Source of the DNA: an uncultured Gemmatimonadales bacterium
GTDB taxonomy: Bacteria > Gemmatimonadota > Gemmatimonadetes > Gemmatimonadales > GWC2-71-9
Reading direction: 5' to 3'
DNA length: 64,000 bases
Assembly: GCA_963836815.1 (NCBI GenBank)
Contig: CAWILD010000012.1
Span: 691,298-755,297, forward strand
Shown: positions 1-64,000 of the stretch, piece by piece
How positions within the stretch are numbered: the stretch's first letter is position 1
Layout: each line of letters begins with the position of its first letter
The notes under the pieces: model-generated
Database searches by the model: none
The model's input: only the letters and a program-made list of their open reading frames with translations
Told to the model about the DNA's origin: nothing
Program-made: the position numbers and the translations under genes

Positions 1-146
1 TGCAGGGTGCGGGTCGGAAACGGCGGCCAGCGGGTGGCGGGTCTGCGCCAGCGCGCGGCTGACCGACTCGATGGCCACCCCACCCGACAGCGCTACCAGG
101 AGAGAACAGGCCGGGAGAATTCCGGGACGCGACATGCTGGTTCCAG

Positions 147-914
147 GTGATGGACAATAGAGAAACGCCGGCTGTCGTGGAGCGGTTTGCGACCGTGCTC
201 CGGGCGGCCCGCCATGTCGCCGTGCTCACCGGTGCAGGGGTCTCCGCGGAGAGCGGGCTCCCCACGTTTCGGGATCCACTCACCGGCCTCTGGGCTCGCT
301 ACCGGCCGGAGGAGCTGGCCACGCCCGAGGCGTTCCTCCGGGATCCCGAGCTGGTCTGGTCCTGGTATGGCCACCGCCGGGAGGCGGCGCGCGCCGCGAG
401 TCCCAATCCGGCGCACCTCGCGATCGCGCGGCTCGAATCGCTGGTCCCTCGGCTGACCCTCATCACGCAGAACGTCGATGACCTTCATCGGCGGGCCGGC
501 AGCAGCGCACCGATCGAGCTGCACGGCAGTCTGTTCCGGAGCCGGTGCATGCGGGATGGATCGATGCACGAGGAGAGGGTCGACCAGGCGCTCTCGGAGC
601 ACCGTCTGCCGAGGTGTCCCGACTGTGGCGCGCTGCTCCGGCCGGGAGTCGTCTGGTTCGGCGAGGCACTGCCAGAAGTTGCACTCGAGCGGGCCCGGGC
701 CGCGGTGACAGATTGCGACGTGCTGTTGTCGGTGGGAACGTCTCATCAAGTATTTCCGGCGGCGGCGCTTCCGACCCTCGCACTCGAGTCGGGTGCGGCG
801 GTCGCCGTCATCAACCCGGACCCGGAGGCGCGGGACCGAGTCAGCGGTACTCAATATTTGATCGGCAGGGCCGGCGAACTGCTTCCCGCTCTGATCGCAG
901 CAGCGTGGAGTTGA
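147..914 (+). CDS. cobB: NAD-dependent protein deacylase (sirtuin, class III)
   Basis: Motifs GAGVSAESGLPTFR, TQNVDDLH, HGSL, zinc-binding Cys region, RPGVVWFGE and GTS. Confidence 0.92.
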   Translation: MMDNRETPAVVERFATVLRAARHVAVLTGAGVSAESGLPTFRDPLTGLWARYRPEELATPEAFLRDPELVWSWYGHRREAARAASPNPAHLAIARLESLVPRLTLITQNVDDLHRRAGSSAPIELHGSLFRSRCMRDGSMHEERVDQALSEHRLPRCPDCGALLRPGVVWFGEALPEVALERARAAVTDCDVLLSVGTSHQVFPAAALPTLALESGAAVAVINPDPEARDRVSGTQYLIGRAGELLPALIAAAWS

Positions 915-1050
915 GCCTAAAGTAGAGGTTGCCCTTATCCGTGGAGGCCGTAACTTGTGCGGGCTCGCTCGGCGAGCAGCTGCGGTGATGTTCTCACCAG
1001 TCGGGTCGGTCGTAGTTCCAATCTCCCAAAAAACGTCAGAGAGGTGGCGC

Positions 1051-2112
1051 ATGCGAATTCGGAGTGCCGTACGCGCGGGATGCACTTTCGCGGTTATCGG
1101 ATTGGCTGCATGCATGGACGACCAGCCGACGACGTCGTCCCCCGTGGACGTCCAGGGACTGGCGGCAAGCAAGAAGGCGACCAGTGACGAGGTCGTGCGG
1201 GTGAATCCTGCGCTGGCACGGATCGACGCACGGCTGGCGGCGAGGGGGTCCAACCTCCGCTTCGCCCGGGCCGAGGTGATCTACGCGGGCGAAGGCGTAC
1301 GAGGCTCAATCGCCGACGGTGATCATCGCGAACAATCGGACCCACTCGAACGGCTTCGAGTGGGTCTCCGGCGATCCGCGGCGCGACGGACGGAGCGGCG
1401 TCATTTATGCGGTGGACCCACAGCTCCAGACCTTCTTGACGGGCCTTGCATTCCCGGTGCCGGTCGTGGAGACCGGCGCGGCGTTCCGGCTGTCCTCGCA
1501 GGCGGAGCTGGACGGCTACCTCGAGGAGGCCATGCAGGCGTGGCGCGACAGGAGGTGCAGCGATGCACCTTTCGATCGGGTAGCGGTTCCGGCGGGAACC
1601 GATCCGGACCAGCTCGACGACCTCTTCCTGGGACGCCCGACTCCGAGCGCGAACTACCTGCAGCCGTCCGACATCGTGCTGGCCGGCTGGCAGCCCGCGG
1701 AGTTCTTCGATGCCATCATTCCCGGTGGGTCGGACGCGATCCTCGGTGTCGCGTTCTCCTTCAACTTCGTCGACGACCAAGGGAACTCCGACCGACATCG
1801 ACGGAAACGGCAAGTTCGACACTGGCCTGGTCGAGATCTATTTCAACCCCGACCTTCATCTGGACCAACCGGGGGGCGCCAGGATTCATCGATTTCTTCT
1901 CGGTCCTCACCCATGAGATCGGCCACTCGCTCGGGCTGGGTCACTTCGGCAAGGTGTTCATCACCAAGAAGGACGCCGCCGACGGGCTCCAGATCGCGGA
2001 CCTCAAGTATGCGCCCAAGGCCCTGATGAACGCCGTCTACGTGCAGGGCCGCGACGAGATCCGGGGCTCGGACAACGGCTCGTTCTGCCAGATCTGGGCG
2101 AGCAAGAACTAG
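1051..2112 (+). CDS. Matrixin-like (M10) zinc metalloprotease lipoprotein, frameshifted in the assembly
   Basis: Lipobox LAAC; HEIGHSLGLGH metzincin motif plus Met-turn (ALMNA); coding path switches frame near 1300, 1790 and 1850. Confidence 0.72.
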   Translation: MRIRSAVRAGCTFAVIGLAACMDDQPTTSSPVDVQGLAASKKATSDEVVRVNPALARIDARLAARGSNLRFARAEVIYAGEGVRGSIADGDHREQSDPLERLRVGLRRSAARRTERRHLCGGPTAPDLLDGPCIPGAGRGDRRGVPAVLAGGAGRLPRGGHAGVARQEVQRCTFRSGSGSGGNRSGPARRPLPGTPDSERELPAAVRHRAGRLAARGVLRCHHSRWVGRDPRCRVLLQLRRRPRELRPTSTETASSTLAWSRSISTPTFIWTNRGAPGFIDFFSVLTHEIGHSLGLGHFGKVFITKKDAADGLQIADLKYAPKALMNAVYVQGRDEIRGSDNGSFCQIWASKN

Positions 2113-2167
2113 CGGTGGCGACACGACTTGGCCCGGGGCGGGCGGATCCTTATATTCACCGCCCCGA

Positions 2168-2230
<63 letters not shown>

Positions 2231-2240
<10 letters not shown>

Positions 2241-3349
2241 CTGCACTTAGCCCACCGGCCTCCGCTCCGGTGTGGGGACTTCTCTGGGGACTTTCTCCCG
2301 CGGACCCGCTCTACTTTCACCAGCCGCAGCATCACCGGCTCGCCAACCAGCTGCTCCAGCGCGGCCGCATCCTCCCGCAGATAGGCACGCACTTCCCGCA
2401 TCCGCTTGTAGAGCGCGTTCAGATCCTTCGGCCCATGCGCCATGTAGTAGTCCTGGCGGAACTGCGGGATGCGGGCGAGGTCGAGCCACTGCGCGTAGGT
2501 CCGCCGGAGATCATAGGGGTTACCGTGTCGCCGCTCGTGCGTCCGGAGGCGGCGGTAAAAGGCGAGCCGCCCGGTCGCCGGCTTCACCAGAATGCCGACC
2601 CGTGGCACCACGCGATCGGCGCCGGGCTCTTCGTGCCATGGATCCGGACCCGTCGGGCTCGACGCTCCAGCGGTTCCCGATCTCCTCGAACATCTCTTCG
2701 GGCCGCATCCCGGTGAGGCAGAACGCCCAGAGGGTCCGGGCGTGATGCGGCTGCCAGCGTCGCCGCGAGCGCCTTCGCCTGCTCCACGGTGAGCGGATTG
2801 AACGGGCAGCCGCCGCTCCTTCGGCAGCTTGAGCGGGCGCACCCGCTTGCAGGCGAGCCGAGCCAGTGCCGCTCGCCGAGCACCGCATGGACGAAGGCCA
2901 GGAGCGCCGCCGCGGTCCTTGTTGAAGGTCCGCGCCCGGACACCGAGCGACGCCTTCCGGTGCGTCGCCGAGCAGGGCGGGAAGATCGGTGAAGGTCGCC
3001 TCCTGGCGCGAGCCTGCGAGACGGGTCCACGCCTCGCCGTAGTCGCGCGCGGGTGCGCGGCGGCGATCTCCTTTTGCGTCGAGCCACTCGTCCACGCGGT
3101 GCTAGCGGGCGCATCAGGTCGCCGGTCGGCAACTCGTGGAGCTTCCCTTGGCGGTACTGCTCGTACACCTGCATCACGCGTCACGCGGTTCGCCTTCAGA
3201 TCGCGGAGCACATCGAGGCGGCCAACCTGGTAGAGGGTGCGCAACATCTGCTTCATGGCATCGCGGGTCTGGCGGCGCATGGTCCCGCTCCGCACGTGCA
3301 GCCTGCCGATGCCCTTGAACTGCAGATCAATGGGGAGCGAGCCGGTCAT
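2231..3349 (-). CDS. int: Tyrosine recombinase/integrase (frameshifted in the assembly)
   Basis: LTGMRPEE (catalytic Arg), YDLRRTYA (HxxR-type box) and MAHG...ALY across frames; points towards the tRNA. Confidence 0.85.
2271..2292 (+). repeat. Integrase arm-type direct repeat TGGGGACT x2
   Basis: TGTGGGGACT-TCTCTGGGGACT about 30 bp 3' of the tRNA; same motif at 18572-18592 and 18770-18791. Confidence 0.65.
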
Positions 3350-3552
3350 GCCGCGTCCCTCCCTGGCTGGAACCAGGCGACGACGTCCTTCCAGATATAG
3401 CGCGGGATTCGGCTGCCGAGCGCATAGCTCGCCGGGATACCGGCCCGCTCAATACTATCCTCGCTCGTCGAGAGCGCAGCGCCAGTTGCGCCGGGTGAGG
3501 ATCGTATCCGGCGGGTACCCCACGGGTGGGTCGGCCTCACGTCCTGGAGCAC
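3346..3552 (-). CDS. Excisionase-like small DNA-binding protein
   Basis: Short ORF overlapping the integrase start (ATGA); C-terminal G-SRIPRYIWKDVVAW resembles the Xis wing. Confidence 0.55.
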   Translation of the reverse strand: MLQDVRPTHPWGTRRIRSSPGATGAALSTSEDSIERAGIPASYALGSRIPRYIWKDVVAWFQPGRDAA

Positions 3553-3656
3553 TCAGTCCTGCGCGGATGACAGTGCTCATCGGGACTCCACGGCCGTCGC
3601 AGCCAGCAGGTCATCGGTCCACGGCATCATCGGCCTCGGCACGATTGCAACGCCTT

Positions 3657-3684
3657 AAAAAGGGTGGCCCTCCCGCCGGCCATC
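3657..3684 (-). terminator. Putative intrinsic terminator of the satellite operon
   Basis: GATGGCC/GGCCACC hairpin followed by TTTTT on the minus strand. Confidence 0.45.
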
Positions 3685-3740
3685 ACGTCGGCGGTCGCGC
3701 TTGAGGGGCGCGCCCGGGCGGGCCATTTCCGGGAAGGTGC

Positions 3741-4112
3741 TCACGGGTTGCCGTAGGGCACGTGTTCGCGCAGGCTCGCCTGCATTTCCTCGGGCGTCTT
3801 CGGCTTCGGGAGCTTCCCTTCGGTGTCGATCAGATTCGCGATCCGGCCGACTAAGAAGGCGAACGGGTCCGAGGCTCGGGGCTCGAAGTTCCCGTCGGAG
3901 GTCTTGATGCGGAGCTGCCCGTCGCTGTTGACCCAGAAGCGGGACCGGTGGGCCTCGGCGATCTCGACACACCGCTCCCGCGCGAGGCCGGTGCGGTCCT
4001 GGAGGCGCTGGGTGAGCTCGCGGACAGCGGCGTCAGTCGTCCAGGGCTCCGTCCGGCGGGTGTAGGCCTCGCCGTGCCGTGTGGTCACTGGGGTCGTGTG
4101 TCTCGGGCTCAT
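3741..4112 (-). CDS. Hypothetical satellite protein
   Basis: GAGG RBS; protein-like ORF downstream of terS. Confidence 0.55.
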   Translation of the reverse strand: MSPRHTTPVTTRHGEAYTRRTEPWTTDAAVRELTQRLQDRTGLARERCVEIAEAHRSRFWVNSDGQLRIKTSDGNFEPRASDPFAFLVGRIANLIDTEGKLPKPKTPEEMQASLREHVPYGNP

Positions 4113-4129
4113 CGGTACCTCGGGGTTGA

Positions 4130-4596
4130 AGGGTCCGTCGGGCGGCCCCGTTGTGGCCGGGGTTCTGGTCGCGCGGTGCGCGGTTGGCAGCCAGGGTGAG
4201 CAACCGCTGAGCCGCGCCCGTCGTTCGTCATCGGTCAGGGTCAGGAACAGCGGCCTACCGTCGGCGCCGGTGTGCTGGATCGTGGCCACGTGCCGCCAGC
4301 GGCCGTGACTGCGGTTGACGAGGGAAGAAAATGGTCTCCGCGGGACTGGCCTGGGGGCGCAGGCAGCGGGCGAACAGCGCGTCTTCGGCCATCGCGCTCT
4401 GGATGTCGTCGCGGAGCCCTCGCGCGTCCACGACCGCGGCATCGAAGACCGGATCCTGCTGGCGCCAGCGCCAGACGGTCGACGGATTGATCCCGGCGCG
4501 CGCCGTGGCTTGGGCCATCGAGACGGTCCTAGAGCGGAGTGCCGTCAGGAACGGGGTTTTCGCTGCCTGCCGTCTGGCTTCTCCCTTGAGCTTCAT
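4130..4596 (-). CDS. terS: Terminase small subunit-like protein (frameshifted; 3' end approximate)
   Basis: HTH (ATARAGINPSTVWRWRQQDPVF), then IFFLVNR..GRWRH...HTGADGRPL and LTDDERRARL, typical of TerS. Confidence 0.7.
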
Positions 4597-4851
4597 GGGG
4601 TCTCCAGGAGGTCGCGGGCGAGCTCGAGCAGCAGCTGGCCCACGCGGGCGGCGGTCTCGGGGCTGAGGGCGAGCGGCGCGGCCCATGGGTTGCCAGACCT
4701 TGCCGCGGAGGTCGTTGGCGAAGTCCTGGATGATGACCGAAGCCTCGGCCCCATCGGTGTCGTTGAGCCACACGCGCCACTCGGTGTCGGGGCCGGTGGG
4801 AATGCGGTGGAGGCCGTCGTCGTCGCGGCGGTCGCCGTTGGTCGTGCTCAT
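4593..4851 (-). CDS. PC4/YdbC-like single-stranded DNA-binding protein (frameshifted)
   Basis: EWRVWL..VIIQDF..G.VWQP.G..LSPE pattern; stop overlaps the terS start. Confidence 0.45.
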
Positions 4852-6366
4852 GCGCCGTCCTCCATCGCGAGGCGGGCGGCCTCATCGGGGTCCTCGGCAT
4901 CGGGGGTTCGAACCATCCGAACCATCTAGAGCCGTTTTCCGAGATTCACCCTTACGCGCGCGTACGCGAGAGTTCCCGAAAACGGCTCGAAAAGGTTCAG
5001 ATGGTTCCAGACTTCTCCGTGGAGGAGCAAGCCCGACCCGCCGGGTCGCCCCGCGGCTATCACGGGTGGTCCCGAAGTTGTGCTTGTGCAACTCTCTGCC
5101 GAATCGTTGGAGGGTGATGCGTTCCACCGGGGCGACGGTCTCGTTGAAGCGGGCGAAGAGCGCCTGGACGCTCTCACTGGCGTGCTGCTCGAGGACGCAC
5201 TGCTCGTCCAGGAACCGTGCGACCACATCCATCTCCGCTCGATAGGCGGGTCGTGGCCTCCTCGACCGGCTCGGGCACCCGCGCCGTCGTGCTGCCACGC
5301 CCGGCAACCCCGCACCGCCCAGGCCAGGATGCCCGGCAGCTCGCCCCTGAAGCACGGGCTCCAAGCTCTGGTCCCACTGCTCACGCGGGATAGTGACATC
5401 GAAGGGGATGGTGTGGATCCGGCGCCAGATGCCTTCGTCGGTGCCTCGGACCGCCGGCTTCTCGTTGGCCGCGAGCCACAACTTGAACGTGGGCCGGAAC
5501 GTGAAGCGATCGCGGTACAGGAAGCGGACCGGAGAGGGTGTCCTGGCCGGTCAGGGTCTTGATCAGCCCCTCGGCCATGCGACGTCCATCGCCGCTCTCT
5601 GTGGCGGCCACCAGTCGCGTGCCGACGAGGTCGGCCAAGTCCTCCGCGCCCCGTCCAGCCGCCGCTCCAGGAAGCTGGAGAAGTCCGCCTGGCGGAAGTA
5701 GTCGCCCAGCAGCGCCTCCAGCGTGCGGATGGTGGTGCCCTTGCCGTTGGCGCCGGTGCCGTAGAGGAAGAAGAGACACTGCTCGCGGGTGTCGCCGGTG
5801 AGACTGTAGCCGACCGCACGCTGGAGGAAGTCGATCAGCTCCTGCCGCTCTTTCGTCACGAACTTGAGGTGCGCGAGCCAGCGCGGGCATTCCGCGTCAG
5901 GATCGTAGGCCACTGGGGCGAGCCGCGTGATTAGGTCCTCACGGCGGTGGGGCTCCTGAAGCTTGCCGGTGCGCAAGTCGATCGTGCCGTTCGCCACGGT
6001 CAGCAGGAAGGGATCCCGGTCGAAGTCAGCCGCTCGGGCAGCAATCTCCGGCTCCGTGCGGGCGAGGTACAGCATGTTGGTGATGGCCCCGGCCCGCTCC
6101 GAGGCCAACGCGTGCTGAATCAGTGAGCCCCGCCGGACGGAGCCGTCGGGCTCGGCGAGTCCTTCGTCGTAGATGGATCGCACGGTTGCTTTCGCCCGGC
6201 GCTCGGCTTCGCCGGTCTCATCGCGCCGCCAATGCGAGCTGTCCCAGATGAGCCAGCCCCAGGCAGCGACGTACCGCAGATCCCGGCCATGCAGCACGGC
6301 GAGCCGTCGCGCGTTCCCGAGATCGGTGGGATTCTCACCCGGTGGTGGATCGGGGCGCTGGCTCAT
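4848..6366 (-). CDS. P4-family D5-like primase-associated SF3 helicase (frameshifted)
   Basis: TDLGNARR...WLIWD..HW D5_N motif, Walker A LYGTGANGKGT, IKTLTGQD, NEKP..GTDEGIWRR. Confidence 0.9.
4909..5007. repeat. Putative satellite replication origin (nested inverted and direct repeats)
   Basis: GAACCATC x2 and inverted GGTTCAGATGGTTC; GAGCCGTTTTC/GAAAACGGCTC inverted repeat; central TACGCGCGCGTA palindrome. Confidence 0.5.
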
Positions 6367-6977
6367 TCGGTCGTCGATCGCGCCCGGGCGAGCGCCTCGG
6401 CAGCCCGGAGGCGGCGGATCTCACCTGGGGTCGGGCCCCTCTTCGGGGTCGGGCCCCTCTTCGGGCCCTGTCCTTCGGGTGATTGGTGAGGGGGAGACCA
6501 GAGCGCCCGGGCCTCGGCCAAGAACTTCTCCCCGAGTGCCGGTAGGCCGTCCTCGAACGCCTCTCGTGCCGTCCGCTCCGCGCACGCGGCCCGCCAGATG
6601 ACGTCGAAGTCCAGCGTGCTGCGCAACCCGGACCGAAGCTCCCGCTGCCAGCGCTCGAGCGCCGGGTACCGGGTGGTGCCGGCTGGCGGGGTGTTGGTGG
6701 GGCTGCCGGCGCGGGGCACCTGATAGCGACATCGGTCCTCGGCATCCGTCGGCCCGAGAATGTCACCGAACGACTCGTCGTCAAGCGCCATGATCCACGC
6801 GTCCCACGCGGCAGGCGGGCCGCCCTTCACCGGGCCCCGGCTGGCGCGCAGCGCCTCGACCTCGGTGACCAGCATCACCACCTCCAACTGCAGGTCTGCG
6901 GCACTGGCGAGCGCCGGGTACCGTGGCGTTTGCGGTGGTGCTTGCTGGCGGGGGATTGGTTGGGTTCGTAAATTCAT
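6363..6977 (-). CDS. Hypothetical protein upstream of the helicase
   Basis: GAGG RBS; stop overlaps the helicase start; short tandem repeat encoding PKRGPT. Confidence 0.55.
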   Translation of the reverse strand: MNLRTQPIPRQQAPPQTPRYPALASAADLQLEVVMLVTEVEALRASRGPVKGGPPAAWDAWIMALDDESFGDILGPTDAEDRCRYQVPRAGSPTNTPPAGTTRYPALERWQRELRSGLRSTLDFDVIWRAACAERTAREAFEDGLPALGEKFLAEARALWSPPHQSPEGQGPKRGPTPKRGPTPGEIRRLRAAEALARARSTTE

Positions 6978-7041
6978 TTGCGGCCCTCCTCGCCGCGGGT
7001 GGTACCGACGCCGCTTCTCTCCAGGGAGCGGCGTCGGCGTT

Positions 7042-7227
7042 CTAGGGCTCAGGCCGCAGCACCGGGTGCTCGGCGAGCCACCGCGCCTGCCGCAGGGCCG
7101 CCGACCGAACCCAGCCGCTCAGTGAGGTGCGATCCGCTCGGGCAGCCGCTTCGAGCACCTCCCGGTCCTCGGGGCGAATCCGTAGAGCGAGGTAGGTGAT
7201 AGCTGGCACCGGCTTGGTGGCGGTCAT
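7042..7227 (-). CDS. Ribbon-helix-helix regulator (DUF1778-like)
   Basis: LALRIRPEDREVLEAAA...SLSGWVRSAAL; AGGA RBS. Confidence 0.75.
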   Translation of the reverse strand: MTATKPVPAITYLALRIRPEDREVLEAAARADRTSLSGWVRSAALRQARWLAEHPVLRPEP

Positions 7228-7648
7228 GTCCTGCTCCTGGCTGAAAAACAAACGAGCGGCCGCCGGACGGGTGATCCGGGGCCGCTCGCGCCATCGCGTT
7301 CCGTCTTAGACGGAGTAGCTGCGCGCCGCAGTGGGTGGCTGCTCTTCGATTCGAATATTCGACTCGCGCGGACGTCGCGCAATATGCGCAGAAAATGGGA
7401 AATCATCACGGTGGCGCTCCCTGCGGCGCCAACTTCACGACGGCGACGACCTCCATCCACGGCGCACACCGCCGCGCCTGCCGCTGGTGATGTCGGCAGT
7501 AGTGGGTCCACGACCGCTGGCCGGGATCCCAGATCGGCGCCCTGACGCAGCGCACGACGGCGGGCTTTCCGCACCGCCACCAGCCGCCGTGCTTCGGCTG
7601 TAGCAGGTCGCACGTGGGCGACGGCCTGGCCGCAGCCCTTAGGCCGAG

Positions 7649-8330
7649 TCATCGCCGTGGTCCTCGCCATGGTTGCCGTCCAGCATCCGGGCCAGTTCCG
7701 GGTTGACGCGGTGAGCTTCGCGCAGTTGAGCGCGGTCCGCGGCCAACTCGACCTGACAGCCCCGCCTGGTGACCCGCCGGCCGAACGCGTGGTAGTCCGG
7801 GTCCGACTCCACGACGGCCTCCGCGGCGGTGCAGGTATAGAGGCTTCCCCGAGATCAGGGGATTCTCGGTGGCCATCAGGCGCTTGATGGCGGCCTGCTT
7901 CTCCAGCGGCTTTCTATCCGGAGCAGCTCGGCCTCTTGGGCGATGGCGTGGTTTAGGTCCAGCCCGGCGGCCTTCACCGCCTCGATCGCGTGGAACGCCT
8001 GGGCAAAGGGCGGCTGGTTGGTGAGCTCGAGGAGTCGGAACACCGGTCGCCCTCCTTCCTGCGCGCTGCGCCTTGCATGACCAACGCGAGGGCGACGACC
8101 TCTGGCAGCGGCTCGCGAGACGGTCCCGGCGGAGAACAACGCTTCCAGCTCGATCAGTTCGACCTTGATCCGGCCCCGACAGTGGAAGCCCTCGCCTCCG
8201 TCGCGTGCCGCCTGATCGACCAGGCGGTCGAGCGTGTCGCGGAGGACGGTGATGCGGGCGCAGAGTTGGGGGCGGGTCAGGGGGTGAGGGCAAGGGATCG
8301 GGGGTCTGGGCGAGTCGTGCCCAGCGGTCG
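7649..8330 (-). CDS. Hypothetical protein (frameshifted, boundaries uncertain)
   Basis: Protein-like segments across frames (FAQAFHAIEAVKAAGLDL, LEKQAAIKRLMA). Confidence 0.35.
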
Positions 8331-8478
8331 AACGGCACTATGGGTGAAGACCTTCTGGACGGCCGCCCCTGCGCCGGTATAGCTTGGAGGCGGGCCACCC
8401 GTTGGTGGGGGGTCAGTGGCCGCCGTCCGGCCTTCTTTCCGGGAGTGACGGGCGGCGTGCGGTTTGTGGTGTTGCATA

Positions 8479-8512
8479 TTGACAATATAGGCAACGTTGC
8501 CAGAAATGTCAA
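8479..8512. promoter_or_regulatory. Symmetric divergent promoter/operator
   Basis: TTGACA-N5-GGCAACGTTGCC-N5-TGTCAA dyad upstream of the HTH gene. Confidence 0.65.
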
Positions 8513-8529
8513 CAGTGGCTAGATTCTCC

Positions 8530-8754
8530 GTGGTGAAACTCCGAGTGCCGGATCTCATGGCCCAGGCAGGCATCACCGCCTATCGGCTCGCCGCCGACAG
8601 CGAGGGCCGCATCAGCCAGCGCACGGCCTATCGGTTGTCGCGAGGCGAGAAGGCGGGCATGTACCCAGAGGAGATCGCGGCTCTGGTCGACATCTTCGAG
8701 CTAAAGGACGTCGGCGAGTTGTTCGATTTGCGGCGGGGGCGGAAGGCGGGATGA
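8530..8754 (+). CDS. Cro/XRE-family HTH repressor
   Basis: LRVPDLMAQAGITAYRLAA...ISQRTAYRL; paralogue at 19182-19403. Confidence 0.8.
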   Translation: MVKLRVPDLMAQAGITAYRLAADSEGRISQRTAYRLSRGEKAGMYPEEIAALVDIFELKDVGELFDLRRGRKAG

Positions 8755-8814
8755 GGCGTAACGGCTCCCGGTCACGCCCGACGAGCTGATCGAGCGGGAG
8801 CGGAAAGGCAAACG

Positions 8815-9252
8815 GTGGCGGTGACCGACCAAACGACCCGGCTCCTGCAGGCGATCCCGCACATCACGCACGACGTGAGCATGATGTGTCAGGCGCTCGA
8901 GCTCAGCAGCGTGCGGGTTGGCTGGGTGACGTGGTACGTCATGGCGAGGAACGTCGCCAACTTCTTGACCGTCCAGAGAAAGGGCGACATCAGCGCCCTG
9001 GATTACCTCTCCGAATCAGAAGCGGGCGCCTGGCGCCGACAAGCCGCTCCGGAAATAGGACTCGTGATCGGGTCTGCTTCCGAATTGGCGACGCACCTAT
9101 CCTGGAAGCGCGTAGATGAGGCGGCAAGCGTTCAGGAGCCGTCGAAGGCCGTGACCGACGCGTTAATCCTGCTCTGGTCGGACTTCCTGGCACGCGTCCC
9201 CGAGCCCTATCGGGCGGAGTTTGTGAGGAGTCTGGCCGGGCAGCAGAAATGA
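8815..9252 (+). CDS. Hypothetical protein, possibly HEPN-like
   Basis: All-alpha 145 aa with ARNVANFL, DISALDY and LATHLSWKR segments. Confidence 0.5.
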   Translation: MAVTDQTTRLLQAIPHITHDVSMMCQALELSSVRVGWVTWYVMARNVANFLTVQRKGDISALDYLSESEAGAWRRQAAPEIGLVIGSASELATHLSWKRVDEAASVQEPSKAVTDALILLWSDFLARVPEPYRAEFVRSLAGQQK

Positions 9253-9451
9253 CACCGGGGGCTGGATACAATTTGTCCCCGGGTAAGCCACGCCACGAGC
9301 AGGAGCGCGATCTGGAGTTCACCGACCAGCCGCCGGTGTGACGGCTGCATGAGCTGCAAGGCGGAGTTCGGACTGGTCTAGCCCCCTCTCAGGCGCAGCA
9401 GTAGTATCAGGCTCCGCTACAACACATCGCACGACGGAGGAGAGGTGAACG

Positions 9452-9967
9452 ATGAACAAGCGGGCGCTCGACGGGTTCTGGGACCAGTTCCGGCAGAAGT
9501 ACGGCGTCTACCTTCGCCTGCTGGACCTAATACCCGCGGACAGTTACCAGAGTCAGCCGGTCCCGGGCTTGCGGTCCGCCGCCGAGCTGGCGGTCCATGT
9601 TTCGGGCACGGTCGTTCGGGACCTCGCGCGGGGCATCGCGACCGGCAGCGTCACCGCTGATGAGGGGGCGGAGCCTCGTCTGGCGAAAGAGCTGGACAAG
9701 CCGGGCCTGATCGCCTTCGCCAGGCAGTGTTTCGACGAGGCCGATGTGGCGGTCGCCCGGATCGGGGACGCGGAGCTGCAGGCCATCGTGTCGACACCTT
9801 GGAAGATGAACTGGCCCGGGTGGGTCGGGTTCTCCATCATGAACGACGAGTTCGTACACCACCGGGGGCAGCTCTACGTCTACGCGCGCCTCTTCAGTGT
9901 CGCTCCGCCGTTCATCTGGAGCTTCGGGGAGAACACGGCGGAGTTCCGACCGGCGCCGATCGGCTAG
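9452..9967 (+). CDS. DinB family protein
   Basis: RSAAELAVH and EFVHHRGQLYVYARL motifs; strong RBS. Confidence 0.85.
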   Translation: MNKRALDGFWDQFRQKYGVYLRLLDLIPADSYQSQPVPGLRSAAELAVHVSGTVVRDLARGIATGSVTADEGAEPRLAKELDKPGLIAFARQCFDEADVAVARIGDAELQAIVSTPWKMNWPGWVGFSIMNDEFVHHRGQLYVYARLFSVAPPFIWSFGENTAEFRPAPIG

Positions 9968-10296
9968 GCGATACCTTTCCCCCCAATAGCCCGGCTCGCA
10001 GCCGGGGAAATAGACGCCCTCCATACCCTTGACTCCTGAAAGGTCGATGCGGCTAGACTAGCCGCATGGCCATCAACGGACCGTCAACGCTGGGCGCGGG
10101 TGCCGCCCGCGCTCGCCTGGAAACATCCCGGGCTCCCCACCACATGGACCCGCCTGCTCGAGCTGGTCGAGCGCCTTATCGGTCTCGCTCACCAGTAGGG
10201 CGAGCACCTGCGGCTGCAATCCGGCGAGGAGCGTTGCTCTCAGCTTGACAGCCGCGTTTTTGCCCCGTAAGTCACCCTGACATCCCGGTTCCAATC

Positions 10297-11676
10297 ATGC
10301 CTACGATCTCACATGCGGAGGTCGCCGTGCGGAACGCCGTCGCGCTCCTCGCGCTCGCGCTGATTGCTTCCTCCTGCGGCGGCGGGGGCGACAGCACGCC
10401 TACTCCAGTCGCCACCCGGCTCGCCTTCACCACGCAGCCGACCACGACCACCGCCGGCCAGACGGTCACCCCAGCGGTCCGGGTCGCGGTTCAGGACGCC
10501 GACGGCAACACAGTCACCACCGCCGACGACCCGGTGACGCTCACCCTCAACTCCAACGGCACCGCCGCGACGCTGAGCGGCACGACTACGGCGAACGCGT
10601 CCGGCGGGGTCGCGACCTTCGCCGATCTCGGGATCGATAAGCCCGGAACATTCACGCTCGCAGCAGCGGCGCCCACTCTGACGAGCGCGACGAGCGCGGC
10701 CTTCGACATCACTCCCATACCGGGAGTGGCGGCAGTGATCGCGCCGGTGAGCGGCAACGAGCAGACGGCCACGGTGGGCCAGGCGGTGCCCACGAGCCCG
10801 TCCGTCAAGGTCACCGACGGGTTGGGCGCACCGGTCGCGAACGTGCCGGTCAACTTCGTGATCGAAAGCGGAGGCGGGACGATAACCGGAGAGAGCCAGA
10901 CGACGGACGCGGGCGGCGTCGCGACCGTCGGTCAGTGGACGCTGAGTACGACGGCCGGAGCGAACACTCTGCTCGCGACGTCGGGCGACCTCCAGGGGAG
11001 TCCGGTCACCTTCACCGCTACGGCCCTGGCCGGGCCGCCAGTCGCCATCGTGAGCGTATCGGTCGAGGAGCAGGTGGTGAGCGTCGGTGGCGCGGTGGCT
11101 GAGCTCCCCGCCGTCCTCGTCACCGACGCCTTTGACAACCCCGTCTCCGGCGTCTCGGTGACGTTCGAGGTGACAGAGGGAGGAGGTAGCGCCACCGGGA
11201 CGTCGCAGGTGACGGCGACCGCGGACGGCATCGCGGTGGTGGGCAGCTGGACCGCGGGCAACGCGCCGGGGCAGAACACCATGAAGGCCACAGTCATGGG
11301 GCTGACCGGATCGCCGGTCACCTTCCACGCGACCGGGACGACTCTCTCGCCGGCCGTGACCGTGGAAGTCCACAGCGACTTCTTCCTGAGCCTCCGAAAC
11401 GGAAGCGGCGCCAACCCCACGGAGCTGGGTTCGGTGGCGGTGGATACCATCGCCGCCGGCGGTACGGTCACCTGGCAGTGGGTGGGCAACGGCCACAACG
11501 TCACGCCTTATCAGAACACCGCCTTCACCGCGAGCCCCACGCAGAGCGCGGGGTTCACCTACGGGCCTATCACCTTCACAACGCCCGGCACATACACCTA
11601 TCGGTGCACCATTCATAGCGGGGTGGTAAACATCCTCGGCCTGCTCGGGATGCGAGGGCGGATCGTCGTGCGGTAG
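10297..11676 (+). CDS. Lipoprotein with Ig-like (Big) repeats and a C-terminal cupredoxin domain
   Basis: Lipobox ASSC; repeated SGNEQ..VG / GSPVTFTAT; HNV...YRCTIH...M type-1 Cu ligands. Confidence 0.8.
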   Translation: MPTISHAEVAVRNAVALLALALIASSCGGGGDSTPTPVATRLAFTTQPTTTTAGQTVTPAVRVAVQDADGNTVTTADDPVTLTLNSNGTAATLSGTTTANASGGVATFADLGIDKPGTFTLAAAAPTLTSATSAAFDITPIPGVAAVIAPVSGNEQTATVGQAVPTSPSVKVTDGLGAPVANVPVNFVIESGGGTITGESQTTDAGGVATVGQWTLSTTAGANTLLATSGDLQGSPVTFTATALAGPPVAIVSVSVEEQVVSVGGAVAELPAVLVTDAFDNPVSGVSVTFEVTEGGGSATGTSQVTATADGIAVVGSWTAGNAPGQNTMKATVMGLTGSPVTFHATGTTLSPAVTVEVHSDFFLSLRNGSGANPTELGSVAVDTIAAGGTVTWQWVGNGHNVTPYQNTAFTASPTQSAGFTYGPITFTTPGTYTYRCTIHSGVVNILGLLGMRGRIVVR

Positions 11677-11779
11677 CCCGACCGTTGGCGGAGGTCTGCC
11701 CCATTCCCCAACAACCGCGGGGGTGACGCTCGCCACCCGCTGCCACATGTCGATCCCGTTTGCTCGAGCGGAACCTGGG

Positions 11780-12320
11780 GGCCATGAACCCGGTCCCGCT
11801 ACGCGCTCTGGTGTGTGCTGGCGCACGGTGGGCTCCGACCGAGCGAGGCGCTCCGGCTCACGTGGCGTGAGGTGGGGGCCGATCACGTGACCGTCCGAGG
11901 CGAGACCAAAACTCACACGGGCTGCCGGACGGTGACGCTCCCCGCCAGCACGATGGAGGCGCTCCAGTGGCACCGGACCCGGCAGGAGGCGGAGAAGATC
12001 ACCGCCGGGGCCAGCTACCACGACCGGGGGCTCGTGTTCGCCTCGGCAGACCGGCGGGCCGCTCGACCTGAAGAACGCGACGGCGCGGCACTTCAAGCCG
12101 CTGCTCACGGCGTACTACCCGCTGCCGGAACTCCGGGTCTACGACCTCCGGCACACGCACGTGACGCACCTGCTCGGCGGCTGGCACGCCGGTGCACGTG
12201 GTGGCGAAGCGGGTGGGCACGCGAGCGCCAAGATGACGCTCGACGTGTATGGCACGTGCTGAGCGGGCAGGACGGCGACGCGGTGCGAACTGGAGGCGTA
12301 CTCGGGGCGGAGACCGGTAT
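11780..12320 (+). pseudogene. Tyrosine integrase C-terminal remnant
   Basis: GLRPSEALRLTW, TKT..RTVTLP, YDLRHTH and GHASAKMTLDVYGH across frames; N-terminus absent. Confidence 0.8.
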
Positions 12321-12450
12321 GAGCGGGGATAACACGCGGGGTCAGGTTTCCTAAGCTTCTCTTCATGTACACGCTCTAGCGTCTCCTTGTACACGCCAGT
12401 AGCTTTCTCCTTTGCCTGCCGCTCCCCCATCTCACCTGCGGTAGGGCACT

Positions 12451-12570
12451 CCTTTCGACAAAGGCACACCCGGCGAAAGCCGGGGCCGCAAAGCCACGGG
12501 TCCTCGCCTCCTCCGCGACGCCGCACTGTTGACGCCACGAAGGACCCTAAGACCGCCGAGCTGCCGAAGG
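12451..12570 (+). ncRNA. c-di-GMP-I (GEMM-I) riboswitch variant, copy 1
   Basis: GGCACACC-CGGC-GAAA-GCCG-GGGCCGCAAAGCCACGGGTC...GACCGCCGAGCTGCC; P1 CCTTTCG/CGAAGG. Confidence 0.8.
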
Positions 12571-12639
12571 CACCGGTGCACCCGCCAGCCCCTATGGCGG
12601 ATTACTTATCGCTCACCCCTGACAAGGAGACTTCGCGCC

Positions 12640-13104
12640 ATGTCCCTCGACGAAAACAAAGCGGTCGTCCGCCGCATCCTGAGTGAGTTCTGGCTGGGCG
12701 GCAAGGTGGGCGTGCTTGATGAGCTTCTCGCCCCAGATTGCGTGAACTACGAGCAGTCCAACCCCGAGCTACGGGGCAAGGAGGCCTGTAAGCAGTGGGC
12801 CGAGGGGGTGCGCCTCGCCAACCGCCAGGGCTTCCCCGACTTCGACGTCGCGATCGAAGACCTCGTGGCCGAGGGCGATCGGGTGGTCAAGCGCTTTGTA
12901 TTCCGCGGCACCCACACGGGCGAGTTTAGTGGGATAGCGCCCACGGGCAAGCGGGTGACAATGCGCGGGATATCGCTCTACCGCATCGTCGACGGCAAAG
13001 TGAAGGAGCTCTACTGGAACGATGACGTCTTCGGGCTCCTGCAACAGCTCGGCGCGATCCCTGCCCCGGGACAGCAGCCGCAGCCAGCCGCCGCCGGGGC
13101 CTAG
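12640..13104 (+). CDS. SnoaL-like ester cyclase
   Basis: ENKAVVRR...FPDF..AIEDLVAEGDRV...GTHTGEFSGIAPTGKRV. Confidence 0.9.
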   Translation: MSLDENKAVVRRILSEFWLGGKVGVLDELLAPDCVNYEQSNPELRGKEACKQWAEGVRLANRQGFPDFDVAIEDLVAEGDRVVKRFVFRGTHTGEFSGIAPTGKRVTMRGISLYRIVDGKVKELYWNDDVFGLLQQLGAIPAPGQQPQPAAAGA

Positions 13105-13194
13105 TACATGTAGAAGGTGGAGGCAGGTATCGGAGCCCCGGCAGAGGCGTCGCCCCGGCACACCCGGCGAAGCTCTCACATCCATCATGGGAGG

Positions 13195-13662
13195 ATGAAC
13201 ATGCGTGTACCCTTCGGCCTGCTGCTTTTCGCCCTCGTAGCTCAAACAGGTACCGCTGCGGGCCAAACTTGGAGCCCGGAGCAACAAGAGATCTGGCGCC
13301 TCGAAGATCAGCAATGGAAGATGGGTGCCGCGAAGGACCTGACGTGGATCGAAACCATGGTTCACCCCAACATCAGCTTCTGGGACAGAGACTTTCCTGC
13401 GCCGCAGAACAAGGCCTCACTGTCGCGATGGGCCAAGTACGGCTCCGCGAGTGGCACAGTCCTGGAGCAGGAGATTTTCCCGATCTCGGCGACGATCACT
13501 GGCAACGTCGCAGTTGCGCACTACCGCTACCGGATTGCGTCCGAGAACTACAAGAAGGAGCGGGAAACTGTGACCGGCCGCTGGACCGATGTGTTCATCA
13601 AGGAAGGCGGGCGCTGGCGCTTCATCACCTGGGCTGGCGGTGACGACCCTAAGGAACAGTGA
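13195..13662 (+). CDS. Secreted NTF2-like (DUF4440) protein
   Basis: Signal peptide; GNVAVAHY...GRWTDVFIKEGGRWRF. Confidence 0.8.
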   Translation: MNMRVPFGLLLFALVAQTGTAAGQTWSPEQQEIWRLEDQQWKMGAAKDLTWIETMVHPNISFWDRDFPAPQNKASLSRWAKYGSASGTVLEQEIFPISATITGNVAVAHYRYRIASENYKKERETVTGRWTDVFIKEGGRWRFITWAGGDDPKEQ

Positions 13663-13873
13663 GAACCGCGCAAGCGCAGCCTAAGCCCGGGACTTTCCGG
13701 CGGAGCTGCGAGGCGGAGTTCGGGCGATAGGGTGCCGACGAGGGTGGGCAGCTTGTAGCCGGACGTGGGGACCACTCCGGACAGGTGATCTCGGAGTCCG
13801 TTGAGGCGGCGGTCCGGATCGTTGATGCCGCCGAGGCCGCTGTCGCAGCACGGCATGCCCCAGGGCGCTAGGG

Positions 13874-14056
13874 GTGCAAGCATCAGAGGATCATCAACGT
13901 TGGGCTCGTGTCCCACCCCATCTTGCCTGGAAGCCCGTGCTCAAACGCCATTCGGAGGGGATCGAGGCGCTACCGGGCTACCTGTGGCTGGAGATGCCGG
14001 GGAAGGTCCGGCACGTCCGCGAGCTTGATTTGGAGTTCACAAACCGGCCGGTGTGA
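13874..14056 (+). pseudogene. Fragment of a recurrent small protein family (RWARVP..LAW / PGY.WL..PGK..HV..LEF)
   Basis: Related pieces at 9279-9341, 10066-10146 and 35575-35800. Confidence 0.5.
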
Positions 14057-14104
14057 CGGGTGACTGGAACACATATCCACTTCTGCAGATCTAGACGGGT
14101 TTCA

Positions 14105-15484
14105 TCATCTCATCGCCTCTTCAATCTCATCCGCAGTGTACGGCAGGCCCGGGGTGAGAACCTCGCTTCCATGTTCACGCACCAGCACCATATCCTCCAG
14201 ATAGAAAGCCTGACCATCGACTAGGACGTCCGGTTCAAAGGCGAGCACCATGCCTGCTCGTAGAGTCTTTGGCCTCGCACAGCATTCTGCCGACTGAAGG
14301 CCGACGCCATGCAGCTGCCAGGATTCCGCCCCTCCCTGCTTCAGCAGTTGGTCCGCCGCAGCACGGCCCATCTCAGTCTTTAGTCCATCGCGTAGCTTGC
14401 GCACCCGATTCAGGCTTGCATGTATGACATCGTCGCTTGTTACTCCATCACGCATGTGCCCGAGACCGGCGCGGTATGCCGCGACGAGAAGTTGCCAAAC
14501 CTCCCGCTGCCCAGCCGAGAACCGGCCTGACACCGGCGCGGTTCGCCCAACGTCCCCCAGGTAATGACCTAGGTCGCATCCCACATCCAGGCGGATCAGT
14601 TCACCAGGTTGCATCAGCCGGTCGAGATGATGGTAGTCCACGAAGGATGCGAAAATACCAGACACGACCGCGTTCGGCCCAGACATTGTCCATGGCCAGA
14701 ACGACGGTCCCTCTCCACCGCCAGTCACACATTGCCCGACCACGGCTAACTCTACGAGCCGCTGACGTTGTAAAGGTGCCACAGCCTGCAACGCAGCGCG
14801 TAGAGCTTCGGCACTCAATGCCCCTACCTGCCGCAGCACCGCGATCTCGGCTGGGCTCTTGATCCATCTTAGGCTGTCGAGCAGGCCGCGGGCGGAGTGT
14901 AAGGCCAACTTCGGCCAGCGCTGCCGAAGAGCTGAACTCCAGAGGGCAGCCAGATCGTGAGAGGGTGGAATACCAGCCGGCGTCTCAGCTGTAATCGTGT
15001 CGGTGAGATAGACCGGCAGTCCTGGTTGTTCAGCGAACCGGCGGTCTAGATAAACCGGGAAGCTGTCCCAGGGTAAGATGCGATGAAATCCCAGGCTCGC
15101 GTTAGACGCTGACGTGGGTTTTGGGGACCAACGCGAAAAGGCATCAGGCAGAGGTCCAACGAACAGGATGGATCGCTGTCGAAGGCCATCAATCAGTAGA
15201 ACCATCCCCGGTGCGTTGCCGAGACCTGAGAGGTAGTAAAAATCCGGATTCTGGCGAAAGCCGTGCTGATCCTCGGCTTTTGGCTCAAACCTTGATGGAA
15301 CCACGAGGACTGCATGTGGAAGGGCCGCCGCGACTTTGGCTCGCCGCGCAGGAAAATCACTGCTTGGCACTTGGGCGGGTGTTTGGCCCTTAGCAGTTGA
15401 AGTAGACAGAAGAGTGCCAACGCCTATGGTACCAAGAACGAGCCTGAGATACTGCCTCATCCGGAACTCCTTTCGCAACTCCAT
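14105..15484 (-). CDS. Secreted Xaa-Pro aminopeptidase (M24B)
   Basis: FRQNPDFYYLSG, IKSPAEI, D-x10-D (DVGCDLGHYLGD), HGVG, FEP, LED. Confidence 0.85.
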   Translation of the reverse strand: MELRKEFRMRQYLRLVLGTIGVGTLLSTSTAKGQTPAQVPSSDFPARRAKVAAALPHAVLVVPSRFEPKAEDQHGFRQNPDFYYLSGLGNAPGMVLLIDGLRQRSILFVGPLPDAFSRWSPKPTSASNASLGFHRILPWDSFPVYLDRRFAEQPGLPVYLTDTITAETPAGIPPSHDLAALWSSALRQRWPKLALHSARGLLDSLRWIKSPAEIAVLRQVGALSAEALRAALQAVAPLQRQRLVELAVVGQCVTGGGEGPSFWPWTMSGPNAVVSGIFASFVDYHHLDRLMQPGELIRLDVGCDLGHYLGDVGRTAPVSGRFSAGQREVWQLLVAAYRAGLGHMRDGVTSDDVIHASLNRVRKLRDGLKTEMGRAAADQLLKQGGAESWQLHGVGLQSAECCARPKTLRAGMVLAFEPDVLVDGQAFYLEDMVLVREHGSEVLTPGLPYTADEIEEAMR

Positions 15485-15589
15485 CCTGAGAAATCCCGAT
15501 CAGGTTGCTGATTGGGCCGGCTCGACATCATCGGTGCCAGGCTGATTCAGGTCTACCAACTCACGACAAGGCAGCACGAATCCGCCTTT

Positions 15590-15850
15590 CGTGGAGAGAT
15601 AGCCCGGCCGTGGCGGCTGCATTGCGCAGCGCCGACTCGTGGGGCTGATCCCTAGGAAAGCGACGCTCTCCCGAGTGTTTGCAGGGGATGGGCACGGTCG
15701 CGAGCTATTCGAAGCGCGCAGCGCCTGGACCTGGAGGGCTAGCGAAGCGGAAGTCCGATTCTACTCGCCGCGACGGTTGGTACAAGATCAAGAGCCCACC
15801 TATACCCAGGGCGAGAAGGTGGGAGCTGTTCCAGGAGAAGCACCCCTGAG
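15590..15850 (+). pseudogene. ATP-dependent DNA ligase adenylation-domain remnant
   Basis: GRELFEA..RLDLEG..KRK.D.Y...WYKIKSPTYTQ recoverable across frames (motifs IV and V). Confidence 0.55.
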
Positions 15851-15897
15851 CTCCGTGCTTGACAGCCTTTGTACCGTCTCTAAATCAGTCACACCAT

Positions 15898-16026
15898 CCC
15901 TCGACAAAGGCACACCCGGCGAAAGCCGGGGCCGCAAAGCCACGGGTCCTCGCCGCCCTCCGCGACGCCGCACGGGTTACCCCCGCCTGACGCCACGAAG
16001 GACTCCATGACCGCCGAGCTGCCGAA
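15898..16026 (+). ncRNA. c-di-GMP-I riboswitch variant, copy 2
   Basis: Near-identical core to copy 1; TTGACA promoter element at 15859. Confidence 0.8.
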
Positions 16027-16095
16027 CGCGCAGCACAGGGCGTCCGCGGTTAATCCGAAACGCATCCCGTTGAGATCCTCTTCCTCGGGGTCCGC

Positions 16096-16646
16096 ATGCA
16101 TCGTTCCTTCCTCCCCGCTCAGCCGCGCTCGCGCGCGTGCTCGCGCTCGGCTGCGGCGATCCCACGCCTTCCGAACCTACTGAAATTTCCCGGCCTTTCG
16201 GCTTTGCCGCGAGCGCGGCGACGACGCAAATCGGGGGTTGGGTTCTTCGACGCAGTTGCGTGCCCGGCCCCTCCGACCGGGTATGAGGACTTCATCGCGT
16301 ACCCCGGCATCGCGATGACCGGGAGCCTGGAAGGTTGCTGGTACACGAAAGTCGTGACCAGCAGAGATAACGGGACCCCGAGCGGGGTGTACCAGGAGCG
16401 CGGTGAAGAGGTCTTCGTCGGCAGCTTCGATGGCGGGCCCGAGGGGACGTTTACCACGACCTACAATTTCTCGTCTAAGTGGGAACCGGACGTGACTAAC
16501 GGCTCAGAGGTCCGCGGACGCTGCCAGCACCCGATCGTCGCGGGCAGCGGCACCGGTGGATTCGAGGGTGCCACCGGTCGGCTCGACTTCAAAGACGATG
16601 TCGAAACAGGAGATTATTTTGGCGGGGCCATATCAGCCTTCCGTGA
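16096..16646 (+). CDS. Secreted beta-rich lipoprotein (frameshifted N-terminus)
   Basis: LALGC lipobox in a shifted frame; GRCQHPIVAGSGTGGFEGATGRLDF (AOC/dirigent-like barrel style). Confidence 0.6.
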
Positions 16647-16738
16647 CCTCCTGCCGTGGCAGCTGATGAGGTCGATCTCTAGGTAGTCTCCTTCCCTCAC
16701 TGGCCACTTCTCTGACCTCGGAGCCGGGCCACGAGGGA

Positions 16739-16897
16739 TCACTCCTCCCGCCGGTTGACGAGCTCGGGCACGACGTAGGTGCAGCCGTCGCGCCAGACGT
16801 AGCAACCGGCGCGGTGCGGGTGCGGCGTCGAGGTGACGCTGTACCACTTGCGCCCGCGCTTCACGCGGGCACCGAACGGGTACGCGTCAGTCGTCAT
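16739..16897 (-). CDS. Small hypothetical protein, paralogue of 17572-17820
   Basis: Shared PHPHR.GCYVWR.G..YV.PELVN.REE. Confidence 0.55.
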   Translation of the reverse strand: MTTDAYPFGARVKRGRKWYSVTSTPHPHRAGCYVWRDGCTYVVPELVNRREE

Positions 16898-16947
16898 CGG
16901 GAGTGCGCGGAGAACGGCGCCGCTCCCGTACCCCGCCCTTCTTCCGT

Positions 16948-17338
16948 TCAATCGCTGATCAATAGCGGCCGCACAGTCGCCCGCAATTGTTCGGGGGTAA
17001 ACGGCTCTCGCAGGGTGGGCACGTCGGGCGGCAAGCTGTCCGGTATATCGTCGGGAGAATCAAGGTTCTTGACGTACAAAATCACGAGCGTCGGCAGCTC
17101 CTCGCGGACCCGCCGAATAAGCTGAGGCCCGTTCAATCCGGGCATACTGGTGTTGGTGATCGAGGAGATCAATCCTGCGAAGGTGGAGACAGAGTTCAAG
17201 CACGGTAAGTCCGTCGTAGGCTTGAAAGACGCAGTGGTCGTCTTTCCGGAGCGTCCGGACAATCATATCCAATAGCTCTTGATTCCGGTCGGCGCAAACA
17301 ATATGCGCCCCGCTGTGCAGGCGGGAATGCGGCAACAT
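16948..17338 (-). CDS. Aspartate-less single-domain receiver (one frameshift)
   Basis: REC pattern with ITNTSMPG (D to N) and LREPF (K to E). Confidence 0.7.
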
Positions 17339-17571
17339 TGTGGACCTTTGGAACCCGGCAATCCCACAACGGCCAGGAAATGGCAAGGCGAGGAAAGAAC
17401 CTTAGAGGAACGAACTTCTACCACGAATTATAACACCATCTCCTACCAGAGGTGCCCCTTCCGTGCGTCAAGTACCTACTCGCGGAAGTGTGGCGCTCGG
17501 ACGGAGGCCCAAGCGTCCAAACGTACAGGCCAACGGTGATGAAGCCGATGTGCGAGATCAGCGGGGGCGAA

Positions 17572-17820
17572 TCAGGCCATCGCCGGGACGATCACGAAGC
17601 CGGCGACGCGGGGCAAGCCGTCCGGCTCCGGCGGGGGCAGCCCGTGCACGATGCGCTGCTCCTCCCGCTGGTTGACGAGTTCGGGTAGGACGTACACCTG
17701 CCCCGAGCGCCAGACGTAGCAGCCGTGGCGGTGAGGGTGCGGGATCGAGACGACGGTGCGCCATTGGCGCGGCCCCACCCGCACGCGTTGACCGAAGCAA
17801 TACTCGGGCTCACTCGTCAT
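17572..17820 (-). CDS. Small hypothetical protein
   Basis: Paralogue of 16739-16897. Confidence 0.55.
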   Translation of the reverse strand: MTSEPEYCFGQRVRVGPRQWRTVVSIPHPHRHGCYVWRSGQVYVLPELVNQREEQRIVHGLPPPEPDGLPRVAGFVIVPAMA

Positions 17821-17879
17821 CGGGACCACGCGGCGTGCGGCGACGCTCGACCCCCGCCACCGTTGCCGCTGCCGGTCCA

Positions 17880-18268
17880 TTACCCGGGGATCACAAAAGC
17901 GTCGCGGGCGACGAGCTCGCGGCCATTCGACGGGGCTCGAAACGTCGGCATCACCGCCACTGGCGGGTAGACTTCAGCGCGGGCCTCGGCCTCGCTGTAG
18001 CTCATGCCGCCGTAGCGCCCCAACACATCGGCTGCTCGTATCCGGTCCGCGTTCGACACATCGGGCAGCTTGCCGCGCACAATCGCCCGCAGCACCGGAA
18101 TCGCGGCCTCGAAGCCCTGCATGCAGGCTTCGCGTATCGCGGATTTCGGACGGCCACTGCGTCCCGGCTTGCCGCCCAGTTCCCCGGATTCCCCGGCACG
18201 ATCGCCGCGCCGCCTTGCGGGGGACGAACGCGACGGGTCGGGTTTTTAGCCGGGTTTTTTCGCGCCAT
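17880..18268 (-). CDS. Second TerS-like protein (DUF5681-type GNP motif; frameshifted)
   Basis: GNPGN.GGKPGRSGRPKS followed by DRIRAADVLGRYG. Confidence 0.5.
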
Positions 18269-18571
18269 CTGTCAGGTCCTCTCCGGTGATTGCGCCTCGA
18301 TCCATGGGGTCACCGGGGCTCCATAGGGTTACCCGAGTTCCATGGACCTTCCCCGGTGCAGCCTCGGAGTCGAGCATGCCAGTGGGGCAGCGGAAAAATC
18401 CTTGCGCACTCGCGGCCGGATTCCTACCGTTCATACGGCGTCACCTCCAAGCAGAGCGTGATGCTGCTCCACAAGCGAAGAGAAGAGGGACAGGGCGCGC
18501 CCTCCGTCGGCCACGGGGGGCGTCGCACGTGCGGGGGCCAGCTCCACAGGGGCGTCGTGCGTCGGCAGGGC

Positions 18572-18791
18572 TGCGGGACTTTCCGTGGGACTCGGGCCGA
18601 GATACGGCGGGGCACGGCGGGCCATACGGGGGAGTGGGCCGGGGCATCGCGAGGCACCGGGACGCACGCTCCCTTGTGCGCCGCCATAGCCAAGGCTCTT
18701 TTAATCCCTAGGTCGTGGGTTCGAGCCCCACCGCCCTCATAACGACTTACGAGTTGGGGCGTCTCCGCCTGTGGGGACTTCTGTGGGGACT
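18572..18791 (+). other. att junction: tRNA-Lys(TTT) 3' half (18698-18739) with arm-type repeats on both sides
   Basis: CTTTTAA-TCCCTAGGTC-GTGGGTTCGAGCCCCAC-CGCCCTCA; GGGACT direct repeats at 18572-18592 and 18770-18791. Confidence 0.75.
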
Positions 18792-18808
18792 CTACGCCTG
18801 GGTCTAGG

Positions 18809-18940
18809 ATGGGAACCCGTTCCAAGAACAACCCGCCGCGGCGACAGGGGCCAAAGCCCCAGCGCCCAATCCTACCATTGGGTGCCGTCGCATTGACTCT
18901 CAAGAAGGCCCCACCAAAGAAGAAGGGCCGGGGGAAGTAG
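18809..18940 (+). CDS. Possible 43-aa basic peptide
   Basis: MGTRSKNNPPRRQGPKPQRPILPLGAVALTLKKAPPKKKGRGK; ends in the terminator; no clear RBS. Confidence 0.3.
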   Translation: MGTRSKNNPPRRQGPKPQRPILPLGAVALTLKKAPPKKKGRGK

Positions 18941-18952
18941 CCCCCGGCCCTT
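18923..18952. terminator. Intrinsic terminator, probably bidirectional
   Basis: AAGGGCCGGGGG-AAGTAG-CCCCCGGCCCTT perfect 12-bp stem with T-rich tails. Confidence 0.75.
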
Positions 18953-18977
18953 TCACTTGTTCAGCCTGCCGCGGGGA

Positions 18978-19061
18978 TCACCCGCAGGTGCAGGCGCTGG
19001 TCCCGCAGCAACACCCGGTGTCGCAGCACCCCTTGGTGCAGCCGCAAGTGGTCTCCTTCAT
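18978..19061 (-). CDS. Metallothionein-like Cys-rich microprotein (27 aa, 9 Cys)
   Basis: MKETTCGCTKGCCDTGCCCGTSACTCG*; GGAGG 5 nt before ATG; promoter upstream and terminator downstream. Confidence 0.75.
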   Translation of the reverse strand: MKETTCGCTKGCCDTGCCCGTSACTCG

Positions 19062-19099
19062 TCTGGCCTCCCTACGGGGCTGGGCAGCTCCGCACTCCG

Positions 19100-19128
19100 A
19101 AGATATGGTTCAAGAAGTCCGCTATCAA
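19100..19128 (-). promoter_or_regulatory. Sigma70-type promoter for the Cys-rich gene
   Basis: TTGATA-N17-TATCTT on the minus strand. Confidence 0.55.
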
Positions 19129-19181
19129 CCGACTTGCGATCGGTTTCTCACTTCAGCGGACGAGGATGCCAGTTCTCGGCT

Positions 19182-19403
19182 GTGAAGCTGCGCGTGCCGG
19201 ATCTGATGAAGCAGGCGGACATGACCGCCTATCGGCTGGCCGCCGAGAGCAGGGGCCGGATCAGCCAGCGGACGGCATACCGCCCCTCCGTGGGCGAGAA
19301 GGAATCGGTGCGGCTTGAGGAACTGGCGGCGCTCTGCGACGTGTTCGGACTCACGGGCGTGGGCGAGCTGGTTGAGCTGCGGCAGGGGCGAAGGGCGGGA
19401 TGA
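19182..19403 (+). CDS. Cro/XRE HTH repressor, second copy
   Basis: Close paralogue of 8530-8754. Confidence 0.75.
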   Translation: MKLRVPDLMKQADMTAYRLAAESRGRISQRTAYRPSVGEKESVRLEELAALCDVFGLTGVGELVELRQGRRAG

Positions 19404-19499
19404 GCGTGGCCACGATCGGTCAAGACTGCAAGCTTCCTTGAACCGCTTCAGACGAGTCTAAAGTCCGACCATGGCTCTCCAGCCCTGCCGCGAGTGCGG

Positions 19500-19900
19500 A
19501 CAGCCAGCCGCTCCGATTTCTGCTGGCTGACGACCCCGGAGCGGGCAACACCATCATGGCGGGGCTACTGATCAAGGAACTGATCGCGCGCGGCGATCTC
19601 CGGCGCTGCCTGATTGTCTGCCCTGGCAGCCTGGTCGAGCAGTGGCAGGACGAGCTGTACCGGCGCTTTCATCTGCCGTTCGAGATCTTGACGAATGACA
19701 AGCTCGAGGCCGCCCGCAGCGGGAACTGGTTCCTGGAGAACGACCTCGCCATCGCGCGCCTGGACAAGCTGTCTCGCGACGAGGACGTGCAGCAGAAACT
19801 CAGCGCGCCGGACTGCCGATATGACCTCATCGTGTGCGACGAGGCGCACAAGATGTCAGCCACGATTTTCAGTGGCGAACTCAAGCCAACTAAGCGCCCG
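19500..19900 (+). pseudogene. Internal fragment of an SNF2-family helicase
   Basis: RFLLADDPGAGNTIMAGLLIKEL (Walker A Lys replaced), CPGSLVEQWQDEL, DEAHKM; truncated at both ends. Confidence 0.85.
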
Positions 19901-19942
19901 AATCCCCAGCAGGTTGACCGACATGTCTGCTTGGGCGAGAGG

Positions 19943-19983
19943 ACTCTGGATCAGGAGCGTCCTGGTTCGAGCCCAGGAGGGGC
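19943..19983 (+). other. tRNA-Gln(CTG) 3' half (att scar)
   Basis: CTCTGGA-TCAGG-AGCGT-CCTGGTTCGAGCCCAGG-AGGGGC; no D-arm or 5' half. Confidence 0.7.
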
Positions 19984-20110
19984 TTCCTTGTGCGGTTGGT
20001 TCAGAACGGTTTGGGCGAGAAGCGCTCCTGGCCATGCTGAACCCAGCCTTCAGGCGTGTTCACCCAGACTCGCATCGCTCAATCCCTATCTCCGGAAGCG
20101 GCTTCCCCGC

Positions 20111-21871
20111 CTACCTCCGCCTCACCCGCACCGGCCGGGAAAAGGAGGGGACCTGTCTGCTGGGGTCCTGCGCCGAGCCGGCGACACAGCTGGCGAAATA
20201 GGTTTGGGCCTCGCCCACGACCCCGTGGGCATCCGCGCTGTACGACAGCTGGTACTGAGGCGGGCTGGTGCCGGGCACCAGGGTCCCGTTCCCGATGTGC
20301 TCCGGTGCAACGCCGCCGACTTCCTTGTAGAACTCGACTCGATCGACCACCGATGAGCCCTCGCCCTCGCGGGGGTTGACGGTGATCTCCGCCGTGAGAT
20401 CGATGGTGGCCGCATTCGATGGGCTGCTGTACACATCGGTCACGTTATCCACCGGCTGACCCGCCGACGAGGTCATCCTGCAGAATGGTGGCGGAAAGAA
20501 GAACGCCTGCTGCAGGGGCTCGACGACCATCTTCCGCGATGCCACCCGTGCGCCGGTCTCCCCGGCGGGCACGCCCCAGTGGTTGCTCCAGTCGGTTCCC
20601 TGAGTACAGTTCGGCGCCGTGCCGGTCCATCCGGCCTCGCATCCATTGGTGGTAAGATACGACGCGCCCCGCGCATTGTTTTCGCCCTGCCGAACGACGA
20701 TCGTGCTGGTCAGCGGGTCGTTGACGAACACGGTGCTGTAGTTGCCGCCGTGGCTAAACGTCTCCAGCGACAGCCGAAGGAATCCGGGTGACTGGGTCCA
20801 GGCGTCCCTCGCGTTGTTCTCGTAGATCACGCCTCGACTCGCGGCCGCGGCCACCTCGATGTTCCCCTCGACCTTGGTCACTTCACGCCAGTATCTCACC
20901 GGCTCGACGTTCCGATTCTGCCAGATGCCCAGCCTGCCCGCCATCCGCAGGACCGCCGCGCCGTCCAGTCCGTTCCACTTCGCCGATCCGGCGCTTTGGT
21001 GGAATTGCTGGCCATTATCCGTCTCGATGAGTGCCGGACGAACGGGAGATCCCATGCCGGGCTGCTTGATGCCCAGGTCGAAGATGCCGACAAGACTCTG
21101 GCTGCAGGCTCTCTGGACCACGTAGTTCAACAGCGTGTGCCCCACATTGCTGTACTCGTAAATGCTTCCCGGAGGCAGCGCCGGGTCGCTATTCTGCTCG
21201 GACTGGACGCGGGCAATGGTAAACGCATCCTCGGGGTACACGTGGTCGGGGCCGCCACCGTTGGCGATGTCAAAGGCGCGCTGCCAACCAGGATTCTCAT
21301 CCTGACATGTCGTGCTCGAGTTGCCGTAATCACAGATACCACTGGTGTGAGTGGCGAAATGCTCCACGGTGATGTCGGTCCAGGGGTACTCGGTACTCCA
21401 GCGGGCGCCCTCGTCATGCGCCAACCAATTGGCGGCCCGATCCCCGAGCCGGACCCCGCAGCGGCTCATCGCATAGACCAGCGTCGGAGCTCCCAATAGG
21501 CCTTTGGAGGCGGAGTACGCGAAGTACGGCTCGGTCCCGCCCCGGTCGTAGATGATCTTGTCGTTACGAATCACCAGGAACCGCTTGGTATTGTGCTTGG
21601 GATCACTGATAGTGGCCCAGATCTGCTCGAGTGTCGTGGTGCAGCCGAGCTGCAGCGTGCTGCCACACATACCCTGGCTCTCCGGTGTGGCGGAGCCCCA
21701 CTGGAATGGCTCGGCGGGAGCCGAAGGGACGGTGTCCGGGTTGGGCGCCTCAGGCGAGGGTGGAGGCTCGGGCGCCTCAGCCGAGGGTTGAGGCTCGGTC
21801 CCGCACCCCTGCGCCAGCAGAACGAGAGGGATGGCGATGTATCGCAGCGGACGGGGACCGGAGTTGCTCAT
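20111..21871 (-). CDS. Serine hydrolase (beta-lactamase/PBP-like) lipoprotein with a C-terminal Ig-like domain
   Basis: Lipobox AQGC; SASK, HTSG, YSN and HGG motifs. Confidence 0.8.
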   Translation of the reverse strand: MSNSGPRPLRYIAIPLVLLAQGCGTEPQPSAEAPEPPPSPEAPNPDTVPSAPAEPFQWGSATPESQGMCGSTLQLGCTTTLEQIWATISDPKHNTKRFLVIRNDKIIYDRGGTEPYFAYSASKGLLGAPTLVYAMSRCGVRLGDRAANWLAHDEGARWSTEYPWTDITVEHFATHTSGICDYGNSSTTCQDENPGWQRAFDIANGGGPDHVYPEDAFTIARVQSEQNSDPALPPGSIYEYSNVGHTLLNYVVQRACSQSLVGIFDLGIKQPGMGSPVRPALIETDNGQQFHQSAGSAKWNGLDGAAVLRMAGRLGIWQNRNVEPVRYWREVTKVEGNIEVAAAASRGVIYENNARDAWTQSPGFLRLSLETFSHGGNYSTVFVNDPLTSTIVVRQGENNARGASYLTTNGCEAGWTGTAPNCTQGTDWSNHWGVPAGETGARVASRKMVVEPLQQAFFFPPPFCRMTSSAGQPVDNVTDVYSSPSNAATIDLTAEITVNPREGEGSSVVDRVEFYKEVGGVAPEHIGNGTLVPGTSPPQYQLSYSADAHGVVGEAQTYFASCVAGSAQDPSRQVPSFSRPVRVRRR

Positions 21872-22004
21872 ATTTGCTAGGGTAGACCCGGCCCCCGTAG
21901 CTGTCAACCAGATTGTGGATTAGCCGCATGCACCCGCTTTGCGGGTACCCGACGCGGATGAACGCAGATAAGACAGAAGCCAGGAAGGCTAAGAATTGTT
22001 GGTT

Positions 22005-23209
22005 ATGATGAACCGATCATGGAGTACCCTTGCAGGCCGACTATTCCTCGCCACCGTCGTGAGCCTGCTAACGGGTGCTCTGGCCTGCAGCGACACCGGG
22101 GACCAAGACGCGCCAGAGCCGGAGCCGCCTCCGGAGCTGCCGGAACTGCCTCCGGACGCGCGGATTCAGTGGGATCCGCAAGCGCAGATGGTGCAGGTCG
22201 CCGGCACGAGTGGCTGCGACTCGTGGACCCGACCTGGGCGCCGGATGGAAACGTCTATACCGCGGTGGGCGACTGCCGGCCGATGGGAGTGCCGCTCAAG
22301 CTCGGTATGGGATTCGGTCGGATCACCGGCGACGAGGCATACGGCGTCTCGTTCACTCCGGTGCCGACTGGGGACCCCGCTGACTGGGATGATGCGGCTC
22401 TTGGCGCAGGCGTGGAGGCGCTGGGCGACGGCCCTGCCAGTGAGAAGGCTGCAGGCATGCTGCACGTCGACGGCCGCTTGTGGTACTGGATCCGAAACAT
22501 CAGCTCGACCGGTACCGGCGTGCGGCTCAAGTTCACCGACAATTCCGGCTCAGCCGTACCCACATTCACCTGGGTCGACTGGAGTCTGCCGGATGTGGGC
22601 TACGCCTCGTTCGTGCAGTATGGACAAGGGTACGCCGGCGGGCCGTCCGATTATGTGTATGCCGTCGTTCCGATGCGCTCGGGCGCGGCCGGCAGCGTGA
22701 GCAACAGTGCCTATGACGTGGTGCCCGGGTTTACCCTGCTCCGCGGATCGCGGATCGATCTCATGGCTCAAGCGAACTGGCAGTACTTCTGCGGCGGCGC
22801 GGGCAGTCCCGCCTGGTGCACGTCACTTACGTCAGCGACCCCAATCTTCCTCGATCCGAACACGCAGTTCACCCCACGGGTCGGCATGAGCTGGAATCCG
22901 GGACTCGGCCGGTTCATGCTCTCGCTGGTCTACGACCCCACGCCTAGCATTCCTGATGCCGGCACCCGGTTCCACGGTGGATTGATGGTCCTGGTCTCGC
23001 CCGATCTCTGGGGGCCCTGGCAACTGGTGTTCTCCAGCGGCAGCAGCGCTTGGCCCGGCGGCACCAGCACCAGTGGATGCGGTCCGACCAACTGGGGCTC
23101 GGGCGAGCGGGCCGACATTCCTACCAAATACATGAGTGCCGACGGAAAGGCTTTTTTCCTGTTCAGCTCGGGCGGGGACTGTCTCTCGATCGCGCGCGGT
23201 GTTTTGTGA
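22005..23209 (+). CDS. DUF4185-like secreted lipoprotein (frameshifted)
   Basis: ALAC lipobox; PTWAPDGNVYTAVGD, SFVQYGQGY, WNPGLGRF, IPTKYMSADGK. Confidence 0.65.
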
Positions 23210-23347
23210 GCGGCTTCGCCGGGTGGACCCGTCACTTCGAAGCCGGATCGGCCCTCAGCGATCATCGTCCTTTCCCCGATCATTGTCCTTCTTCTCATCG
23301 TCGATCCTGATCTGTCCGCGAACCTCACCGCCAGGGAATCGCTTTGA

Positions 23348-23572
23348 ATGGAGATTGACGTACGTTGCGCCATGCAGGATCGCGCGGAGCTAAGCGCCCT
23401 CGCCGAAACGGCACATGGCTACCGCTTCTATTTCGGCATTTACGTGCGCAGCGTCGGCCGCTTCACGCCGGTCTACATGGCCCTGATCGACCCGTTCCGC
23501 AAGCTGGTGGTATATCCGTCACTCCTACGCACCGTGCGCGCGACTTGGAACCAGACCTTCGGCACAGCCTGA
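23348..23572 (+). pseudogene. DUF2867-like C-terminal fragment
   Basis: YMALIDPFRKLVVYPSLLR motif. Confidence 0.45.
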
Positions 23573-23832
23573 AGGCGCCGCGCGGGCAGGGAGCTTGGGG
23601 GCGGGTACTGCTTGGGAGGCCGCACTGGGATCTTCTCGGATCCGAGCAATACGTGCGCACCAGCCGCCGGGGTAGGGGAGGGAAGCTAGGCGCCCCGGTG
23701 GGATCGAGCCGCGAGCGGATTTGTCACCATCGTTGTCACACATCAGGTCAACGACGGTCAGCGCGGGCCAACGTGTGGGGCCATTCCGGGAGAGAATGAG
23801 CGAGGGTGAACGGCGGTCAACGGGCGGCGGCG

Positions 23833-23876
23833 GCTTTGCAAGCAGGGGGTCGCCGGTTTGATCCCGGTCCGCTCCA
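23833..23876 (+). other. tRNA-Ala(TGC) 3' half (att scar)
   Basis: GC-TTTGCAA-GCAGG-GGGTC-GCCGGTTTGATCCCGGT-CCGCTCCA; T-loop degenerate; TG(C/T)TACGGTTT x2 at 23941-23963. Confidence 0.72.
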
Positions 23877-23954
23877 TCAAGGTAAGTCGTAGACCTGCAG
23901 CAGGATTGGAAGGACCAGTGCCGTAGTGGCTCGGGTGAGCTGCTACGGTTTGTG

Positions 23955-24200
23955 TTACGGTTTGGTCCCGATGGACCGCACCTTCCGCGTCTCGCTCACC
24001 GCAGCCAACATGGTCGCGTCATCAGTCTGCGTGTAGCACCGGAGGAGGGTGGCCGTCGAGCGCCAGCCGCCGGCCTCGGCCACATCCTTGAGGGGGAGGT
24101 GTTTCCTGGCCGTCGCCCAGGCGCGGCGGTAGGCGTGGAAGTCGCTGCCGTCGAGCGGGGCAAGCGCCGCCGCGGCATCGGGATACTCACCGATCTGGAG
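23955..24200 (-). pseudogene. Tyrosine integrase C-terminal remnant facing the tRNA-Ala fragment
   Basis: FHAYRRAWAT...AGGWRS..TLLRCY. Confidence 0.75.
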
Positions 24201-24415
24201 ACTACTGAGGCGGACTCCGCGGGAAACGAGGCCATGAGTTGAGCAGAGGGGCAGGGAAGGGAACGGACTCACCCGGACGCTGTGGGAAAGGGCGTGCTCG
24301 GAATTTGGGCGCTGAGACCTATACGAAACGGGGGCACGCGGTGAAGGTCGAGGGTCCCCTGCACTAAGGTATTGCTTGCCCGCGGCGGTACCACTCCCTA
24401 TCTCTGCCTTACCAT

Positions 24416-24546
24416 CCCTTTCGACAAAGGCACACCCGGCAAAAGCCGGGGCCGCCAAGCCACGGGTCCTCGCCTCCTCCGCGACGCCGCACGGTAACCC
24501 CGCCAGACGCCCCGAAGGACCCCCACGACCGCCGAGCTGCCGAAGG
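24416..24546 (+). ncRNA. c-di-GMP-I riboswitch variant, copy 3 (partly degenerate)
   Basis: Same core; tetraloop GAAA changed to AAAA and junction GCAAAG changed to GCCAAG. Confidence 0.7.
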
Positions 24547-24587
24547 TCCGGCGTCCTGAACCCCGGACGACTAATTCATTTCTTGTC

Positions 24588-25234
24588 ATGAGGAAGGCCC
24601 CTAGGCGCTCGCTTCGCCTTGCTGCGCCACTCGTCGCGGCCGCTCTGGCTATTTCTGTACCGAGCGGACTGGCCCGAGTGATGTTGCACGACCCACCCCG
24701 CCGGTTTCGTATGACTTCATCAACGGTCCCGGCTCGCCGGGCAACTCCGGCATCTTCAGAGTCCAGGACAACTACTTTTTCGGGGCCTTCCTTGACGCGA
24801 GTTCAGGCTTGGTCAGCATCCAGGGCCTGGAGAATACAGTCGCTGACTTGTGTGCCGACCTCGGCGAGTTTGCTCTCGTGGACTTCCAGCTCAAGCCGCA
24901 CAACGCCGGCGAGATCAACTCGCTGCTCGTCGCCCTGACCTCGCCCATGCAGGTCGTCGCGCTGCCGGCCGAGCCCTCCGGGGATTTCTGTGAGGACTTA
25001 AGCGGCGCGCCGGTGCTCTACAGCGGAACGGTGGCGCTCCACCGCACCGATAACAACTTCACCGAGACTGGCTCGGAAGGTGGGCGGGCGAACTCCTTCG
25101 GGTGGTCGGCGCATGGGGTGCTGGATGACCTGGTGAACGGCGGGCAGGTCCACTACAGCGAAACCCTTCGGGTTGTCGTCAACCCGCAGACGGGTGAGTT
25201 CAGGGAACTGGTCGCGAACATCCGACTGCACTAA
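24588..25234 (+). CDS. Secreted beta-rich protein (frameshifted N-terminus)
   Basis: Signal-like N-terminus; resembles 30700-31215. Confidence 0.6.
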
Positions 25235-25239
25235 CAGGA

Positions 25240-25770
25240 ATGTGGAGCGCGAGGCGCGCAGTAAGGCCCGTTCGAGCGGGCTCGGCGAAATCGACTTCTA
25301 CCGGGTGCTCGACTCCCCGCCCTCGCCGTGGCGTTCGTATTTCGTCACGCTGGCGCTCACGGGGTTGCGGCTCGAAGACCTCTCCGAGCTTCAGCCCGAG
25401 AGCCTCGGCCATGAGGCGCCGAGCGATCTGCATGAAGGACTCGAAGAGCCCGACCGGAGTTGGCACGACCTACGTCGCCGAAAAGTTCTGGCCCTGGGTC
25501 ATGGCGGCGGTGCCAGTGCCCGTCACGCAGCGGTATCTGCGGGCTCACTGGGATGCGGTGGTAGACCGGACGGGATTGCAGGAGGTAAGCGTCACAGAGC
25601 TTCGGCGGCTCAGGACCAAGCTCCTGGAAGAGGAGAAGGAACGTCCCCCGGTCCGACTACTCGATGATGATGCCCGGCAAGAGGCGCAGCTGCTCGCGCA
25701 ATTTCTCCCTGCGCTGGCGCTCACAGAGCATGAGGGTCGGAGGCTTCTGCTGCGGATAGTCAGGGGCTGA
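25240..25770 (+). pseudogene. Degenerate tyrosine-recombinase-like gene
   Basis: LALTGLRLEDL, SKS and ELRR; no recognisable catalytic Tyr region. Confidence 0.5.
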
Positions 25771-25992
25771 ACGGCTGGCTTGCCAGCCCCAATGTTGGTC
25801 TCCAGGAGGCTCGCGACGCTTCGCCAGAGCCCGTCCGAGGCACGTTCTTACCTGAGGGGCAGCGAGACCAGCCTGGTTTTCGCACAACGTTCAGCTTGGA
25901 ACCTGGTTGCAACGTCACGCCGTCAGTCCCAAGTGTGGAGATAGAGTTGGGTACCGGCTGTGACGCGATGCGCAGCTGGGTACGCGGCCGAT

Positions 25993-26028
25993 CAGGGGAG
26001 CTCGGAGATCCGAGCTCCCCTGGTCTTT
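25993..26028 (+). terminator. Perfect 13-bp hairpin, terminator-like
   Basis: CAGGGGAGCTCGG-AGAT-CCGAGCTCCCCTG-GTCTTT. Confidence 0.55.
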
Positions 26029-26479
26029 GCCGCGGCCCAACCTGGTGTGCCCGGGAAGGAACTGCTCGGCGGCACAGAGTGCGGTGCCCGGGGAGAGCAG
26101 CGGCCCTGCCTCCATCCTCAAGTGTTCAGGGCTGCTAAACTCGGTAGGCTCGCCGAGCCCGGCGTTGACCCTCCTCGATCCTTGCGACCTAGCGCCCCGG
26201 GCCGTGCCGTACTGATACAGCCGCCTCAGAGGCATCGACGATCCGGACTGCCGCCTCACCGGACTCCGAGATCACCTGTCCGGAATGGTCGCCACGTCCG
26301 GCCACGAGCTGGCCGGCGACGAGGGCGACGAGTTGCGCGGGAGAAAGGTGCGCCATACAGATGGCCCCTTCCATGAGCAACTTTGACGATCGGTTGACTC
26401 AGTATAGCAGCGGTCACTTTTCAGGAGTCAAGGGCAATGGAGGGCGTTCTTCCCCGGCACAGAACCAACCGCCAGCGCC

Positions 26480-26884
26480 TCAGGCACTCGAGCTCGTTCC
26501 CTGGAGAGGACGGAGGACGTCCGCGAGGGTTCCGATCAGCGTGTCGGGGTCGAACGGTTTGGGGACGAGCGGCCCCGGGAGCTGGCCGCCGTATTCGGTC
26601 GGCGAGCCAAACCCGCTCACAAAGACCACCGGAATCTCGGGATACATCTGCCGAAGCTGCCTGCTGAGGGACGCGCCATCGACGGGCTCCATCTGCACGT
26701 CCGTGACGAGAGCGGCCGGTGGACTCGGGAGCTTGGCGGCCAAGGCCAGAGCACTGAGCCCATCGGGGGCCGGGTGGACCTGGTACCCGGCCTCCGCCAG
26801 CGCCCGCTGCATCAGGGACAGCACCACGGGCTCGTCGTCCACCACGAGGACCAGCGGACCGGAGACCGGCTCGACCGCGCTCAT
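26480..26884 (-). CDS. Single-domain response regulator (canonical)
   Basis: VVDDE, VTDVQM, VSG, KPF. Confidence 0.88.
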   Translation of the reverse strand: MSAVEPVSGPLVLVVDDEPVVLSLMQRALAEAGYQVHPAPDGLSALALAAKLPSPPAALVTDVQMEPVDGASLSRQLRQMYPEIPVVFVSGFGSPTEYGGQLPGPLVPKPFDPDTLIGTLADVLRPLQGTSSSA

Positions 26885-27382
26885 GGATCGCCTGGGATGA
26901 AAAGGGGTGACGGGAATGTACCTGAGCCGGGAGGTTCGGGAAGGGACTGCAGATGTCTGCAGGGCAAGACGGCCGCCCGATCGGACAGCCGTCTCGTTGG
27001 CAGCCGTGCGCCGCCACCGAGTCAGCTCTTGTCCTTCACTTTCTCGAAATCCTTCAATTCCCACGACTTATCGAACAGGGCCTTTTCGGTCCGTAGAAGC
27101 GGAACATTCCGAACCAGGGCTTGCCGGGCGCGGCGTGTCGATCCAATTGGTCTCCTTGCAAGACGGTGCCGCCGGTGCCGGCCAGCTTGCTGGCCTTGCA
27201 CCGCTCCCGCTGCTTGCTTGACGCTCGGTAGAGTGCATGGTCGCAGTATAGCGGCGGTCACGTTTCGGGAGTCAAGGTATGGGTCGCATGGTCGTTCCGG
27301 GTACCGTGACTGTCAACCAGAGTGCGCCATTCCTCCCGGGCCAGCTGTGCCTGCACGGGGGCCCAACCCTGATAAGGCATCC

Positions 27383-27532
27383 TTAGTGCGGGCGGCTTCG
27401 AACGCGCCACATGGCTAGGAAGAGACCGATTACCGCCATGATGATCGCAGCCGTCACGTTCCCGGCCCTGTAGATCTGGTAGGCCATGAAGAGCCAGAAG
27501 GCCAGTATGGCCAGAATAACAAATCCTGGCAT
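27383..27532 (-). CDS. 49-aa two-helix membrane peptide
   Basis: MPGFVILAILAFWLFMAYQIYRAGNVTAAIIMAVIGLFLAMWRVRSRPH; GGAG upstream. Confidence 0.6.
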   Translation of the reverse strand: MPGFVILAILAFWLFMAYQIYRAGNVTAAIIMAVIGLFLAMWRVRSRPH

Positions 27533-27580
27533 CGTTTGACGCTCCGTTGGTCCTGTGATTTGCAGTAATAGCCGCGCGGA

Positions 27581-27850
27581 TCACGCTCGAGGCCCCAGTC
27601 GCCGGTCCTCCTCGAGAGCCTTTCGTCCGGCCGGTGTCAGATCGCACGGCCCAGCGCCGAGGTAGCGCCCGTCCTCGCGCTGCATGATCCGACTCTCCGC
27701 CAGGCGGATCAGCCCGCGATCCCGGAGGGAGCGCAGCTGCTGGATGACCGCATCGAAACTCTCACCGGGTCGGGGCGCACTGCCTGGACGGAAGGTGTGC
27801 TCGCCGGCCTCGACTCGGACGAGGAGGAGGTATGTCGGCGTCGGGCAGAT
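27581..27850 (-). CDS. Small hypothetical protein (wHTH-like; start uncertain)
   Basis: LRSLRDRGLI...LTPAGRKAL pattern. Confidence 0.5.
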   Translation of the reverse strand: MCPTPTYLLLVRVEAGEHTFRPGSAPRPGESFDAVIQQLRSLRDRGLIRLAESRIMQREDGRYLGAGPCDLTPAGRKALEEDRRLGPRA

Positions 27851-28023
27851 GGTGTCCCCGTTGACCGGGCATTTGACCTCAGTCCATTTCAGGCCGCGGG
27901 GGACTCCCGCTGGGCGAGAGCGCACAGCCCGAAGACGAAGCCTTCCGGCGAGCCTCCTAATACTGCGCGGCGACCCCTACCTTTCGCCGAGGCCAGACAA
28001 CGTGGGCTAACTGGGGGATCGAG

Positions 28024-28272
28024 CTACTCTGGGGCGGTATCCTCTAGACGTACTCGCCGCCGACTGGTGGGGCGCTGGTGGCTACCGCGAAAATCGAAAT
28101 GGGCAGGATCGAGTGCGCGCTCTTTGCTGATGAACCGCGCATTCGGGCGACCCAGGATGTTGGCCATAACACGGTCAACCAATACGGCTGCCGGCTCCCA
28201 CACGCCCGGCGTAAGGTACGGATAGAGCCCAGCGAACTCGGGGCGGAGCCGCGCCTCCCGTTCAGAGCGCAT
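28024..28272 (-). CDS. Small hypothetical protein
   Basis: REARLRPEFAGLYPYLTPGVWEPAA...HFDFRG; GAGGA RBS. Confidence 0.6.
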   Translation of the reverse strand: MRSEREARLRPEFAGLYPYLTPGVWEPAAVLVDRVMANILGRPNARFISKERALDPAHFDFRGSHQRPTSRRRVRLEDTAPE

Positions 28273-28344
28273 CAGCGATCCTCGGCTCGGGTGCGCAGGG
28301 GCCGTTGCCCCAGGGCACGCGCGCGAGCGCACCACCCCGGTGGG

Positions 28345-28842
28345 TCATGGCCCGGATCCGGACCGTGCCTCGCGATCACTCGCGGTCGCCTGGGGTATGC
28401 CGCCGGCCTCAAAGGGTTGAGCGCCGCCACGCGAGAGTAGTTCCGCGACGGCGACCCGGAGTTCCTCGGCCGTGAACGGCTCGCGCAGGATCGGCACATC
28501 GGGGGGCAGCCGGCTTTCGATCTCGGGCGTGGAGCGGCCGGCGTTGGCGAGGTACATGACCGGCAGGGTGGGCTGTTGATGGCGCAGCTGGCGGATCAGG
28601 TCGATTCCGGCCACACCATGCACTCTGGTATTGCTGACGACGAGGTGGCACTCGTCCAGTGCGAAGGCCAGTTCGACGGCGGAGAGGCCGTCATAGGCGT
28701 GAAATACCGCGTGGCCGTCGTCCCGCAGCGTCTGGGTCACAAGCGCGACCACGCTGGGGTCCTCGTCGGCAACAAGGATGTGTCGGCAGTTAAAGGCGGG
28801 GGAGGGGGAGTGCTCATGGCGAACCTTGGACCCGGGAGACAT
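28345..28842 (-). CDS. Aspartate-less single-domain receiver
   Basis: ILVADED...VVSNTRV (D to N)...LREPF (K to E). Confidence 0.8.
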   Translation of the reverse strand: MSPGSKVRHEHSPSPAFNCRHILVADEDPSVVALVTQTLRDDGHAVFHAYDGLSAVELAFALDECHLVVSNTRVHGVAGIDLIRQLRHQQPTLPVMYLANAGRSTPEIESRLPPDVPILREPFTAEELRVAVAELLSRGGAQPFEAGGIPQATASDREARSGSGP

Positions 28843-29006
28843 CCGGGAATGGCAGGCAGCGGAGGATCAGCTATCTGAGTATACCCCCAGGTACATCGCC
28901 ATGCTGACATTGACCCCCGCCGGAGTCCGCAGTGCCGGTGCTGATTACGATGCCGTCTCTCGCAGGAGTTGGCGGACGCCTCCGCCAATTGCTCCAGCCT
29001 GCCAGG

Positions 29007-29246
29007 TCAGTGGCGCAGGGTCGTCTCGACCCCGCCTACTTGCCCTTCTCTCAGCTCTAAATCGTCCCGCTGCCACGCCACGACACCGTGCGGGGTCCGG
29101 AGCCAGACATAGAACGGCTGCGGCGGCTGCCTGGTCTCGAGGTCGTACCAGATGCCCGGCGCAAGTTCCGGTGGGAGGCCACGCCCACCGGTTCGCAGTC
29201 GTCCTTGGGGCGCACGGCGCGAGTGTCGTCGTTCGGTACCTCTCAC
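29007..29246 (-). CDS. Small hypothetical protein
   Basis: PGIWY...YVWLRTPHG...DLELRE; weak resemblance to the family at 13874. Confidence 0.45.
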   Translation of the reverse strand: MRGTERRHSRRAPQGRLRTGGRGLPPELAPGIWYDLETRQPPQPFYVWLRTPHGVVAWQRDDLELREGQVGGVETTLRH

Positions 29247-29341
29247 CCTGACCTCCCCTGAGACGTTGGTAGCGAATAGCTGCGTGGCCGCGTGCGGCGT
29301 GAGGTCGCGGTGACTTCAGGACTTCCCAAGTACGCGGGAGC

Positions 29342-29761
29342 CTATGCCGTTTCCTTTGAGCCTCGGGTGTCGCGACGCCGGAGCCCGAGCAAGCGATGGA
29401 CGGTGGTTCGAAGTACCTCCGGTGCATACGCATTCGGCGTCATGGGATGGACGGATGCACCATGGGGGGTCGGGGGGGCCTGCGTGGAGAAGAAGAGCAG
29501 CGGCGGATGATGTTGTGCGCGAGCCAGATTCTCGAGTAAGGCGTGCCCCTCGAGATAGGTCACGGTGATGTTCGTGATGATAAGATCGACCGGAAGGTCA
29601 AGCCCCATTACAAGGCTGATCGCGGTCCGGCAGTCTCGTGCTGCCAGCACGCGGCACCCGTCCTGGTGCAGCGTATCAGTCAGGCCCGATCGGACGCCTT
29701 CATCGCCTTCGACAATGACGACGAGGGGTCGGTCCGACGGAAGTAGGGAGCCGTGCGCCAT
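29342..29761 (-). CDS. Degenerate aspartate-less receiver
   Basis: VVIVEGD...VDLIITNI (D to N); no KP motif. Confidence 0.65.
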   Translation of the reverse strand: MAHGSLLPSDRPLVVIVEGDEGVRSGLTDTLHQDGCRVLAARDCRTAISLVMGLDLPVDLIITNITVTYLEGHALLENLARAQHHPPLLFFSTQAPPTPHGASVHPMTPNAYAPEVLRTTVHRLLGLRRRDTRGSKETA

Positions 29762-29996
29762 GTATCCACTCGCCACGACGGAGCATCTATTTGAGGCAGG
29801 GCCCTTACACTGGCACACGTGCTGCCGACCGTCAAGGGGGTGAAGTCGTCAACCAGGACCCGCACCACGTTCTTGACAGCCTAAGCGCCACCCCGTAGTT
29901 CTGCTACAATCTTTCCCCTGCGTTCCGTGGGCCAATACTGAGATGCGGATGGATGGCGAACACGAGTTGCCTGCCTCCGCCTAAACCGAAGATCTC

Positions 29997-30374
29997 ATGA
30001 CTTTGGGGCAGTCGCGTAAGCAGACGGTGTTGCTGGTAGAGGACGACGCAATGCTCCGCAGCATCTTGGCACAGACGCTGGCTGACGAGGGCTACGCTGT
30101 CCTCACGGCGGAGGACGGCGAACCGGCCTTGGCCATCGCCAGCACGTTGGAGGGACAACTTGGCCTTGTCGTGACCGACATCCGGCTGCCCGGCATGAAC
30201 GGCTTGGAACTCGCCGACCACCTTGCCTGCCTCGAGGCTCCACCTCCCGTCCTGTTCATCTCGGGCGTTAAAGCTGACCAGAACGTGTCCGGTCCACTGT
30301 TGGCCAAGCCGTTCGGGCCGAGTGCCTTCCTCGAGCAAGTTGCCCGCCTGCTTCCGCGGGCTCAGCATCACTAG
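29997..30374 (+). CDS. Single-domain response regulator (canonical)
   Basis: LVEDD, VTDIRLPGMNG, ISG, KPF. Confidence 0.88.
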   Translation: MTLGQSRKQTVLLVEDDAMLRSILAQTLADEGYAVLTAEDGEPALAIASTLEGQLGLVVTDIRLPGMNGLELADHLACLEAPPPVLFISGVKADQNVSGPLLAKPFGPSAFLEQVARLLPRAQHH

Positions 30375-30549
30375 TTTGCCTTCTTGGTCGGTCACCAGCG
30401 GACGGCCAGCCCGACAAGCCGGAGCACTAGCCTGGCACAACCGCGAGTGATGCGACAAGCACTCGGCGCAGGGCAGGCGGCCGCCAGTCCTCATAATGCC
30501 GGCCCGGCTTGACGGCCCCTGTACCGCGTCTTATCTCAGGTCCTACCAT

Positions 30550-30664
30550 CCCTCGATAAAGGCACCCGGCGAAAGCCGGGCCGCACGCCACGGGTCCTCG
30601 CCTCCTCCGGGACACCTTCCATCGACGCCCCGAAGGACCCTAAGACCGCCGAGCCGCCGAAGGG
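30550..30664 (+). ncRNA. c-di-GMP-I riboswitch variant, copy 4 (degenerate)
   Basis: Core recognisable with small deletions; TTGACG-N17-TATCTC promoter just upstream. Confidence 0.6.
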
Positions 30665-30699
30665 AACGCGTTCCCGACAGCCTTGAGCTTGGGCCCAAT

Positions 30700-31215
30700 C
30701 CGGTCTCCCCGGCGACACCCGCGCCCAGTCTCGGCGCCACGGTTCTGAAAATCCCGAACGACTACTTCTTGATCTTGGATTCAGACTCAGATCGCGACTG
30801 CACGACGACCTTTGGCCTGGTGTCGCCGGTGAGCGATCTCAATGCTTGCGGGGGTTCCGGGCCGGAGGTGTTCGACGGAGGGGGCACCACGCGGATCGTG
30901 GCGACGCCGTCCGGTGCCGTCCACGTTCGTGACGAGCTGCATCAGGCCACCATCGTATTCTACGAGGGGGCGACCGAGGATGTGTGCGAGCTCGCGACCC
31001 ATCCGGTGCTGGCGCGCGGCCGTGGCAATCTGCACTTCACCGTGAAGAATGGGGTGAACGGCTCGACGAGCGTTCAGGCGACCTTCGGCGGTATCCTGGA
31101 CCTCGTCGCAGGCGGCCGGGTCCGCATGCTGGGAGTCGGGAATATTGTCTTCGACCCGTTCGGCAACCTGACCATTCACGAGGACCACTTCGACCTGAAG
31201 CCGATCGGGCACTGA
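30700..31215 (+). CDS. Beta-rich protein related to 24588-25234 (start or signal peptide unclear)
   Basis: GL....DL..C, D.CE....PVL..G and G.L.LV.GG.V shared. Confidence 0.55.
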   Translation, partial: PVSPATPAPSLGATVLKIPNDYFLILDSDSDRDCTTTFGLVSPVSDLNACGGSGPEVFDGGGTTRIVATPSGAVHVRDELHQATIVFYEGATEDVCELATHPVLARGRGNLHFTVKNGVNGSTSVQATFGGILDLVAGGRVRMLGVGNIVFDPFGNLTIHEDHFDLKPIGH

Positions 31216-31422
31216 GTCGGGGGGCGGCAGACCCGCCTCTCGTGGGCCGGCGGCGCTGGGATGGGTCACCGTTTCGAGGGCGCTTGCTGCTCCAGTTTGA
31301 GCACGGCCACGGCGACAGGTTCATGATGCTCCGCTGGGTCCCGCTCGTGCGGGAGCGCGTCGGCCACTCAGGGCCCGGGTGAGTTGACCGAGCCGGGGCT
31401 TGCCCTGGGTACAACGACATAG

Positions 31423-31734
31423 GTGAGTCCGGAACAGGCCGCGGGAGATACACGGGTCGATGGACGGACCGATCTTTACGCTTTCGGGTGCGTGTTGTAT
31501 GAGATGCTCGTTGGCCAACCGCCGTTCACAGGCGCCACGGCCCACGTGATCCGCGCGCGCCATGCTTCGAGCCTGTTCCTTCAGTCCGGACAGTACGGGG
31601 CAATGTGCCGCCGTCCATCGATGCTGTCATCGGGGGCGCGGATCGCTACGGTGCCAGCTGATCGTTTCGCTACCGCGAAGAGTCTGCTTGCCACGAACGC
31701 TGTCTCTGGGTGCGGCCACGCTATCGAGCAATGA
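31423..31734 (+). pseudogene. Ser/Thr protein kinase C-lobe fragment
   Basis: [31 protein letters not shown]; N-lobe absent. Confidence 0.8.
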
Positions 31735-31951
31735 CGGCGCTCGTTGAACAAGCAGCACTCCTCGCAAACGTGCCTGACTTGGCTGATACCATGTCGGTGC
31801 ACCCGTCTGCGCGCTTGGCTTGCGGGTTACCATGACCGAGGGCGACAAACTCGTCCGTCGAGGAGGTCGTAACAACACGCTGCCTCCAGGGGGGACCGGG
31901 CCTGCTAAGGGAAGGCTGGCGTCCTGCATCCCGAGAAATGCTCACAACAGC

Positions 31952-32533
31952 ATGGACTCGCGGCGCGCCCTTAGGCGGATGCTCGCTCTTCCAGTGGCAT
32001 TGACTGTACTTCCTGCGTTTCTCGTCGGTCGGGCAGCGCGAGCAGCGTTAGTTCTGACTGGCCTAACTGACGAGAATTGTGCTACGCTGGTGCAGCAAGG
32101 TGTCATGCGGCGAGAGGCAGACAGTTACAACATTGAGGAGCCGGAAGCAGTTCGGCTGGCTCTTCGCCGCGTTTATCCCGAGGCGAATGACCTCAGTTCA
32201 CCGGCAGCAGACCAGGTTGGCACGACGATCAGGAGTCTCGTCTGGGCGGTCCCAGTCGCTGCCGCGTCGCCTGAGGAGCGAACTAGACTTGATTCGCTTA
32301 TCGATGAAATGGTTACCTGCTCCGTGGCATTGAAACGTCCGCCTCCAAGGATCAAACGCGAGCCACCGGCCAGCCGCGCTGAGCTTCTGGAGGTTCGGTG
32401 CAAAGACGGGGGGTTGTGCGGTAGTTCCGCCGTAGTTTTCCGGGCAATGGGGCGAATGTACGGGCTCTGCGGGAGGACAGTTTTGAGCGCATCATGGTGT
32501 TCCGCGATCGGGCCAGTGCGGAACGCTGGCTGA
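31952..32533 (+). CDS. Hypothetical protein
   Basis: ORF only; atypical composition. Confidence 0.3.
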   Translation: MDSRRALRRMLALPVALTVLPAFLVGRAARAALVLTGLTDENCATLVQQGVMRREADSYNIEEPEAVRLALRRVYPEANDLSSPAADQVGTTIRSLVWAVPVAAASPEERTRLDSLIDEMVTCSVALKRPPPRIKREPPASRAELLEVRCKDGGLCGSSAVVFRAMGRMYGLCGRTVLSASWCSAIGPVRNAG

Positions 32534-32846
32534 ACGACCAGAGCTGACAGGACGACCTTGACCAAGGTCTAATGGCGTTTCCAGCCGCCAGCGTGCTTCT
32601 TCACGGTGAATTGAGTCGGGGCGTCCCCGACTATTGGCTAACTCTTTTCCCCCCACCACATCGAGTCCCAGGGGAGACCACTTCCTCCTTTGGGACTCCC
32701 GCCAGATGGGCCGCGATCATCCGCGGCCCATCTTCTTTTGAAGGATCAGGGCCTCTTGACACTCCTCCATGTACCCAGAAGTTTGCAGCGCTCCCTTCAC
32801 CTGATCGTTTCCGCTTGCCCCGCGCCAAGGACCGGGAGGCCAAGCA

Positions 32847-33940
32847 GTGCTCAGCAAGACCGTGGTTCGACTGCTCTGCATTGGTCTCGTCGCAGCAGCC
32901 GCAGGCTGCGACGGTGGATCGCCAGTGGCATCGTCCGAGAATCCCGTGCCGCCGGTCGATTCGCCCACCCCGCCAACCGATAGTGCAACGCCCCCACCGG
33001 CTCCGCCGCCGGACAGCGGGACGCCGCAGCCGCCACCCCCGGATACCGCTCCCGTTCCACCGGTGCCACCCGCGCCACCCCCGCCCGATGGGCCGCCACT
33101 TCCCCCGGCGCCGCCACCAGTGCACCAGGGTATCCCGTTCGGACCAAGCGTCTACACGAAGGGGCAGGCCTCTTTGTCGCTCATTCCGCCGTCGGGTCTG
33201 AATTCATCATTCAACGCATTGATCACCGATGCGCATCCCCGATTCTGCTTGCCAAGCTGGAGGCGGCTCGTCGGAACAACGACCGGGTTCTCCTCAATTT
33301 CTCCGGTAATTCGCGGAAGTTCACGGATAGCGCCGGATTCAACCTAGCGAAATGGAAGCAGAGCGTAGATCTGTTTCGCGGGTTCGATCTCTCGTCCTAC
33401 ATTGCCGACGGGACACTGATGGGCCATTTCATCATGGACGAGCCCAGCGATCCTAGCAATTGGAATGGTCACCAAGTCTCGCTCGCCGATATTGACGAGA
33501 TGGCCAGGTACAGCAAGGAGATCTGGCCAGAGTTGCCAGCGATCATCCGCGGCTGGCCGGCCTACCTGAAGGGATATCAGTACAAGTATCTGGATGCTGC
33601 GTGGGCTCAGTACCACGTGCGGTTCGGATCCATCGACGACTTCATCGCAAACAACGTCCGTGACGCGAAGGCGACCAGATTGGCGCTGGTGCTGGGGTTG
33701 AATACCGTCGCCGGCGGCGGCCCGGGTGGCATCCCGGGCTATCACAACGACAAGTTTGCGATGACCAACGCGCAGGTCAGATCCTGGGGTAACGCCCTCC
33801 TTGCCGAGCCGTACGTCTGCGCCTTCTTCATGTTCAGGTGGAACCAGGACTACTTTGGCCGGCCCGATATTGAGGAGGCAATGGGCGAGTTGAGGAAGAA
33901 GGCGGAGAGTCTTCCGAACAGGGCCTGTCGGAGGTCGTAA
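32847..33940 (+). CDS. Pro-rich lipoprotein with a glycoside-hydrolase-like domain (frameshift near 33240)
   Basis: AAGC lipobox, Pro linker, GHFIMDEP motif. Confidence 0.65.
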
Positions 33941-34499
33941 ATGAGGCTACCGGGGAGGGCTCGGAAACGGCTACGCCTCCGGTGGTATCCAGATGCGTTG
34001 GGGCACGAGGCTTGGGTTCGCCCTTTAATCGCGACAATCCGATTCGACGAGTCACACGGAACTGCCCGGACAATAGTCGGCGATCTCGCTGACTGCGACC
34101 CGTTGCGCCTTGTCAAATCGCCGCGTCCTGCGGCCGGCCCGGGTACGGCATCGCATCGCCAACCTGTGGATTGTTCCTGGACGAGCTCGCATTGGCCGGG
34201 CTGCAGGCGAGGCGGCACTGGAGAACGGCTCGCCGTTCCTGAGCCTGAGGACCTACACCTCCACGCCCAAACGCGGATGGCTCGATGCCAAGAAGGCGGC
34301 GATCGCAGGAGCCAGTTTTGGCTCCCGGGCGCGGGCCAGCGCGCTGAGACCGAGGTGAACGTGTAGTGCAGCGGGGTCGGGTGCAGCGATTCGGCCGAGT
34401 TCGAGTTGACCGACCAGGAAACGGACCAGTTGCGGTGGGCCGGGCTCGACCACCAGCCGAAATTCAGGACTTGGCGCTCTTTCCGGGACCTTAGCCGCG

Positions 34500-34860
34500 T
34501 ACTCCGCTACTCTGCTTGATATCAAAGGGCTTAGGCGCCGTTTCTACGCTGCCACCATGGCTGTCGGCAGCACCCGGAGAACCGGCTCTAAGTCCTTCAG
34601 CCCCATCAGAAGTAGCAGGTAGCGGTCAGCGGGCAGGTTTCGGGCGATAGTGTCCGCAAACTGGGCTGCTTCATAGCCCCGGCGCCCGGCGGTTCTTCCC
34701 ATCAAACTTCAGTTGCTTCGGCCCGATGCCCGAACGGGTCGAGCAGTTCGGCGAGCTGAGCGGTGCTCAGCCCCTTACCCCGGTGCCAGTCTGCCCCTGG
34801 TGCAACTTCGATATCCTTGAGCTTTGCGACCAGGTCGCCCGACGTGATGCGAAGGGCTGA
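34500..34860 (-). pseudogene. DUF3631 replication-protein C-terminal remnant with ori-like repeats
   Basis: RITSGDLVAKL...DWHRGKGLSTAQLAELLDPFG...RGYEAAQFADTIAR; CCGCTAC/GTAGCGG inverted repeat. Confidence 0.65.
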
Positions 34861-34989
34861 CCCCGACGTCCAGCCAGAGGCCGGCAGACGGTATCGCGGC
34901 ACTCATGGGCCCAACGAGCTGCCAGACTCCAGGCCGAAACAGCGCAAGCCATTGGCACCAGGGCTGGGCCCGGCTTCGGCCCAGCCACT

Positions 34990-35474
34990 ACGGCGCACGC
35001 GTGCCCTCTATCCGACGTTGAGCGACGGAGTCGCCGGCTCTTCGTCGCGAACCGACCCCACGACCATCCCCACCATCTTGCCATCCTGCAGTCGGCTGAC
35101 GGTGCGCGTCCTGACCTGGACGCCCTGACGGAGGACGCTCTCATACGGCCCTGCCTCGGTGACGATGCTGTCCCCGCTACCGCGACGACGCGCACCGGAA
35201 CGGGCTTCCGGTTCGGGAACGTCATAGTCCAGCCCGACGTATCGGCGGTTGCGGTCAGCTCGGACTCGACCACGTTCCCCCCGTCCTCATCCATCGTGCG
35301 GACCTTCCACTTCCCGGCGACATCGGCGAGCGAGATCGTAGTGGATGCTGCCGGCGTTTCGGGAGCAGCCGCCACCGTATCCATCGCGGTTTGGTCGTCG
35401 GCGGCCCGGTCCTCGGACTTGGTGCAGCTGGCCAGGACAGCAGTAAAGCAGAAGAAGGCGAAGCGTGGCATCAC
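34990..35474 (-). CDS. Lipoprotein (lipocalin-like; frameshifted)
   Basis: LASC lipobox; ISLADVAGKW; AGPYESVLR in the next frame. Confidence 0.6.
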
Positions 35475-35893
35475 ACCCTCCCGTGTTAGGGACAGACCCG
35501 GGGACTGCGTTCTAACTAACGGTAGGCGGGGCTAACATATGCCTGGTGCATGGGAAGTTCAAAGGAACCCGTTTATGACAAGCGCCTCCCAACGCTGGGC
35601 CCGGGTGCCCTCGCACCTCGCCTGGGAAGCGGCCCGGGCTGCCGACTGAGTGGGTGCGGTGCTTGAGCAAACGCAGAGACCATGAAGCCGGAGCCGCTGC
35701 CGGGCTACGTCTGGCTCGACACCCCGGGAAAAGTGCTACATGTTCAGGCTTCGCGGCTTGAGTTCCGGGACGATCCATTGACCTGATCGCCCGCAGCTGA
35801 GGAACATGCTGGTCCGTCACCTACGCCACGTACCTCGGCCTGCCGGGTGGTCCGGCGGCGCCGTTTGGCTCCGCCAGCATCTGAGGGGGAAGT

Positions 35894-36088
35894 ATGTATA
35901 AACTTGTGAAAGCACTCATCGGCCTTGCCGCGCTGGCGTTCGTGCTTGCCGTTGTGACCAACTTTTCGGGCGAGTTCCTGGGAACGTCGCCCGAAGCCTA
36001 CTCCCGTGCGAGCACTAATTTGGCGTTGCTTGCGATAGGCCTGGTGCTCACGTTCGGGGGCACACCGAGCGCTCGGCGGCCGCTCTAG
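35894..36088 (+). CDS. Small two-TM membrane protein
   Basis: GAGGGGG RBS; two hydrophobic helices. Confidence 0.6.
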   Translation: MYKLVKALIGLAALAFVLAVVTNFSGEFLGTSPEAYSRASTNLALLAIGLVLTFGGTPSARRPL

Positions 36089-36479
36089 CAGCTCCGATAG
36101 TCGCCTAACCCGGGAGCCCGAGCCAAGAGACGCTCGGGCTACTTTGCTCTGTGCCCTAGGCGACCTAAAAAGAGGACGCGAATCGGCTTATGCGGAGAGG
36201 GCGTGGATCAGGTCTGATCAGGGATGCGAGGGGTGTGCGGATGTGGTTACTGCAACGCCGTCGTGCGCGTTCAGAACTCCTACGTTCATTCTTGTCGCTG
36301 TTTGTCACAGTAAGTGCCGACAACCGCTGACGCGGGCTGCGCTCGTGGAGTCGTAAGTGCAGGATTTTCAACGCAGCTGATGCGTAACTTATCTACGCGG
36401 TTGCTTTGCAAGCAGTCCACTTTCCAACCCCCGTCGCCCCGTCACTCCGTCCGAGTGAGCGGGGCTTCCCGTATTCGCC

Positions 36480-36824
36480 TCAGTGTGCTGTCTTGTGGCC
36501 GGCAAGCGTACAGGTCGCGCTGCCACCGGCACAGGGAGGCTCCCCGCCCGCGGATAGGCTGTCGGGTGGTGGCACGGGAGGCTCGGGACTCACCGGACTG
36601 CCTGCTCCCGAACCGCCGCCTCCAAGGGACGACCCCGACGCATAGCCCGTCGCCGACTGTTTCGAAATGATGACGGCGGTACGGTTGGTCATGTCGCCCA
36701 CCGCACGCCGGAAGACATGCATCACACCAATGACGCCGAGGGCGAGGATTGCGAGGATGAGTCCGTATTCCACCAGCCCAGCCCCTCTCTCGCAGGAGCA
36801 GAATCTCCGGATGAGCTGCCTCAC
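36480..36824 (-). CDS. flp: Flp-family type IVb pilin with a C-terminal extension
   Basis: ERG|AGLVEYGLILAIL prepilin motif. Confidence 0.8.
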   Translation of the reverse strand: MRQLIRRFCSCERGAGLVEYGLILAILALGVIGVMHVFRRAVGDMTNRTAVIISKQSATGYASGSSLGGGGSGAGSPVSPEPPVPPPDSLSAGGEPPCAGGSATCTLAGHKTAH

Positions 36825-37165
36825 GGGGGGCTCCGGGCGTAGAGGCTGGGGTGTGGTTGAGGTTGGTCCCTAAGCGCGCACGACTTTCGAGAAGCGTCTC
36901 GGAATTGGCAGAAACTGTGCCGGGGGAGGAAGCAGAGGCCTGCAAGAAGGGTAAGTCAGTGGGTAGCTGGATGTTTCCCGTTGCTTCACTGAGCTCGCAG
37001 CCGGGTCAGGCATCCGGGCAAGCTGCAACTCTTCTCATAAACCGCCATGCTCGACTCGAGTAGCTCATACCGTGCCCGAGATCGGCTTTAGAACCAAGGT
37101 CCAATGTCGGCGGCGCGTTCAATCCACGGCATTGGTCGGGCTACCCACACAACTCGCATCAGGAG

Positions 37166-37716
37166 ATGCTAACGTCCCGGATAGCCTGCACTCTCCTCAT
37201 AGCCGCCGCGTTCGCCGCTGGTGCCTGCCACAAGGCCACCGAGACTGCCGGCGCCCCGCTGGCCTGACCAACACGCTTACCAGCAAGCTCGGCATCAGCG
37301 AATCCCAGGCAAGCGCCGCCCTCGGCAGTGTTCTGAATGTGGCGAAGGTGAAGCTTTCGCCGGAAGACTATTCCAAGCTCGCCGGCGCGATTCCCGGGGC
37401 AAGCGACTACCTCACGGCGGCCGCGGCCGCGGGCGTGGTGCCGAGTGCGGAAGTGGCCGTCACACCGCCGGCCGTCGCTGCGGACAGCATCGCTCCTATT
37501 CCCGGAGTTTCAGCCGATTCAGCGACCACGGGTGCCGCAGCGGCAGTCGAGGGCGCAACCGCCGCGCCGAGCGCGGGCATGGGCGCCCTGACCTCCACCT
37601 TCTCCAAGCTGGGAATTCCGCCCGAGGCGGCGAGCCAGTTCGTACCGGTGCTCACCGACTACGTAGGCAAGGTCGGTGGCCCGGAAACCGCGAACCTGCT
37701 GAAGGGTCTGTTCTAG
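37166..37716 (+). CDS. DUF2780-like lipoprotein (frameshift near 37260)
   Basis: AGAC lipobox; LGISESQA..ALGS, AIPGA, FSKLGI...FVPVL.DYV. Confidence 0.7.
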
Positions 37717-37990
37717 AGCCCACTTTGGGCGTGCTACAGGTCACTGCGAAGCGCGTGCCCACTTGCAAACTTCTTCTCGGGTCTCAACGGCGGTGACCAA
37801 TGCTTTCGGTGTACGACCTTGTCCTGCGAAGTCAGGCGCTCGGCCGCGTGACGAAGCGGCCCCGGCCGTCGGAAGCTCGCCGTGCGGTCGCGGCGCGCGA
37901 GGCGAGTGAGCTTCGCTTGGCGCGGCTGAGAGAGCTCATACGCGAGGCGCGTCAGCTCAGAAAACCCTGGCGCTAGCGAACGAACAAGAA

Positions 37991-38019
37991 CGGCGGCCCC
38001 GCACGAACCGGGGCCGCCG
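37991..38019. terminator. Hairpin terminator
   Basis: CGGCGGCCCC...GGGGCCGCCG with A- and T-rich flanks. Confidence 0.55.
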
Positions 38020-38044
38020 TTTCCTTGCTCAGCGATGGGCCTGG

Positions 38045-38458
38045 CTATCCGTTGACCACCTGAGCCGGGGGCCGGTCGTCGAACCCGAGCGCGCGGAGGG
38101 TGAGGAGTTTGTTCGCCGAGCTCCACAGCGGGTTGAGCTCACCCCGGACCACGGCCTCGAACGCTCCCCGCTCCCGCGCCGTCTGCCGAATCTTCGGCGT
38201 GATGAACGACTGATGCGGCAGCACCGGTGTCATCGGCGCCTGCTCGCCGATCACGCGAAGCGCGTGGAGCGGCGTGGCGTCGGGCAACCGGGTGTCCAGC
38301 AGAATCAGATCGAACGTGCGCTCGGCCACCAATTCCAGTGCGCTGCGTAGGTCATGCGCCTGGCACACCCGTACCGTCCCACGGCCACGCAGCGTCAGCA
38401 ACTCCGTGATCAGCTCGCGGTCGAGCGGATCGTCCTCGATGATCAGCACGTCGCTCAT
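38045..38458 (-). CDS. Single-domain receiver (Asp present, Lys motif absent)
   Basis: LIIEDD, ILLDTRLPD. Confidence 0.75.
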   Translation of the reverse strand: MSDVLIIEDDPLDRELITELLTLRGRGTVRVCQAHDLRSALELVAERTFDLILLDTRLPDATPLHALRVIGEQAPMTPVLPHQSFITPKIRQTARERGAFEAVVRGELNPLWSSANKLLTLRALGFDDRPPAQVVNG

Positions 38459-38839
38459 GGGATTCGCTCCGCCTGCAACCGGACTGATCCGGTGGCCCGG
38501 CTCCCTGGTAGTGAGAGCGCGCTGAGGGTGACGACGAACAGCTGACTGGGCCGCATCCATGCCTCCGCAGGGGGAAGGGTTCGAGCCTCGCCGAGGGGAA
38601 AGGCCAGAGGCATGCCAGCCGATGCCAGGTGCGGAGTAGCCCCTCCTACCTTGGCGGAAGTGATTACGTGAGAGGGAGATGGCGAACAGTACCGCAGCCC
38701 TGAGCTGGCCAGGCCGGGAGGGCCTCTGTGGTCCCTAGCTGTGGGTCCGGTCCCACAAAAACCGAGCGCCGACACCCTCGACATTTTTGGCGAGGATGCC
38801 GGCGGTCGGGGCTGGGGTCCCGGGAAGCCCGGGGGAAGC

Positions 38840-39937
38840 TCAAGTGGTCAGGGCGCTGCCGTACCGGGCGTAGTCGTCGAGGATGCGGCCCGTTCCGCGC
38901 ACTACGGAGGTAAGGGGATCGTCGTCCACCCGGACCGGGAGGCCGGTCTCTTCCATCAGGCGCTGATCGAGTCCGCGGATCAGGGCGCCGCCTCCGGTCA
39001 GGACGATGCCGTGCTCGAGGATGTCGCTCGCCAGCTCGGGGGGCGTCATCTCCAAGGCGCGGCGGACGGCATTCACGATGCGGGACACGGGCTCCTGCAT
39101 CGCGTCCCGTACGCCAGTAGAATCGATACGGACGGTCTTGGGCAGTCCCGAGACCAGATCGCGGCCCTTCACGTCCATCTCTATCTCGGGCACCATCGGC
39201 ATCGCCGAGCCCAGCTTGATCTTGATCCGCTCGGCCGTCGGCTCGCCGATGAGCAGACTGTAGGTCTTCCGCATGTACTGCACGATGGACTGGTCCAGCT
39301 CGTCGCCACCGGTCCGGATCGAGGCGTCGCACACGATGCCGGACAGCGCGATCACCGCGATGTTGGTCGTGCCGCCGCCGATGTCGATCACCATGCTGCC
39401 CACCGGCGTCTCGACCGGCAGCCCGACGCCGATGGCCGCCGCCATCGGCTCGGCCACCATGAGAAGGCGCTTCACGCCGGCGGAGCGCGCCGAGTCGCGG
39501 ACCGCCCGGCGCTCGACCTCGGTGATGCCGGACGGGACGCAGACGATCACGCTGGGCTTCACCTTGATCACCGTCCGGTCGATGACGAGGCGGAGGAAGT
39601 GCCGCAGCATCTTCTCGGCGACATCGAAGTTGGCGATGACGCCGTCCTTCATCGGCCGCACGGCCTGAATACCGTCGGGCGTCCGCCCGAGCATCCGCTT
39701 GGCATCGAGTCCGATCCCCATGATGTTCCCGGTCGCCTGATCCACCGCGGCCACGGAGGGCTCGTTCAGCACCACGCCCTCGCCCTTCACCAGGACCAGG
39801 GTGTTCGCCGTACCGAGATCCACCGCCAGCTCGGTCGCCGGACGCCACAGCTTGCGGCGCGGCAGCTGGCGCGGACGATGGATCTCCTCGTCACCCAGGG
39901 TCTCGACTTTGGTGGGCGGCTGGATGGCGAGGGTCAC
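38840..39937 (-). CDS. mreB: MreB/Mbl actin-like protein
   Basis: DLGTANT, EPMAAAIG, DIGGGTT, LTGGGAL. Confidence 0.92.
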   Translation of the reverse strand: MTLAIQPPTKVETLGDEEIHRPRQLPRRKLWRPATELAVDLGTANTLVLVKGEGVVLNEPSVAAVDQATGNIMGIGLDAKRMLGRTPDGIQAVRPMKDGVIANFDVAEKMLRHFLRLVIDRTVIKVKPSVIVCVPSGITEVERRAVRDSARSAGVKRLLMVAEPMAAAIGVGLPVETPVGSMVIDIGGGTTNIAVIALSGIVCDASIRTGGDELDQSIVQYMRKTYSLLIGEPTAERIKIKLGSAMPMVPEIEMDVKGRDLVSGLPKTVRIDSTGVRDAMQEPVSRIVNAVRRALEMTPPELASDILEHGIVLTGGGALIRGLDQRLMEETGLPVRVDDDPLTSVVRGTGRILDDYARYGSALTT

Positions 39938-40076
39938 GGTGGGTGCATCCCTTCGTCGGAGGCTGGGAGACTGCCTTGCAGATGACCCACGCCGGTTGCG
40001 TTTCACCCGTTGGGACGGGGTGCACCCTCGGCGGGATCGCTGTTCCTGCCCCCGGACGTGCAAGTAGTGATCCACG

Positions 40077-41099
40077 ATGGCCGTGACCCGCGACCGCATC
40101 GTTTTGAGTGCAGGTATCGTCACCCTCGGCCTTGGATTGGCCGCCTGGCGCGCGCGCCCACCGGGGCCTCAGCCGCCCGCGGGCTTCCTGATCGTCAACG
40201 GCGCGCTCGTGGTGACGGGCGTGCTCCTCATGGCCGCGTCCGCCATGGAGTCGCGCCGGCGACGACCGACGCGGCAGCAGGAGCCCGACGCCGCCCCCAG
40301 GCGGCCGGAGAGAGGAGGCTATCCCCTCCTCGGAGTCGCACTGGGCACCGGGCTCACCGCTCTTGGTTGGCATGCCGCGATCGTTTTCCTCGGAGCGATG
40401 GTGACGGCCTGGTCGGCGTGGCTGCTGACCGGACGTGAGGGCCGGTTGCCGCCGCCGGTCGCGCCGATGCTCACCTTGCTCCTGCTCCCGGTCTACCGGC
40501 TGTTGAGTACGATCGCGGGTCCCGTGGGCCTCGCCATGGGGTCCCTGTCCGAGGTCCCGATCAGCCCGCCGGCCGAGCGGCTGCTCGTCCCCGGCCTTCT
40601 GATCGCGGCGTGGGCGATGAGCGGCGTTCCGCCGTTCCATCGCCAGCTCGTGGGGGCGTTCAGCGCGCCCGCCGGGGCACTCCTTCTCTACCGTATCGGC
40701 GTGGGCGCGATGCCTGAGGGGATCGCCTACTGGCGAACGATCGCCTACCCCATCCTCGTAGTCGGCCTCTGGCTCTCGGCGCTCACGAGGCGAACGGCTC
40801 TGGTCGCGGTAGCAGGGGGGCTGCTCGGAGTCTTGAGTCTCGACCCGAGCGGCGTCGCAGGCGGGTTTCTGCTGCTGGGTGCGGCGATCGGAATCGAGGT
40901 GGCATCCAGGACCCATGGCCGCTCTCTCGCGGGACGAATCGCTCTGGGGATCCTGCTCGCTCTCGGGGGAGTCGAGGCGCTCACGGGAACGTTGCGGGTC
41001 GAAGTCGTCTACAGCGTTCTCGCGGCGATCGGTGTCGGTGTAACCCTGGCGACAGCGGCCCCCAATAGCCGTGGGTATATTTGGCGCGACGAGAGGTAA
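40077..41099 (+). CDS. Multi-pass membrane protein
   Basis: Many hydrophobic helices; GVPPFH resembles antiporter-like subunits. Confidence 0.6.
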
Positions 41100-41140
41100 G
41101 TGATTCGGAACTCTGCAGCTTTCATCACGAGGAGCCGGAC

Positions 41141-41758
41141 ATGGCGTTTACCCTTCCCCCCCTGCCATACCCCTACAACGCCCTCGAGCCGCACATCGAC
41201 GAGCGGACGATGCAGATCCACCACGACAAGCATCACGCCGCCTACGTGAACAACCTGAATGCGGCGCTGGAGCCCTTTCCCGATCTTCAGAAGAAGTCGG
41301 TCGAGGAGCTGATCGCGAATATCGACAGCCTCCCGGAGAAGGTCCGTACTCCGGTGCGGAACAACGGCGGTGGTCACGTGAACCACACCATGTTCTGGGA
41401 AATGATGGCGCCCGGCGGGGCCACAGAGCCCGGCGGCGACCTGGCTCAGGCGATCAACAAGGCGTTCGGTGGCTTCGACAAGTTCAAGGAAGCGTTCGGC
41501 AAGGCGTGCGTCGGACGGTTCGGCAGCGGTTGGGGCTGGCTGGTCGCCGATCGGACCGGGGCAGTCGCGATCGAAGACACCCCGAACCAGGACACGCCGC
41601 TCATGAATGGCCGGAGGCCGATCCTCGGCTGCGATGTGTGGGAGCACGCTTACTATCTGAAGTATCAGAATCGCCGGCCGGATTACGTGACCGCCTGGTG
41701 GAATGTCGTGAACTGGACCGACATCGCGAAGCGCTACGACGCCGCCAGGAAGAAGTGA
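41141..41758 (+). CDS. sodA: Superoxide dismutase (Mn-type signature)
   Basis: [26 protein letters not shown]. Confidence 0.95.
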
Positions 41759-42219
41759 TGGCCGGCCTGCCCGCCGTGGGCACCCCCGCGCCCGATTTCA
41801 CGCTGCCGTCCACCAACGGCGCCGATGTCACCCTTTCAAAGCTGGAGGGGAAGAACGTGCTGCTCGCGTTCTTTCCCCTCGCGTTCACCCGGGTCTGCAC
41901 CACCGAGATGTGCGCATTCAGCGAGGAGCTCGACCGCTTCCGCAGAACCGACACAGAGGTGCTGCCGATCAGCGTGGACTCCGTGCCGACGCTCAAGGAA
42001 TTCAAGGCCAAGGAGCGTCTCTCGGTCGATCTCCTCAGCGACTTCAAGCGCGAGGTCAGCCGGCGCTACGGGACGCTGCTGGAGGACAAGTTCTTTTCCG
42101 GCCGGGCCTACGTCCTGATCGATCGGGCGGGCGTCGTGCGCTGGACCTTTTTCGAGGAAACCCCCGGCACCCGACGGGAGAACGACGAGCTCTTGAGGCA
42201 GATTCAAGCGCTCCGGTAG
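41758..42219 (+). CDS. Peroxiredoxin (AhpE-like)
   Basis: FFPLAFTRVCTTE; start overlaps the sodA stop. Confidence 0.88.
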   Translation: MAGLPAVGTPAPDFTLPSTNGADVTLSKLEGKNVLLAFFPLAFTRVCTTEMCAFSEELDRFRRTDTEVLPISVDSVPTLKEFKAKERLSVDLLSDFKREVSRRYGTLLEDKFFSGRAYVLIDRAGVVRWTFFEETPGTRRENDELLRQIQALR

Positions 42220-42275
42220 GCGGTGTATTCTTCGTCGTATCCACTCATCGTTCCGGCACCCCTACAAGGACCCTG

Positions 42276-42779
42276 ATGCGGCGTCTCCTCTTCGCTGCCG
42301 TTTGCCTTTCCTCGGCCGTCGGATGCCGTATCGAAGACCATACACCGCAGGGCTCCCGGCTGGACGAAGGAGCGGTGGCGGCCATCGTGAACGAGTATGC
42401 CCGGGCACTCTCCGCCCGGGACTGGTCGGGGGTGCGCTCCCTGTTCTGGAGGGATGGCGTGTATTCCGGACCGATGGTGCCCCGCTCGGTCGGTCACACC
42501 GTTCCGATCGACACGGCACTCCAGCGTTTCGCCTTCGCGCTCGATGGGGCGCCCCCAGGGTCGTTCGACGTCCGCGTCCTGCGCATCGACTTCCGCCAGG
42601 ACGGCGACCTCGCATCGGTCTGGCTGACGCTCCGGCGGCGCACGCCCCTGGGCGATGCCGGTCCGATGGAGCGGGACTGGGTCGAGCACCTGGTGCTTCG
42701 GCGAATCAGGAGCAACTGGCGAATCCTGAGTGTCGCCGGCTCCGCGGTGCCGCGCGCAAGTCCGCGCGAGATGCACTGA
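42276..42779 (+). CDS. NTF2-like lipoprotein
   Basis: AVGC lipobox; GDLASVW...WRILS. Confidence 0.65.
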   Translation: MRRLLFAAVCLSSAVGCRIEDHTPQGSRLDEGAVAAIVNEYARALSARDWSGVRSLFWRDGVYSGPMVPRSVGHTVPIDTALQRFAFALDGAPPGSFDVRVLRIDFRQDGDLASVWLTLRRRTPLGDAGPMERDWVEHLVLRRIRSNWRILSVAGSAVPRASPREMH

Positions 42780-42789
42780 GAGGCCGATA

Positions 42790-44270
42790 GTGACCGCCCC
42801 GCTCACGGTCGTCGGCGCGGTGGCTCGCCTGCTGAACACGAGTGTGGGTACCGAAGAGACCCTGGCCCAGGTGACGGAGACGCTTCGCCGGGGGCTCGAG
42901 GCCAAGTCGGTGACCTTGTGGTTCCGGAAGCCCGGCACGGTCGAGTTCGGGGCGATCACGGCCCCGCCGGGAGCCGGCTCGTCCTTCGTCGTGCGCCGGC
43001 TGGATGCCCTGCCGCCCGCCGGAGACTCCCTCCGCGTGCCGGTCGAGCACATGGGCAGCCGGTACGGAGTGCTCGAAGCCCTCCTGGATCCGCTCCCGGC
43101 CCGGGTCGAGACGGTCATGGTCGTCGCGGACCTGCTCGCGCCGTTCCTCGCGTCGCTCGAGTTGTCCGAGGACCTCGCCGGCGAGGTCGCCACCCAGTCC
43201 CGAGAGATCGAGGAGCATCGCCGCTTCACCAGCCTCGTGATCGACAGCCTGCCGGTCGGCCTTTATGTCGTGGACCGGAGCTACCGGATTCAGACCTGGA
43301 ACCGGAAGCGTGAGACCGGCACCCAGGGAATACGGCGGGACGACGTCGGTCGGCCGTCCGGTGTTCGAGGTCCTGACCCGCCAACCGACGGAGGAGCTCA
43401 AGGAGGAGTTCGACCGCGTCTTCCGCACCGGCGAGATTCAGCAGTTCGAGCAGGAAGTCACGCTCGGAGGCTGAGCGGCGCTGGTTCCGGCTGAGCAGGA
43501 TCCCCATGCGGCTCGACGGCGACGAGATCACCCACGTGATCACGATCGGCGAGGATGTGACCGGCTGGCACGGGGTGCAGAAACAGATCATGCAGACGGA
43601 AAAGCTGGCCGCGATCGGGCAGCTCGCGGCCGGCATCATGCACGAGATCAACAACCCGCTCGCGACGATCAGCGCCTGCGTCGCCGCGATCCAGGGTGTG
43701 CCAGGCTCGCCACCGGACGAATACCTCGACATCATCGACCGGGAGGTGGCGCGCTGCAGCCGGATCACCGACAGTCTGCTCGACTTCAGCCGTCCCAAGG
43801 CGACGACGAACAGAGGTCCGGTCGGGCTCAACGAGCTGGTCGAGGAGTCGCTCTCACTCCTGCGGCACCACCGGCGGTTCAAGCGGCTCGAGGTCGTGCG
43901 GGATCTGGACGCGGCCTCCCCGCGCATCATCGGCGACGGGGAGCAGCTCCTGCAGGTCCTGATGGCCCTGATGCTGAACGCGGTGGACGCGATGGAGCAG
44001 AGCGGGCAGCTCACCGTCCGGACGGCACGGGGTCGGACCCCGGAGGAAGGAGCCGTGGTCGAGGTGACCGATACCGGCGTCGGCATTCCGCAGGCCGAGC
44101 AGGGCAAGATCTTCGAGCCGTTCTACACCACCAAGTCGCCGGGCCGCGGCACAGGACTGGGCCTCTCGATCTGCTACGGGATCGTCACCAGTCACGGAGG
44201 TCGGATCGAGGTCAACAGCGTGCCCGGCCGGGGCTCCACCTTCCGCGTGCTCCTGCCGGCCGCGCAATGA
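42790..44270 (+). CDS. PAS-domain sensor histidine kinase (NtrB-like; frameshifted)
   Basis: GQLAAGIMHEINNPL, NAVDA, DTGVG, FYTTK, GTGLGL. Confidence 0.88.
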
Positions 44271-44935
44271 AGATTCTCGTCATCGAGGACGACCGGACGG
44301 TCGGGCAGTACGTGAAGCGCGGACTCGAAGAGCAGCGCTATCAGGCCGACCTCGTGGACGACGGCATGGAGGGGCTGCGGCTTGCCTCGGGCGGGCGCTA
44401 CGACCTGATCGTGCTTGACCTCAGACTTCCGGGGATGAGCGGCTTCGAAGTCCTGCGAACCCTCAGGGACCGGGGCACCACGACCCCGGTGCTGGTCCTC
44501 ACCGCCCAGGATGCCGTGGACTTCAAGGTCCAGGCCCTGCGGTCAGGCGCGGACGACTACGTCACGAAGCCGTTCGCGTTCGAGGAGCTCCTGGCCCGGG
44601 TCGAGGCGCTGGGCCGCCGGCCCAAGGAGATCAAGACACCGATCCTCCAGGTGGCCGACCTCGAGCTGGACACGGCGACGCGTGAAGTCCGGCGCACGGG
44701 CGAGCGGATCGACCTGACGCCGAAGGAGTACACGGTGCTCGAGTATCTCATGCGCCACACTGGCCGGGTCATGTCGCGCACGCTCATCACCGAATACGCC
44801 TGGGACTATCACTTCGATCCGGGCACCAACATCGTGGACGTCGTGATCAACCGGCTGCGGAAGAAGGTGGACTCGGGGCACGCGCAGAAGCTGGTGCATA
44901 CGGTGCGCGGCGTCGGGTACGTCGTGAAAGCATGA
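44267..44935 (+). CDS. OmpR-family response regulator (CusR-like)
   Basis: REC plus winged helix; TNIVDV, HTVRGVGY. Confidence 0.93.
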   Translation: MKILVIEDDRTVGQYVKRGLEEQRYQADLVDDGMEGLRLASGGRYDLIVLDLRLPGMSGFEVLRTLRDRGTTTPVLVLTAQDAVDFKVQALRSGADDYVTKPFAFEELLARVEALGRRPKEIKTPILQVADLELDTATREVRRTGERIDLTPKEYTVLEYLMRHTGRVMSRTLITEYAWDYHFDPGTNIVDVVINRLRKKVDSGHAQKLVHTVRGVGYVVKA

Positions 44936-46443
44936 CCACTATCCGCCGGCGGCTCACCTTCTGGTACACGGTGGCGCTGGGCCTGACGGTCTTCGCCTTC
45001 GGGACGCTGCTGTACCTCGAGCGCCGGCAGTCGAGCCTTCGCGAGCTCGACCAGCGGCTGTTACTCGAGGCGGATCTGGCCGACCGCTGGCTCCGCGAGT
45101 CGTACAACGTGCTGGGCCGGATCGTCACGACGGCCGGGGGGCGCCCCGCGCTCGATCCCGGCATCAGCGCCTATCTCGAGGCGGTCCGCGACCAGCTCAT
45201 CGTCGCGGATACCACCGGTCAGGTCCTGGCGCTTTCGGACGCGGCGCGTGAGCTCCGGGCCGACGACATTCAGCGGCTCACCACCTTGCTCGATTCCCTC
45301 CGCCTGCCGAAACAGGTCGGCAACGTGGACCTCGGTCCTCCGCTCGGCACCCAACGCTACCTCGTGGTCCGAGTCGAGCGGGCCGGGCCGGAAGTGGGCA
45401 GCGTGCTCGTAGCCACCTCGCTCAGCGAGGTCGCGTTCGGACCCGCCGAACTGCTCCGGTCCATGCTCCTGATCGCTCCGATCATCCTGCTAGCCGCGGC
45501 GCTCGTAGGCTACTGGCTCGCCGGTACCAGCCTCCGGCCGGTGCAGGGGATCATGGACGAGGTCGAGGCGATCAGCGACGGGACGAGCCTGCATCGGCGC
45601 GTCGCCGTCCCGGTATCCGGCGACGAGATGGCCAGGCTCGCGCTCACGGTGAACGGGATGCTGGCACGTCTCGAGCGGAGCTTCGCCAGCCTGCACCGGT
45701 TCACTGCCGATGCGAGCCACGAGCTCAAGACTCCCTTGATGGTGCTCCGCGCGGGGGTGGAGCGCGCCTTGATCCACCCGGGCATTCCGTCGGAGATCCT
45801 GCAGTCACTCGACGAGACCCTGGCCCAGATCAACCAGATGTCGGAGATGGTGGAGAACCTGCTGACGCTGGCTCGCGCGGACGAGGGCCGCGCCCCGCTT
45901 GCGGTGGAGGAGACCGACCTGCGCGAGGTGCTCGGAGATGTGGCCGAGACTGCCGGGATGCTGGGCGAGAGCGCGAGCATCGGGGTGACGACCGACATGC
46001 CGGCGGTGCCGGTCCGGTTGGCGGTGGACCGTCACCGGGTGAGAGAGATGCTCCTCAACCTCGTGACGAACGCGATCAAGTACACTCCGCAGGGCGGTAC
46101 GGTCTCGCTCACCCTCGCCGAGGAGGCGGACTCGGTCGTCTTTACGGTGAGGGACAGCGGGATCGGCATCGCGCCCGGCGACCTGCCGCACATCTTCGAG
46201 CGGTTCTGGCGGGCCGATCCAGCCCGCTCCCGCACCGGCGACAGGCCCGGCACGGGGCTGGGTCTGGCCATCACCAAGTGGATCGCCGAGGCGCATGGCG
46301 GCTCCATTACGGTGCACAGCCGACCCGGAAGAGGGACGATCTTCGTGGTGCGCCTGCCCCGGGTGGTGCCCGGTACCCCGAGCATAGAGGCCGGGGACGA
46401 CGAAGCCGCCGAAGAGCTGAGGCACGTGAACGTTACAGATTGA
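44932..46443 (+). CDS. HAMP sensor histidine kinase (CusS-like)
   Basis: Two TMs, HAMP, FTADASHELKTPL, HATPase boxes. Confidence 0.93.
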   Translation: MTTIRRRLTFWYTVALGLTVFAFGTLLYLERRQSSLRELDQRLLLEADLADRWLRESYNVLGRIVTTAGGRPALDPGISAYLEAVRDQLIVADTTGQVLALSDAARELRADDIQRLTTLLDSLRLPKQVGNVDLGPPLGTQRYLVVRVERAGPEVGSVLVATSLSEVAFGPAELLRSMLLIAPIILLAAALVGYWLAGTSLRPVQGIMDEVEAISDGTSLHRRVAVPVSGDEMARLALTVNGMLARLERSFASLHRFTADASHELKTPLMVLRAGVERALIHPGIPSEILQSLDETLAQINQMSEMVENLLTLARADEGRAPLAVEETDLREVLGDVAETAGMLGESASIGVTTDMPAVPVRLAVDRHRVREMLLNLVTNAIKYTPQGGTVSLTLAEEADSVVFTVRDSGIGIAPGDLPHIFERFWRADPARSRTGDRPGTGLGLAITKWIAEAHGGSITVHSRPGRGTIFVVRLPRVVPGTPSIEAGDDEAAEELRHVNVTD

Positions 46444-46475
46444 GGTCCCGCCGGTCCTCCCGTCTCCTAATTCAC

Positions 46476-46493
46476 TTGTCATCGAATTGTCAT
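46476..46493 (+). promoter_or_regulatory. OmpR/PhoB-type direct repeat upstream of tonB
   Basis: TTGTCAT-CGAA-TTGTCAT, 11-bp period. Confidence 0.55.
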
Positions 46494-46567
46494 CTTTGGG
46501 CAAAAGGGGCGCTATCGAGCGGGTGATACCTTCTCCGCCACGTTAACCCTCCCCTGGAGGTTCGTGC

Positions 46568-47271
46568 GTGTTCGAAAACCTGATCGAGTCCAAAACCACA
46601 GGCGAAGAAGTCGATTGGGCAGACGATCCTCTCGTTCCTGGTGCACGCGGCCGTGATCTTCGCGGCCGTGAAGGTCACCACCGGGGCCGCCGAGGGGATC
46701 AAGAAGATCGTGGCCGATACGACCATGGTCTTCCTCAAGCCCCCGCCGCCTCCGCCGCCGCCGCCCGATCAGCCGCCACCCGACGTCATCGTGTCACAGA
46801 ACCCGCCCCCGAAGGGGTTCCAGACCGTGGTGGCGCCGACCGACATCCCGAAGGACATTCCGCCCATCGATCTCGACGAGAAGCCGTTCGATCCCAAGGA
46901 CTTCACTGGGAAGGGCGTCGAGGGCGGCATCGCCGCCGGGATCGTGGGTGGGACGGGGCCGGTCACCGGCGAAGTGTTCCTGGAGGCGCAGCTGGATGAT
47001 CCGGTCCAGCCGATCTCCATCCCGACCCCGCGGTATCCGCCGGTGCTGCAGAGCGCCGGGATCGCGGGCCGGGTCGAGCTGCAGTACGTAGTGGATACGA
47101 CCGGCCACGCCGAGCCGGCCTCCTTCAAGGTGCTCAAGACGACGCATCCCGCGTTCGTCGAGCCGGCCAAGGAGGCGATCGCCAAGGGCGTGTTCAAGCC
47201 GGCCAAGTTCAAGGGCACAGCCGGTGCGCCAGTTGGTGCAACAGGCCATTTCGTTCAAGGTCGGTCAATAA
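46568..47271 (+). CDS. tonB: TonB energy transducer (frameshifted)
   Basis: MFENLIES, TM with His, Pro-rich linker, YP..L..AGI.GRV C-terminal domain. Confidence 0.85.
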
Positions 47272-47293
47272 ACCCGCGAGGAGAACATTTCCG

Positions 47294-48043
47294 ATGAGTG
47301 TAGACCTGATTCACCTCTGGGGCACGATGGGCTGGTTCGCCAAGGGCGTCGTCTTCGTCATGGCGTTCATGTCCATCTGGTCGCTGACGGTCATGATCAC
47401 GAAGTTCATCCAGTTCCAGCGCACCCAGGCGGAGACCCGGAAGTTCGCGCCGCAGTTCTCGCGGGCGATCCAGGAGGAGAACCTCGACCAGGCCATCGCG
47501 CTGGCCGAGAAGAACAAGAAGAGCCACGTCTCCCGGGTGCTCGGTGAGGCGCTGGCCGAAGTGAAGCCGCTGCTCCGCGACCGGGCCACCATCACCGCCG
47601 CCGACATCAACTCCGCCGAGCGCGCGGTCGAGCGGCAGATGCTGATCACTCTCGCCGAGTTCAAGCGGGGCACCGGCATCCTCGCCACCGTCGGCTCCAC
47701 CGCGCCGTTCGTCGGCCTCCTCGGCACCACGATGGGTATCGTGAACGCCTTCACCGGCATGGCCCAGCAGGGCGCGTCGGGCGGTCTGGCCGGCATCTCG
47801 GCCGGTATCGCCGAGGCGCTGATCACGACGGCCTTCGGCCTCATGGTCGCGATTCCGGCGGTGTGGGCGTACAACTACTTCACCACCAAGATCGAGAACC
47901 TGGCCGTGGAGATGACGTACACCTCGAAGGAGCTGATCGACTACCTCATCAAGAGCGTCGGCAGCGAGTTCGGCCGCTCGATCTTCACCAAGGAATTCCA
48001 GGCCCAGAAGGCGGTCAGCGGCAGCGGCCAGATCTCAGGCTGA
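47294..48043 (+). CDS. exbB: ExbB/TolQ proton channel
   Basis: APFVGLLGT, GIAEALITTA.GL. Confidence 0.92.
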   Translation: MSVDLIHLWGTMGWFAKGVVFVMAFMSIWSLTVMITKFIQFQRTQAETRKFAPQFSRAIQEENLDQAIALAEKNKKSHVSRVLGEALAEVKPLLRDRATITAADINSAERAVERQMLITLAEFKRGTGILATVGSTAPFVGLLGTTMGIVNAFTGMAQQGASGGLAGISAGIAEALITTAFGLMVAIPAVWAYNYFTTKIENLAVEMTYTSKELIDYLIKSVGSEFGRSIFTKEFQAQKAVSGSGQISG

Positions 48044-48081
48044 GCGCGGCCCACCCGTGACCCCGAGGAGGAGATAGGGCC

Positions 48082-48543
48082 ATGGCAATGGCAATAGGCA
48101 GTACCGGACAGACCTCGGTCAAGTCCGAGCCCAACGTGGTACCGATGATCGACATCATGCTCGTGCTGTTGATCATCTTCATGATCGTGACGCCGCTGAT
48201 CGCGGCGGGCTTCAAGGCGACCATGCCCAAGGGCAAGAACCTCGACGCCCGTCCCGAAGGTGAGAACGAGGTGATCCTCGGCATCGACGATGCCGGCCGG
48301 TACTTTCTCAACGGCCGTCCACTTCCCGAGGGGACTCTCGAGGACCAGCTTCGCGGCATCTTCGCGGCCCGAACCGAGGACAAGATCCTCTACTTCAAGG
48401 CCGACAACCAGCTGAAGTACGGCAAGATCCAGGAGGCGGTGGAGACGGCACGCCGGTCCGGCGTGCGCGTGATGGCCGCCATCACCGAACCGTCGGTCCA
48501 GCAGGGCCTGTTCGCAGGGGACGACGAGAAGGAGAAGAAATAA
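48082..48543 (+). CDS. exbD: ExbD/TolR
   Basis: NVVPMIDIMLVLLIIFM. Confidence 0.92.
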   Translation: MAMAIGSTGQTSVKSEPNVVPMIDIMLVLLIIFMIVTPLIAAGFKATMPKGKNLDARPEGENEVILGIDDAGRYFLNGRPLPEGTLEDQLRGIFAARTEDKILYFKADNQLKYGKIQEAVETARRSGVRVMAAITEPSVQQGLFAGDDEKEKK

Positions 48544-48963
48544 ATGGCCGGAGGAACCGGGCAAGCACGCGGCGAGGTTTCGTCCGAGCCGAACGTCGTT
48601 CCGATGATCGACATCCTGCTGGTGCTGCTGATCATCTTCATGATCACGCAGCCGTTGTCCCGGATGGCGATGGACGTGCAGGTGCCGCCGCCGGAACAGA
48701 CGACGACCACCCAGCAGGCCAACAATCAGATCGTGCTGGAGCTGGCGGACGACGGCGGCTACGCCATCAACGGCCAGCCGGTCCCGAAGGACCAGCTGGA
48801 TACCCAGATCCACGCGATCTTCGACCCCCGGCCGGCCAAGTTGCTGTTCATCAAGGCCGGGGCGAACCGGCTCTACCAGGACGTGATCGAGGCGATGGAC
48901 GTCGCCCGGGGGGCAGGGGTTCAGATCATCGGGTTCACCCCCCAGGAAGCCAACAAGAAGTAG
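48544..48963 (+). CDS. exbD: ExbD/TolR
   Basis: NVVPMIDILLVLLIIFM. Confidence 0.92.
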   Translation: MAGGTGQARGEVSSEPNVVPMIDILLVLLIIFMITQPLSRMAMDVQVPPPEQTTTTQQANNQIVLELADDGGYAINGQPVPKDQLDTQIHAIFDPRPAKLLFIKAGANRLYQDVIEAMDVARGAGVQIIGFTPQEANKK

Positions 48964-48996
48964 AACCGCCGGTCCCTGAACCCAGCGGGTCGCAGG

Positions 48997-49031
48997 AACA
49001 CGCGGGAGCCGGTCGGCTCCCGCGTGTTTTT
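48997..49031 (+). terminator. Intrinsic terminator
   Basis: AACACGCGGGAGCCG/CGGCTCCCGCGTGTT followed by TTT. Confidence 0.8.
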
Positions 49032-49087
49032 GTGGCTGCCCCCAGCGTCTCTCGGGGTGAGCGGCCGTTATCTTTCCGCCTGATGCC

Positions 49088-49894
49088 ATGAGCCACGAGG
49101 ACCGACCCACGCCACAGCCCCCACCCAGCCTGCTGCTTCCAGGCGCCAGACGCCGGTACGGCGGCCTGATCGTCTCCCTCCTGCTGCATACGGCGCTGCT
49201 CGCGTTCGTGGTGCTGCACGGCGACCGCCTGTGGCAGCGCACGCTGGCCCCGGGTGCGCCATCGCTGTTCCTCATGGGTGGGGGCGGCGGTGGCGGGGGG
49301 AATCGCGCGGCGTATATTACCCTGCCTTCGCCACCGAAGACGGCAGCGCCGGCCATGCCGAAGGTCGCGCCCCCGCCGGTCGAAACTCCGCCGGAAGTCG
49401 TTCAGCCCGCCGTCGAGCCCCAGGTGGTGGCTCCGGTAAACCCGTCACCGGATACGTTGCCGTCGCCCGCCGCATCGGCCGGTCCAGTCCAAGCGGCCGG
49501 GGGCACCACTGGTCCGGGAAGCGACGGCGGCACCGGTGGAGGTGCCGGCGGTGGGGTGGGGGAGGCAACGGGTGGCGGGCTCGGTCCGGGGACCGGTCCG
49601 GGTGGCGGTGGCGGCACCGTTCGTCCTCCCGAGTTGCGCGATCTCGCGTTCCCCTTCGACAATCCTCCGAAGGAGCTGCGGGGCGCCTCGCTCGCCGTGA
49701 CTTTCTGGGTCCGGAACGACGGTCGAGTGGACCGCTACGAAGTCGTCCCGGCGATCGCCGACCGCGACTACGCGCGCAAGTTCGACGAAGTCATCCGCGC
49801 ATTTCGATTCACGCCCGCTCGCATGCCGGACGGCACCAAGGTCCCTGGCACGACCACGGTGACCTTTACGCTGCCCGGCAAGCGGAGCTCCTGA
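49088..49894 (+). CDS. TonB-like protein
   Basis: SLLLH TM, Pro/Gly-rich linker, FRFTPA C-terminal domain. Confidence 0.7.
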   Translation: MSHEDRPTPQPPPSLLLPGARRRYGGLIVSLLLHTALLAFVVLHGDRLWQRTLAPGAPSLFLMGGGGGGGGNRAAYITLPSPPKTAAPAMPKVAPPPVETPPEVVQPAVEPQVVAPVNPSPDTLPSPAASAGPVQAAGGTTGPGSDGGTGGGAGGGVGEATGGGLGPGTGPGGGGGTVRPPELRDLAFPFDNPPKELRGASLAVTFWVRNDGRVDRYEVVPAIADRDYARKFDEVIRAFRFTPARMPDGTKVPGTTTVTFTLPGKRSS

Positions 49895-49924
49895 GCGCGA
49901 CCGCGTTCTCACCTCGAGCGCCGC

Positions 49925-49974
49925 GAAGGGGGCATGACCAGGCTCATGTCCCCTTCAGTTTGTTCAGGGTGACA
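49925..49974. repeat. Degenerate REP-like palindrome
   Basis: Partial copy of 51566-51637. Confidence 0.7.
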
Positions 49975-50005
49975 CGGCAGGATCCACAGAAGCGATGAGG
50001 ATCTC

Positions 50006-51547
50006 ATGAGCAGTTTACTGGCCCGGAAGTCGGTGCAGGATTGCGAGAATGACATCCTCGAGCGAGGCGGCCTCAAGCGCTCGCTCGGCAAGTGGCACCT
50101 CACGGCGCTCGGTGTCGGGGCGACGATCGGGGCGGGGATCTTCGCCACCACGGGCACCGCAATCGTCGGCGACGAGCTCCGTCCGGGCGCGGGTCCCGCC
50201 ATCGTCCTTTCCTTCATGCTGACCGCCGCCACCTGCGGGTTCGCGGCCCTTTGCTACGCGGAGTTCGCCGCGATGGTGCCGATCTCCGGATCGGCGTACA
50301 CCTACGCCTATGCGTCGCTGGGCGAGTTCGTGGCCTGGATCATCGGGTGGGACTTGATCGTCGAGTACGCGGTGGGCAACATCGGCGTGGCGATCGGCTG
50401 GTCGGGCTATTTCCGGGAGCTGCTTTCGCACTTCGGCGTGGCGCTCCCCGCGTGGCTGGCTACCGACATCCGATCGGCCCACATGGCGGCAGAGGCAGTC
50501 GCGGCCGGAGCGACGGATGCCTCGAGTCGGTATCTCGCATCGGCGGTCGACACCGCACCGCACGTCTTCGGGTTCCCGTTCGTCGCCAATCTCCCCGCCT
50601 TCCTCGTCGTCGCCCTCATCACTACAGTGCTCGTCATCGGCATCCGGGAGTCGGCGAACTTCAACAACGGGATGGTGCTCCTCAAGGTCGCCATCATCCT
50701 GTTCTTCGTCGGCGTCGGGATCACCTTGATCCGGCCCGAAAACTGGAACAACCCGGCCACCGGCGGCTTCGCCCCGAACGGGTTCGCCGGCATCAGCGCG
50801 GGCGCCGCGATCATCTTCTTCAGCTATATCGGGTTCGACGCGACGTCCACCGCCGCGGAAGAGGCCAAGGATCCGGCGCGGGACATGCCGTTCGGCATCA
50901 TCATGAGCCTGGTGGTGTGCACCGTGTTGTACATCATCCTGTCGGCCGTCATGACCGGAATGGCACCCTGGCCGAAGCTCGGGACGCCCGAGCCGATGAT
51001 CACGGCGCTCGCGCTGGCCGACGGCTCCCCTCGGCTGCTGCAGATCTCCCGGTTCATCGTCGCTCTCGGCGCCGTCATCGCCATGGGCAGCGTGCTGCTC
51101 GTCTTCCAGCTCGGTCAGCCGCGCATCTTCATGTCGATGGCTCGGGATGGTCTGCTGCCGCCGTTTCTTGCGAAGGTGCACCCCCGATTCAAGACGCCGT
51201 ACGTGGGCACCATCATGACCGGCTTCTTCGTGGCGACCTTCGCCGCCTTCGCCAACATCGCGGAGGTCGTGGACCTCACCAACATCGGTACCCTCTTCGC
51301 TTTCGTGCTGGTGTCGGCCGGGGTGATCGTGTTGCGAAGGGTCGAGCCGGACCGGCCGCGGCCGTTCCGGGCGCCCTGGGTGCCCTTCACGCCGATCGCC
51401 TCCATCCTGGCGTGCCTCTACCTCATGCTGCAGCTCCCGCTCCTCACCTGGATACGGTTCGGAGTCTGGCTCGCATTGGGAATGGTGGTCTACTTCCTGT
51501 ACGGGGTGCGGCACAGCCGGATTCGGCGGCGGAACGCGGGCAACTAG
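50006..51547 (+). CDS. APC-family amino acid permease
   Basis: GATIGAGIF, CYAEFA..P.SGSAY, FFSYIGFD. Confidence 0.93.
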   Translation: MSSLLARKSVQDCENDILERGGLKRSLGKWHLTALGVGATIGAGIFATTGTAIVGDELRPGAGPAIVLSFMLTAATCGFAALCYAEFAAMVPISGSAYTYAYASLGEFVAWIIGWDLIVEYAVGNIGVAIGWSGYFRELLSHFGVALPAWLATDIRSAHMAAEAVAAGATDASSRYLASAVDTAPHVFGFPFVANLPAFLVVALITTVLVIGIRESANFNNGMVLLKVAIILFFVGVGITLIRPENWNNPATGGFAPNGFAGISAGAAIIFFSYIGFDATSTAAEEAKDPARDMPFGIIMSLVVCTVLYIILSAVMTGMAPWPKLGTPEPMITALALADGSPRLLQISRFIVALGAVIAMGSVLLVFQLGQPRIFMSMARDGLLPPFLAKVHPRFKTPYVGTIMTGFFVATFAAFANIAEVVDLTNIGTLFAFVLVSAGVIVLRRVEPDRPRPFRAPWVPFTPIASILACLYLMLQLPLLTWIRFGVWLALGMVVYFLYGVRHSRIRRRNAGN

Positions 51548-51565
51548 CGTTTCTCTGTTTTCACG

Positions 51566-51637
51566 GTTGTCACCCTGAACGAAGTGAAGGGGGCATGATC
51601 CACGTCATGCCCCCTTCACTTCGTTCAGGGTGACAAC
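51566..51637. repeat. REP-like perfect inverted repeat (33-bp arms)
   Basis: GTTGTCACCCTGAACGAAGTGAAGGGGGCATGA-N6-exact complement, between convergent genes. Confidence 0.85.
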
Positions 51638-51648
51638 GTGGCACGCCC

Positions 51649-52548
51649 CTACGCAGCCTCCGCGCGTGCCAGTCGCAGGGCTCCCACTACGGCGTCCACC
51701 GGATCCTCCAGGGTGCGGAGGCCTGCTTCCTCACTCAGCCGGGCGAGCACGCTCCGACGGAGCGGCTGGCTGCCGGCCAGGAGACCGCCGGTCAACGCGA
51801 CGCCGACCGGAGGGTCCACGTCCATGACCGGAAGCAGGCAGATCGCGAGCTGGCAGAGCTCGCGCGCTGCGTAGTCGGCGATTCCCTGGGCCAACGGGTC
51901 ACCCTTCGCGGCCACCTCGAGGACGTGCGGGGCCAGGGTAGCGATCTCCGCGGGTGAAGCGCTGGCAGCCCAGCGGACGAGAGCGTCGAAATCGGCGGCC
52001 CGAGCGGCCGAGAATACCCGGCTGGTGAGCGCGGTGGCCGGGCTTCGGCCGTCGTGGGCCCGACTCACGGCGCCGAGCGCCGCCCGTCCGATGCCGTAGC
52101 CGCTGCCCTCGTCGCCCATCTGCCAGCCGTAGCCACCGATCCGGTGCCGCTGTCCGTTGCGGTCGCGGCCGACCGCGATGCTACCGGTCCCCGCGCTCAC
52201 GACGATGCCGGGACCATGCTCGAAGGCCCCGGCCAGGGCGATCTCGATGTCGGTGGTCACGATGACCCGGTCGGCGATCCCCTCCCCTCGCAGTGCCTTC
52301 CTCAGCTCTTCCCGCTCCGGATCGCGACCCGCACCGGCCGCACCGACGACGAGGATGTCGCCGGCCAGCTTGCCCTGCTGGGCCAAGGCGCGGCGCACGA
52401 CCTCCGCGATGATCGAGGCCGAAGCCAGCGCCCGCTCCGGCCGAACGGCCGCGCCCGGACCATCGGCACGGGACAGCACTTCCCCACCCGTCGAAACCCC
52501 AACCGCCGTCTTGCTGCCGCCGACATCTGCGCCAATGAAGAGAGGCAT
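51649..52548 (-). CDS. BadF-type N-acetylglucosamine/MurNAc kinase
   Basis: DVGGSKT, AGTGS, GGYGWQMGDEGSG. Confidence 0.88.
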   Translation of the reverse strand: MPLFIGADVGGSKTAVGVSTGGEVLSRADGPGAAVRPERALASASIIAEVVRRALAQQGKLAGDILVVGAAGAGRDPEREELRKALRGEGIADRVIVTTDIEIALAGAFEHGPGIVVSAGTGSIAVGRDRNGQRHRIGGYGWQMGDEGSGYGIGRAALGAVSRAHDGRSPATALTSRVFSAARAADFDALVRWAASASPAEIATLAPHVLEVAAKGDPLAQGIADYAARELCQLAICLLPVMDVDPPVGVALTGGLLAGSQPLRRSVLARLSEEAGLRTLEDPVDAVVGALRLARAEAA

Positions 52549-52569
52549 TCGCTCGCTCGATCTATAGAA

Positions 52570-54060
52570 TCAGGTTCTCGCTCGTTGTTGTTCCGGAGTT
52601 TCATGAAGATAGCTGGCCGCGACACCCGTGCCGAACGCCAGCAGCGTCCCCAGCGGGACATACCAGGGCCATGCGAGCCTTCCCACCGGCTCGAGCCACG
52701 CGAGCGCCTCGTGGGTGGCGAGCCGCTTGGCGAAGATGACGAGAAGCATGACCGAGACCGTCACCAGTACGGCGGCGACGACGTCACGCCCGGTGGCACG
52801 GGGCCACTTCGCCGCCAACAGATAGGTGCCGAGCAGTGCGCCGTAGGTCACCGAGGCAATGGAAAGCGCGAGCACGACGACCGGCGTGTCGCTGCCGCCG
52901 GCGAGGTAGTGGAAGAACAGCGCGCCAAAGACGAGCGTCGTGCCCCACAACGCGGAGAACAGCCGACCGACCTTCAGTAGATGGACCGGATCGCGGCGAC
53001 CGGTCCACGATGCGTAGAGGTCGTGCGTCGCGGAGGACGCGAGTGAGTTGATCGCCGAGCTGTGCGTACCCATCGCGGCGGCGAGGATCCCGGCCACGAC
53101 CAGACCGGCTAGCCCCGCCGGCAGGTGCTCCACCACGAACTTGGGGAAGAGCTGATCGCTCGGGATCTCGGTGGGGGCAAGTCCCGCCGCCCAGATCGCG
53201 GATCCAACCAACAGGAAGAGCGTGAACTGGAACACGACCATGACCCCGGACCCGACGAGGGCAACTCGGGCATCGGCCAGCGATCGGGTCGCCAGCAGGC
53301 GCTGCACGATGAGATGGTCGGTGCCGTGCGACGCCGCCGAAAGGAGCGCACCCCCGAGCAGCCCGCCGAGCAGGGTGTAGGTGCGGGTGAAATCCAGCTC
53401 GGGCGCGATGAGCTTGAGCTTGCCGGCCTCGGCCGCCATCCCGAGGGCCTCTGCCGGGCCGCCCGCAATCGACCAGGCGACCAGAAGCGCACCCAAGCCG
53501 CCCGTGAGGTAGACCGACAGCTGCAGGACGTCGGTCCACACCACCGCCTTGAAGCCGCCGAACCAGGTATACACCATCGTGACGATGCCCATCACGATGA
53601 CCGAGGTCGGGACGCTCCAGCCGGTGACCAGGGCCAGCGGGATCGCGCTGGCGAAGACGCGCACTGCGTCGCCCAGGAATCGCGTGACGAGGAAGACAAC
53701 CGAGGTGAGCCGGCGGGTGCCCGCGCCGAACCGGGTTTCCAGCCGAGCGTAGGCGGTCTCCTGCTCGCCGCGGAAGTATCCGGGCAGCAGCCACACCGCC
53801 ACACCCATGCGCCCGAGGAGATAGCCGAAGGCCAGTTGGAGAAACGTGAAATCTCCGCGCGCGCCGATCCCTGGAACCGAGATGACGGTCAGGGCGGAGG
53901 TCTCGGTGGCGACGATCGAGAGGAGGATCGCCCAAGCGGGAAGATCGCGCGCCCCGAGGAAATAGTCCGTGGCGTTTCGTTGCCGGCGCGCGACCCAGAG
54001 GCCGACGCCGAGGGTAAATACGAAGTAGACGCAGACGACCGCGAAGTCGAGGGTATGCAG
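52570..54060 (-). CDS. Sodium:solute symporter
   Basis: DYFLGAR, SIVATETS, DHLIVQRLL. Confidence 0.9.
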   Translation of the reverse strand: MHTLDFAVVCVYFVFTLGVGLWVARRQRNATDYFLGARDLPAWAILLSIVATETSALTVISVPGIGARGDFTFLQLAFGYLLGRMGVAVWLLPGYFRGEQETAYARLETRFGAGTRRLTSVVFLVTRFLGDAVRVFASAIPLALVTGWSVPTSVIVMGIVTMVYTWFGGFKAVVWTDVLQLSVYLTGGLGALLVAWSIAGGPAEALGMAAEAGKLKLIAPELDFTRTYTLLGGLLGGALLSAASHGTDHLIVQRLLATRSLADARVALVGSGVMVVFQFTLFLLVGSAIWAAGLAPTEIPSDQLFPKFVVEHLPAGLAGLVVAGILAAAMGTHSSAINSLASSATHDLYASWTGRRDPVHLLKVGRLFSALWGTTLVFGALFFHYLAGGSDTPVVVLALSIASVTYGALLGTYLLAAKWPRATGRDVVAAVLVTVSVMLLVIFAKRLATHEALAWLEPVGRLAWPWYVPLGTLLAFGTGVAASYLHETPEQQRART

Positions 54061-54082
54061 GCGGCATCCTCCCGGCGAGCAC

Positions 54083-54118
54083 AAAAAAAGGGCCCACCCG
54101 CAGGTTCGCGGTGGGCCC
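54083..54118 (-). terminator. Intrinsic terminator
   Basis: GGGCCCACC hairpin plus T7 on the minus strand. Confidence 0.7.
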
Positions 54119-54138
54119 GGGAGCTTATGTCAGGACGG

Positions 54139-54507
54139 TCAGGCGGTAAAGCTGGTGCCGCAACCGCACCCGCCGGTGGCGTTCGGGTTGCTGAAGGTGA
54201 AGCCCGATCCCTGCATGGAGGTCACGTAGTCGATGGTGACGCCCGAGAGGTACTGCGCGCTGAACCCATCGACGAAGATCCGGACGCCACCGACGTCCAT
54301 GGTCATGTCGTCGTCGAGGGCCCGCTCTTCGATGTTGAGGCTGTACTTGAAGCCGGAGCACCCGCCGGGAAGCACGCTCACCCGGAGGCCCGCGGTTTCC
54401 GCCGGCACCTGCTCGGCGACGATGAACTTCCGGACCTCTTCAGCAGCCTTATCGGTCAGCGTCAGAGCGAAGCCGCTGGTCGACGCCTGCTGAGGAATGC
54501 TGGTCAT
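54139..54507 (-). CDS. A-type Fe-S carrier (IscA/ErpA)
   Basis: GGCSG and CGCGTSF. Confidence 0.93.
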   Translation of the reverse strand: MTSIPQQASTSGFALTLTDKAAEEVRKFIVAEQVPAETAGLRVSVLPGGCSGFKYSLNIEERALDDDMTMDVGGVRIFVDGFSAQYLSGVTIDYVTSMQGSGFTFSNPNATGGCGCGTSFTA

Positions 54508-54537
54508 GCCTGGTCTCCTTACCGAGAATAGCCAAAC

Positions 54538-56317
54538 TTAACCGGGATCCACCTGGGGTGTCAACGCGGCGTTGAGCACCGTGTCAGCTCGTAAGTTACG
54601 TTGAATCAACAAGAAAGCCGCAATGGACACCGCGCCGTACAGCAGCCCGCGGAGGGGGGTGCCGGTCACGAACGCCCCTACGGCAAAGACCGCCGAGTAC
54701 ACGGCCACGATCCCGGCCACCCAGTTGACCCAGGAGAGGGCCCCGCCGGGAATACGGTCGTCCGGGTAACCGAGGCGCCGGGCGACTTCGCGCCAGCCCC
54801 GCCCCCCCGGCCGGACCTGGCGATAGAACCGCTCGAGAGTGGCCTCGGATTCGGGTGGGGTCAGGAAGGTGACTCCGAGCCAGACCACGCTCGTGACGAT
54901 CACGGTAATCAGCATCGTCTGGGCGTACGTCGCGCGACCCGGGTCGCTGAGATCGTAGCCGAAGGTGGCAAGCACCAGCGATGTCACGAACGAGGCGGCC
55001 ATCGCGCTGATTTCCGACCACGCGTTCACCCGCCACCAGTACCAGCGCAGGATGAACACCAGCCCGGTGCCGGCACCGAGACCGATCAGGATCTTCCAGC
55101 CTTGCTCGACGCTGCTGAGGAAGCTCATGACGATCACCGAGGCGACCATCATGAAAGCGGTTGCCAACCGTGACGCCAGCACCTGTGCGCGCGGGCTGGC
55201 ATCGGGCCGCACGAATCGGAGGTAGAAATCGTTCACCAGGTACGAGGCGCCCCAGTTGAGGTGGGTGCTGATCGTGCTCATGTAGGCCGCGGCGAAGGCG
55301 GCAAGCAACAGCCCCTTGTAGGGCGACGGGAGGGTGTCCACCATGACCCGGACGTAGCCCTCCTCGGGATTGGCGAGGCCGGGATACTGGAGCACCGCCA
55401 CGAAGCCGACCAGGATCCAGGGCCAGGGCCGCAGGGCGTAGTGCGCGATGGTGAACCATAGCGTGGCGAGGAGTCCGTGGCGCTCGTCCTTCGCCGAGAG
55501 AATCCGCTGCACCACGTAGCCGCCCCCGCCTGGCTCCTGCGCCGGGATACCAGGCAGCCCACCACTGGACCGCGAGGAAGACGAGGAGGGTAGAGAGCGG
55601 TAGCCAAGCCTGGTCGACCGGTGGGATCACGCCGAAGGCGGCTTCCGCCGAGCCGTAGTGAGCAGCCGCTTTGGTGACCAGGCTATCGAGACCGCCGATG
55701 GATTCGACGGCGAGCACGGCCAGCAGAATCGAGCCGGCCATCGCGACCACGAACTGAAACGCGTCGGTCACGATCACTCCCCAGAGTCCCGAGAGGATGC
55801 TGTAGATCGCCGTGACCCCGAAGAGCACCAGGGCGGCGATCCACGGGTCCACGTCGAGCGTGATCTGGAGGATCGTCACCATCGCTCGGGTGACCCATCC
55901 CATGATGATGAGGTTGATCGGTATGGCGAGGTAGAGCGCGCGAAAGCCGCGGAGCACCGCCGCCGGCTTCCCGCCATAGCGCAGCTCGGCGAACTCGACG
56001 TCGGTCAGCACACCCGCGCGGCGCCAGAGGCGCGAGAAGAAGAACACCGTGAGGACGCCCGAGAAAGCGCCGTTCCACCAGAGCCAGTTGCCGGCCACGC
56101 CGTACTTGGCCACCAGGCCGGCGACGACGAGCGGAGTATCGGCCGCGAAGGTGGTGGCTACCATCGAGGTCCCGGCAAGCCACCAGGGAAGCGAGCGGCC
56201 GGACACGAAGTAGTCGGCCAGCGACTTCCCGGCTCTGCCGGCATAGGCGAGCCCGATGGCGGCGGAGGCGATGAAGTAGAGCGCGACGATGAGCCAGTCG
56301 GAGAGCTCCAGGCGCAT
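54538..56317 (-). CDS. Sodium:solute symporter (frameshift near 55540)
   Basis: DYFVSGRSLPWW, SMVATTFAADTP, QRILSAK. Confidence 0.9.
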
Positions 56318-56341
56318 GGTGGTCCCTGGGTTGGTGGGAAG

Positions 56342-58085
56342 CTAGGACGCGCGGCGCATGACGCCCCACCCGCGCGGGTAGTCGGGTGGAATCGCGATGG
56401 GCAGGCGGCCGGTGATCGCCGCCTTGCCGATCAGTGCGCGCGCCACCGCCTGCTCCGTGACGGGAGTTCGCGCGCCAGCCGATGAGATACGAACCGACTT
56501 CGGGAAGACTCGAGATAAGATAAGGATTTCCCAGCGAGATCAGGATGGTGGGCGTGGACCGAGCCGTCGAGGAGACCAGCGCGGTGAGTCGAGGCGGCAG
56601 GCCGATGGTACCGCGACCCGCGATGGGTCGGTCGGCCGTCGCGAAGATCGCGACACCGCTCCGGGCCACGGCCGCTCCGGCCGAGTCGTAGCTCGCCGGG
56701 CCGCTCCCGGGCCAGAGGCGGAAGAGGTTGACGGAGAGTCCGGCCGCGCGCAGCTCGGCCGCGAGGGCCCCGCCGACGGTCCGATTGTCGTCCTCGCCGT
56801 AGGCGATCAACGCCAACGGCTGCCGAGCGCTCTTGAGTCCGTGTACGGTCCCGCCCACGTCCTTCACCATCACGATCGAGCGCTCCGCCATGGTGAGGGC
56901 CTCGGCCTGAAAGTCGGCGTTGCCGACGAAGGCGGGCAGGCTGTCGAGCGATACCGTCCTCCGACGGAACAGCCCCAGGGTCTTCTTGGCCTCGAGGAGG
57001 CGGAGGACCGAGCGGTCGAGCCGCTCCTTGCTGATCTCGCCACGCTCGACGGCCGCGGCCATCGCGTCGATGGCGGCCTTGGGATCCGCCGGCTGGAGCA
57101 GAAGGTCCGCACCGGCGAGGAAGGCGCGGACCGCCGCACCCGCGCCGTAGGCGTTGGCGACGCCGGCCATGTTGAGCGCGTCAGTCACCACGATGCCCTT
57201 GAAGCCGAGCGAGTCGCGGAGGATGCCGGTCAGCACTTCGGGCAGCACCGTGCCGGGCCGGAGGTCGCCCGCGTTGATCGCCGGCAGTGCGATGTGCGCG
57301 GACATCACGGCATCCACGCCGGCCGCGATCGCCGCGCGGAACGGCACCAGCTCGACCGAATCGAGTCGCGACCAGTTCGCCCCGATCACCGGTAGCGCGA
57401 GGTGCGAGTCGGTCCCGGTGTCCCCATGTCCCGGAAAATGCTTCACGGTGGCGAGGACGCCGTGGTCCTGGAGCCCGCGCACCTCGGCCGCGACCATCCG
57501 GCCGACCGCTTGAGGATCTTCGCCGAACGAGCGGACATTGATGATGGGATTGTCGGGGTTGTTGTTGACGTCGGCGACGGGCGCAAAGACGAGCTGGATG
57601 CCCACCGCGCGTGCCTCGACGGCCGTGATGCGACCCATCTCATACGCCGCGGAGTCGCTGCCGGTGGCGGCCACGCCCATATTGGGTGGCAGCTGGGTGC
57701 CCCCGTTGAAGCGGATGCTCGTCCCGCCTTCCAAGTCCGACCCGATGAGGAGAGGAAGCGACGAGCGCTCCTGCAGCCGGTTGAGCTTGGCCGCGATGTC
57801 GAGCGGCGAGCCGACCGAGACGATGAGCCCGCCGACGTGCAGCTCGTCCACCCATTCCTGCATCCGCTCGAAGGCCCGGTCGTCGTAGGCGGCATAGTTG
57901 CCGGCGATCCAGGGCATCACCAGCTGGGCGATCTTGTCCCGGGTGGACATCGAATCGAGGATCGCCGACGGATTCGCCTCCATGAGGCCCGGCGTGGGAG
58001 GGAACGGGGTGGGCTGCGATGGCGCGCCTCCGGTTCCACAGGCGCAGAGCAGCACGATTACGATCGCGAGGAACTTGGCGTGCAC
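56342..58085 (-). CDS. nagZ: GH3 beta-N-acetylglucosaminidase lipoprotein (frameshift near the C-terminus)
   Basis: KHFPGHGDTGTDSH, TDALNM; lipobox LCAC. Confidence 0.9.
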
Positions 58086-58097
58086 AGAGCTCTCTTG

Positions 58098-59316
58098 ATG
58101 CTGGGCGTCTGGGGGTGGTCCTGGGGCTGCTCGTCTGCCGGGGCGCCGGCCGGCGCCCCCCCATCGCAGGTCGTCCGACCTGGCATCGAGGTGCTGCTTT
58201 CGGACAGCGCGCACCTGGTCCGCAACCGCCGGATCGGGCTGGTGACGAACCAGTCCGGCGTGGACGCCGCGGGAGTCAGTGACGTGGTGCGATTGCGGGC
58301 GGCTGGCGTCCGGCTCGTGGCGCTCTTCAGCCCCGAGCACGGATTCCGCGGGGCCGCCGACCCCGGCGCCGCCATCGCGTCGTCGGTCGATTCGGCCACC
58401 GGCCTTCCAATCTACAGTCTTTACGGTCGGACTACCGCCCCCACGGCCGAGATGCTGTCGGGCATCGACGTCATGCTGGTGGATCTTCAGGACGTCGGCG
58501 CGCGGTACTACACCTGGCTCTTCACCACGATCGAGGTCATGAAGGCCGCGGGCCGCCACGGTGTCGCGGTGATCGTGCTCGATCGCCCGAACCCGATCGG
58601 CGGGCTGGTGCAGGGGAACGTGCTCCAGCCCGGATTCGTGACCACGGTCGGCCAGCTCGAGATCCCGATGCGGCACGGCATGACATTGGGCGAGCTGGCT
58701 CGTCTCGCCCGGAGCGACCTCGGATTAGAAGTGAACCTCGCGGTCGTGCCTGCCGCCGGATGGCATCGACCGATGCCGCTCGACCGGACCGGATTGCCGT
58801 TCATCCCGCCGAGCCCGAACCTCCGGACCCTCGAGAGCCTGTACCACTACCCCGGGACGTGCCTCTTCGAGGGCACCAACCTCTCGGTGGGCCGCGGGTC
58901 GGACGCGCCGTTCCAGCAGGTCGGCGCTCCCTGGCTCGATACGGCCTCCGTGCTCGCGCGGCTGCGAGCGGCGCGACTCCCCGGCGTGGAGTTCCAGGGC
59001 GTCTCGTTCACCCCGTCGAAGCCGGGCGACGGGAAGTACGCCGACACCCTGGTCAGCGGCATCCGGCTCGAGGTGACCGAGCGTGAGACCTACGATCCGA
59101 CGGCGACCGCCATTCACCTCCTGTCGGCGGTGCGAGAAGGCCACCGTGAGCAGTTCGCCTGGATTCCGACTCACTTCGACCGGCTGGCCGGGACCGGCGC
59201 GCTCCGCTCGGCGATCGATGCGGGGACCGCGCCGGCCGAGATCGTCCGAGCATGGCAGTCCGAAGCTCGAACGCTTTCGAGCAAGAAGCCGTCCGTCACT
59301 GATCTATCCCGACTAG
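58098..59316 (+). CDS. namZ: Exo-beta-N-acetylmuramidase (DUF1343)
   Basis: TNQSG, PEHGFRG, YSLYG, DLQDVGARYYT, DRPNP, RHGMT. Confidence 0.9.
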
Positions 59317-59427
59317 GGCGCGGTCGATTGCCCGAAGCCGTTCGGTCGGTTATCCTTTCGCCCGGCAATTGGTTGCGGGCATCCGCACGGCGCCATTCCA
59401 TGGACTCAACCGAGGACCGATAGAAGC

Positions 59428-60108
59428 GTGAAGTTGTTGGGTGCATTGGAGAAGCCGTTCTACGCCGCGCTGAATCCGCTGGTCGAGCGTCTGATCCGCG
59501 CGGGCGTGCGGCCGAACACTATCACCACGGTCGGTACCGGGCTGGTCCTGGTCTCGGCGGTCGCCTACGGCTTTGGCCATATCCGCATCGGCGGCGCCCT
59601 TCTCCTGCTCAGCGGGTTTGCCGATACCCTGGACGGCCAGGTCGCCCGTGGCGGCGCCATGGTGACCAAGTTCGGCGCCTTCTACGACTCCACCCTCGAT
59701 CGCGTCGGCGACGGCGCCACCTTCATCGGCATCGGCGCCTATCTGCTGATGGCGCCTGACGTTGCGTACCGCATCCCCGCCGTCATCATCTGCATGATCG
59801 CCATCCTCAGCTCGCTCCTCGTGTCCTACGCCAGGGCGCGTGCCGAAGGACTGGGCCTCGATTGTAAGGTGGGCATTGCGCAGCGCGCGGAGCGCGTGAT
59901 CGGGCTCGGGGTGATCTCGCTGCTCGTGGGGGCGGGTCCCCGCGCGCTGGTGCTGGAGGGGGTGGTGGCCCTGCTCACGGTCGCATCGACGATTACGGTC
60001 GTCCAGCGCTTCGTCTATGTGCACCGCATCGCCGACCGAGTGGAGCCCGAGTCGCGGGTCCGCAACGTCGAGCGCGCGGCGCTGGACACTCTCGCGAAAG
60101 GTCATTGA
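59428..60108 (+). CDS. CDP-alcohol phosphatidyltransferase (PIP synthase-like)
   Basis: DTLDGQVAR...GAFYDSTLDR; SYARARAEG. Confidence 0.88.
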   Translation: MKLLGALEKPFYAALNPLVERLIRAGVRPNTITTVGTGLVLVSAVAYGFGHIRIGGALLLLSGFADTLDGQVARGGAMVTKFGAFYDSTLDRVGDGATFIGIGAYLLMAPDVAYRIPAVIICMIAILSSLLVSYARARAEGLGLDCKVGIAQRAERVIGLGVISLLVGAGPRALVLEGVVALLTVASTITVVQRFVYVHRIADRVEPESRVRNVERAALDTLAKGH

Positions 60109-60109
60109 C

Positions 60110-61438
60110 GTGCCTGAACAGACCGCCCGGCAGATCGCGCCGGCGAAAGGCAAGCTTGGGGTACTCTGCGTCGGCCTCGGCGCAGTGGCCACGACGTTCA
60201 TCGCAGGGGTCGAGAACATCCGGCGGGGAGGCGCCAAGCCGATCGGTTCGCTCACGCAGATGGGCACCATCCGGCTGGGCAAGCGCACCGAGGGCAGAGC
60301 ACCGCTCATCCGCGAGTTCGTCCAGCTCGCCGCGCTGGAAGACCTGGTCTTCGGTGCCTGGGATCCCGTCCCGGATGACGCCTACACCGCGGCGATCAAG
60401 GCCGGGGTGCTGGACCGTCACGAGCACCTGGAGCCGATCGGCGACTTCCTGAAGGCGCTCAAGCCGATGCCGGCCGTATTCGAGCAGAGCTACGTGAAGC
60501 GGCTCGAAGGCAAGAACGTCAAGAGCGGGAAGACCAAGCGCGATCTGGCGGAGGCGCTCCGCAAGGACATCCGCGATTTCAAGGCGAAGCACAAGTGCGA
60601 CCGCCTCGTGATGGTGTGGTGTGCATCCACCGAGATCTTCATCAGCCCGGGTCCGACCCACTGGACGCTGGAGGCCTTCGAGAAGGCGCTCGACAGCAAC
60701 GACCAGTCCATCGCGCCGTCGATGCTCTATGCCTACGCGGCCATCCAGGAGGGCGTGCCGTTCGCGAACGGCGCCCCGAATCTCACCTGCGACTTTCCGG
60801 CCATGGAGCAGCTCGCCCGGGACAAGGGCGTGCCCATCGGCGGCAAGGACTTCAAGACCGGCCAGACCATGGTGAAGACGGTGCTGGCGCCCATGTTCAA
60901 GGCCCGGATGCTCGGCGTGGCGGGCTGGTACTCCACCAACATCCTCGGCAATCGCGACGGCGAGGTGCTGGACGATCCCGAGAGCTTCAAGACCAAGGAA
61001 GAGTCGAAGCTCGGCGTCCTGGAGTACATCCTCCAGCCGCAGCTTTACCCCGAGCTCTATGGGGAGATGTACCACAAGGTGCGGATCAACTACTATCCGC
61101 CCCGCGGCGACAACAAGGAAGGCTGGGACAACATCGACATCTTCGGGTGGCTGGGCTACCCGATGCAGATCAAGGTCGATTTCCTCTGCCGCGACTCGAT
61201 CCTGGCCGCGCCGCTGGTGCTGGACCTGGCGCTGTTCTTCGACCTCGCGCAGCGGGCGGGGCTGAGCGGCATCCAGGAGTGGCTCTCGTTCTACTTCAAG
61301 AGCCCGCAGGTGGCGCCGGGGCTGTACCCGGAGCACGATCTGTTCATCCAGCAGACCAAGCTCAAGAACACGCTGCGGTATCTGATGGGCGAGGAGCAGA
61401 TCACGCACCTCGGGATCGAGTATTACCAGAATGATTGA
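60110..61438 (+). CDS. ino1: myo-Inositol-1-phosphate synthase
   Basis: GLGAVAT, GKDFKTGQT, NILGNRDG, GDNKEGWD, DSILAAP, FYFKSP. Confidence 0.93.
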   Translation: MPEQTARQIAPAKGKLGVLCVGLGAVATTFIAGVENIRRGGAKPIGSLTQMGTIRLGKRTEGRAPLIREFVQLAALEDLVFGAWDPVPDDAYTAAIKAGVLDRHEHLEPIGDFLKALKPMPAVFEQSYVKRLEGKNVKSGKTKRDLAEALRKDIRDFKAKHKCDRLVMVWCASTEIFISPGPTHWTLEAFEKALDSNDQSIAPSMLYAYAAIQEGVPFANGAPNLTCDFPAMEQLARDKGVPIGGKDFKTGQTMVKTVLAPMFKARMLGVAGWYSTNILGNRDGEVLDDPESFKTKEESKLGVLEYILQPQLYPELYGEMYHKVRINYYPPRGDNKEGWDNIDIFGWLGYPMQIKVDFLCRDSILAAPLVLDLALFFDLAQRAGLSGIQEWLSFYFKSPQVAPGLYPEHDLFIQQTKLKNTLRYLMGEEQITHLGIEYYQND

Positions 61439-61441
61439 ACC

Positions 61442-61732
61442 GTGAAGTACTTCCACCGCACCCACCTCCCTGCCGACGACGTGCTGGCCCTCGCGTCCGA
61501 GTTCTTCGGCAGCCGGCTGGCGCCGGTGGAGGAGCTCGCCCGCCGGCGGAAGTTCGCCGGCGCCATCGGCCAGGTCGCGGTCACGTCGCAGGCGGACGGC
61601 GGTCACTACACCCTGGTGACCGCCGAGACCGACCAGGTCGGGGAAAGCGAGGCCGACAAACTGGCCAAACGCTTCCTCACCATGGTGCACACGTTGGAGC
61701 ACCCGAATCACCGCCCCATCGGCGCGTACTGA
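61442..61732 (+). CDS. Hypothetical protein
   Basis: Compact ORF between ino1 and hppA. Confidence 0.6.
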   Translation: MKYFHRTHLPADDVLALASEFFGSRLAPVEELARRRKFAGAIGQVAVTSQADGGHYTLVTAETDQVGESEADKLAKRFLTMVHTLEHPNHRPIGAY

Positions 61733-61766
61733 TCCTAGCGCCACCACGATTGCCAGGAGATTTCTG

Positions 61767-64000
<2,234 letters not shown>

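Follow-up and report, generated by a model that had tools for sequence, protein, structure and literature searches.

The window analysed here is a 64,000-nt stretch of a contig from an uncultured Gemmatimonadales bacterium. It contains four c-di-GMP-I (GEMM-I) aptamers, each followed by an open reading frame (Table 1). All four copies reported by the initial annotation, at 12451, 15898, 24416 and 30550, are there, three of them at Rfam gathering (GA) scores. Copies 1-3 reach the gathering score for membership of RF01051 or its clan CL00126, but copy 4, at 34 bits, misses it and was detected in E-value mode only. Copy 2 also scores 55 bits on RF03167. On our own covariance model, R1, copies 1-4 score 154.6, 138.2, 139.7 and 121.4 bits, respectively, copy 4 being part of that model's seed. 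The internal loop of P2 and J2/3 are shortened by deletions in copy 4, which is eroded and may be dead. An E-value-mode scan of 10-34 kb against Rfam placed no family outside clan CL00126 over the copies. Because Rfam already detects these RNAs, they are a structurally new variant within a known riboswitch class.

Table 1. Features of the four riboswitch loci in the window.
Feature	Position	Strand	Detail
Copy 1 aptamer (P1-P2-P3)	12454-12569	+	RF03167 68.6 bits, above GA 59
Copy 1 P3 insert	12503-12550	+	Four-way alignment
Terminator-like hairpin CCGCCA...TGGCGG, then ATTACTTATC, 3' of copy 1	12582-12610	+	
Gene behind copy 1, encoding a SnoaL-like protein	12640-13104	+	Pfam SnoaL 3.7e-34
Aptamer remnant (exact 15-mer GGCACACCCGGCGAA, J1/2-P2 5' strand)	13157-13171	+	Between SnoaL and DUF4440 genes
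Promoter-like TTGACA-16-TAAATC before copy 2	15859-15886	+	Spacer with GTACC
Copy 2 aptamer	15899-16027	+	RF01051 48.8 bits (hit 15899-16026), GA 35
Copy 2 P3 insert	15949-16008	+	Four-way alignment
Gene behind copy 2 (196 aa; weak DUF3224 similarity)	16096-16686	+	Pfam 5.6e-4, below cut-off; Protein Atlas lead
Promoter-like TTGCCC-17-TATCTC before copy 3	24376-24404	+	Spacer with GGTACC
Copy 3 aptamer	24419-24545	+	RF01051 38.1 bits (hit 24419-24544)
Copy 3 P3 insert	24469-24526	+	Four-way alignment
Gene led by copy 3, no known family	24588-25234	+	Signal-peptide start and body in different frames
Promoter-like TTGACG-17-TATCTC before copy 4	30509-30537	+	Spacer with GTACC
Copy 4 aptamer, divergent	30552-30662	+	RF03167 34 bits, E 1.3e-4, below GA
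Copy 4 P3 insert	30597-30643	+	Four-way alignment; G:G at one P3b position
ORF 3' of copy 4	30670-31215	+	BLASTP to copy-3 protein E 9e-4, 40% over 68 aa

The P2-only remnant that had been suspected at about 13156-13172 is real as an exact 15-mer, and no further aptamer parts were found around it. The next R1 matches in the window are partial (57073-57132 on the minus strand, E 0.12, and another at E 0.81) and were taken as chance.

Sigma70-like promoters ending in TATCTC or TAAATC had been proposed before copies 2-4, and all are readable in the sequence. A consensus promoter scan left them unflagged because it demands a -10 hexamer that ends in T. Each copy had been proposed to head a cargo gene. 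The SnoaL-like gene has a Shine-Dalgarno sequence (SD), AAGGAG, 12 nt 5' of its ATG. The gene led by copy 2 has a lipoprotein-type signal peptide near its start in a different reading frame, as judged from the N-terminus in L092, a relative with which copy 2 is syntenic (75% over 383 nt). The gene behind copy 3 carries a frameshift at ~24650-24690, and the ORF after copy 4 showed no start codon with an SD 3' of the aptamer. For the copy 3-led protein, Protein Atlas gave nothing usable. What is conserved is a unit that runs from the -35 box to just beyond P1, with unrelated genes behind it and flanks that cannot be aligned. This accords with one half of the idea of a travelling promoter-riboswitch cassette, but no terminal or flanking repeats and no intact mobility genes border the units. 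The one trace of a recombinase, a C-terminal fragment 5' of copy 3, matches weakly and misses the cut-off (E 4.6e-4).

To collect relatives, species-representative genomes were scanned with a sequence pattern, and our own covariance model was then applied. At least 28 further copies with the same insert were found in 26 of the 119 fetched loci; 20 come from Gemmatimonadota metagenome-assembled genomes (MAGs), 6 from MAGs labelled Pseudomonadota and 2 from others, a taxonomic range that is a lower bound. Most of these MAGs are Gemmatimonadales. The suggestion of a lineage-specific subtype is therefore supported: a lineage-restricted GEMM-I subtype with a P3 insert is centred on Gemmatimonadales.

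The canonical fold was assessed in 32 sequences, comprising the four window copies and 28 relatives. In this alignment, which was fitted to the covariance model and is hence biased toward the canonical structure, 92.8% of the cells of the P1/P2/P3 junction are paired and 10 pairs are altered on both sides. None of 500 shuffles reached this level, and slid controls were all much lower. The P2 pairs 29:53, 30:52 and 31:51 each have 4-5 compensatory cells, and the P3 pair 71:143 (GC in 17, GU in 12, AU in 3) has no mismatches. The interhelical C:G pair (columns 58/145) is present in 30/32, the exceptions being one gap and one C:U. Residues G20, A47 and C92 contact the ligand, with roles described in PMC4744006. 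The G20 equivalent (column 19) is G in 25/32, including all four window copies, as the initial annotation had stated, and this fits c-di-GMP rather than cGAMP. At the A47 equivalent (column 61), 29 sequences have A, three have C and none has G, and the C92 equivalent (column 155) is kept in 31/32. At these three positions copies 1 and 2 read G, A, C; copy 3 reads G, C, C; and copy 4 reads G, an ambiguous base and C. Since the canonical junction and the ligand pocket are kept, c-di-GMP is the expected ligand of copies 1 and 2, judging from sequence.

All four copies carry an insert of 47-60 nt at the tip of P3, and Rfam alignments assign 36-57 extra bases to the P3 loop. The Rfam consensus has a receptor bulge (guCUAAg) that these RNAs lack; the insert stands in its place. 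In copy 1 the order is a CCUCG/CGAAGG helix (P3a), a C-rich internal loop of 8 nt (CCTCCTCC, 12507-12514), GCGAC/GACGC, a variable tip, and a GGACCC-UAA 3' strand. The conserved C-rich insertion announced by the initial annotation is visible in the four-way alignments of all copies, with the proviso that CCTCCTCC is the tract in copies 1, 3 and 4 but copy 2 reads CCGCCCTCC. The octamer by itself is not unusual in the window (6 observed against 5.2 expected); its conserved position, not its mere occurrence, is what matters.

The tip ranges from ~3 to 30 nt, while the segments beside it are fixed. The 3' half of the insert, which was not imposed by the search pattern, is near-invariant (columns 120-125 in 30-32/32; A139 in 32/32). 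The pattern did fix the 5' half, whose conservation among the fetched loci is therefore uninformative; six copies are unbiased by it, namely the four window copies, L028:374 and L059:2521. Covariation among homologues had been suggested as a check; in the 32-sequence alignment P2 covaries but the insert has no compensatory change anywhere. The inner helix P3b (GCGAC/GACGC) contains an A.A mismatch and is pairable in 95% of cells. Its retention is tentative, because it lacks covariation in the 32 sequences and appears in the minimum free energy (MFE) fold of only 9. A sequence that stays fixed beside a covarying P2 usually indicates a specific contact or a regulatory strand. Among the matches listed for c-di-GMP-I-GGC, Gemmatimonadota c-di-GMP-I riboswitches and the CCUCCUCC tract, the literature gave no account of the P3 insert.

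Absence of covariation from the insert would also be expected if it were a neutral passenger, held constant by recent spread or gene-conversion homogenisation of the promoter-aptamer unit. Paralogues are indeed clustered, with four copies in 18 kb here and two ~1.1 kb apart in both L028 and L059, and the promoter spacers are alike too. However, copies in Pseudomonadota-labelled MAGs have a P2 that diverged with compensatory changes next to a near-identical, unforced 3' half of the insert. The unalignable flanks, and a variable tip between fixed segments, also argue against this explanation, which is very improbable.

A clue to function comes from the leaders. In relatives the visible expression platform is a compact hairpin that draws on the 3' strand of the aptamer. 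It occurs in 16/32, and in 10/32 five or more of the 10 nt behind it are U, with none of the four window copies among the latter; in L028 and L053 it has a 12-bp perfect stem. The four window RNAs would be cis-acting leaders, each probably with its own promoter and with an RNA 5' end near P1. The switching element would be the 3' strand of the aptamer, made up of the 3' sides of P3 and P1 (GACCGCCGAGCUGCC). In the ligand-free state it would pair with a complementary segment just downstream. Because this hairpin is a terminator in many relatives, ligand binding would prevent termination. In such terminator-type relatives bound c-di-GMP would turn expression on, and the U-rich tails (10/32) imply an ON switch there. 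In copy 2 each of the two partner strands could pair with the SD region, which would also allow an OFF reading.

The role proposed for the conserved extra P3 arm derives from sequence and predicted folds. The insert is a conserved extension in which the CCUCG/CGAAGG helix is followed by the C-rich internal loop, then by another short helix and the variable tip. Its 3' strand, GGACCC, would take over the P3 5' strand, GGGUC(C), once the canonical 3' strand is withdrawn. That GGACCC can replace the P3 3' strand on GGGUC suggests a strand exchange built into P3, and this three-strand exchange would stabilise the ligand-free fold. In the alternative helix (69-73:132-137) 96% of cells can pair, every substitution at columns 136/137 is C to U, and A71 in L053 restores a pair; three sequences have A:C mismatches at 71:135. 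Isolated P3 folds to the alternative helix in 23/32. Full-leader folds contain the complete alternative helix in 12/32 and canonical P3 in 0/32. The ligand-bound fold lies 10-42 kcal/mol above the MFE, but loop penalties dominate these differences, which mainly reflect limits of the energy model and were therefore not used as evidence. The whole reading, GEMM-I leaders switched by the aptamer's own 3' strand with insert-assisted strand exchange, and ON switches in the terminator-type relatives, is one that we place slightly above an even chance.

The insert could instead be purely architectural, a lineage-specific substitute for the P3 tetraloop receptor and helix tip that docks the NAAA loop of P2 without any switching, the complementarity of GGACCC being incidental. 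The last three A's of the P2 loop are kept in 29-30/32 (GAAA 20, AAAA 4, including copy 3, CAAA 3, UAAA 2, GGAA 1), so a docking site is expected. The canonical receptor bulge is missing, and a 9-nt 3' bulge with the invariant A139 lies at the helical level normal for a receptor. Natural variety among receptors is documented in PMC11571812. However, a receptor needs about a dozen bases and not 47-60, the distal C-rich loop and GACGCC segments are conserved though beyond the reach of P2, and substitutions in GGACCC are limited to wobble-compatible changes. Architecture alone is a rather unlikely account.

Translational control had been proposed instead, with the CCUCCUCC tract of the insert as a cis anti-SD that hides the ribosome-binding site in one ligand state. 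All six pattern-unbiased copies have a pyrimidine tract with CUCC in it (CCUCCUCC, CCGCCCUCC, CCUUCUCC, CCUCCUCU), this tract sits in an internal loop with 8 nt on one side and 2 nt on the other, and the SDs 3' of the riboswitches are mostly GGAGG. Some leaders have longer complementarity to the tract (8 bp in L013 and L010, 7 bp in L065 and L033), and in L028/L053 ~10 bp of it pair with a G-rich box right after the terminator. A G-rich partner for the loop, sought across the leaders, was consistent only in these two. GGAGG, however, pairs with whatever CCUCC is present, and the P1 5' flank is just as pyrimidine-rich; the copy 1 SD AAGGAG forms 6 bp with CUCCUU of that flank against 5 bp with the insert. 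Copy 2 and L092 have an SD of GGGG type, and 10/32 leaders use terminators. Predicted pairing showed no excess at riboswitch-led starts (n=22, median -17.35 kcal/mol) over control starts (-20.7 kcal/mol; one-sided Mann-Whitney p 0.99), although the controls are 16 SD-bearing gene starts from one genome, that of the window, which makes this a weak negative and no disproof. The partner that recurs downstream in relatives is the 3' strand of the aptamer itself, which forms a hairpin or terminator. The anti-SD proposal therefore drew no support from these comparisons, and we consider it unlikely.

An exposed tract might still act in trans. In terminator-type leaders, low c-di-GMP would free a terminated RNA of ~150-170 nt whose exposed, anti-SD-like CCUCCUCC loop could act on ribosome-binding sites, a mode of action suggested for the cuckoo/CcsR sRNAs. 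The insert would then be a second module grafted into the aptamer, with the state of the aptamer setting the pairing of GGACCC with the P3 5' strand and hence the exposure of CCUCCUCC. We regard this reading as decidedly improbable. If true, each riboswitch would double as a c-di-GMP-dependent sRNA gene besides switching in cis.

The c-di-GMP-I riboswitches are among the best-studied classes, and their P3 normally ends in a short tetraloop receptor. In this subtype the pocket is retained, but ~50 bases are added that are fixed across many species while P2 covaries. Were the insert to act as a competitor strand within the aptamer or as an anti-SD/sRNA module, the RNA would exemplify, in compact natural form, an aptamer that has a second function built in, and the insert could also serve in engineered switches. 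The led genes sketch for the first time a putative c-di-GMP regulon of Gemmatimonadales, from a poorly studied soil phylum, and encode mostly small lipoproteins and repeat-domain surface proteins.

Among known systems, the Cuckoo and CcsR sRNAs (CCUCCUCCC loops) also expose an anti-SD-like tract of CCUCCUCC type (PMC4615179). Those, however, are stand-alone sRNAs with a hairpin-loop motif, and here the tract lies in an internal loop within a riboswitch aptamer. No covariance-model relation of the copies to CcsR was found, the sole CcsR1 match in the 10-34 kb scan being sub-threshold and elsewhere (32665-32738). The riboswitches for c-AMP-GMP (3'3'-cGAMP), GEMM-Ib, share the fold. A change of G20 to A retunes the GEMM-I ligand. 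Five of the 32 sequences, all relatives (L041, L013, L036, L112 and L111), have A at this column as in GEMM-Ib, whereas all four window copies have G. Rare variants sense c-AMP-GMP, according to PMC7266159.

A further known system is c-di-GMP-I-GGC (RF03167). Copy 1 and 7/20 scanned loci score best on this family, above its gathering score, and the core of these RNAs is very close to its consensus. However, the RF03167 consensus has G at the A47 position, where RF01051 has A, and the Rfam alignments of the copies mismatch it there. The letters GGC presumably stand for positions 20/47/92. Because 0/32 copies have G at the A47 column, the RF03167 label is probably a mis-assignment, given to RNAs without the variant-defining base. 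The main text of the 2017 NAR paper does not mention the GGC variant.

With c-di-GMP-I itself (RF01051; prototype Vc2 of Vibrio cholerae) these RNAs share the P1-P2-P3 junction, the G20/A47/C92 equivalents, the interhelical C:G pair and a GAAA-type P2 cap, although the first base of the P2 loop is not always G here. Both are placed in 5' leaders of diverse, often secreted or membrane proteins (PMC4744006, PMC7266159). Unlike c-di-GMP-I, with its short receptor tip, the Gemmatimonadales RNAs end P3 in a near-fixed insert, for which 14-18 positions of the c-di-GMP-I model are swapped for 56-57 bases.

Four class-I c-di-GMP (GEMM-I) aptamers, here called copies 1-4, are present in the window, as the initial annotation had proposed. 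Three of them exceed the Rfam gathering score and copy 4 falls below it (table). The feature is real, and its riboswitch class is already known. The Rfam models leave 36-57 bases of the P3 terminal loop unmatched in all four copies, and these bases are the P3 insert claimed earlier, an extra arm of 47-60 nt at the tip of P3. In a four-way alignment with flanks, the common stretch runs from a -35-like TTGAC box to ~10-20 nt past P1, and the flanks beyond these two limits are unalignable among the copies. Copy 4 lacks some bases of the P2 internal loop and of J2/3 and has a G:G at one insert position. The P2-only remnant also described matches the J1/2-P2 5' strand exactly over 15 nt and has no further aptamer parts next to it.

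Coordinates of the riboswitch copies and other features in the window
Feature	Position (nt)	Insert (nt)	Rfam result	Led gene or remark
Copy 1 aptamer	12454-12569	12503-12550	RF03167, 68.6 bits, gathering 59 (scan of whole window)	SnoaL-like gene, then DUF4440 gene
Copy 2 aptamer	15899-16026	15949-16008	RF01051, 48.8 bits, gathering 35 (scan of whole window)	protein weakly DUF3224-like
Copy 3 aptamer	24419-24544	24469-24526	RF01051, 38.1 bits (scan of whole window)	protein of no known family; signal peptide and body in different frames
Copy 4 aptamer	30552-30662	30597-30643	RF03167, 34 bits, E 1.3e-4, sub-threshold (E-value mode)	ORF with no start codon or SD; weak paralogue of copy-3 protein
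P1 strands (example)	30546-30557 with 30657-30664			
P3a strands (example)	30596-30601 with 30630-30636			
Remnant 15-mer	13157-13171			
Second terminator-like hairpin, copy 1	12582-12600			
Gene with out-of-frame signal peptide, copy 2	16096-16250			
Gene with out-of-frame signal peptide, copy 3	24588-24700			
TTGACA-N6-GGTACC	27300-27316 (-)			upstream of receiver-domain ORF
Receiver-domain ORF	26483-27064 (-)			
127-nt inverted repeat	13746-13872; 26188-26314			87%
TTGACT-17-TA(G/T)ACT box	10026-10059; 26401-26434 (-); ~27250-27285 (-)			
39-nt direct repeat	10085-10123; 13895-13933; 35590-35628			
Weak recombinase C-terminal fragment	~24017-24218 (-)			
CcsR1 match	32665-32738 (+)		20.8 bits vs gathering 65.3, E 0.49	probably noise
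tRNA gene	2168-2240 (+)		61.1 bits	

Species-representative genomes were searched with one degenerate pattern representing the insert's 5' half, which returned at least 119 loci (L numbers). The four window copies then served to train a covariance model, which matched 26 of the 119 listed loci over its full length and recovered at least 28 copies at E 1e-37 to 1e-11. The remaining 93 loci, mostly from Actinomycetota, lack such a match and were rejected as chance pattern matches. According to record titles, 20 of the 28 copies listed belong to Gemmatimonadota MAGs, six to four MAGs labelled Gammaproteobacteria or Pseudomonadota, and one each to MAGs labelled Actinomycetota and Chloroflexota, labels that can be in error. 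Synteny links L092 to copy 2, with 75% identity over 383 nt, 235 nt of which lie upstream, and makes a Gemmatimonadales genome the most likely source of the window. Rfam, at gathering thresholds, finds 17 riboswitches in 20 loci (seven RF03167, the c-di-GMP-I-GGC variant, and ten RF01051, c-di-GMP-I); standard pipelines therefore already annotate such RNAs. Local clusters like that of the window recur in two other genomes, where paired insert-bearing riboswitches lie ~1.1 kb apart (L059:1448-1581 and 2521-2644; L028:374-503 and 1433-1575). A small lipoprotein gene follows each riboswitch in L059, and no signal peptide is seen in the ORFs predicted downstream of the L028 pair.

Across the 32 aligned sequences (four window copies and 28 relatives), the canonical structure is 92.8% paired. 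Both sides have changed at 10 pairs, a count that none of 500 shuffles equalled, and slid controls all scored far lower; the covariation check on homologues thus bears out the canonical fold. The clearest covariation is in P2 (CG/UA, GC/AU). The P3 pair at alignment columns 71:143 is GC in 17 sequences, GU in 12 and AU in three, with no mismatches.

The insert elements lie distal to the P3 GUC/GAC pairs. Its base helix, P3a (CCUCG/CGAAGG), has one bulged A, is paired in 97% of cells and is nearly invariant. An asymmetric internal loop sets 8 pyrimidine-rich bases against 2, and a second helix may form between GCGAC(G) and (C)GACGC around a central A.A. The tip varies from ~3 to 30 nt, and fixed flanks around this variable tip give the appearance of a real hairpin. 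The 9 nt of the return strand, GGACCC-n-AA, bulge out in the canonical structure. The 5' half was fixed by the search pattern, and six copies are unbiased there (the four in the window and the second copies of L028 and L059); their C-rich loop reads CCUCCUCC in three and CCGCCCUCC, CCUUCUCC and CCUCCUCU in the others. In the 3' half, outside the pattern, columns 120-125 are conserved in 30-32 of 32 sequences and A139 in all 32. This near-invariance extends to Pseudomonadota-labelled copies with compensatory P2 substitutions, which argues for a sequence-specific role. No insert pair in the 32-sequence alignment has changed on both sides. P1 (CCCUCG/CGAAGGG) and P3a are almost identical in sequence and share the same bulged A; the two could cross-pair, and partial internal duplication may have given rise to the insert.

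Conservation this strong demands a functional explanation. The initial annotation read the C-rich tract as an anti-Shine-Dalgarno (anti-SD)-like element that may control translation. CCUCC can pair with any GGAGG, so riboswitch-led genes were compared with other genes of the window by the duplex energy that the C-rich segment forms with a 33-nt stretch spanning the start codon: the median was -17.35 kcal/mol in 22 genes with a riboswitch and -20.7 in 16 controls (one-sided p 0.99). No octamer over-representation was found in the window. The P1 5' flank is also pyrimidine-rich, and its match to the copy-1 SD spans 6 bp, versus 5 bp for the insert. An anti-SD role of the tract is thus unsupported. 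A sub-threshold match to CcsR1, the CCUCCUCCC-motif sRNA family, lacks CCTCCTCC and is probably noise (table).

The best-supported proposal for the insert is an internal competitor strand that works with a terminator or sequestor built on the aptamer 3' strand. The P3 5' strand GGGUC(C) has two potential partners, the canonical 3' strand (GAC-CG-CCG) or the insert GGACCC. The pairs of the latter helix can form in 96% of cells. Every substitution at columns 136 and 137 is C to U, and an A:C at 71:135 occurs in three sequences with A71; a fourth base in L053 restores the pair. Of the 32 sequences, 23 fold the isolated P3 into the alternative helix and five into the canonical one; as full leaders, 12 form the complete alternative helix and none the canonical one. 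Covariation at 71:143 and homology back the canonical pairing, and the two pairings may therefore be read as alternative states: the canonical P3 would be ligand-bound and GGGUC(C):GGACCC ligand-free.

In many relatives, the sequence after P1 includes the reverse complement of the aptamer 3' strand. By a fixed rule, 16 of 32 sequences form a compact hairpin with this strand (8 pairs or more), and in 10 of 32 at least 5 U follow in the next 10 nt. The platform of L028 and L053 is CGCCGAGCUGCC-GAAAG-GGCAGCUCGGCG, then a U run. Ligand-stabilised P1/P3 would exclude the terminator, a logic that, judged from sequence, suggests an ON switch in such leaders. In L002, L072 and the orthologues copy 2 and L092, all without a U tail, the SD region (CGGAGGUC, CUCGGGGUC) is complementary to the P3 3' strand, pointing to SD sequestration by that strand. 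The picture in the window is less clear. Neither copy 1 nor copy 2 has a U tail after its 3'-strand hairpin, and copy 1 carries a further terminator-like hairpin; in copy 3 the 3'-strand hairpin has 7 pairs, and copy 4 shows only long-range pairing. In L028:374-503 and L053:565-694, a G-rich box, GGGGAGGCGA, lies right after the terminator U run, ~40 nt past the aptamer; it is complementary to insert UCGCCU(C/U)CUCC over ~10 bp, and a C-to-U change in L028 retains the pair as G.U.

One account of the Vc2 riboswitch names G20, A47 and C92 as pocket residues and calls an interhelical pair 'universally conserved' (PMC4744006). In the 32 sequences, the interhelical pair (columns 58/145) is C:G in 30, the C92 column (155) is C in 31, and the A47 column (61) is A in 29 and C in three, including copy 3. 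The G20 column (19) is G in 25, A in five, U in one (L038) and a gap in one; all four window copies have G, as first annotated. The five A20 relatives (L041:1452-1575, L013:1440-1575, L036:1448-1582, L112:248-373 and L111:247-385) read AAGAGC versus AAAGGC. This G-to-A change is associated with 3'3'-cGAMP sensing, and the insert-bearing subtype may therefore include cGAMP sensors.

The GGC in the name of RF03167 presumably denotes positions 20/47/92. In the printed alignments, the A47 position is the sole difference between the RF03167 and RF01051 consensus. RF03167 exceeds its gathering score in copy 1, L069, L059, L065, L053, L076, L028 and L033, all with A rather than G there. G is absent from the A47 column in all 32 sequences, and the label is therefore unfit for copy 1; on copy 1 and the seven loci it looks like a mis-assignment.

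Of 31 copies, 23 have a TTGAC box in the 80 nt before the aptamer and 14 have TTGAC-N5-9-GnACC. A consensus promoter scan flagged none of the window riboswitch promoter sites. The promoter-aptamer unit is thus reused before many genes. No repeats or intact mobility genes were found bounding the unit, so the idea of a travelling promoter-riboswitch cassette stays hypothetical. An exact TTGACA-N6-GGTACC, resembling the riboswitch promoters, has no aptamer downstream (table). The 12-35 kb region is a patchwork of SNF2, protein-kinase and recombinase fragments with four receiver-domain ORFs. Within it, the interval between the copies (16700-31800) holds an HTH protein, the SNF2 helicase fragment, a beta-lactamase-fold protein, the weak recombinase C-terminal fragment, the receiver-domain ORFs and the protein-kinase fragment. 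A further repeat family, distinct from the riboswitch, comprises the inverted repeat, promoter-like box and three-copy direct repeat of the table. Rfam gives no match to it; it may represent a different shared leader or a small RNA.

In the copy-2 and copy-3 genes, lipoprotein-type signal peptides are out of frame with the body, which reflects either pseudogenes or assembly indel errors. Among the relatives, the led genes are mutually unrelated and encode PAP2, RCC1-repeat, beta-helix, BNR-repeat, ChuX-like, TIR-TPR and SnoaL proteins, an epoxide hydrolase and several small proteins. Many led proteins begin with lipoprotein-type signal peptides. The structural subtype with a P3 insert appears to be undescribed in the literature searched; its unrelated, often lipoprotein-encoding led genes are the classic GEMM picture.

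Follow-up and report, generated by a model that had tools for sequence, protein, structure and literature searches.

The stretch of DNA analysed here (64,000 nucleotides from an uncultured Gemmatimonadales bacterium, hereafter the window) carries on its minus strand a very short open reading frame in which one residue in three is a cysteine. Does this frame encode a genuine peptide and, if so, what might the peptide do? An earlier note, made from the letters of the window, had described it as an unannotated metallothionein-like gene forming a complete transcription unit, possibly the founder of a new bacterial family and carried as island cargo next to an att site. These proposals were examined by comparing the locus with other genomes of the genus and of the phylum, with species genomes at large and with metagenome contigs.

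A nine-cysteine open reading frame and its transcription signals

The frame was found exactly where it had been placed, with the 27 residues and nine cysteines ascribed to it: it occupies positions 18978..19061 of the minus strand, comprises 27 codons from an ATG start to a TGA stop, and encodes MKETTCGCTKGCCDTGCCCGTSACTCG. Between the upstream stop codon and this ATG, there is no alternative in-frame start codon. The peptide consists of five variable N-terminal residues followed by a 22-residue core, CGCTKGCCDTGCCCGTSACTCG; the cysteines (9/27 residues, 33%) are spaced C-x-C-x3-CC-x3-CCC-x4-C-x-C, and the members of the family described below have 25–28 residues. The features of the locus, the last two given as context only, are the following:

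19128-19123 and 19105-19100, minus strand: promoter-like site, TTGATA and TATCTT separated by a 17-nt spacer; the sole such site between positions 18000 and 20000 of the window on both strands (mean of 0.1 in shuffles)
19073..19094, minus strand: predicted 5' leader stem-loop, 8 pairs with one internal mismatch, ending just before the Shine-Dalgarno sequence
19067..19072, minus strand: Shine-Dalgarno sequence GGGAGG, 5 nt before the ATG
18978..19061, minus strand: gene of 27 codons with a TGA stop, conserved in 17 of the 103 genomes of the genus
18913..18952, minus strand: intrinsic terminator; stem 18952-18923, 12 pairs (10 G-C), followed by the T-rich tail CTTCTTT
19182..19403, plus strand: divergent gene for a Cro/C1-type HTH protein, 73 aa, GTG start (Pfam HTH_26, E 6.2e-8, 33.2 bits for a cut-off of 22)
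18698..18741, plus strand: att-like remnant, 44 nt with 100% identity to the 3' end of tRNA-Lys(UUU), about 180 nt beyond the terminator

The genome of the window (4.52 Mb, 68.1% GC) contains 27,615 open reading frames of 15–60 aa, just two of which have at least nine cysteines. The 27-aa frame is the densest in Cys of the whole set (9/27), and the other of the two is an Arg/Ser-rich frame of a type that arises in GC-rich DNA. The CxC, CC and CCC patterns and the lack of aromatic residues and histidine, both remarked on in the earlier note, extend to the relatives: the 34 distinct core peptides are all free of aromatic residues and histidine, and a single Phe, in the metagenome copy L068, lies in the variable N-terminus. 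As the peptide has neither a signal sequence nor a hydrophobic stretch, it should be cytoplasmic.

The ribosome-binding site that had been proposed corresponds to the GGGAGG located 5 nt before the ATG, and each of the 17 genome copies has GGAGG, AGGAG or GGGAGG at this position. The proposed TTGATA-N17-TATCTT promoter was borne out in part. The site is the only one of its kind in 2 kb; moreover, 42 of 49 distinct loci have a TAnnTT hexamer 51–67 nt ahead of their first Cys codon, compared with 4% of shuffles. The remaining seven carry, on reading, TAnnnT variants at the -10 place, and a TTGnnn is found 16–18 nt upstream of the TAnnTT in 15 of the 42. However, an E. coli-type promoter rule, which the site of the window passes, is satisfied by just 2 of the 49 related loci, and the promoter reading is therefore founded on the recurring TAnnTT motif and not on the consensus. 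The promoter spacers are unconserved among the loci, which have no obvious operator.

An uninterrupted stem of at least 6 bp that ends within 8 nt of the Shine-Dalgarno sequence occurs in 41 of the 49 distinct loci (19% of shuffles). These stems are built from 39 different arm pairs, such as GCGGGGC/GCCCCGC, GGCGGG/CCCGCC and GTGGGGGT/GCTCCCAC. As their position and complementarity are kept while their sequence changes, an RNA structure fits better than a protein-binding site. Folding z-scores of the leaders (45 nt, single-sequence) were modest, ranging from -2.6 to +0.4, with the copy of the window (+0.44) no better than shuffles, and RNAalifold returned no consensus structure from a MAFFT alignment of the leaders. 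Taken together, these predictions are suggestive, and not proof, of a conserved 5' RNA hairpin in the leader.

Downstream of the gene, the 12-bp terminator described earlier was recovered as a 12-pair stem. Of 51 distinct loci, 27 have a stem and T-run of this kind no more than 110 nt downstream, compared with 6% of shuffles. At the DNA level, the window resembles each of the other loci only over positions 18914-19081, from the leader hairpin to the terminator. By these signals, the gene reads as a monocistronic, self-contained unit with its own -10 box, 5' hairpin, Shine-Dalgarno sequence and terminator. This agrees with the complete transcription unit claimed at the outset: the similarity stops at the hairpin and at the terminator, and the -10 box, the hairpin and the terminator all recur.

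A new gene family confined to one genus

Six-frame searches with the peptide returned copies at E <= 1.7e-6 in 17 of the 103 genomes of one genus of uncultured Gemmatimonadales, one of the carriers (G121) being an unpublished genome; among the genomes of the genus that are at least 90% complete, 9 of 46 carry the gene. Every carrier, the genome of the window included, has a single copy, in which the same start, stop and nine cysteines are kept. The search of 401 genomes across the phylum gave five matches, all of them within the same genus, and none in the 377 genomes representing the 146 other genera. We also screened 185,579 species genomes (one genome per species) with a degenerate DNA pattern for the core motif GCCDTGCCCGT: it matched 16 stretches, all 16 bearing titles of Gemmatimonadales or Gemmatimonadota metagenome-assembled genomes, and it was found in no other lineage of this collection and on no viral contig. 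The looser pattern applied to metagenomes retrieved 62 contigs, of which 38 carry the complete small gene; we did not count the other 24, of which one (L080) is a truncated copy and 23 are unrelated, being low-complexity or long-ORF matches. The search for homologues in Gemmatimonadota and metagenome-assembled genomes, which the earlier note had put forward as a check, yielded in this way 17 of the 103 genomes of the genus and 38 metagenome contigs. The gene is confined to one genus and is single-copy.

Among sequencing runs, the matches listed comprised no RNA run and 20 DNA entries from 12 studies, six of them with half or more of the sampled words; no weight is placed on them as regards expression or habitat. 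Weak protein matches outside the genus (E 0.04–1, in other families) proved on reading to be Cys-rich off-frame noise with no trace of the motif, and a 65-aa secreted Cys-rich protein that shares GCCDxGCCCG, with one relative only on record, has no link to the gene.

Searches of Pfam, NCBIfam and PDB sequences with the peptide gave no match, even at E <= 10, and the 43-aa open frame of the window shared no words with proteins of 23–2000 aa in a collection of 5.8 billion proteins. Because there is no match in the protein collection, in Pfam, in NCBIfam or in the PDB, the gene has never been called and lies outside any described family. The literature, judged by titles and abstracts, contained neither the motif string nor any description of the peptide under metallothionein and Gemmatimonadetes, bacterial metallothionein families or unannotated small ORFs. 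That the gene is unannotated, with no protein on record, is borne out by these searches, and the new family that had been suggested is well supported at the sequence level.

How is this family constrained? In all 17 genome copies, the Shine-Dalgarno sequence, the reading frame and the stop are intact; one copy starts with GTG and the others with ATG. Of the 21 core codons, 5 vary at the first position, 5 at the second and 20 at the third, and 16 residues are invariant: 9 Cys, 4 Gly, 1 Asp and 2 Thr. The conservation of the cysteines and a dN/dS-type comparison, two checks that had been proposed for the gene, gave clear answers: the nine cysteines are invariant in 17/17 genome copies, and the mean pairwise pS of 0.68 (near saturation) and pN of 0.07 yield a pN/pS of 0.10, as under purifying selection. 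Omitting the unpublished genome gives 0.11, and bringing in the metagenome copies (45 distinct sequences in all) gives 0.12; for the metagenome set, the search pattern itself had fixed ten residues. Copies were gathered by similarity to a short query, which misses divergent ones, so the invariance is partly a matter of ascertainment. Outside the core, the N-terminal 3–6 residues differ in number and in sequence, and the last Cys can be followed freely by G, R, Q, D or N, or by nothing at all. In two of the metagenome copies, one residue is missing between the first Cys groups. These data indicate a translated gene under strong purifying selection, its translation in vivo being read from the pattern of codon changes.

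GC-rich DNA yields many open frames, which reach 261 aa around the copies, and the frame is absent from protein collections, as might be expected of a chance ORF within a conserved small RNA or repeat element. We regard this explanation as extremely improbable. Since intact frames accompany third-position changes in 16 further species, a non-coding element cannot account for the pattern; the concentration of variation at third positions (5, 5 and 20 of 21), the 16 invariant residues and the retention of start, Shine-Dalgarno sequence and stop in 17/17 genome copies all argue against it. A repeat is further disfavoured by the presence of one copy per genome, by the absence of the motif from viral contigs and by the occurrence of flanking direct repeats in just 3 of the 17 loci. 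The scarcity of such direct repeats, with no notable inverted repeats either, also led us to reject the idea of a mobile cassette with terminal repeats.

Chromosomal neighbourhoods of the gene

Compared over 3 kb on each side, the 17 genome loci represent 14 unrelated neighbourhoods, the only syntenic groups being G032 with G031, and G040 with G034 and G035. One neighbourhood has the gene divergent from rpmJ-rpsM and convergent with genes for a 138-aa secreted protein and pyrF; another has an AsnC regulator and an EamA transporter on one side and an M1 peptidase on the other; further copies adjoin rpsA, dapD-like and UPF0047 genes, or response regulators. The 38 metagenome contigs provide additional contexts.

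The association with an island and an att site applies to the genome of the window. There, GC content falls to 0.60–0.655 across 12–38 kb of the window, compared with 0.681 for the genome, and the low-GC stretch holds a SNF2 helicase fragment together with weak integrase fragments, whose scores of 18.6 and 20.5 bits do not reach the cut-off (27.1). The 44-nt att-like stretch matches two sites on another contig of the same genome (C8:78242-78285 and C8:83838-83881), and ARAGORN detected no tRNA at 18698..18741. The divergent HTH gene has no counterpart at the other loci and no similarity to the flanks of any of them. This part of the earlier claim stands, through the tRNA-Lys copy, the low GC and the integrase and SNF2 fragments; it does not extend to the other 16 genomes, in which the gene lies in 13 other neighbourhoods, several of them housekeeping. 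The island and att context is a property of the genome of the window only, not a family trait.

Neighbouring ORFs around 55 loci (126 + 38 + 106 = 270) were scanned with Pfam after a GC3 filter that may have dropped genes. No partner gene recurs beside the peptide gene at these 55 loci. Likewise, the 17 genomes and the metagenome contigs show no recurrent neighbour that is a metal-sensing regulator or a metal transporter, and no cysteine or sulfur-assimilation gene lies downstream in the neighbourhoods examined. Metal- or thiol-linked neighbours do occur, each in one lineage only, and are anecdotal: a GDCCVxC-domain gene adjoining the peptide gene in G040 (67.5 bits for a cut-off of 40), a heavy-metal P1B ATPase 3–5 kb off in G054 (386 bits for 346), an ArsR/SufR-like regulator directly upstream in G115, a divergent thioredoxin-reductase-like gene in G134, a gene of the PpoB2 copper-chaperone family 1.2 kb off in the unpublished G121, and a chromate transporter adjoining the gene on L100. 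A shared regulator was considered and rejected, as homology between the ArsR-like neighbours of L056 and L096 is limited to the HTH. The gene is without a fixed partner.

Function of the peptide

Metallothioneins are recognized operationally by small size, Cys-rich motifs (CxC, CC, CxxC-type), few or no aromatic residues and no histidine. The peptide has a low mass, is Cys-rich (nine thiols in 22 residues) with CxC, CC and CCC motifs, and lacks histidine and, in its core, aromatic residues. The likeliest reading, to which we assign a probability of about one in two, is that of a minimal single-cluster metal-thiolate peptide, i.e., a metallothionein; the assignment is plausible and is drawn entirely from composition and cysteine pattern. 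No homology was detected at E <= 10 to the metallothionein families of Pfam or NCBIfam, nor to solved structures. None of the 103 genomes of the genus has a SmtA/BmtA-type protein (PF02069) over the cut-off, the Synechococcus elongatus control being positive, so the metallothionein niche would be open in this genus. As no metal regulator or transporter recurs, the spacers are unconserved and no operator is apparent, metal-induced expression is unsupported. What counts against a simple 'thiol sponge' is that no metal regulator or operator recurs and that six non-Cys residues never change although synonymous divergence is near saturation. In most metallothioneins, the positions other than Cys are freer to drift, and the invariant residues could therefore point to a specific partner or enzyme; the constraint on Gly, Asp and Thr seems greater than thiolate ligation alone would obviously need.

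A more detailed version of the metallothionein reading is tentative, and we give it slightly less than even odds: the peptide may represent a genus-specific new family of minimal bacterial metallothioneins (25–28 residues, 9 Cys, one cluster), encoded by a hairpin-capped monocistronic mini-mRNA that has moved between many chromosomal sites, with an invariant Gly-Asp-Thr scaffold that would make it, in place of a generic thiol sponge, a peptide of defined fold and metal preference. The mechanism that we propose for the main reading is as follows. A short mRNA of about 150 nt, monocistronic (for a unit of about 165 nt), would start a few bases after the TAnnTT -10 box, carry the 5' stem-loop cap and the strong Shine-Dalgarno sequence, and end at the intrinsic terminator. 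With such a start, the hairpin would lie at the extreme 5' end of the mRNA, a location at which hairpins protect mRNAs from 5'-end-dependent decay. The product would be a cytoplasmic peptide of 26–28 residues, whose nine invariant thiols would enclose soft metal ions in a single metal-thiolate cluster with, by analogy, a capacity of about three divalent ions or four to six Cu(I). Turns would be fixed by the invariant Gly, Asp and Thr, and the Asp may add a ligand. In this manner, cytoplasmic Cu, Zn, Cd or a thiophilic metalloid would be buffered or sequestered. We infer where the mRNA begins, that the peptide binds metal and in what stoichiometry, and its physiological role.

The fungal copper metallothioneins of the Neurospora crassa type have about 25 residues and seven Cys, are rich in Cys, Gly, Ser and Thr, contain CxC and neither aromatic residues nor histidine, and have a fold that is thought to need the Cu(I)-thiolate cluster. 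The peptide can be likened to them, from their general description, in length, in its single small domain, in composition, in CxC and in the lack of aromatic residues and histidine. It differs in having nine Cys against seven, in its CC and CCC runs and in being bacterial and restricted to one genus, and no sequence relationship is expected. The beta-domain of vertebrate metallothionein, which has nine Cys and forms M(II)3Cys9 with three divalent ions or about six Cu(I), likewise places nine thiolates in about 30 residues and is our model for the proposed stoichiometry; however, it is one of two domains and has a different Cys spacing, and the peptide has no Pfam match at E <= 10. In its mode of action, the peptide would by analogy come closest to a lone beta-domain and to the short copper thioneins of fungi; it is a member of neither.

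Among bacterial proteins, those of the SmtA/BmtA family are about twice as long, use histidine and adopt a zinc-finger-like fold. The peptide shares with SmtA, BmtA and PmtA a bacterial origin and a richness in Cys; in contrast to them, it has no match (E <= 10) to their profile (PF02069, Metallothio_Pro) and no histidine that might serve as a ligand. MymT, the copper metallothionein of Mycobacterium tuberculosis, is lineage-restricted, about twice as long and was overlooked by annotation. It is the nearest precedent in kind, as a small, lineage-restricted, Cys-rich bacterial peptide; no similarity between the two was detected, the peptide having no NCBIfam or Pfam match. According to PMC7387436, SmtA and MymT are the two functionally studied bacterial metallothioneins, and SmtA has a divergently transcribed repressor. 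A small divergent HTH gene is also seen in the window, but it is of the Cro/C1 type and not ArsR/SmtB, and is unique to its own genome.

Could the cysteines serve another purpose? The peptide might be a thiol-rich micro-protein with a different role: a redox or electrophile buffer, a persulfide or polysulfide carrier, a scaffold for Fe-S or another cofactor, or a tuner of a specific larger protein. This possibility, the main rival, which we consider less probable but take seriously, draws on the same support for a real gene (17/103 genomes, pN/pS 0.10); the invariant G, D and T between the Cys groups suggest a defined surface or fold, the thioredoxin-reductase-like gene is divergent from the peptide gene in one lineage, and no metal regulator recurs beside the gene. 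What weakens it is that no candidate partner recurs at the 55 loci and that vicinal CC and CCC groups typically belong to metal-thiolate clusters or to Hg- or As-binding sites and not to Fe-S ligands. The sequence by itself fits such a role and a metallothionein alike. A further idea is that the peptide is the precursor, or the nearly leaderless core, of a RiPP (a thiol-derived metallophore, or a lanthipeptide-like product formed from its Thr/Ser and Cys) matured by enzymes encoded elsewhere. The invariant core is indeed rich in Cys and Thr/Ser, very short precursors such as PqqA and MftA exist, and in one lineage (metagenome contigs L094 and L117) the gene precedes, on its own strand, an unknown 135-aa ORF and then an Asp/Asn beta-hydroxylase (186 bits), the single lead to a modifying enzyme; the peptide has an invariant Asp. 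Yet radical-SAM, YcaO, LanB/C/M and DUF692 families are all missing from the 270 GC3-filtered neighbour ORFs of the 55 loci, and the gene of L094 is separated from the next ORF by its own terminator and a 230-nt gap. The 3–6 variable residues ahead of the first Cys are not enough for a recognition leader, and 0–1 residue follows the last; no leader or follower peptide and no adjacent modifying enzyme was found. Most RiPP families show the opposite of a variable N-terminus with an invariant core, and the neighbourhoods differ (14 among the 17 genomes). The low rank that the earlier note had given to a RiPP precursor, for want of maturases nearby, was upheld over these loci, and we too think this origin improbable.

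The nine Cys codons out of 27, followed by a terminator hairpin, also bring to mind a cysteine-sensing leader peptide, in which ribosome stalling on Cys codons, when Cys-tRNA is scarce, alters the termination or translation of a downstream gene. There is a precedent: the abstract of bioRxiv 10.1101/834739 describes mycobacterial polycysteine sORFs as leaderless first genes of cysteine-metabolism operons that act via ribosome stalling. Like those sORFs, the frame studied here is short, unannotated and dense in Cys codons; unlike them, it has a leader, a Shine-Dalgarno sequence, its own terminator and conserved non-Cys residues, with no consistent downstream gene. In most contexts, what lies downstream is a convergent or an unrelated gene (the 138-aa secreted protein and pyrF, a response regulator, an M1 peptidase about 640 nt off, a cobalamin adenosyltransferase), and across the 14 contexts no co-directional cysteine or sulfur gene was seen. 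Conservation is not limited to regulatory codons: Gly, Asp and Thr are kept as residues through synonymous change, and a stalling tract needs none of them. We consider attenuation of this kind most unlikely.

Because it has fewer than 30 codons, a strongly selected gene was missed here by every gene caller and protein database; genes of this sort can be recovered by comparative codon analysis of raw sequence. If the metallothionein reading is right, the peptide is, to our knowledge, about half the size of any bacterial metallothionein. With 27 residues and nine thiols, it should be easy to synthesize and its chemistry is directly testable. Should it bind no metal, its invariant non-Cys residues would point to a partner or to a modification. 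If it does bind metal, it might find use as a compact metal-binding tag, and this family from the Gemmatimonadota, which are common in soils and barely studied, would be a third or fourth unrelated lineage of bacterial metallothioneins, and the smallest of them.

Low-GC surroundings of the peptide gene

The GC content between window positions 12000 and 38000 is 0.60–0.655, against 0.681 for the genome, and this stretch resembles a patchwork of degenerate mobile DNA. Besides fragments of integrase and helicase genes, several short receiver-domain-like ORFs, judged by their translations alone, were found in it:

Window 11815–12351, + strand: tyrosine-integrase fragment (weak)
Window 19556–~19860, + strand: SNF2 helicase fragment
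Window 23958–24458, − strand: tyrosine-integrase fragment (weak)
Window 28345–28842 (− strand), 29342–29818 (− strand) and 29997–30374 (+ strand): examples of the receiver-domain-like ORFs

Three c-di-GMP-I-type riboswitch aptamers, all scoring above the gathering scores, occur in a 12-kb stretch inside the window, each 5' of a small gene:

Window 12454–12569, + strand: aptamer 1 (68.6 bits), upstream of a SnoaL-like protein gene
Window 15899–16026, + strand: aptamer 2 (48.8 bits), upstream of the gene for a 196-aa protein
Window 24419–24544, + strand: aptamer 3 (38.1 bits), upstream of the gene for a 141-aa protein of unknown family

Two copies resembling aptamer 2 (79–81% identity) are present in the same-genus genome G039, at most 1.5 kb from its peptide gene (L024 6482–6612 and 7560–7685).

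Repeats and att-like sequences

A 44-nt copy of the 3' end of tRNA-Lys(UUU) is located at window 18698–18741. The identical 44 nt are found twice on C8, another contig of the same genome (78242–78285 and 83838–83881): one copy is at the tRNA-Lys(UUU) gene and the other lies beyond it, 5.6 kb away, an arrangement that looks like an integrated element. Downstream of the tRNA-Phe gene of the window (2271–2292), and again downstream of the tRNA-Lys fragment (18770–18791), stands a 22-nt motif, TGTGGGGACTTCT.TGGGGACT, possibly an att or integrase-arm feature common to the two sites.

Direct repeats flank the peptide-gene unit, ~70–220 nt on each side of the gene, in loci L005 (G039) and L011 (genome G035), and also in L006 (genome G043): (i) 16 bp (GTAACGTTGAGAATGG, three copies), (ii) 25 bp and (iii) 37 bp with one mismatch. 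In a subset of other loci (L004, L010, L086, L091, L098, L110 and L120), related CTCA..GTTAC words overlie the −35 region. They could serve as an operator or as an alternative −35 element, or they could be a relic of the way in which the unit moves.

Cys-rich neighbours and a longer Cys-rich ORF

In genome G040, a GDCCVxC-domain gene (L023 7729–7941, + strand; NCBIfam NF041374, 67.5 bits) sits between the peptide gene and the following gene; its N-terminal CPxCG portion falls in a different frame, owing to a frameshift or an assembly error. In genome G115 (L056 5929–6549, + strand) and in the corresponding metagenome contigs L076, L088, L090 and L115, the peptide gene is immediately preceded by a co-directional winged-helix gene. 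The 207-aa product has weak SufR/ArsR-type matches and a Cys-rich C-terminal part (GYGCP...C...ECC...C); it is possibly a thiol- or metal-sensing regulator, and such a gene adjoins the peptide gene in the G115 lineage only.

An identical 65-aa ORF, without Pfam domain and with a single relative on record (73% identity), is carried by three metagenome contigs:

L066 1620–1811, − strand
L083 710–901, + strand
L103 1267–1461, + strand

It has a Shine–Dalgarno sequence, a terminator and an N-terminus resembling a signal peptide. The mature part, with ~20 Cys, contains GCCDGGCCCG, a near-match to the core motif GCCDTGCCCGT of the 27-aa peptide; this ORF may be a secreted counterpart or a convergent form.
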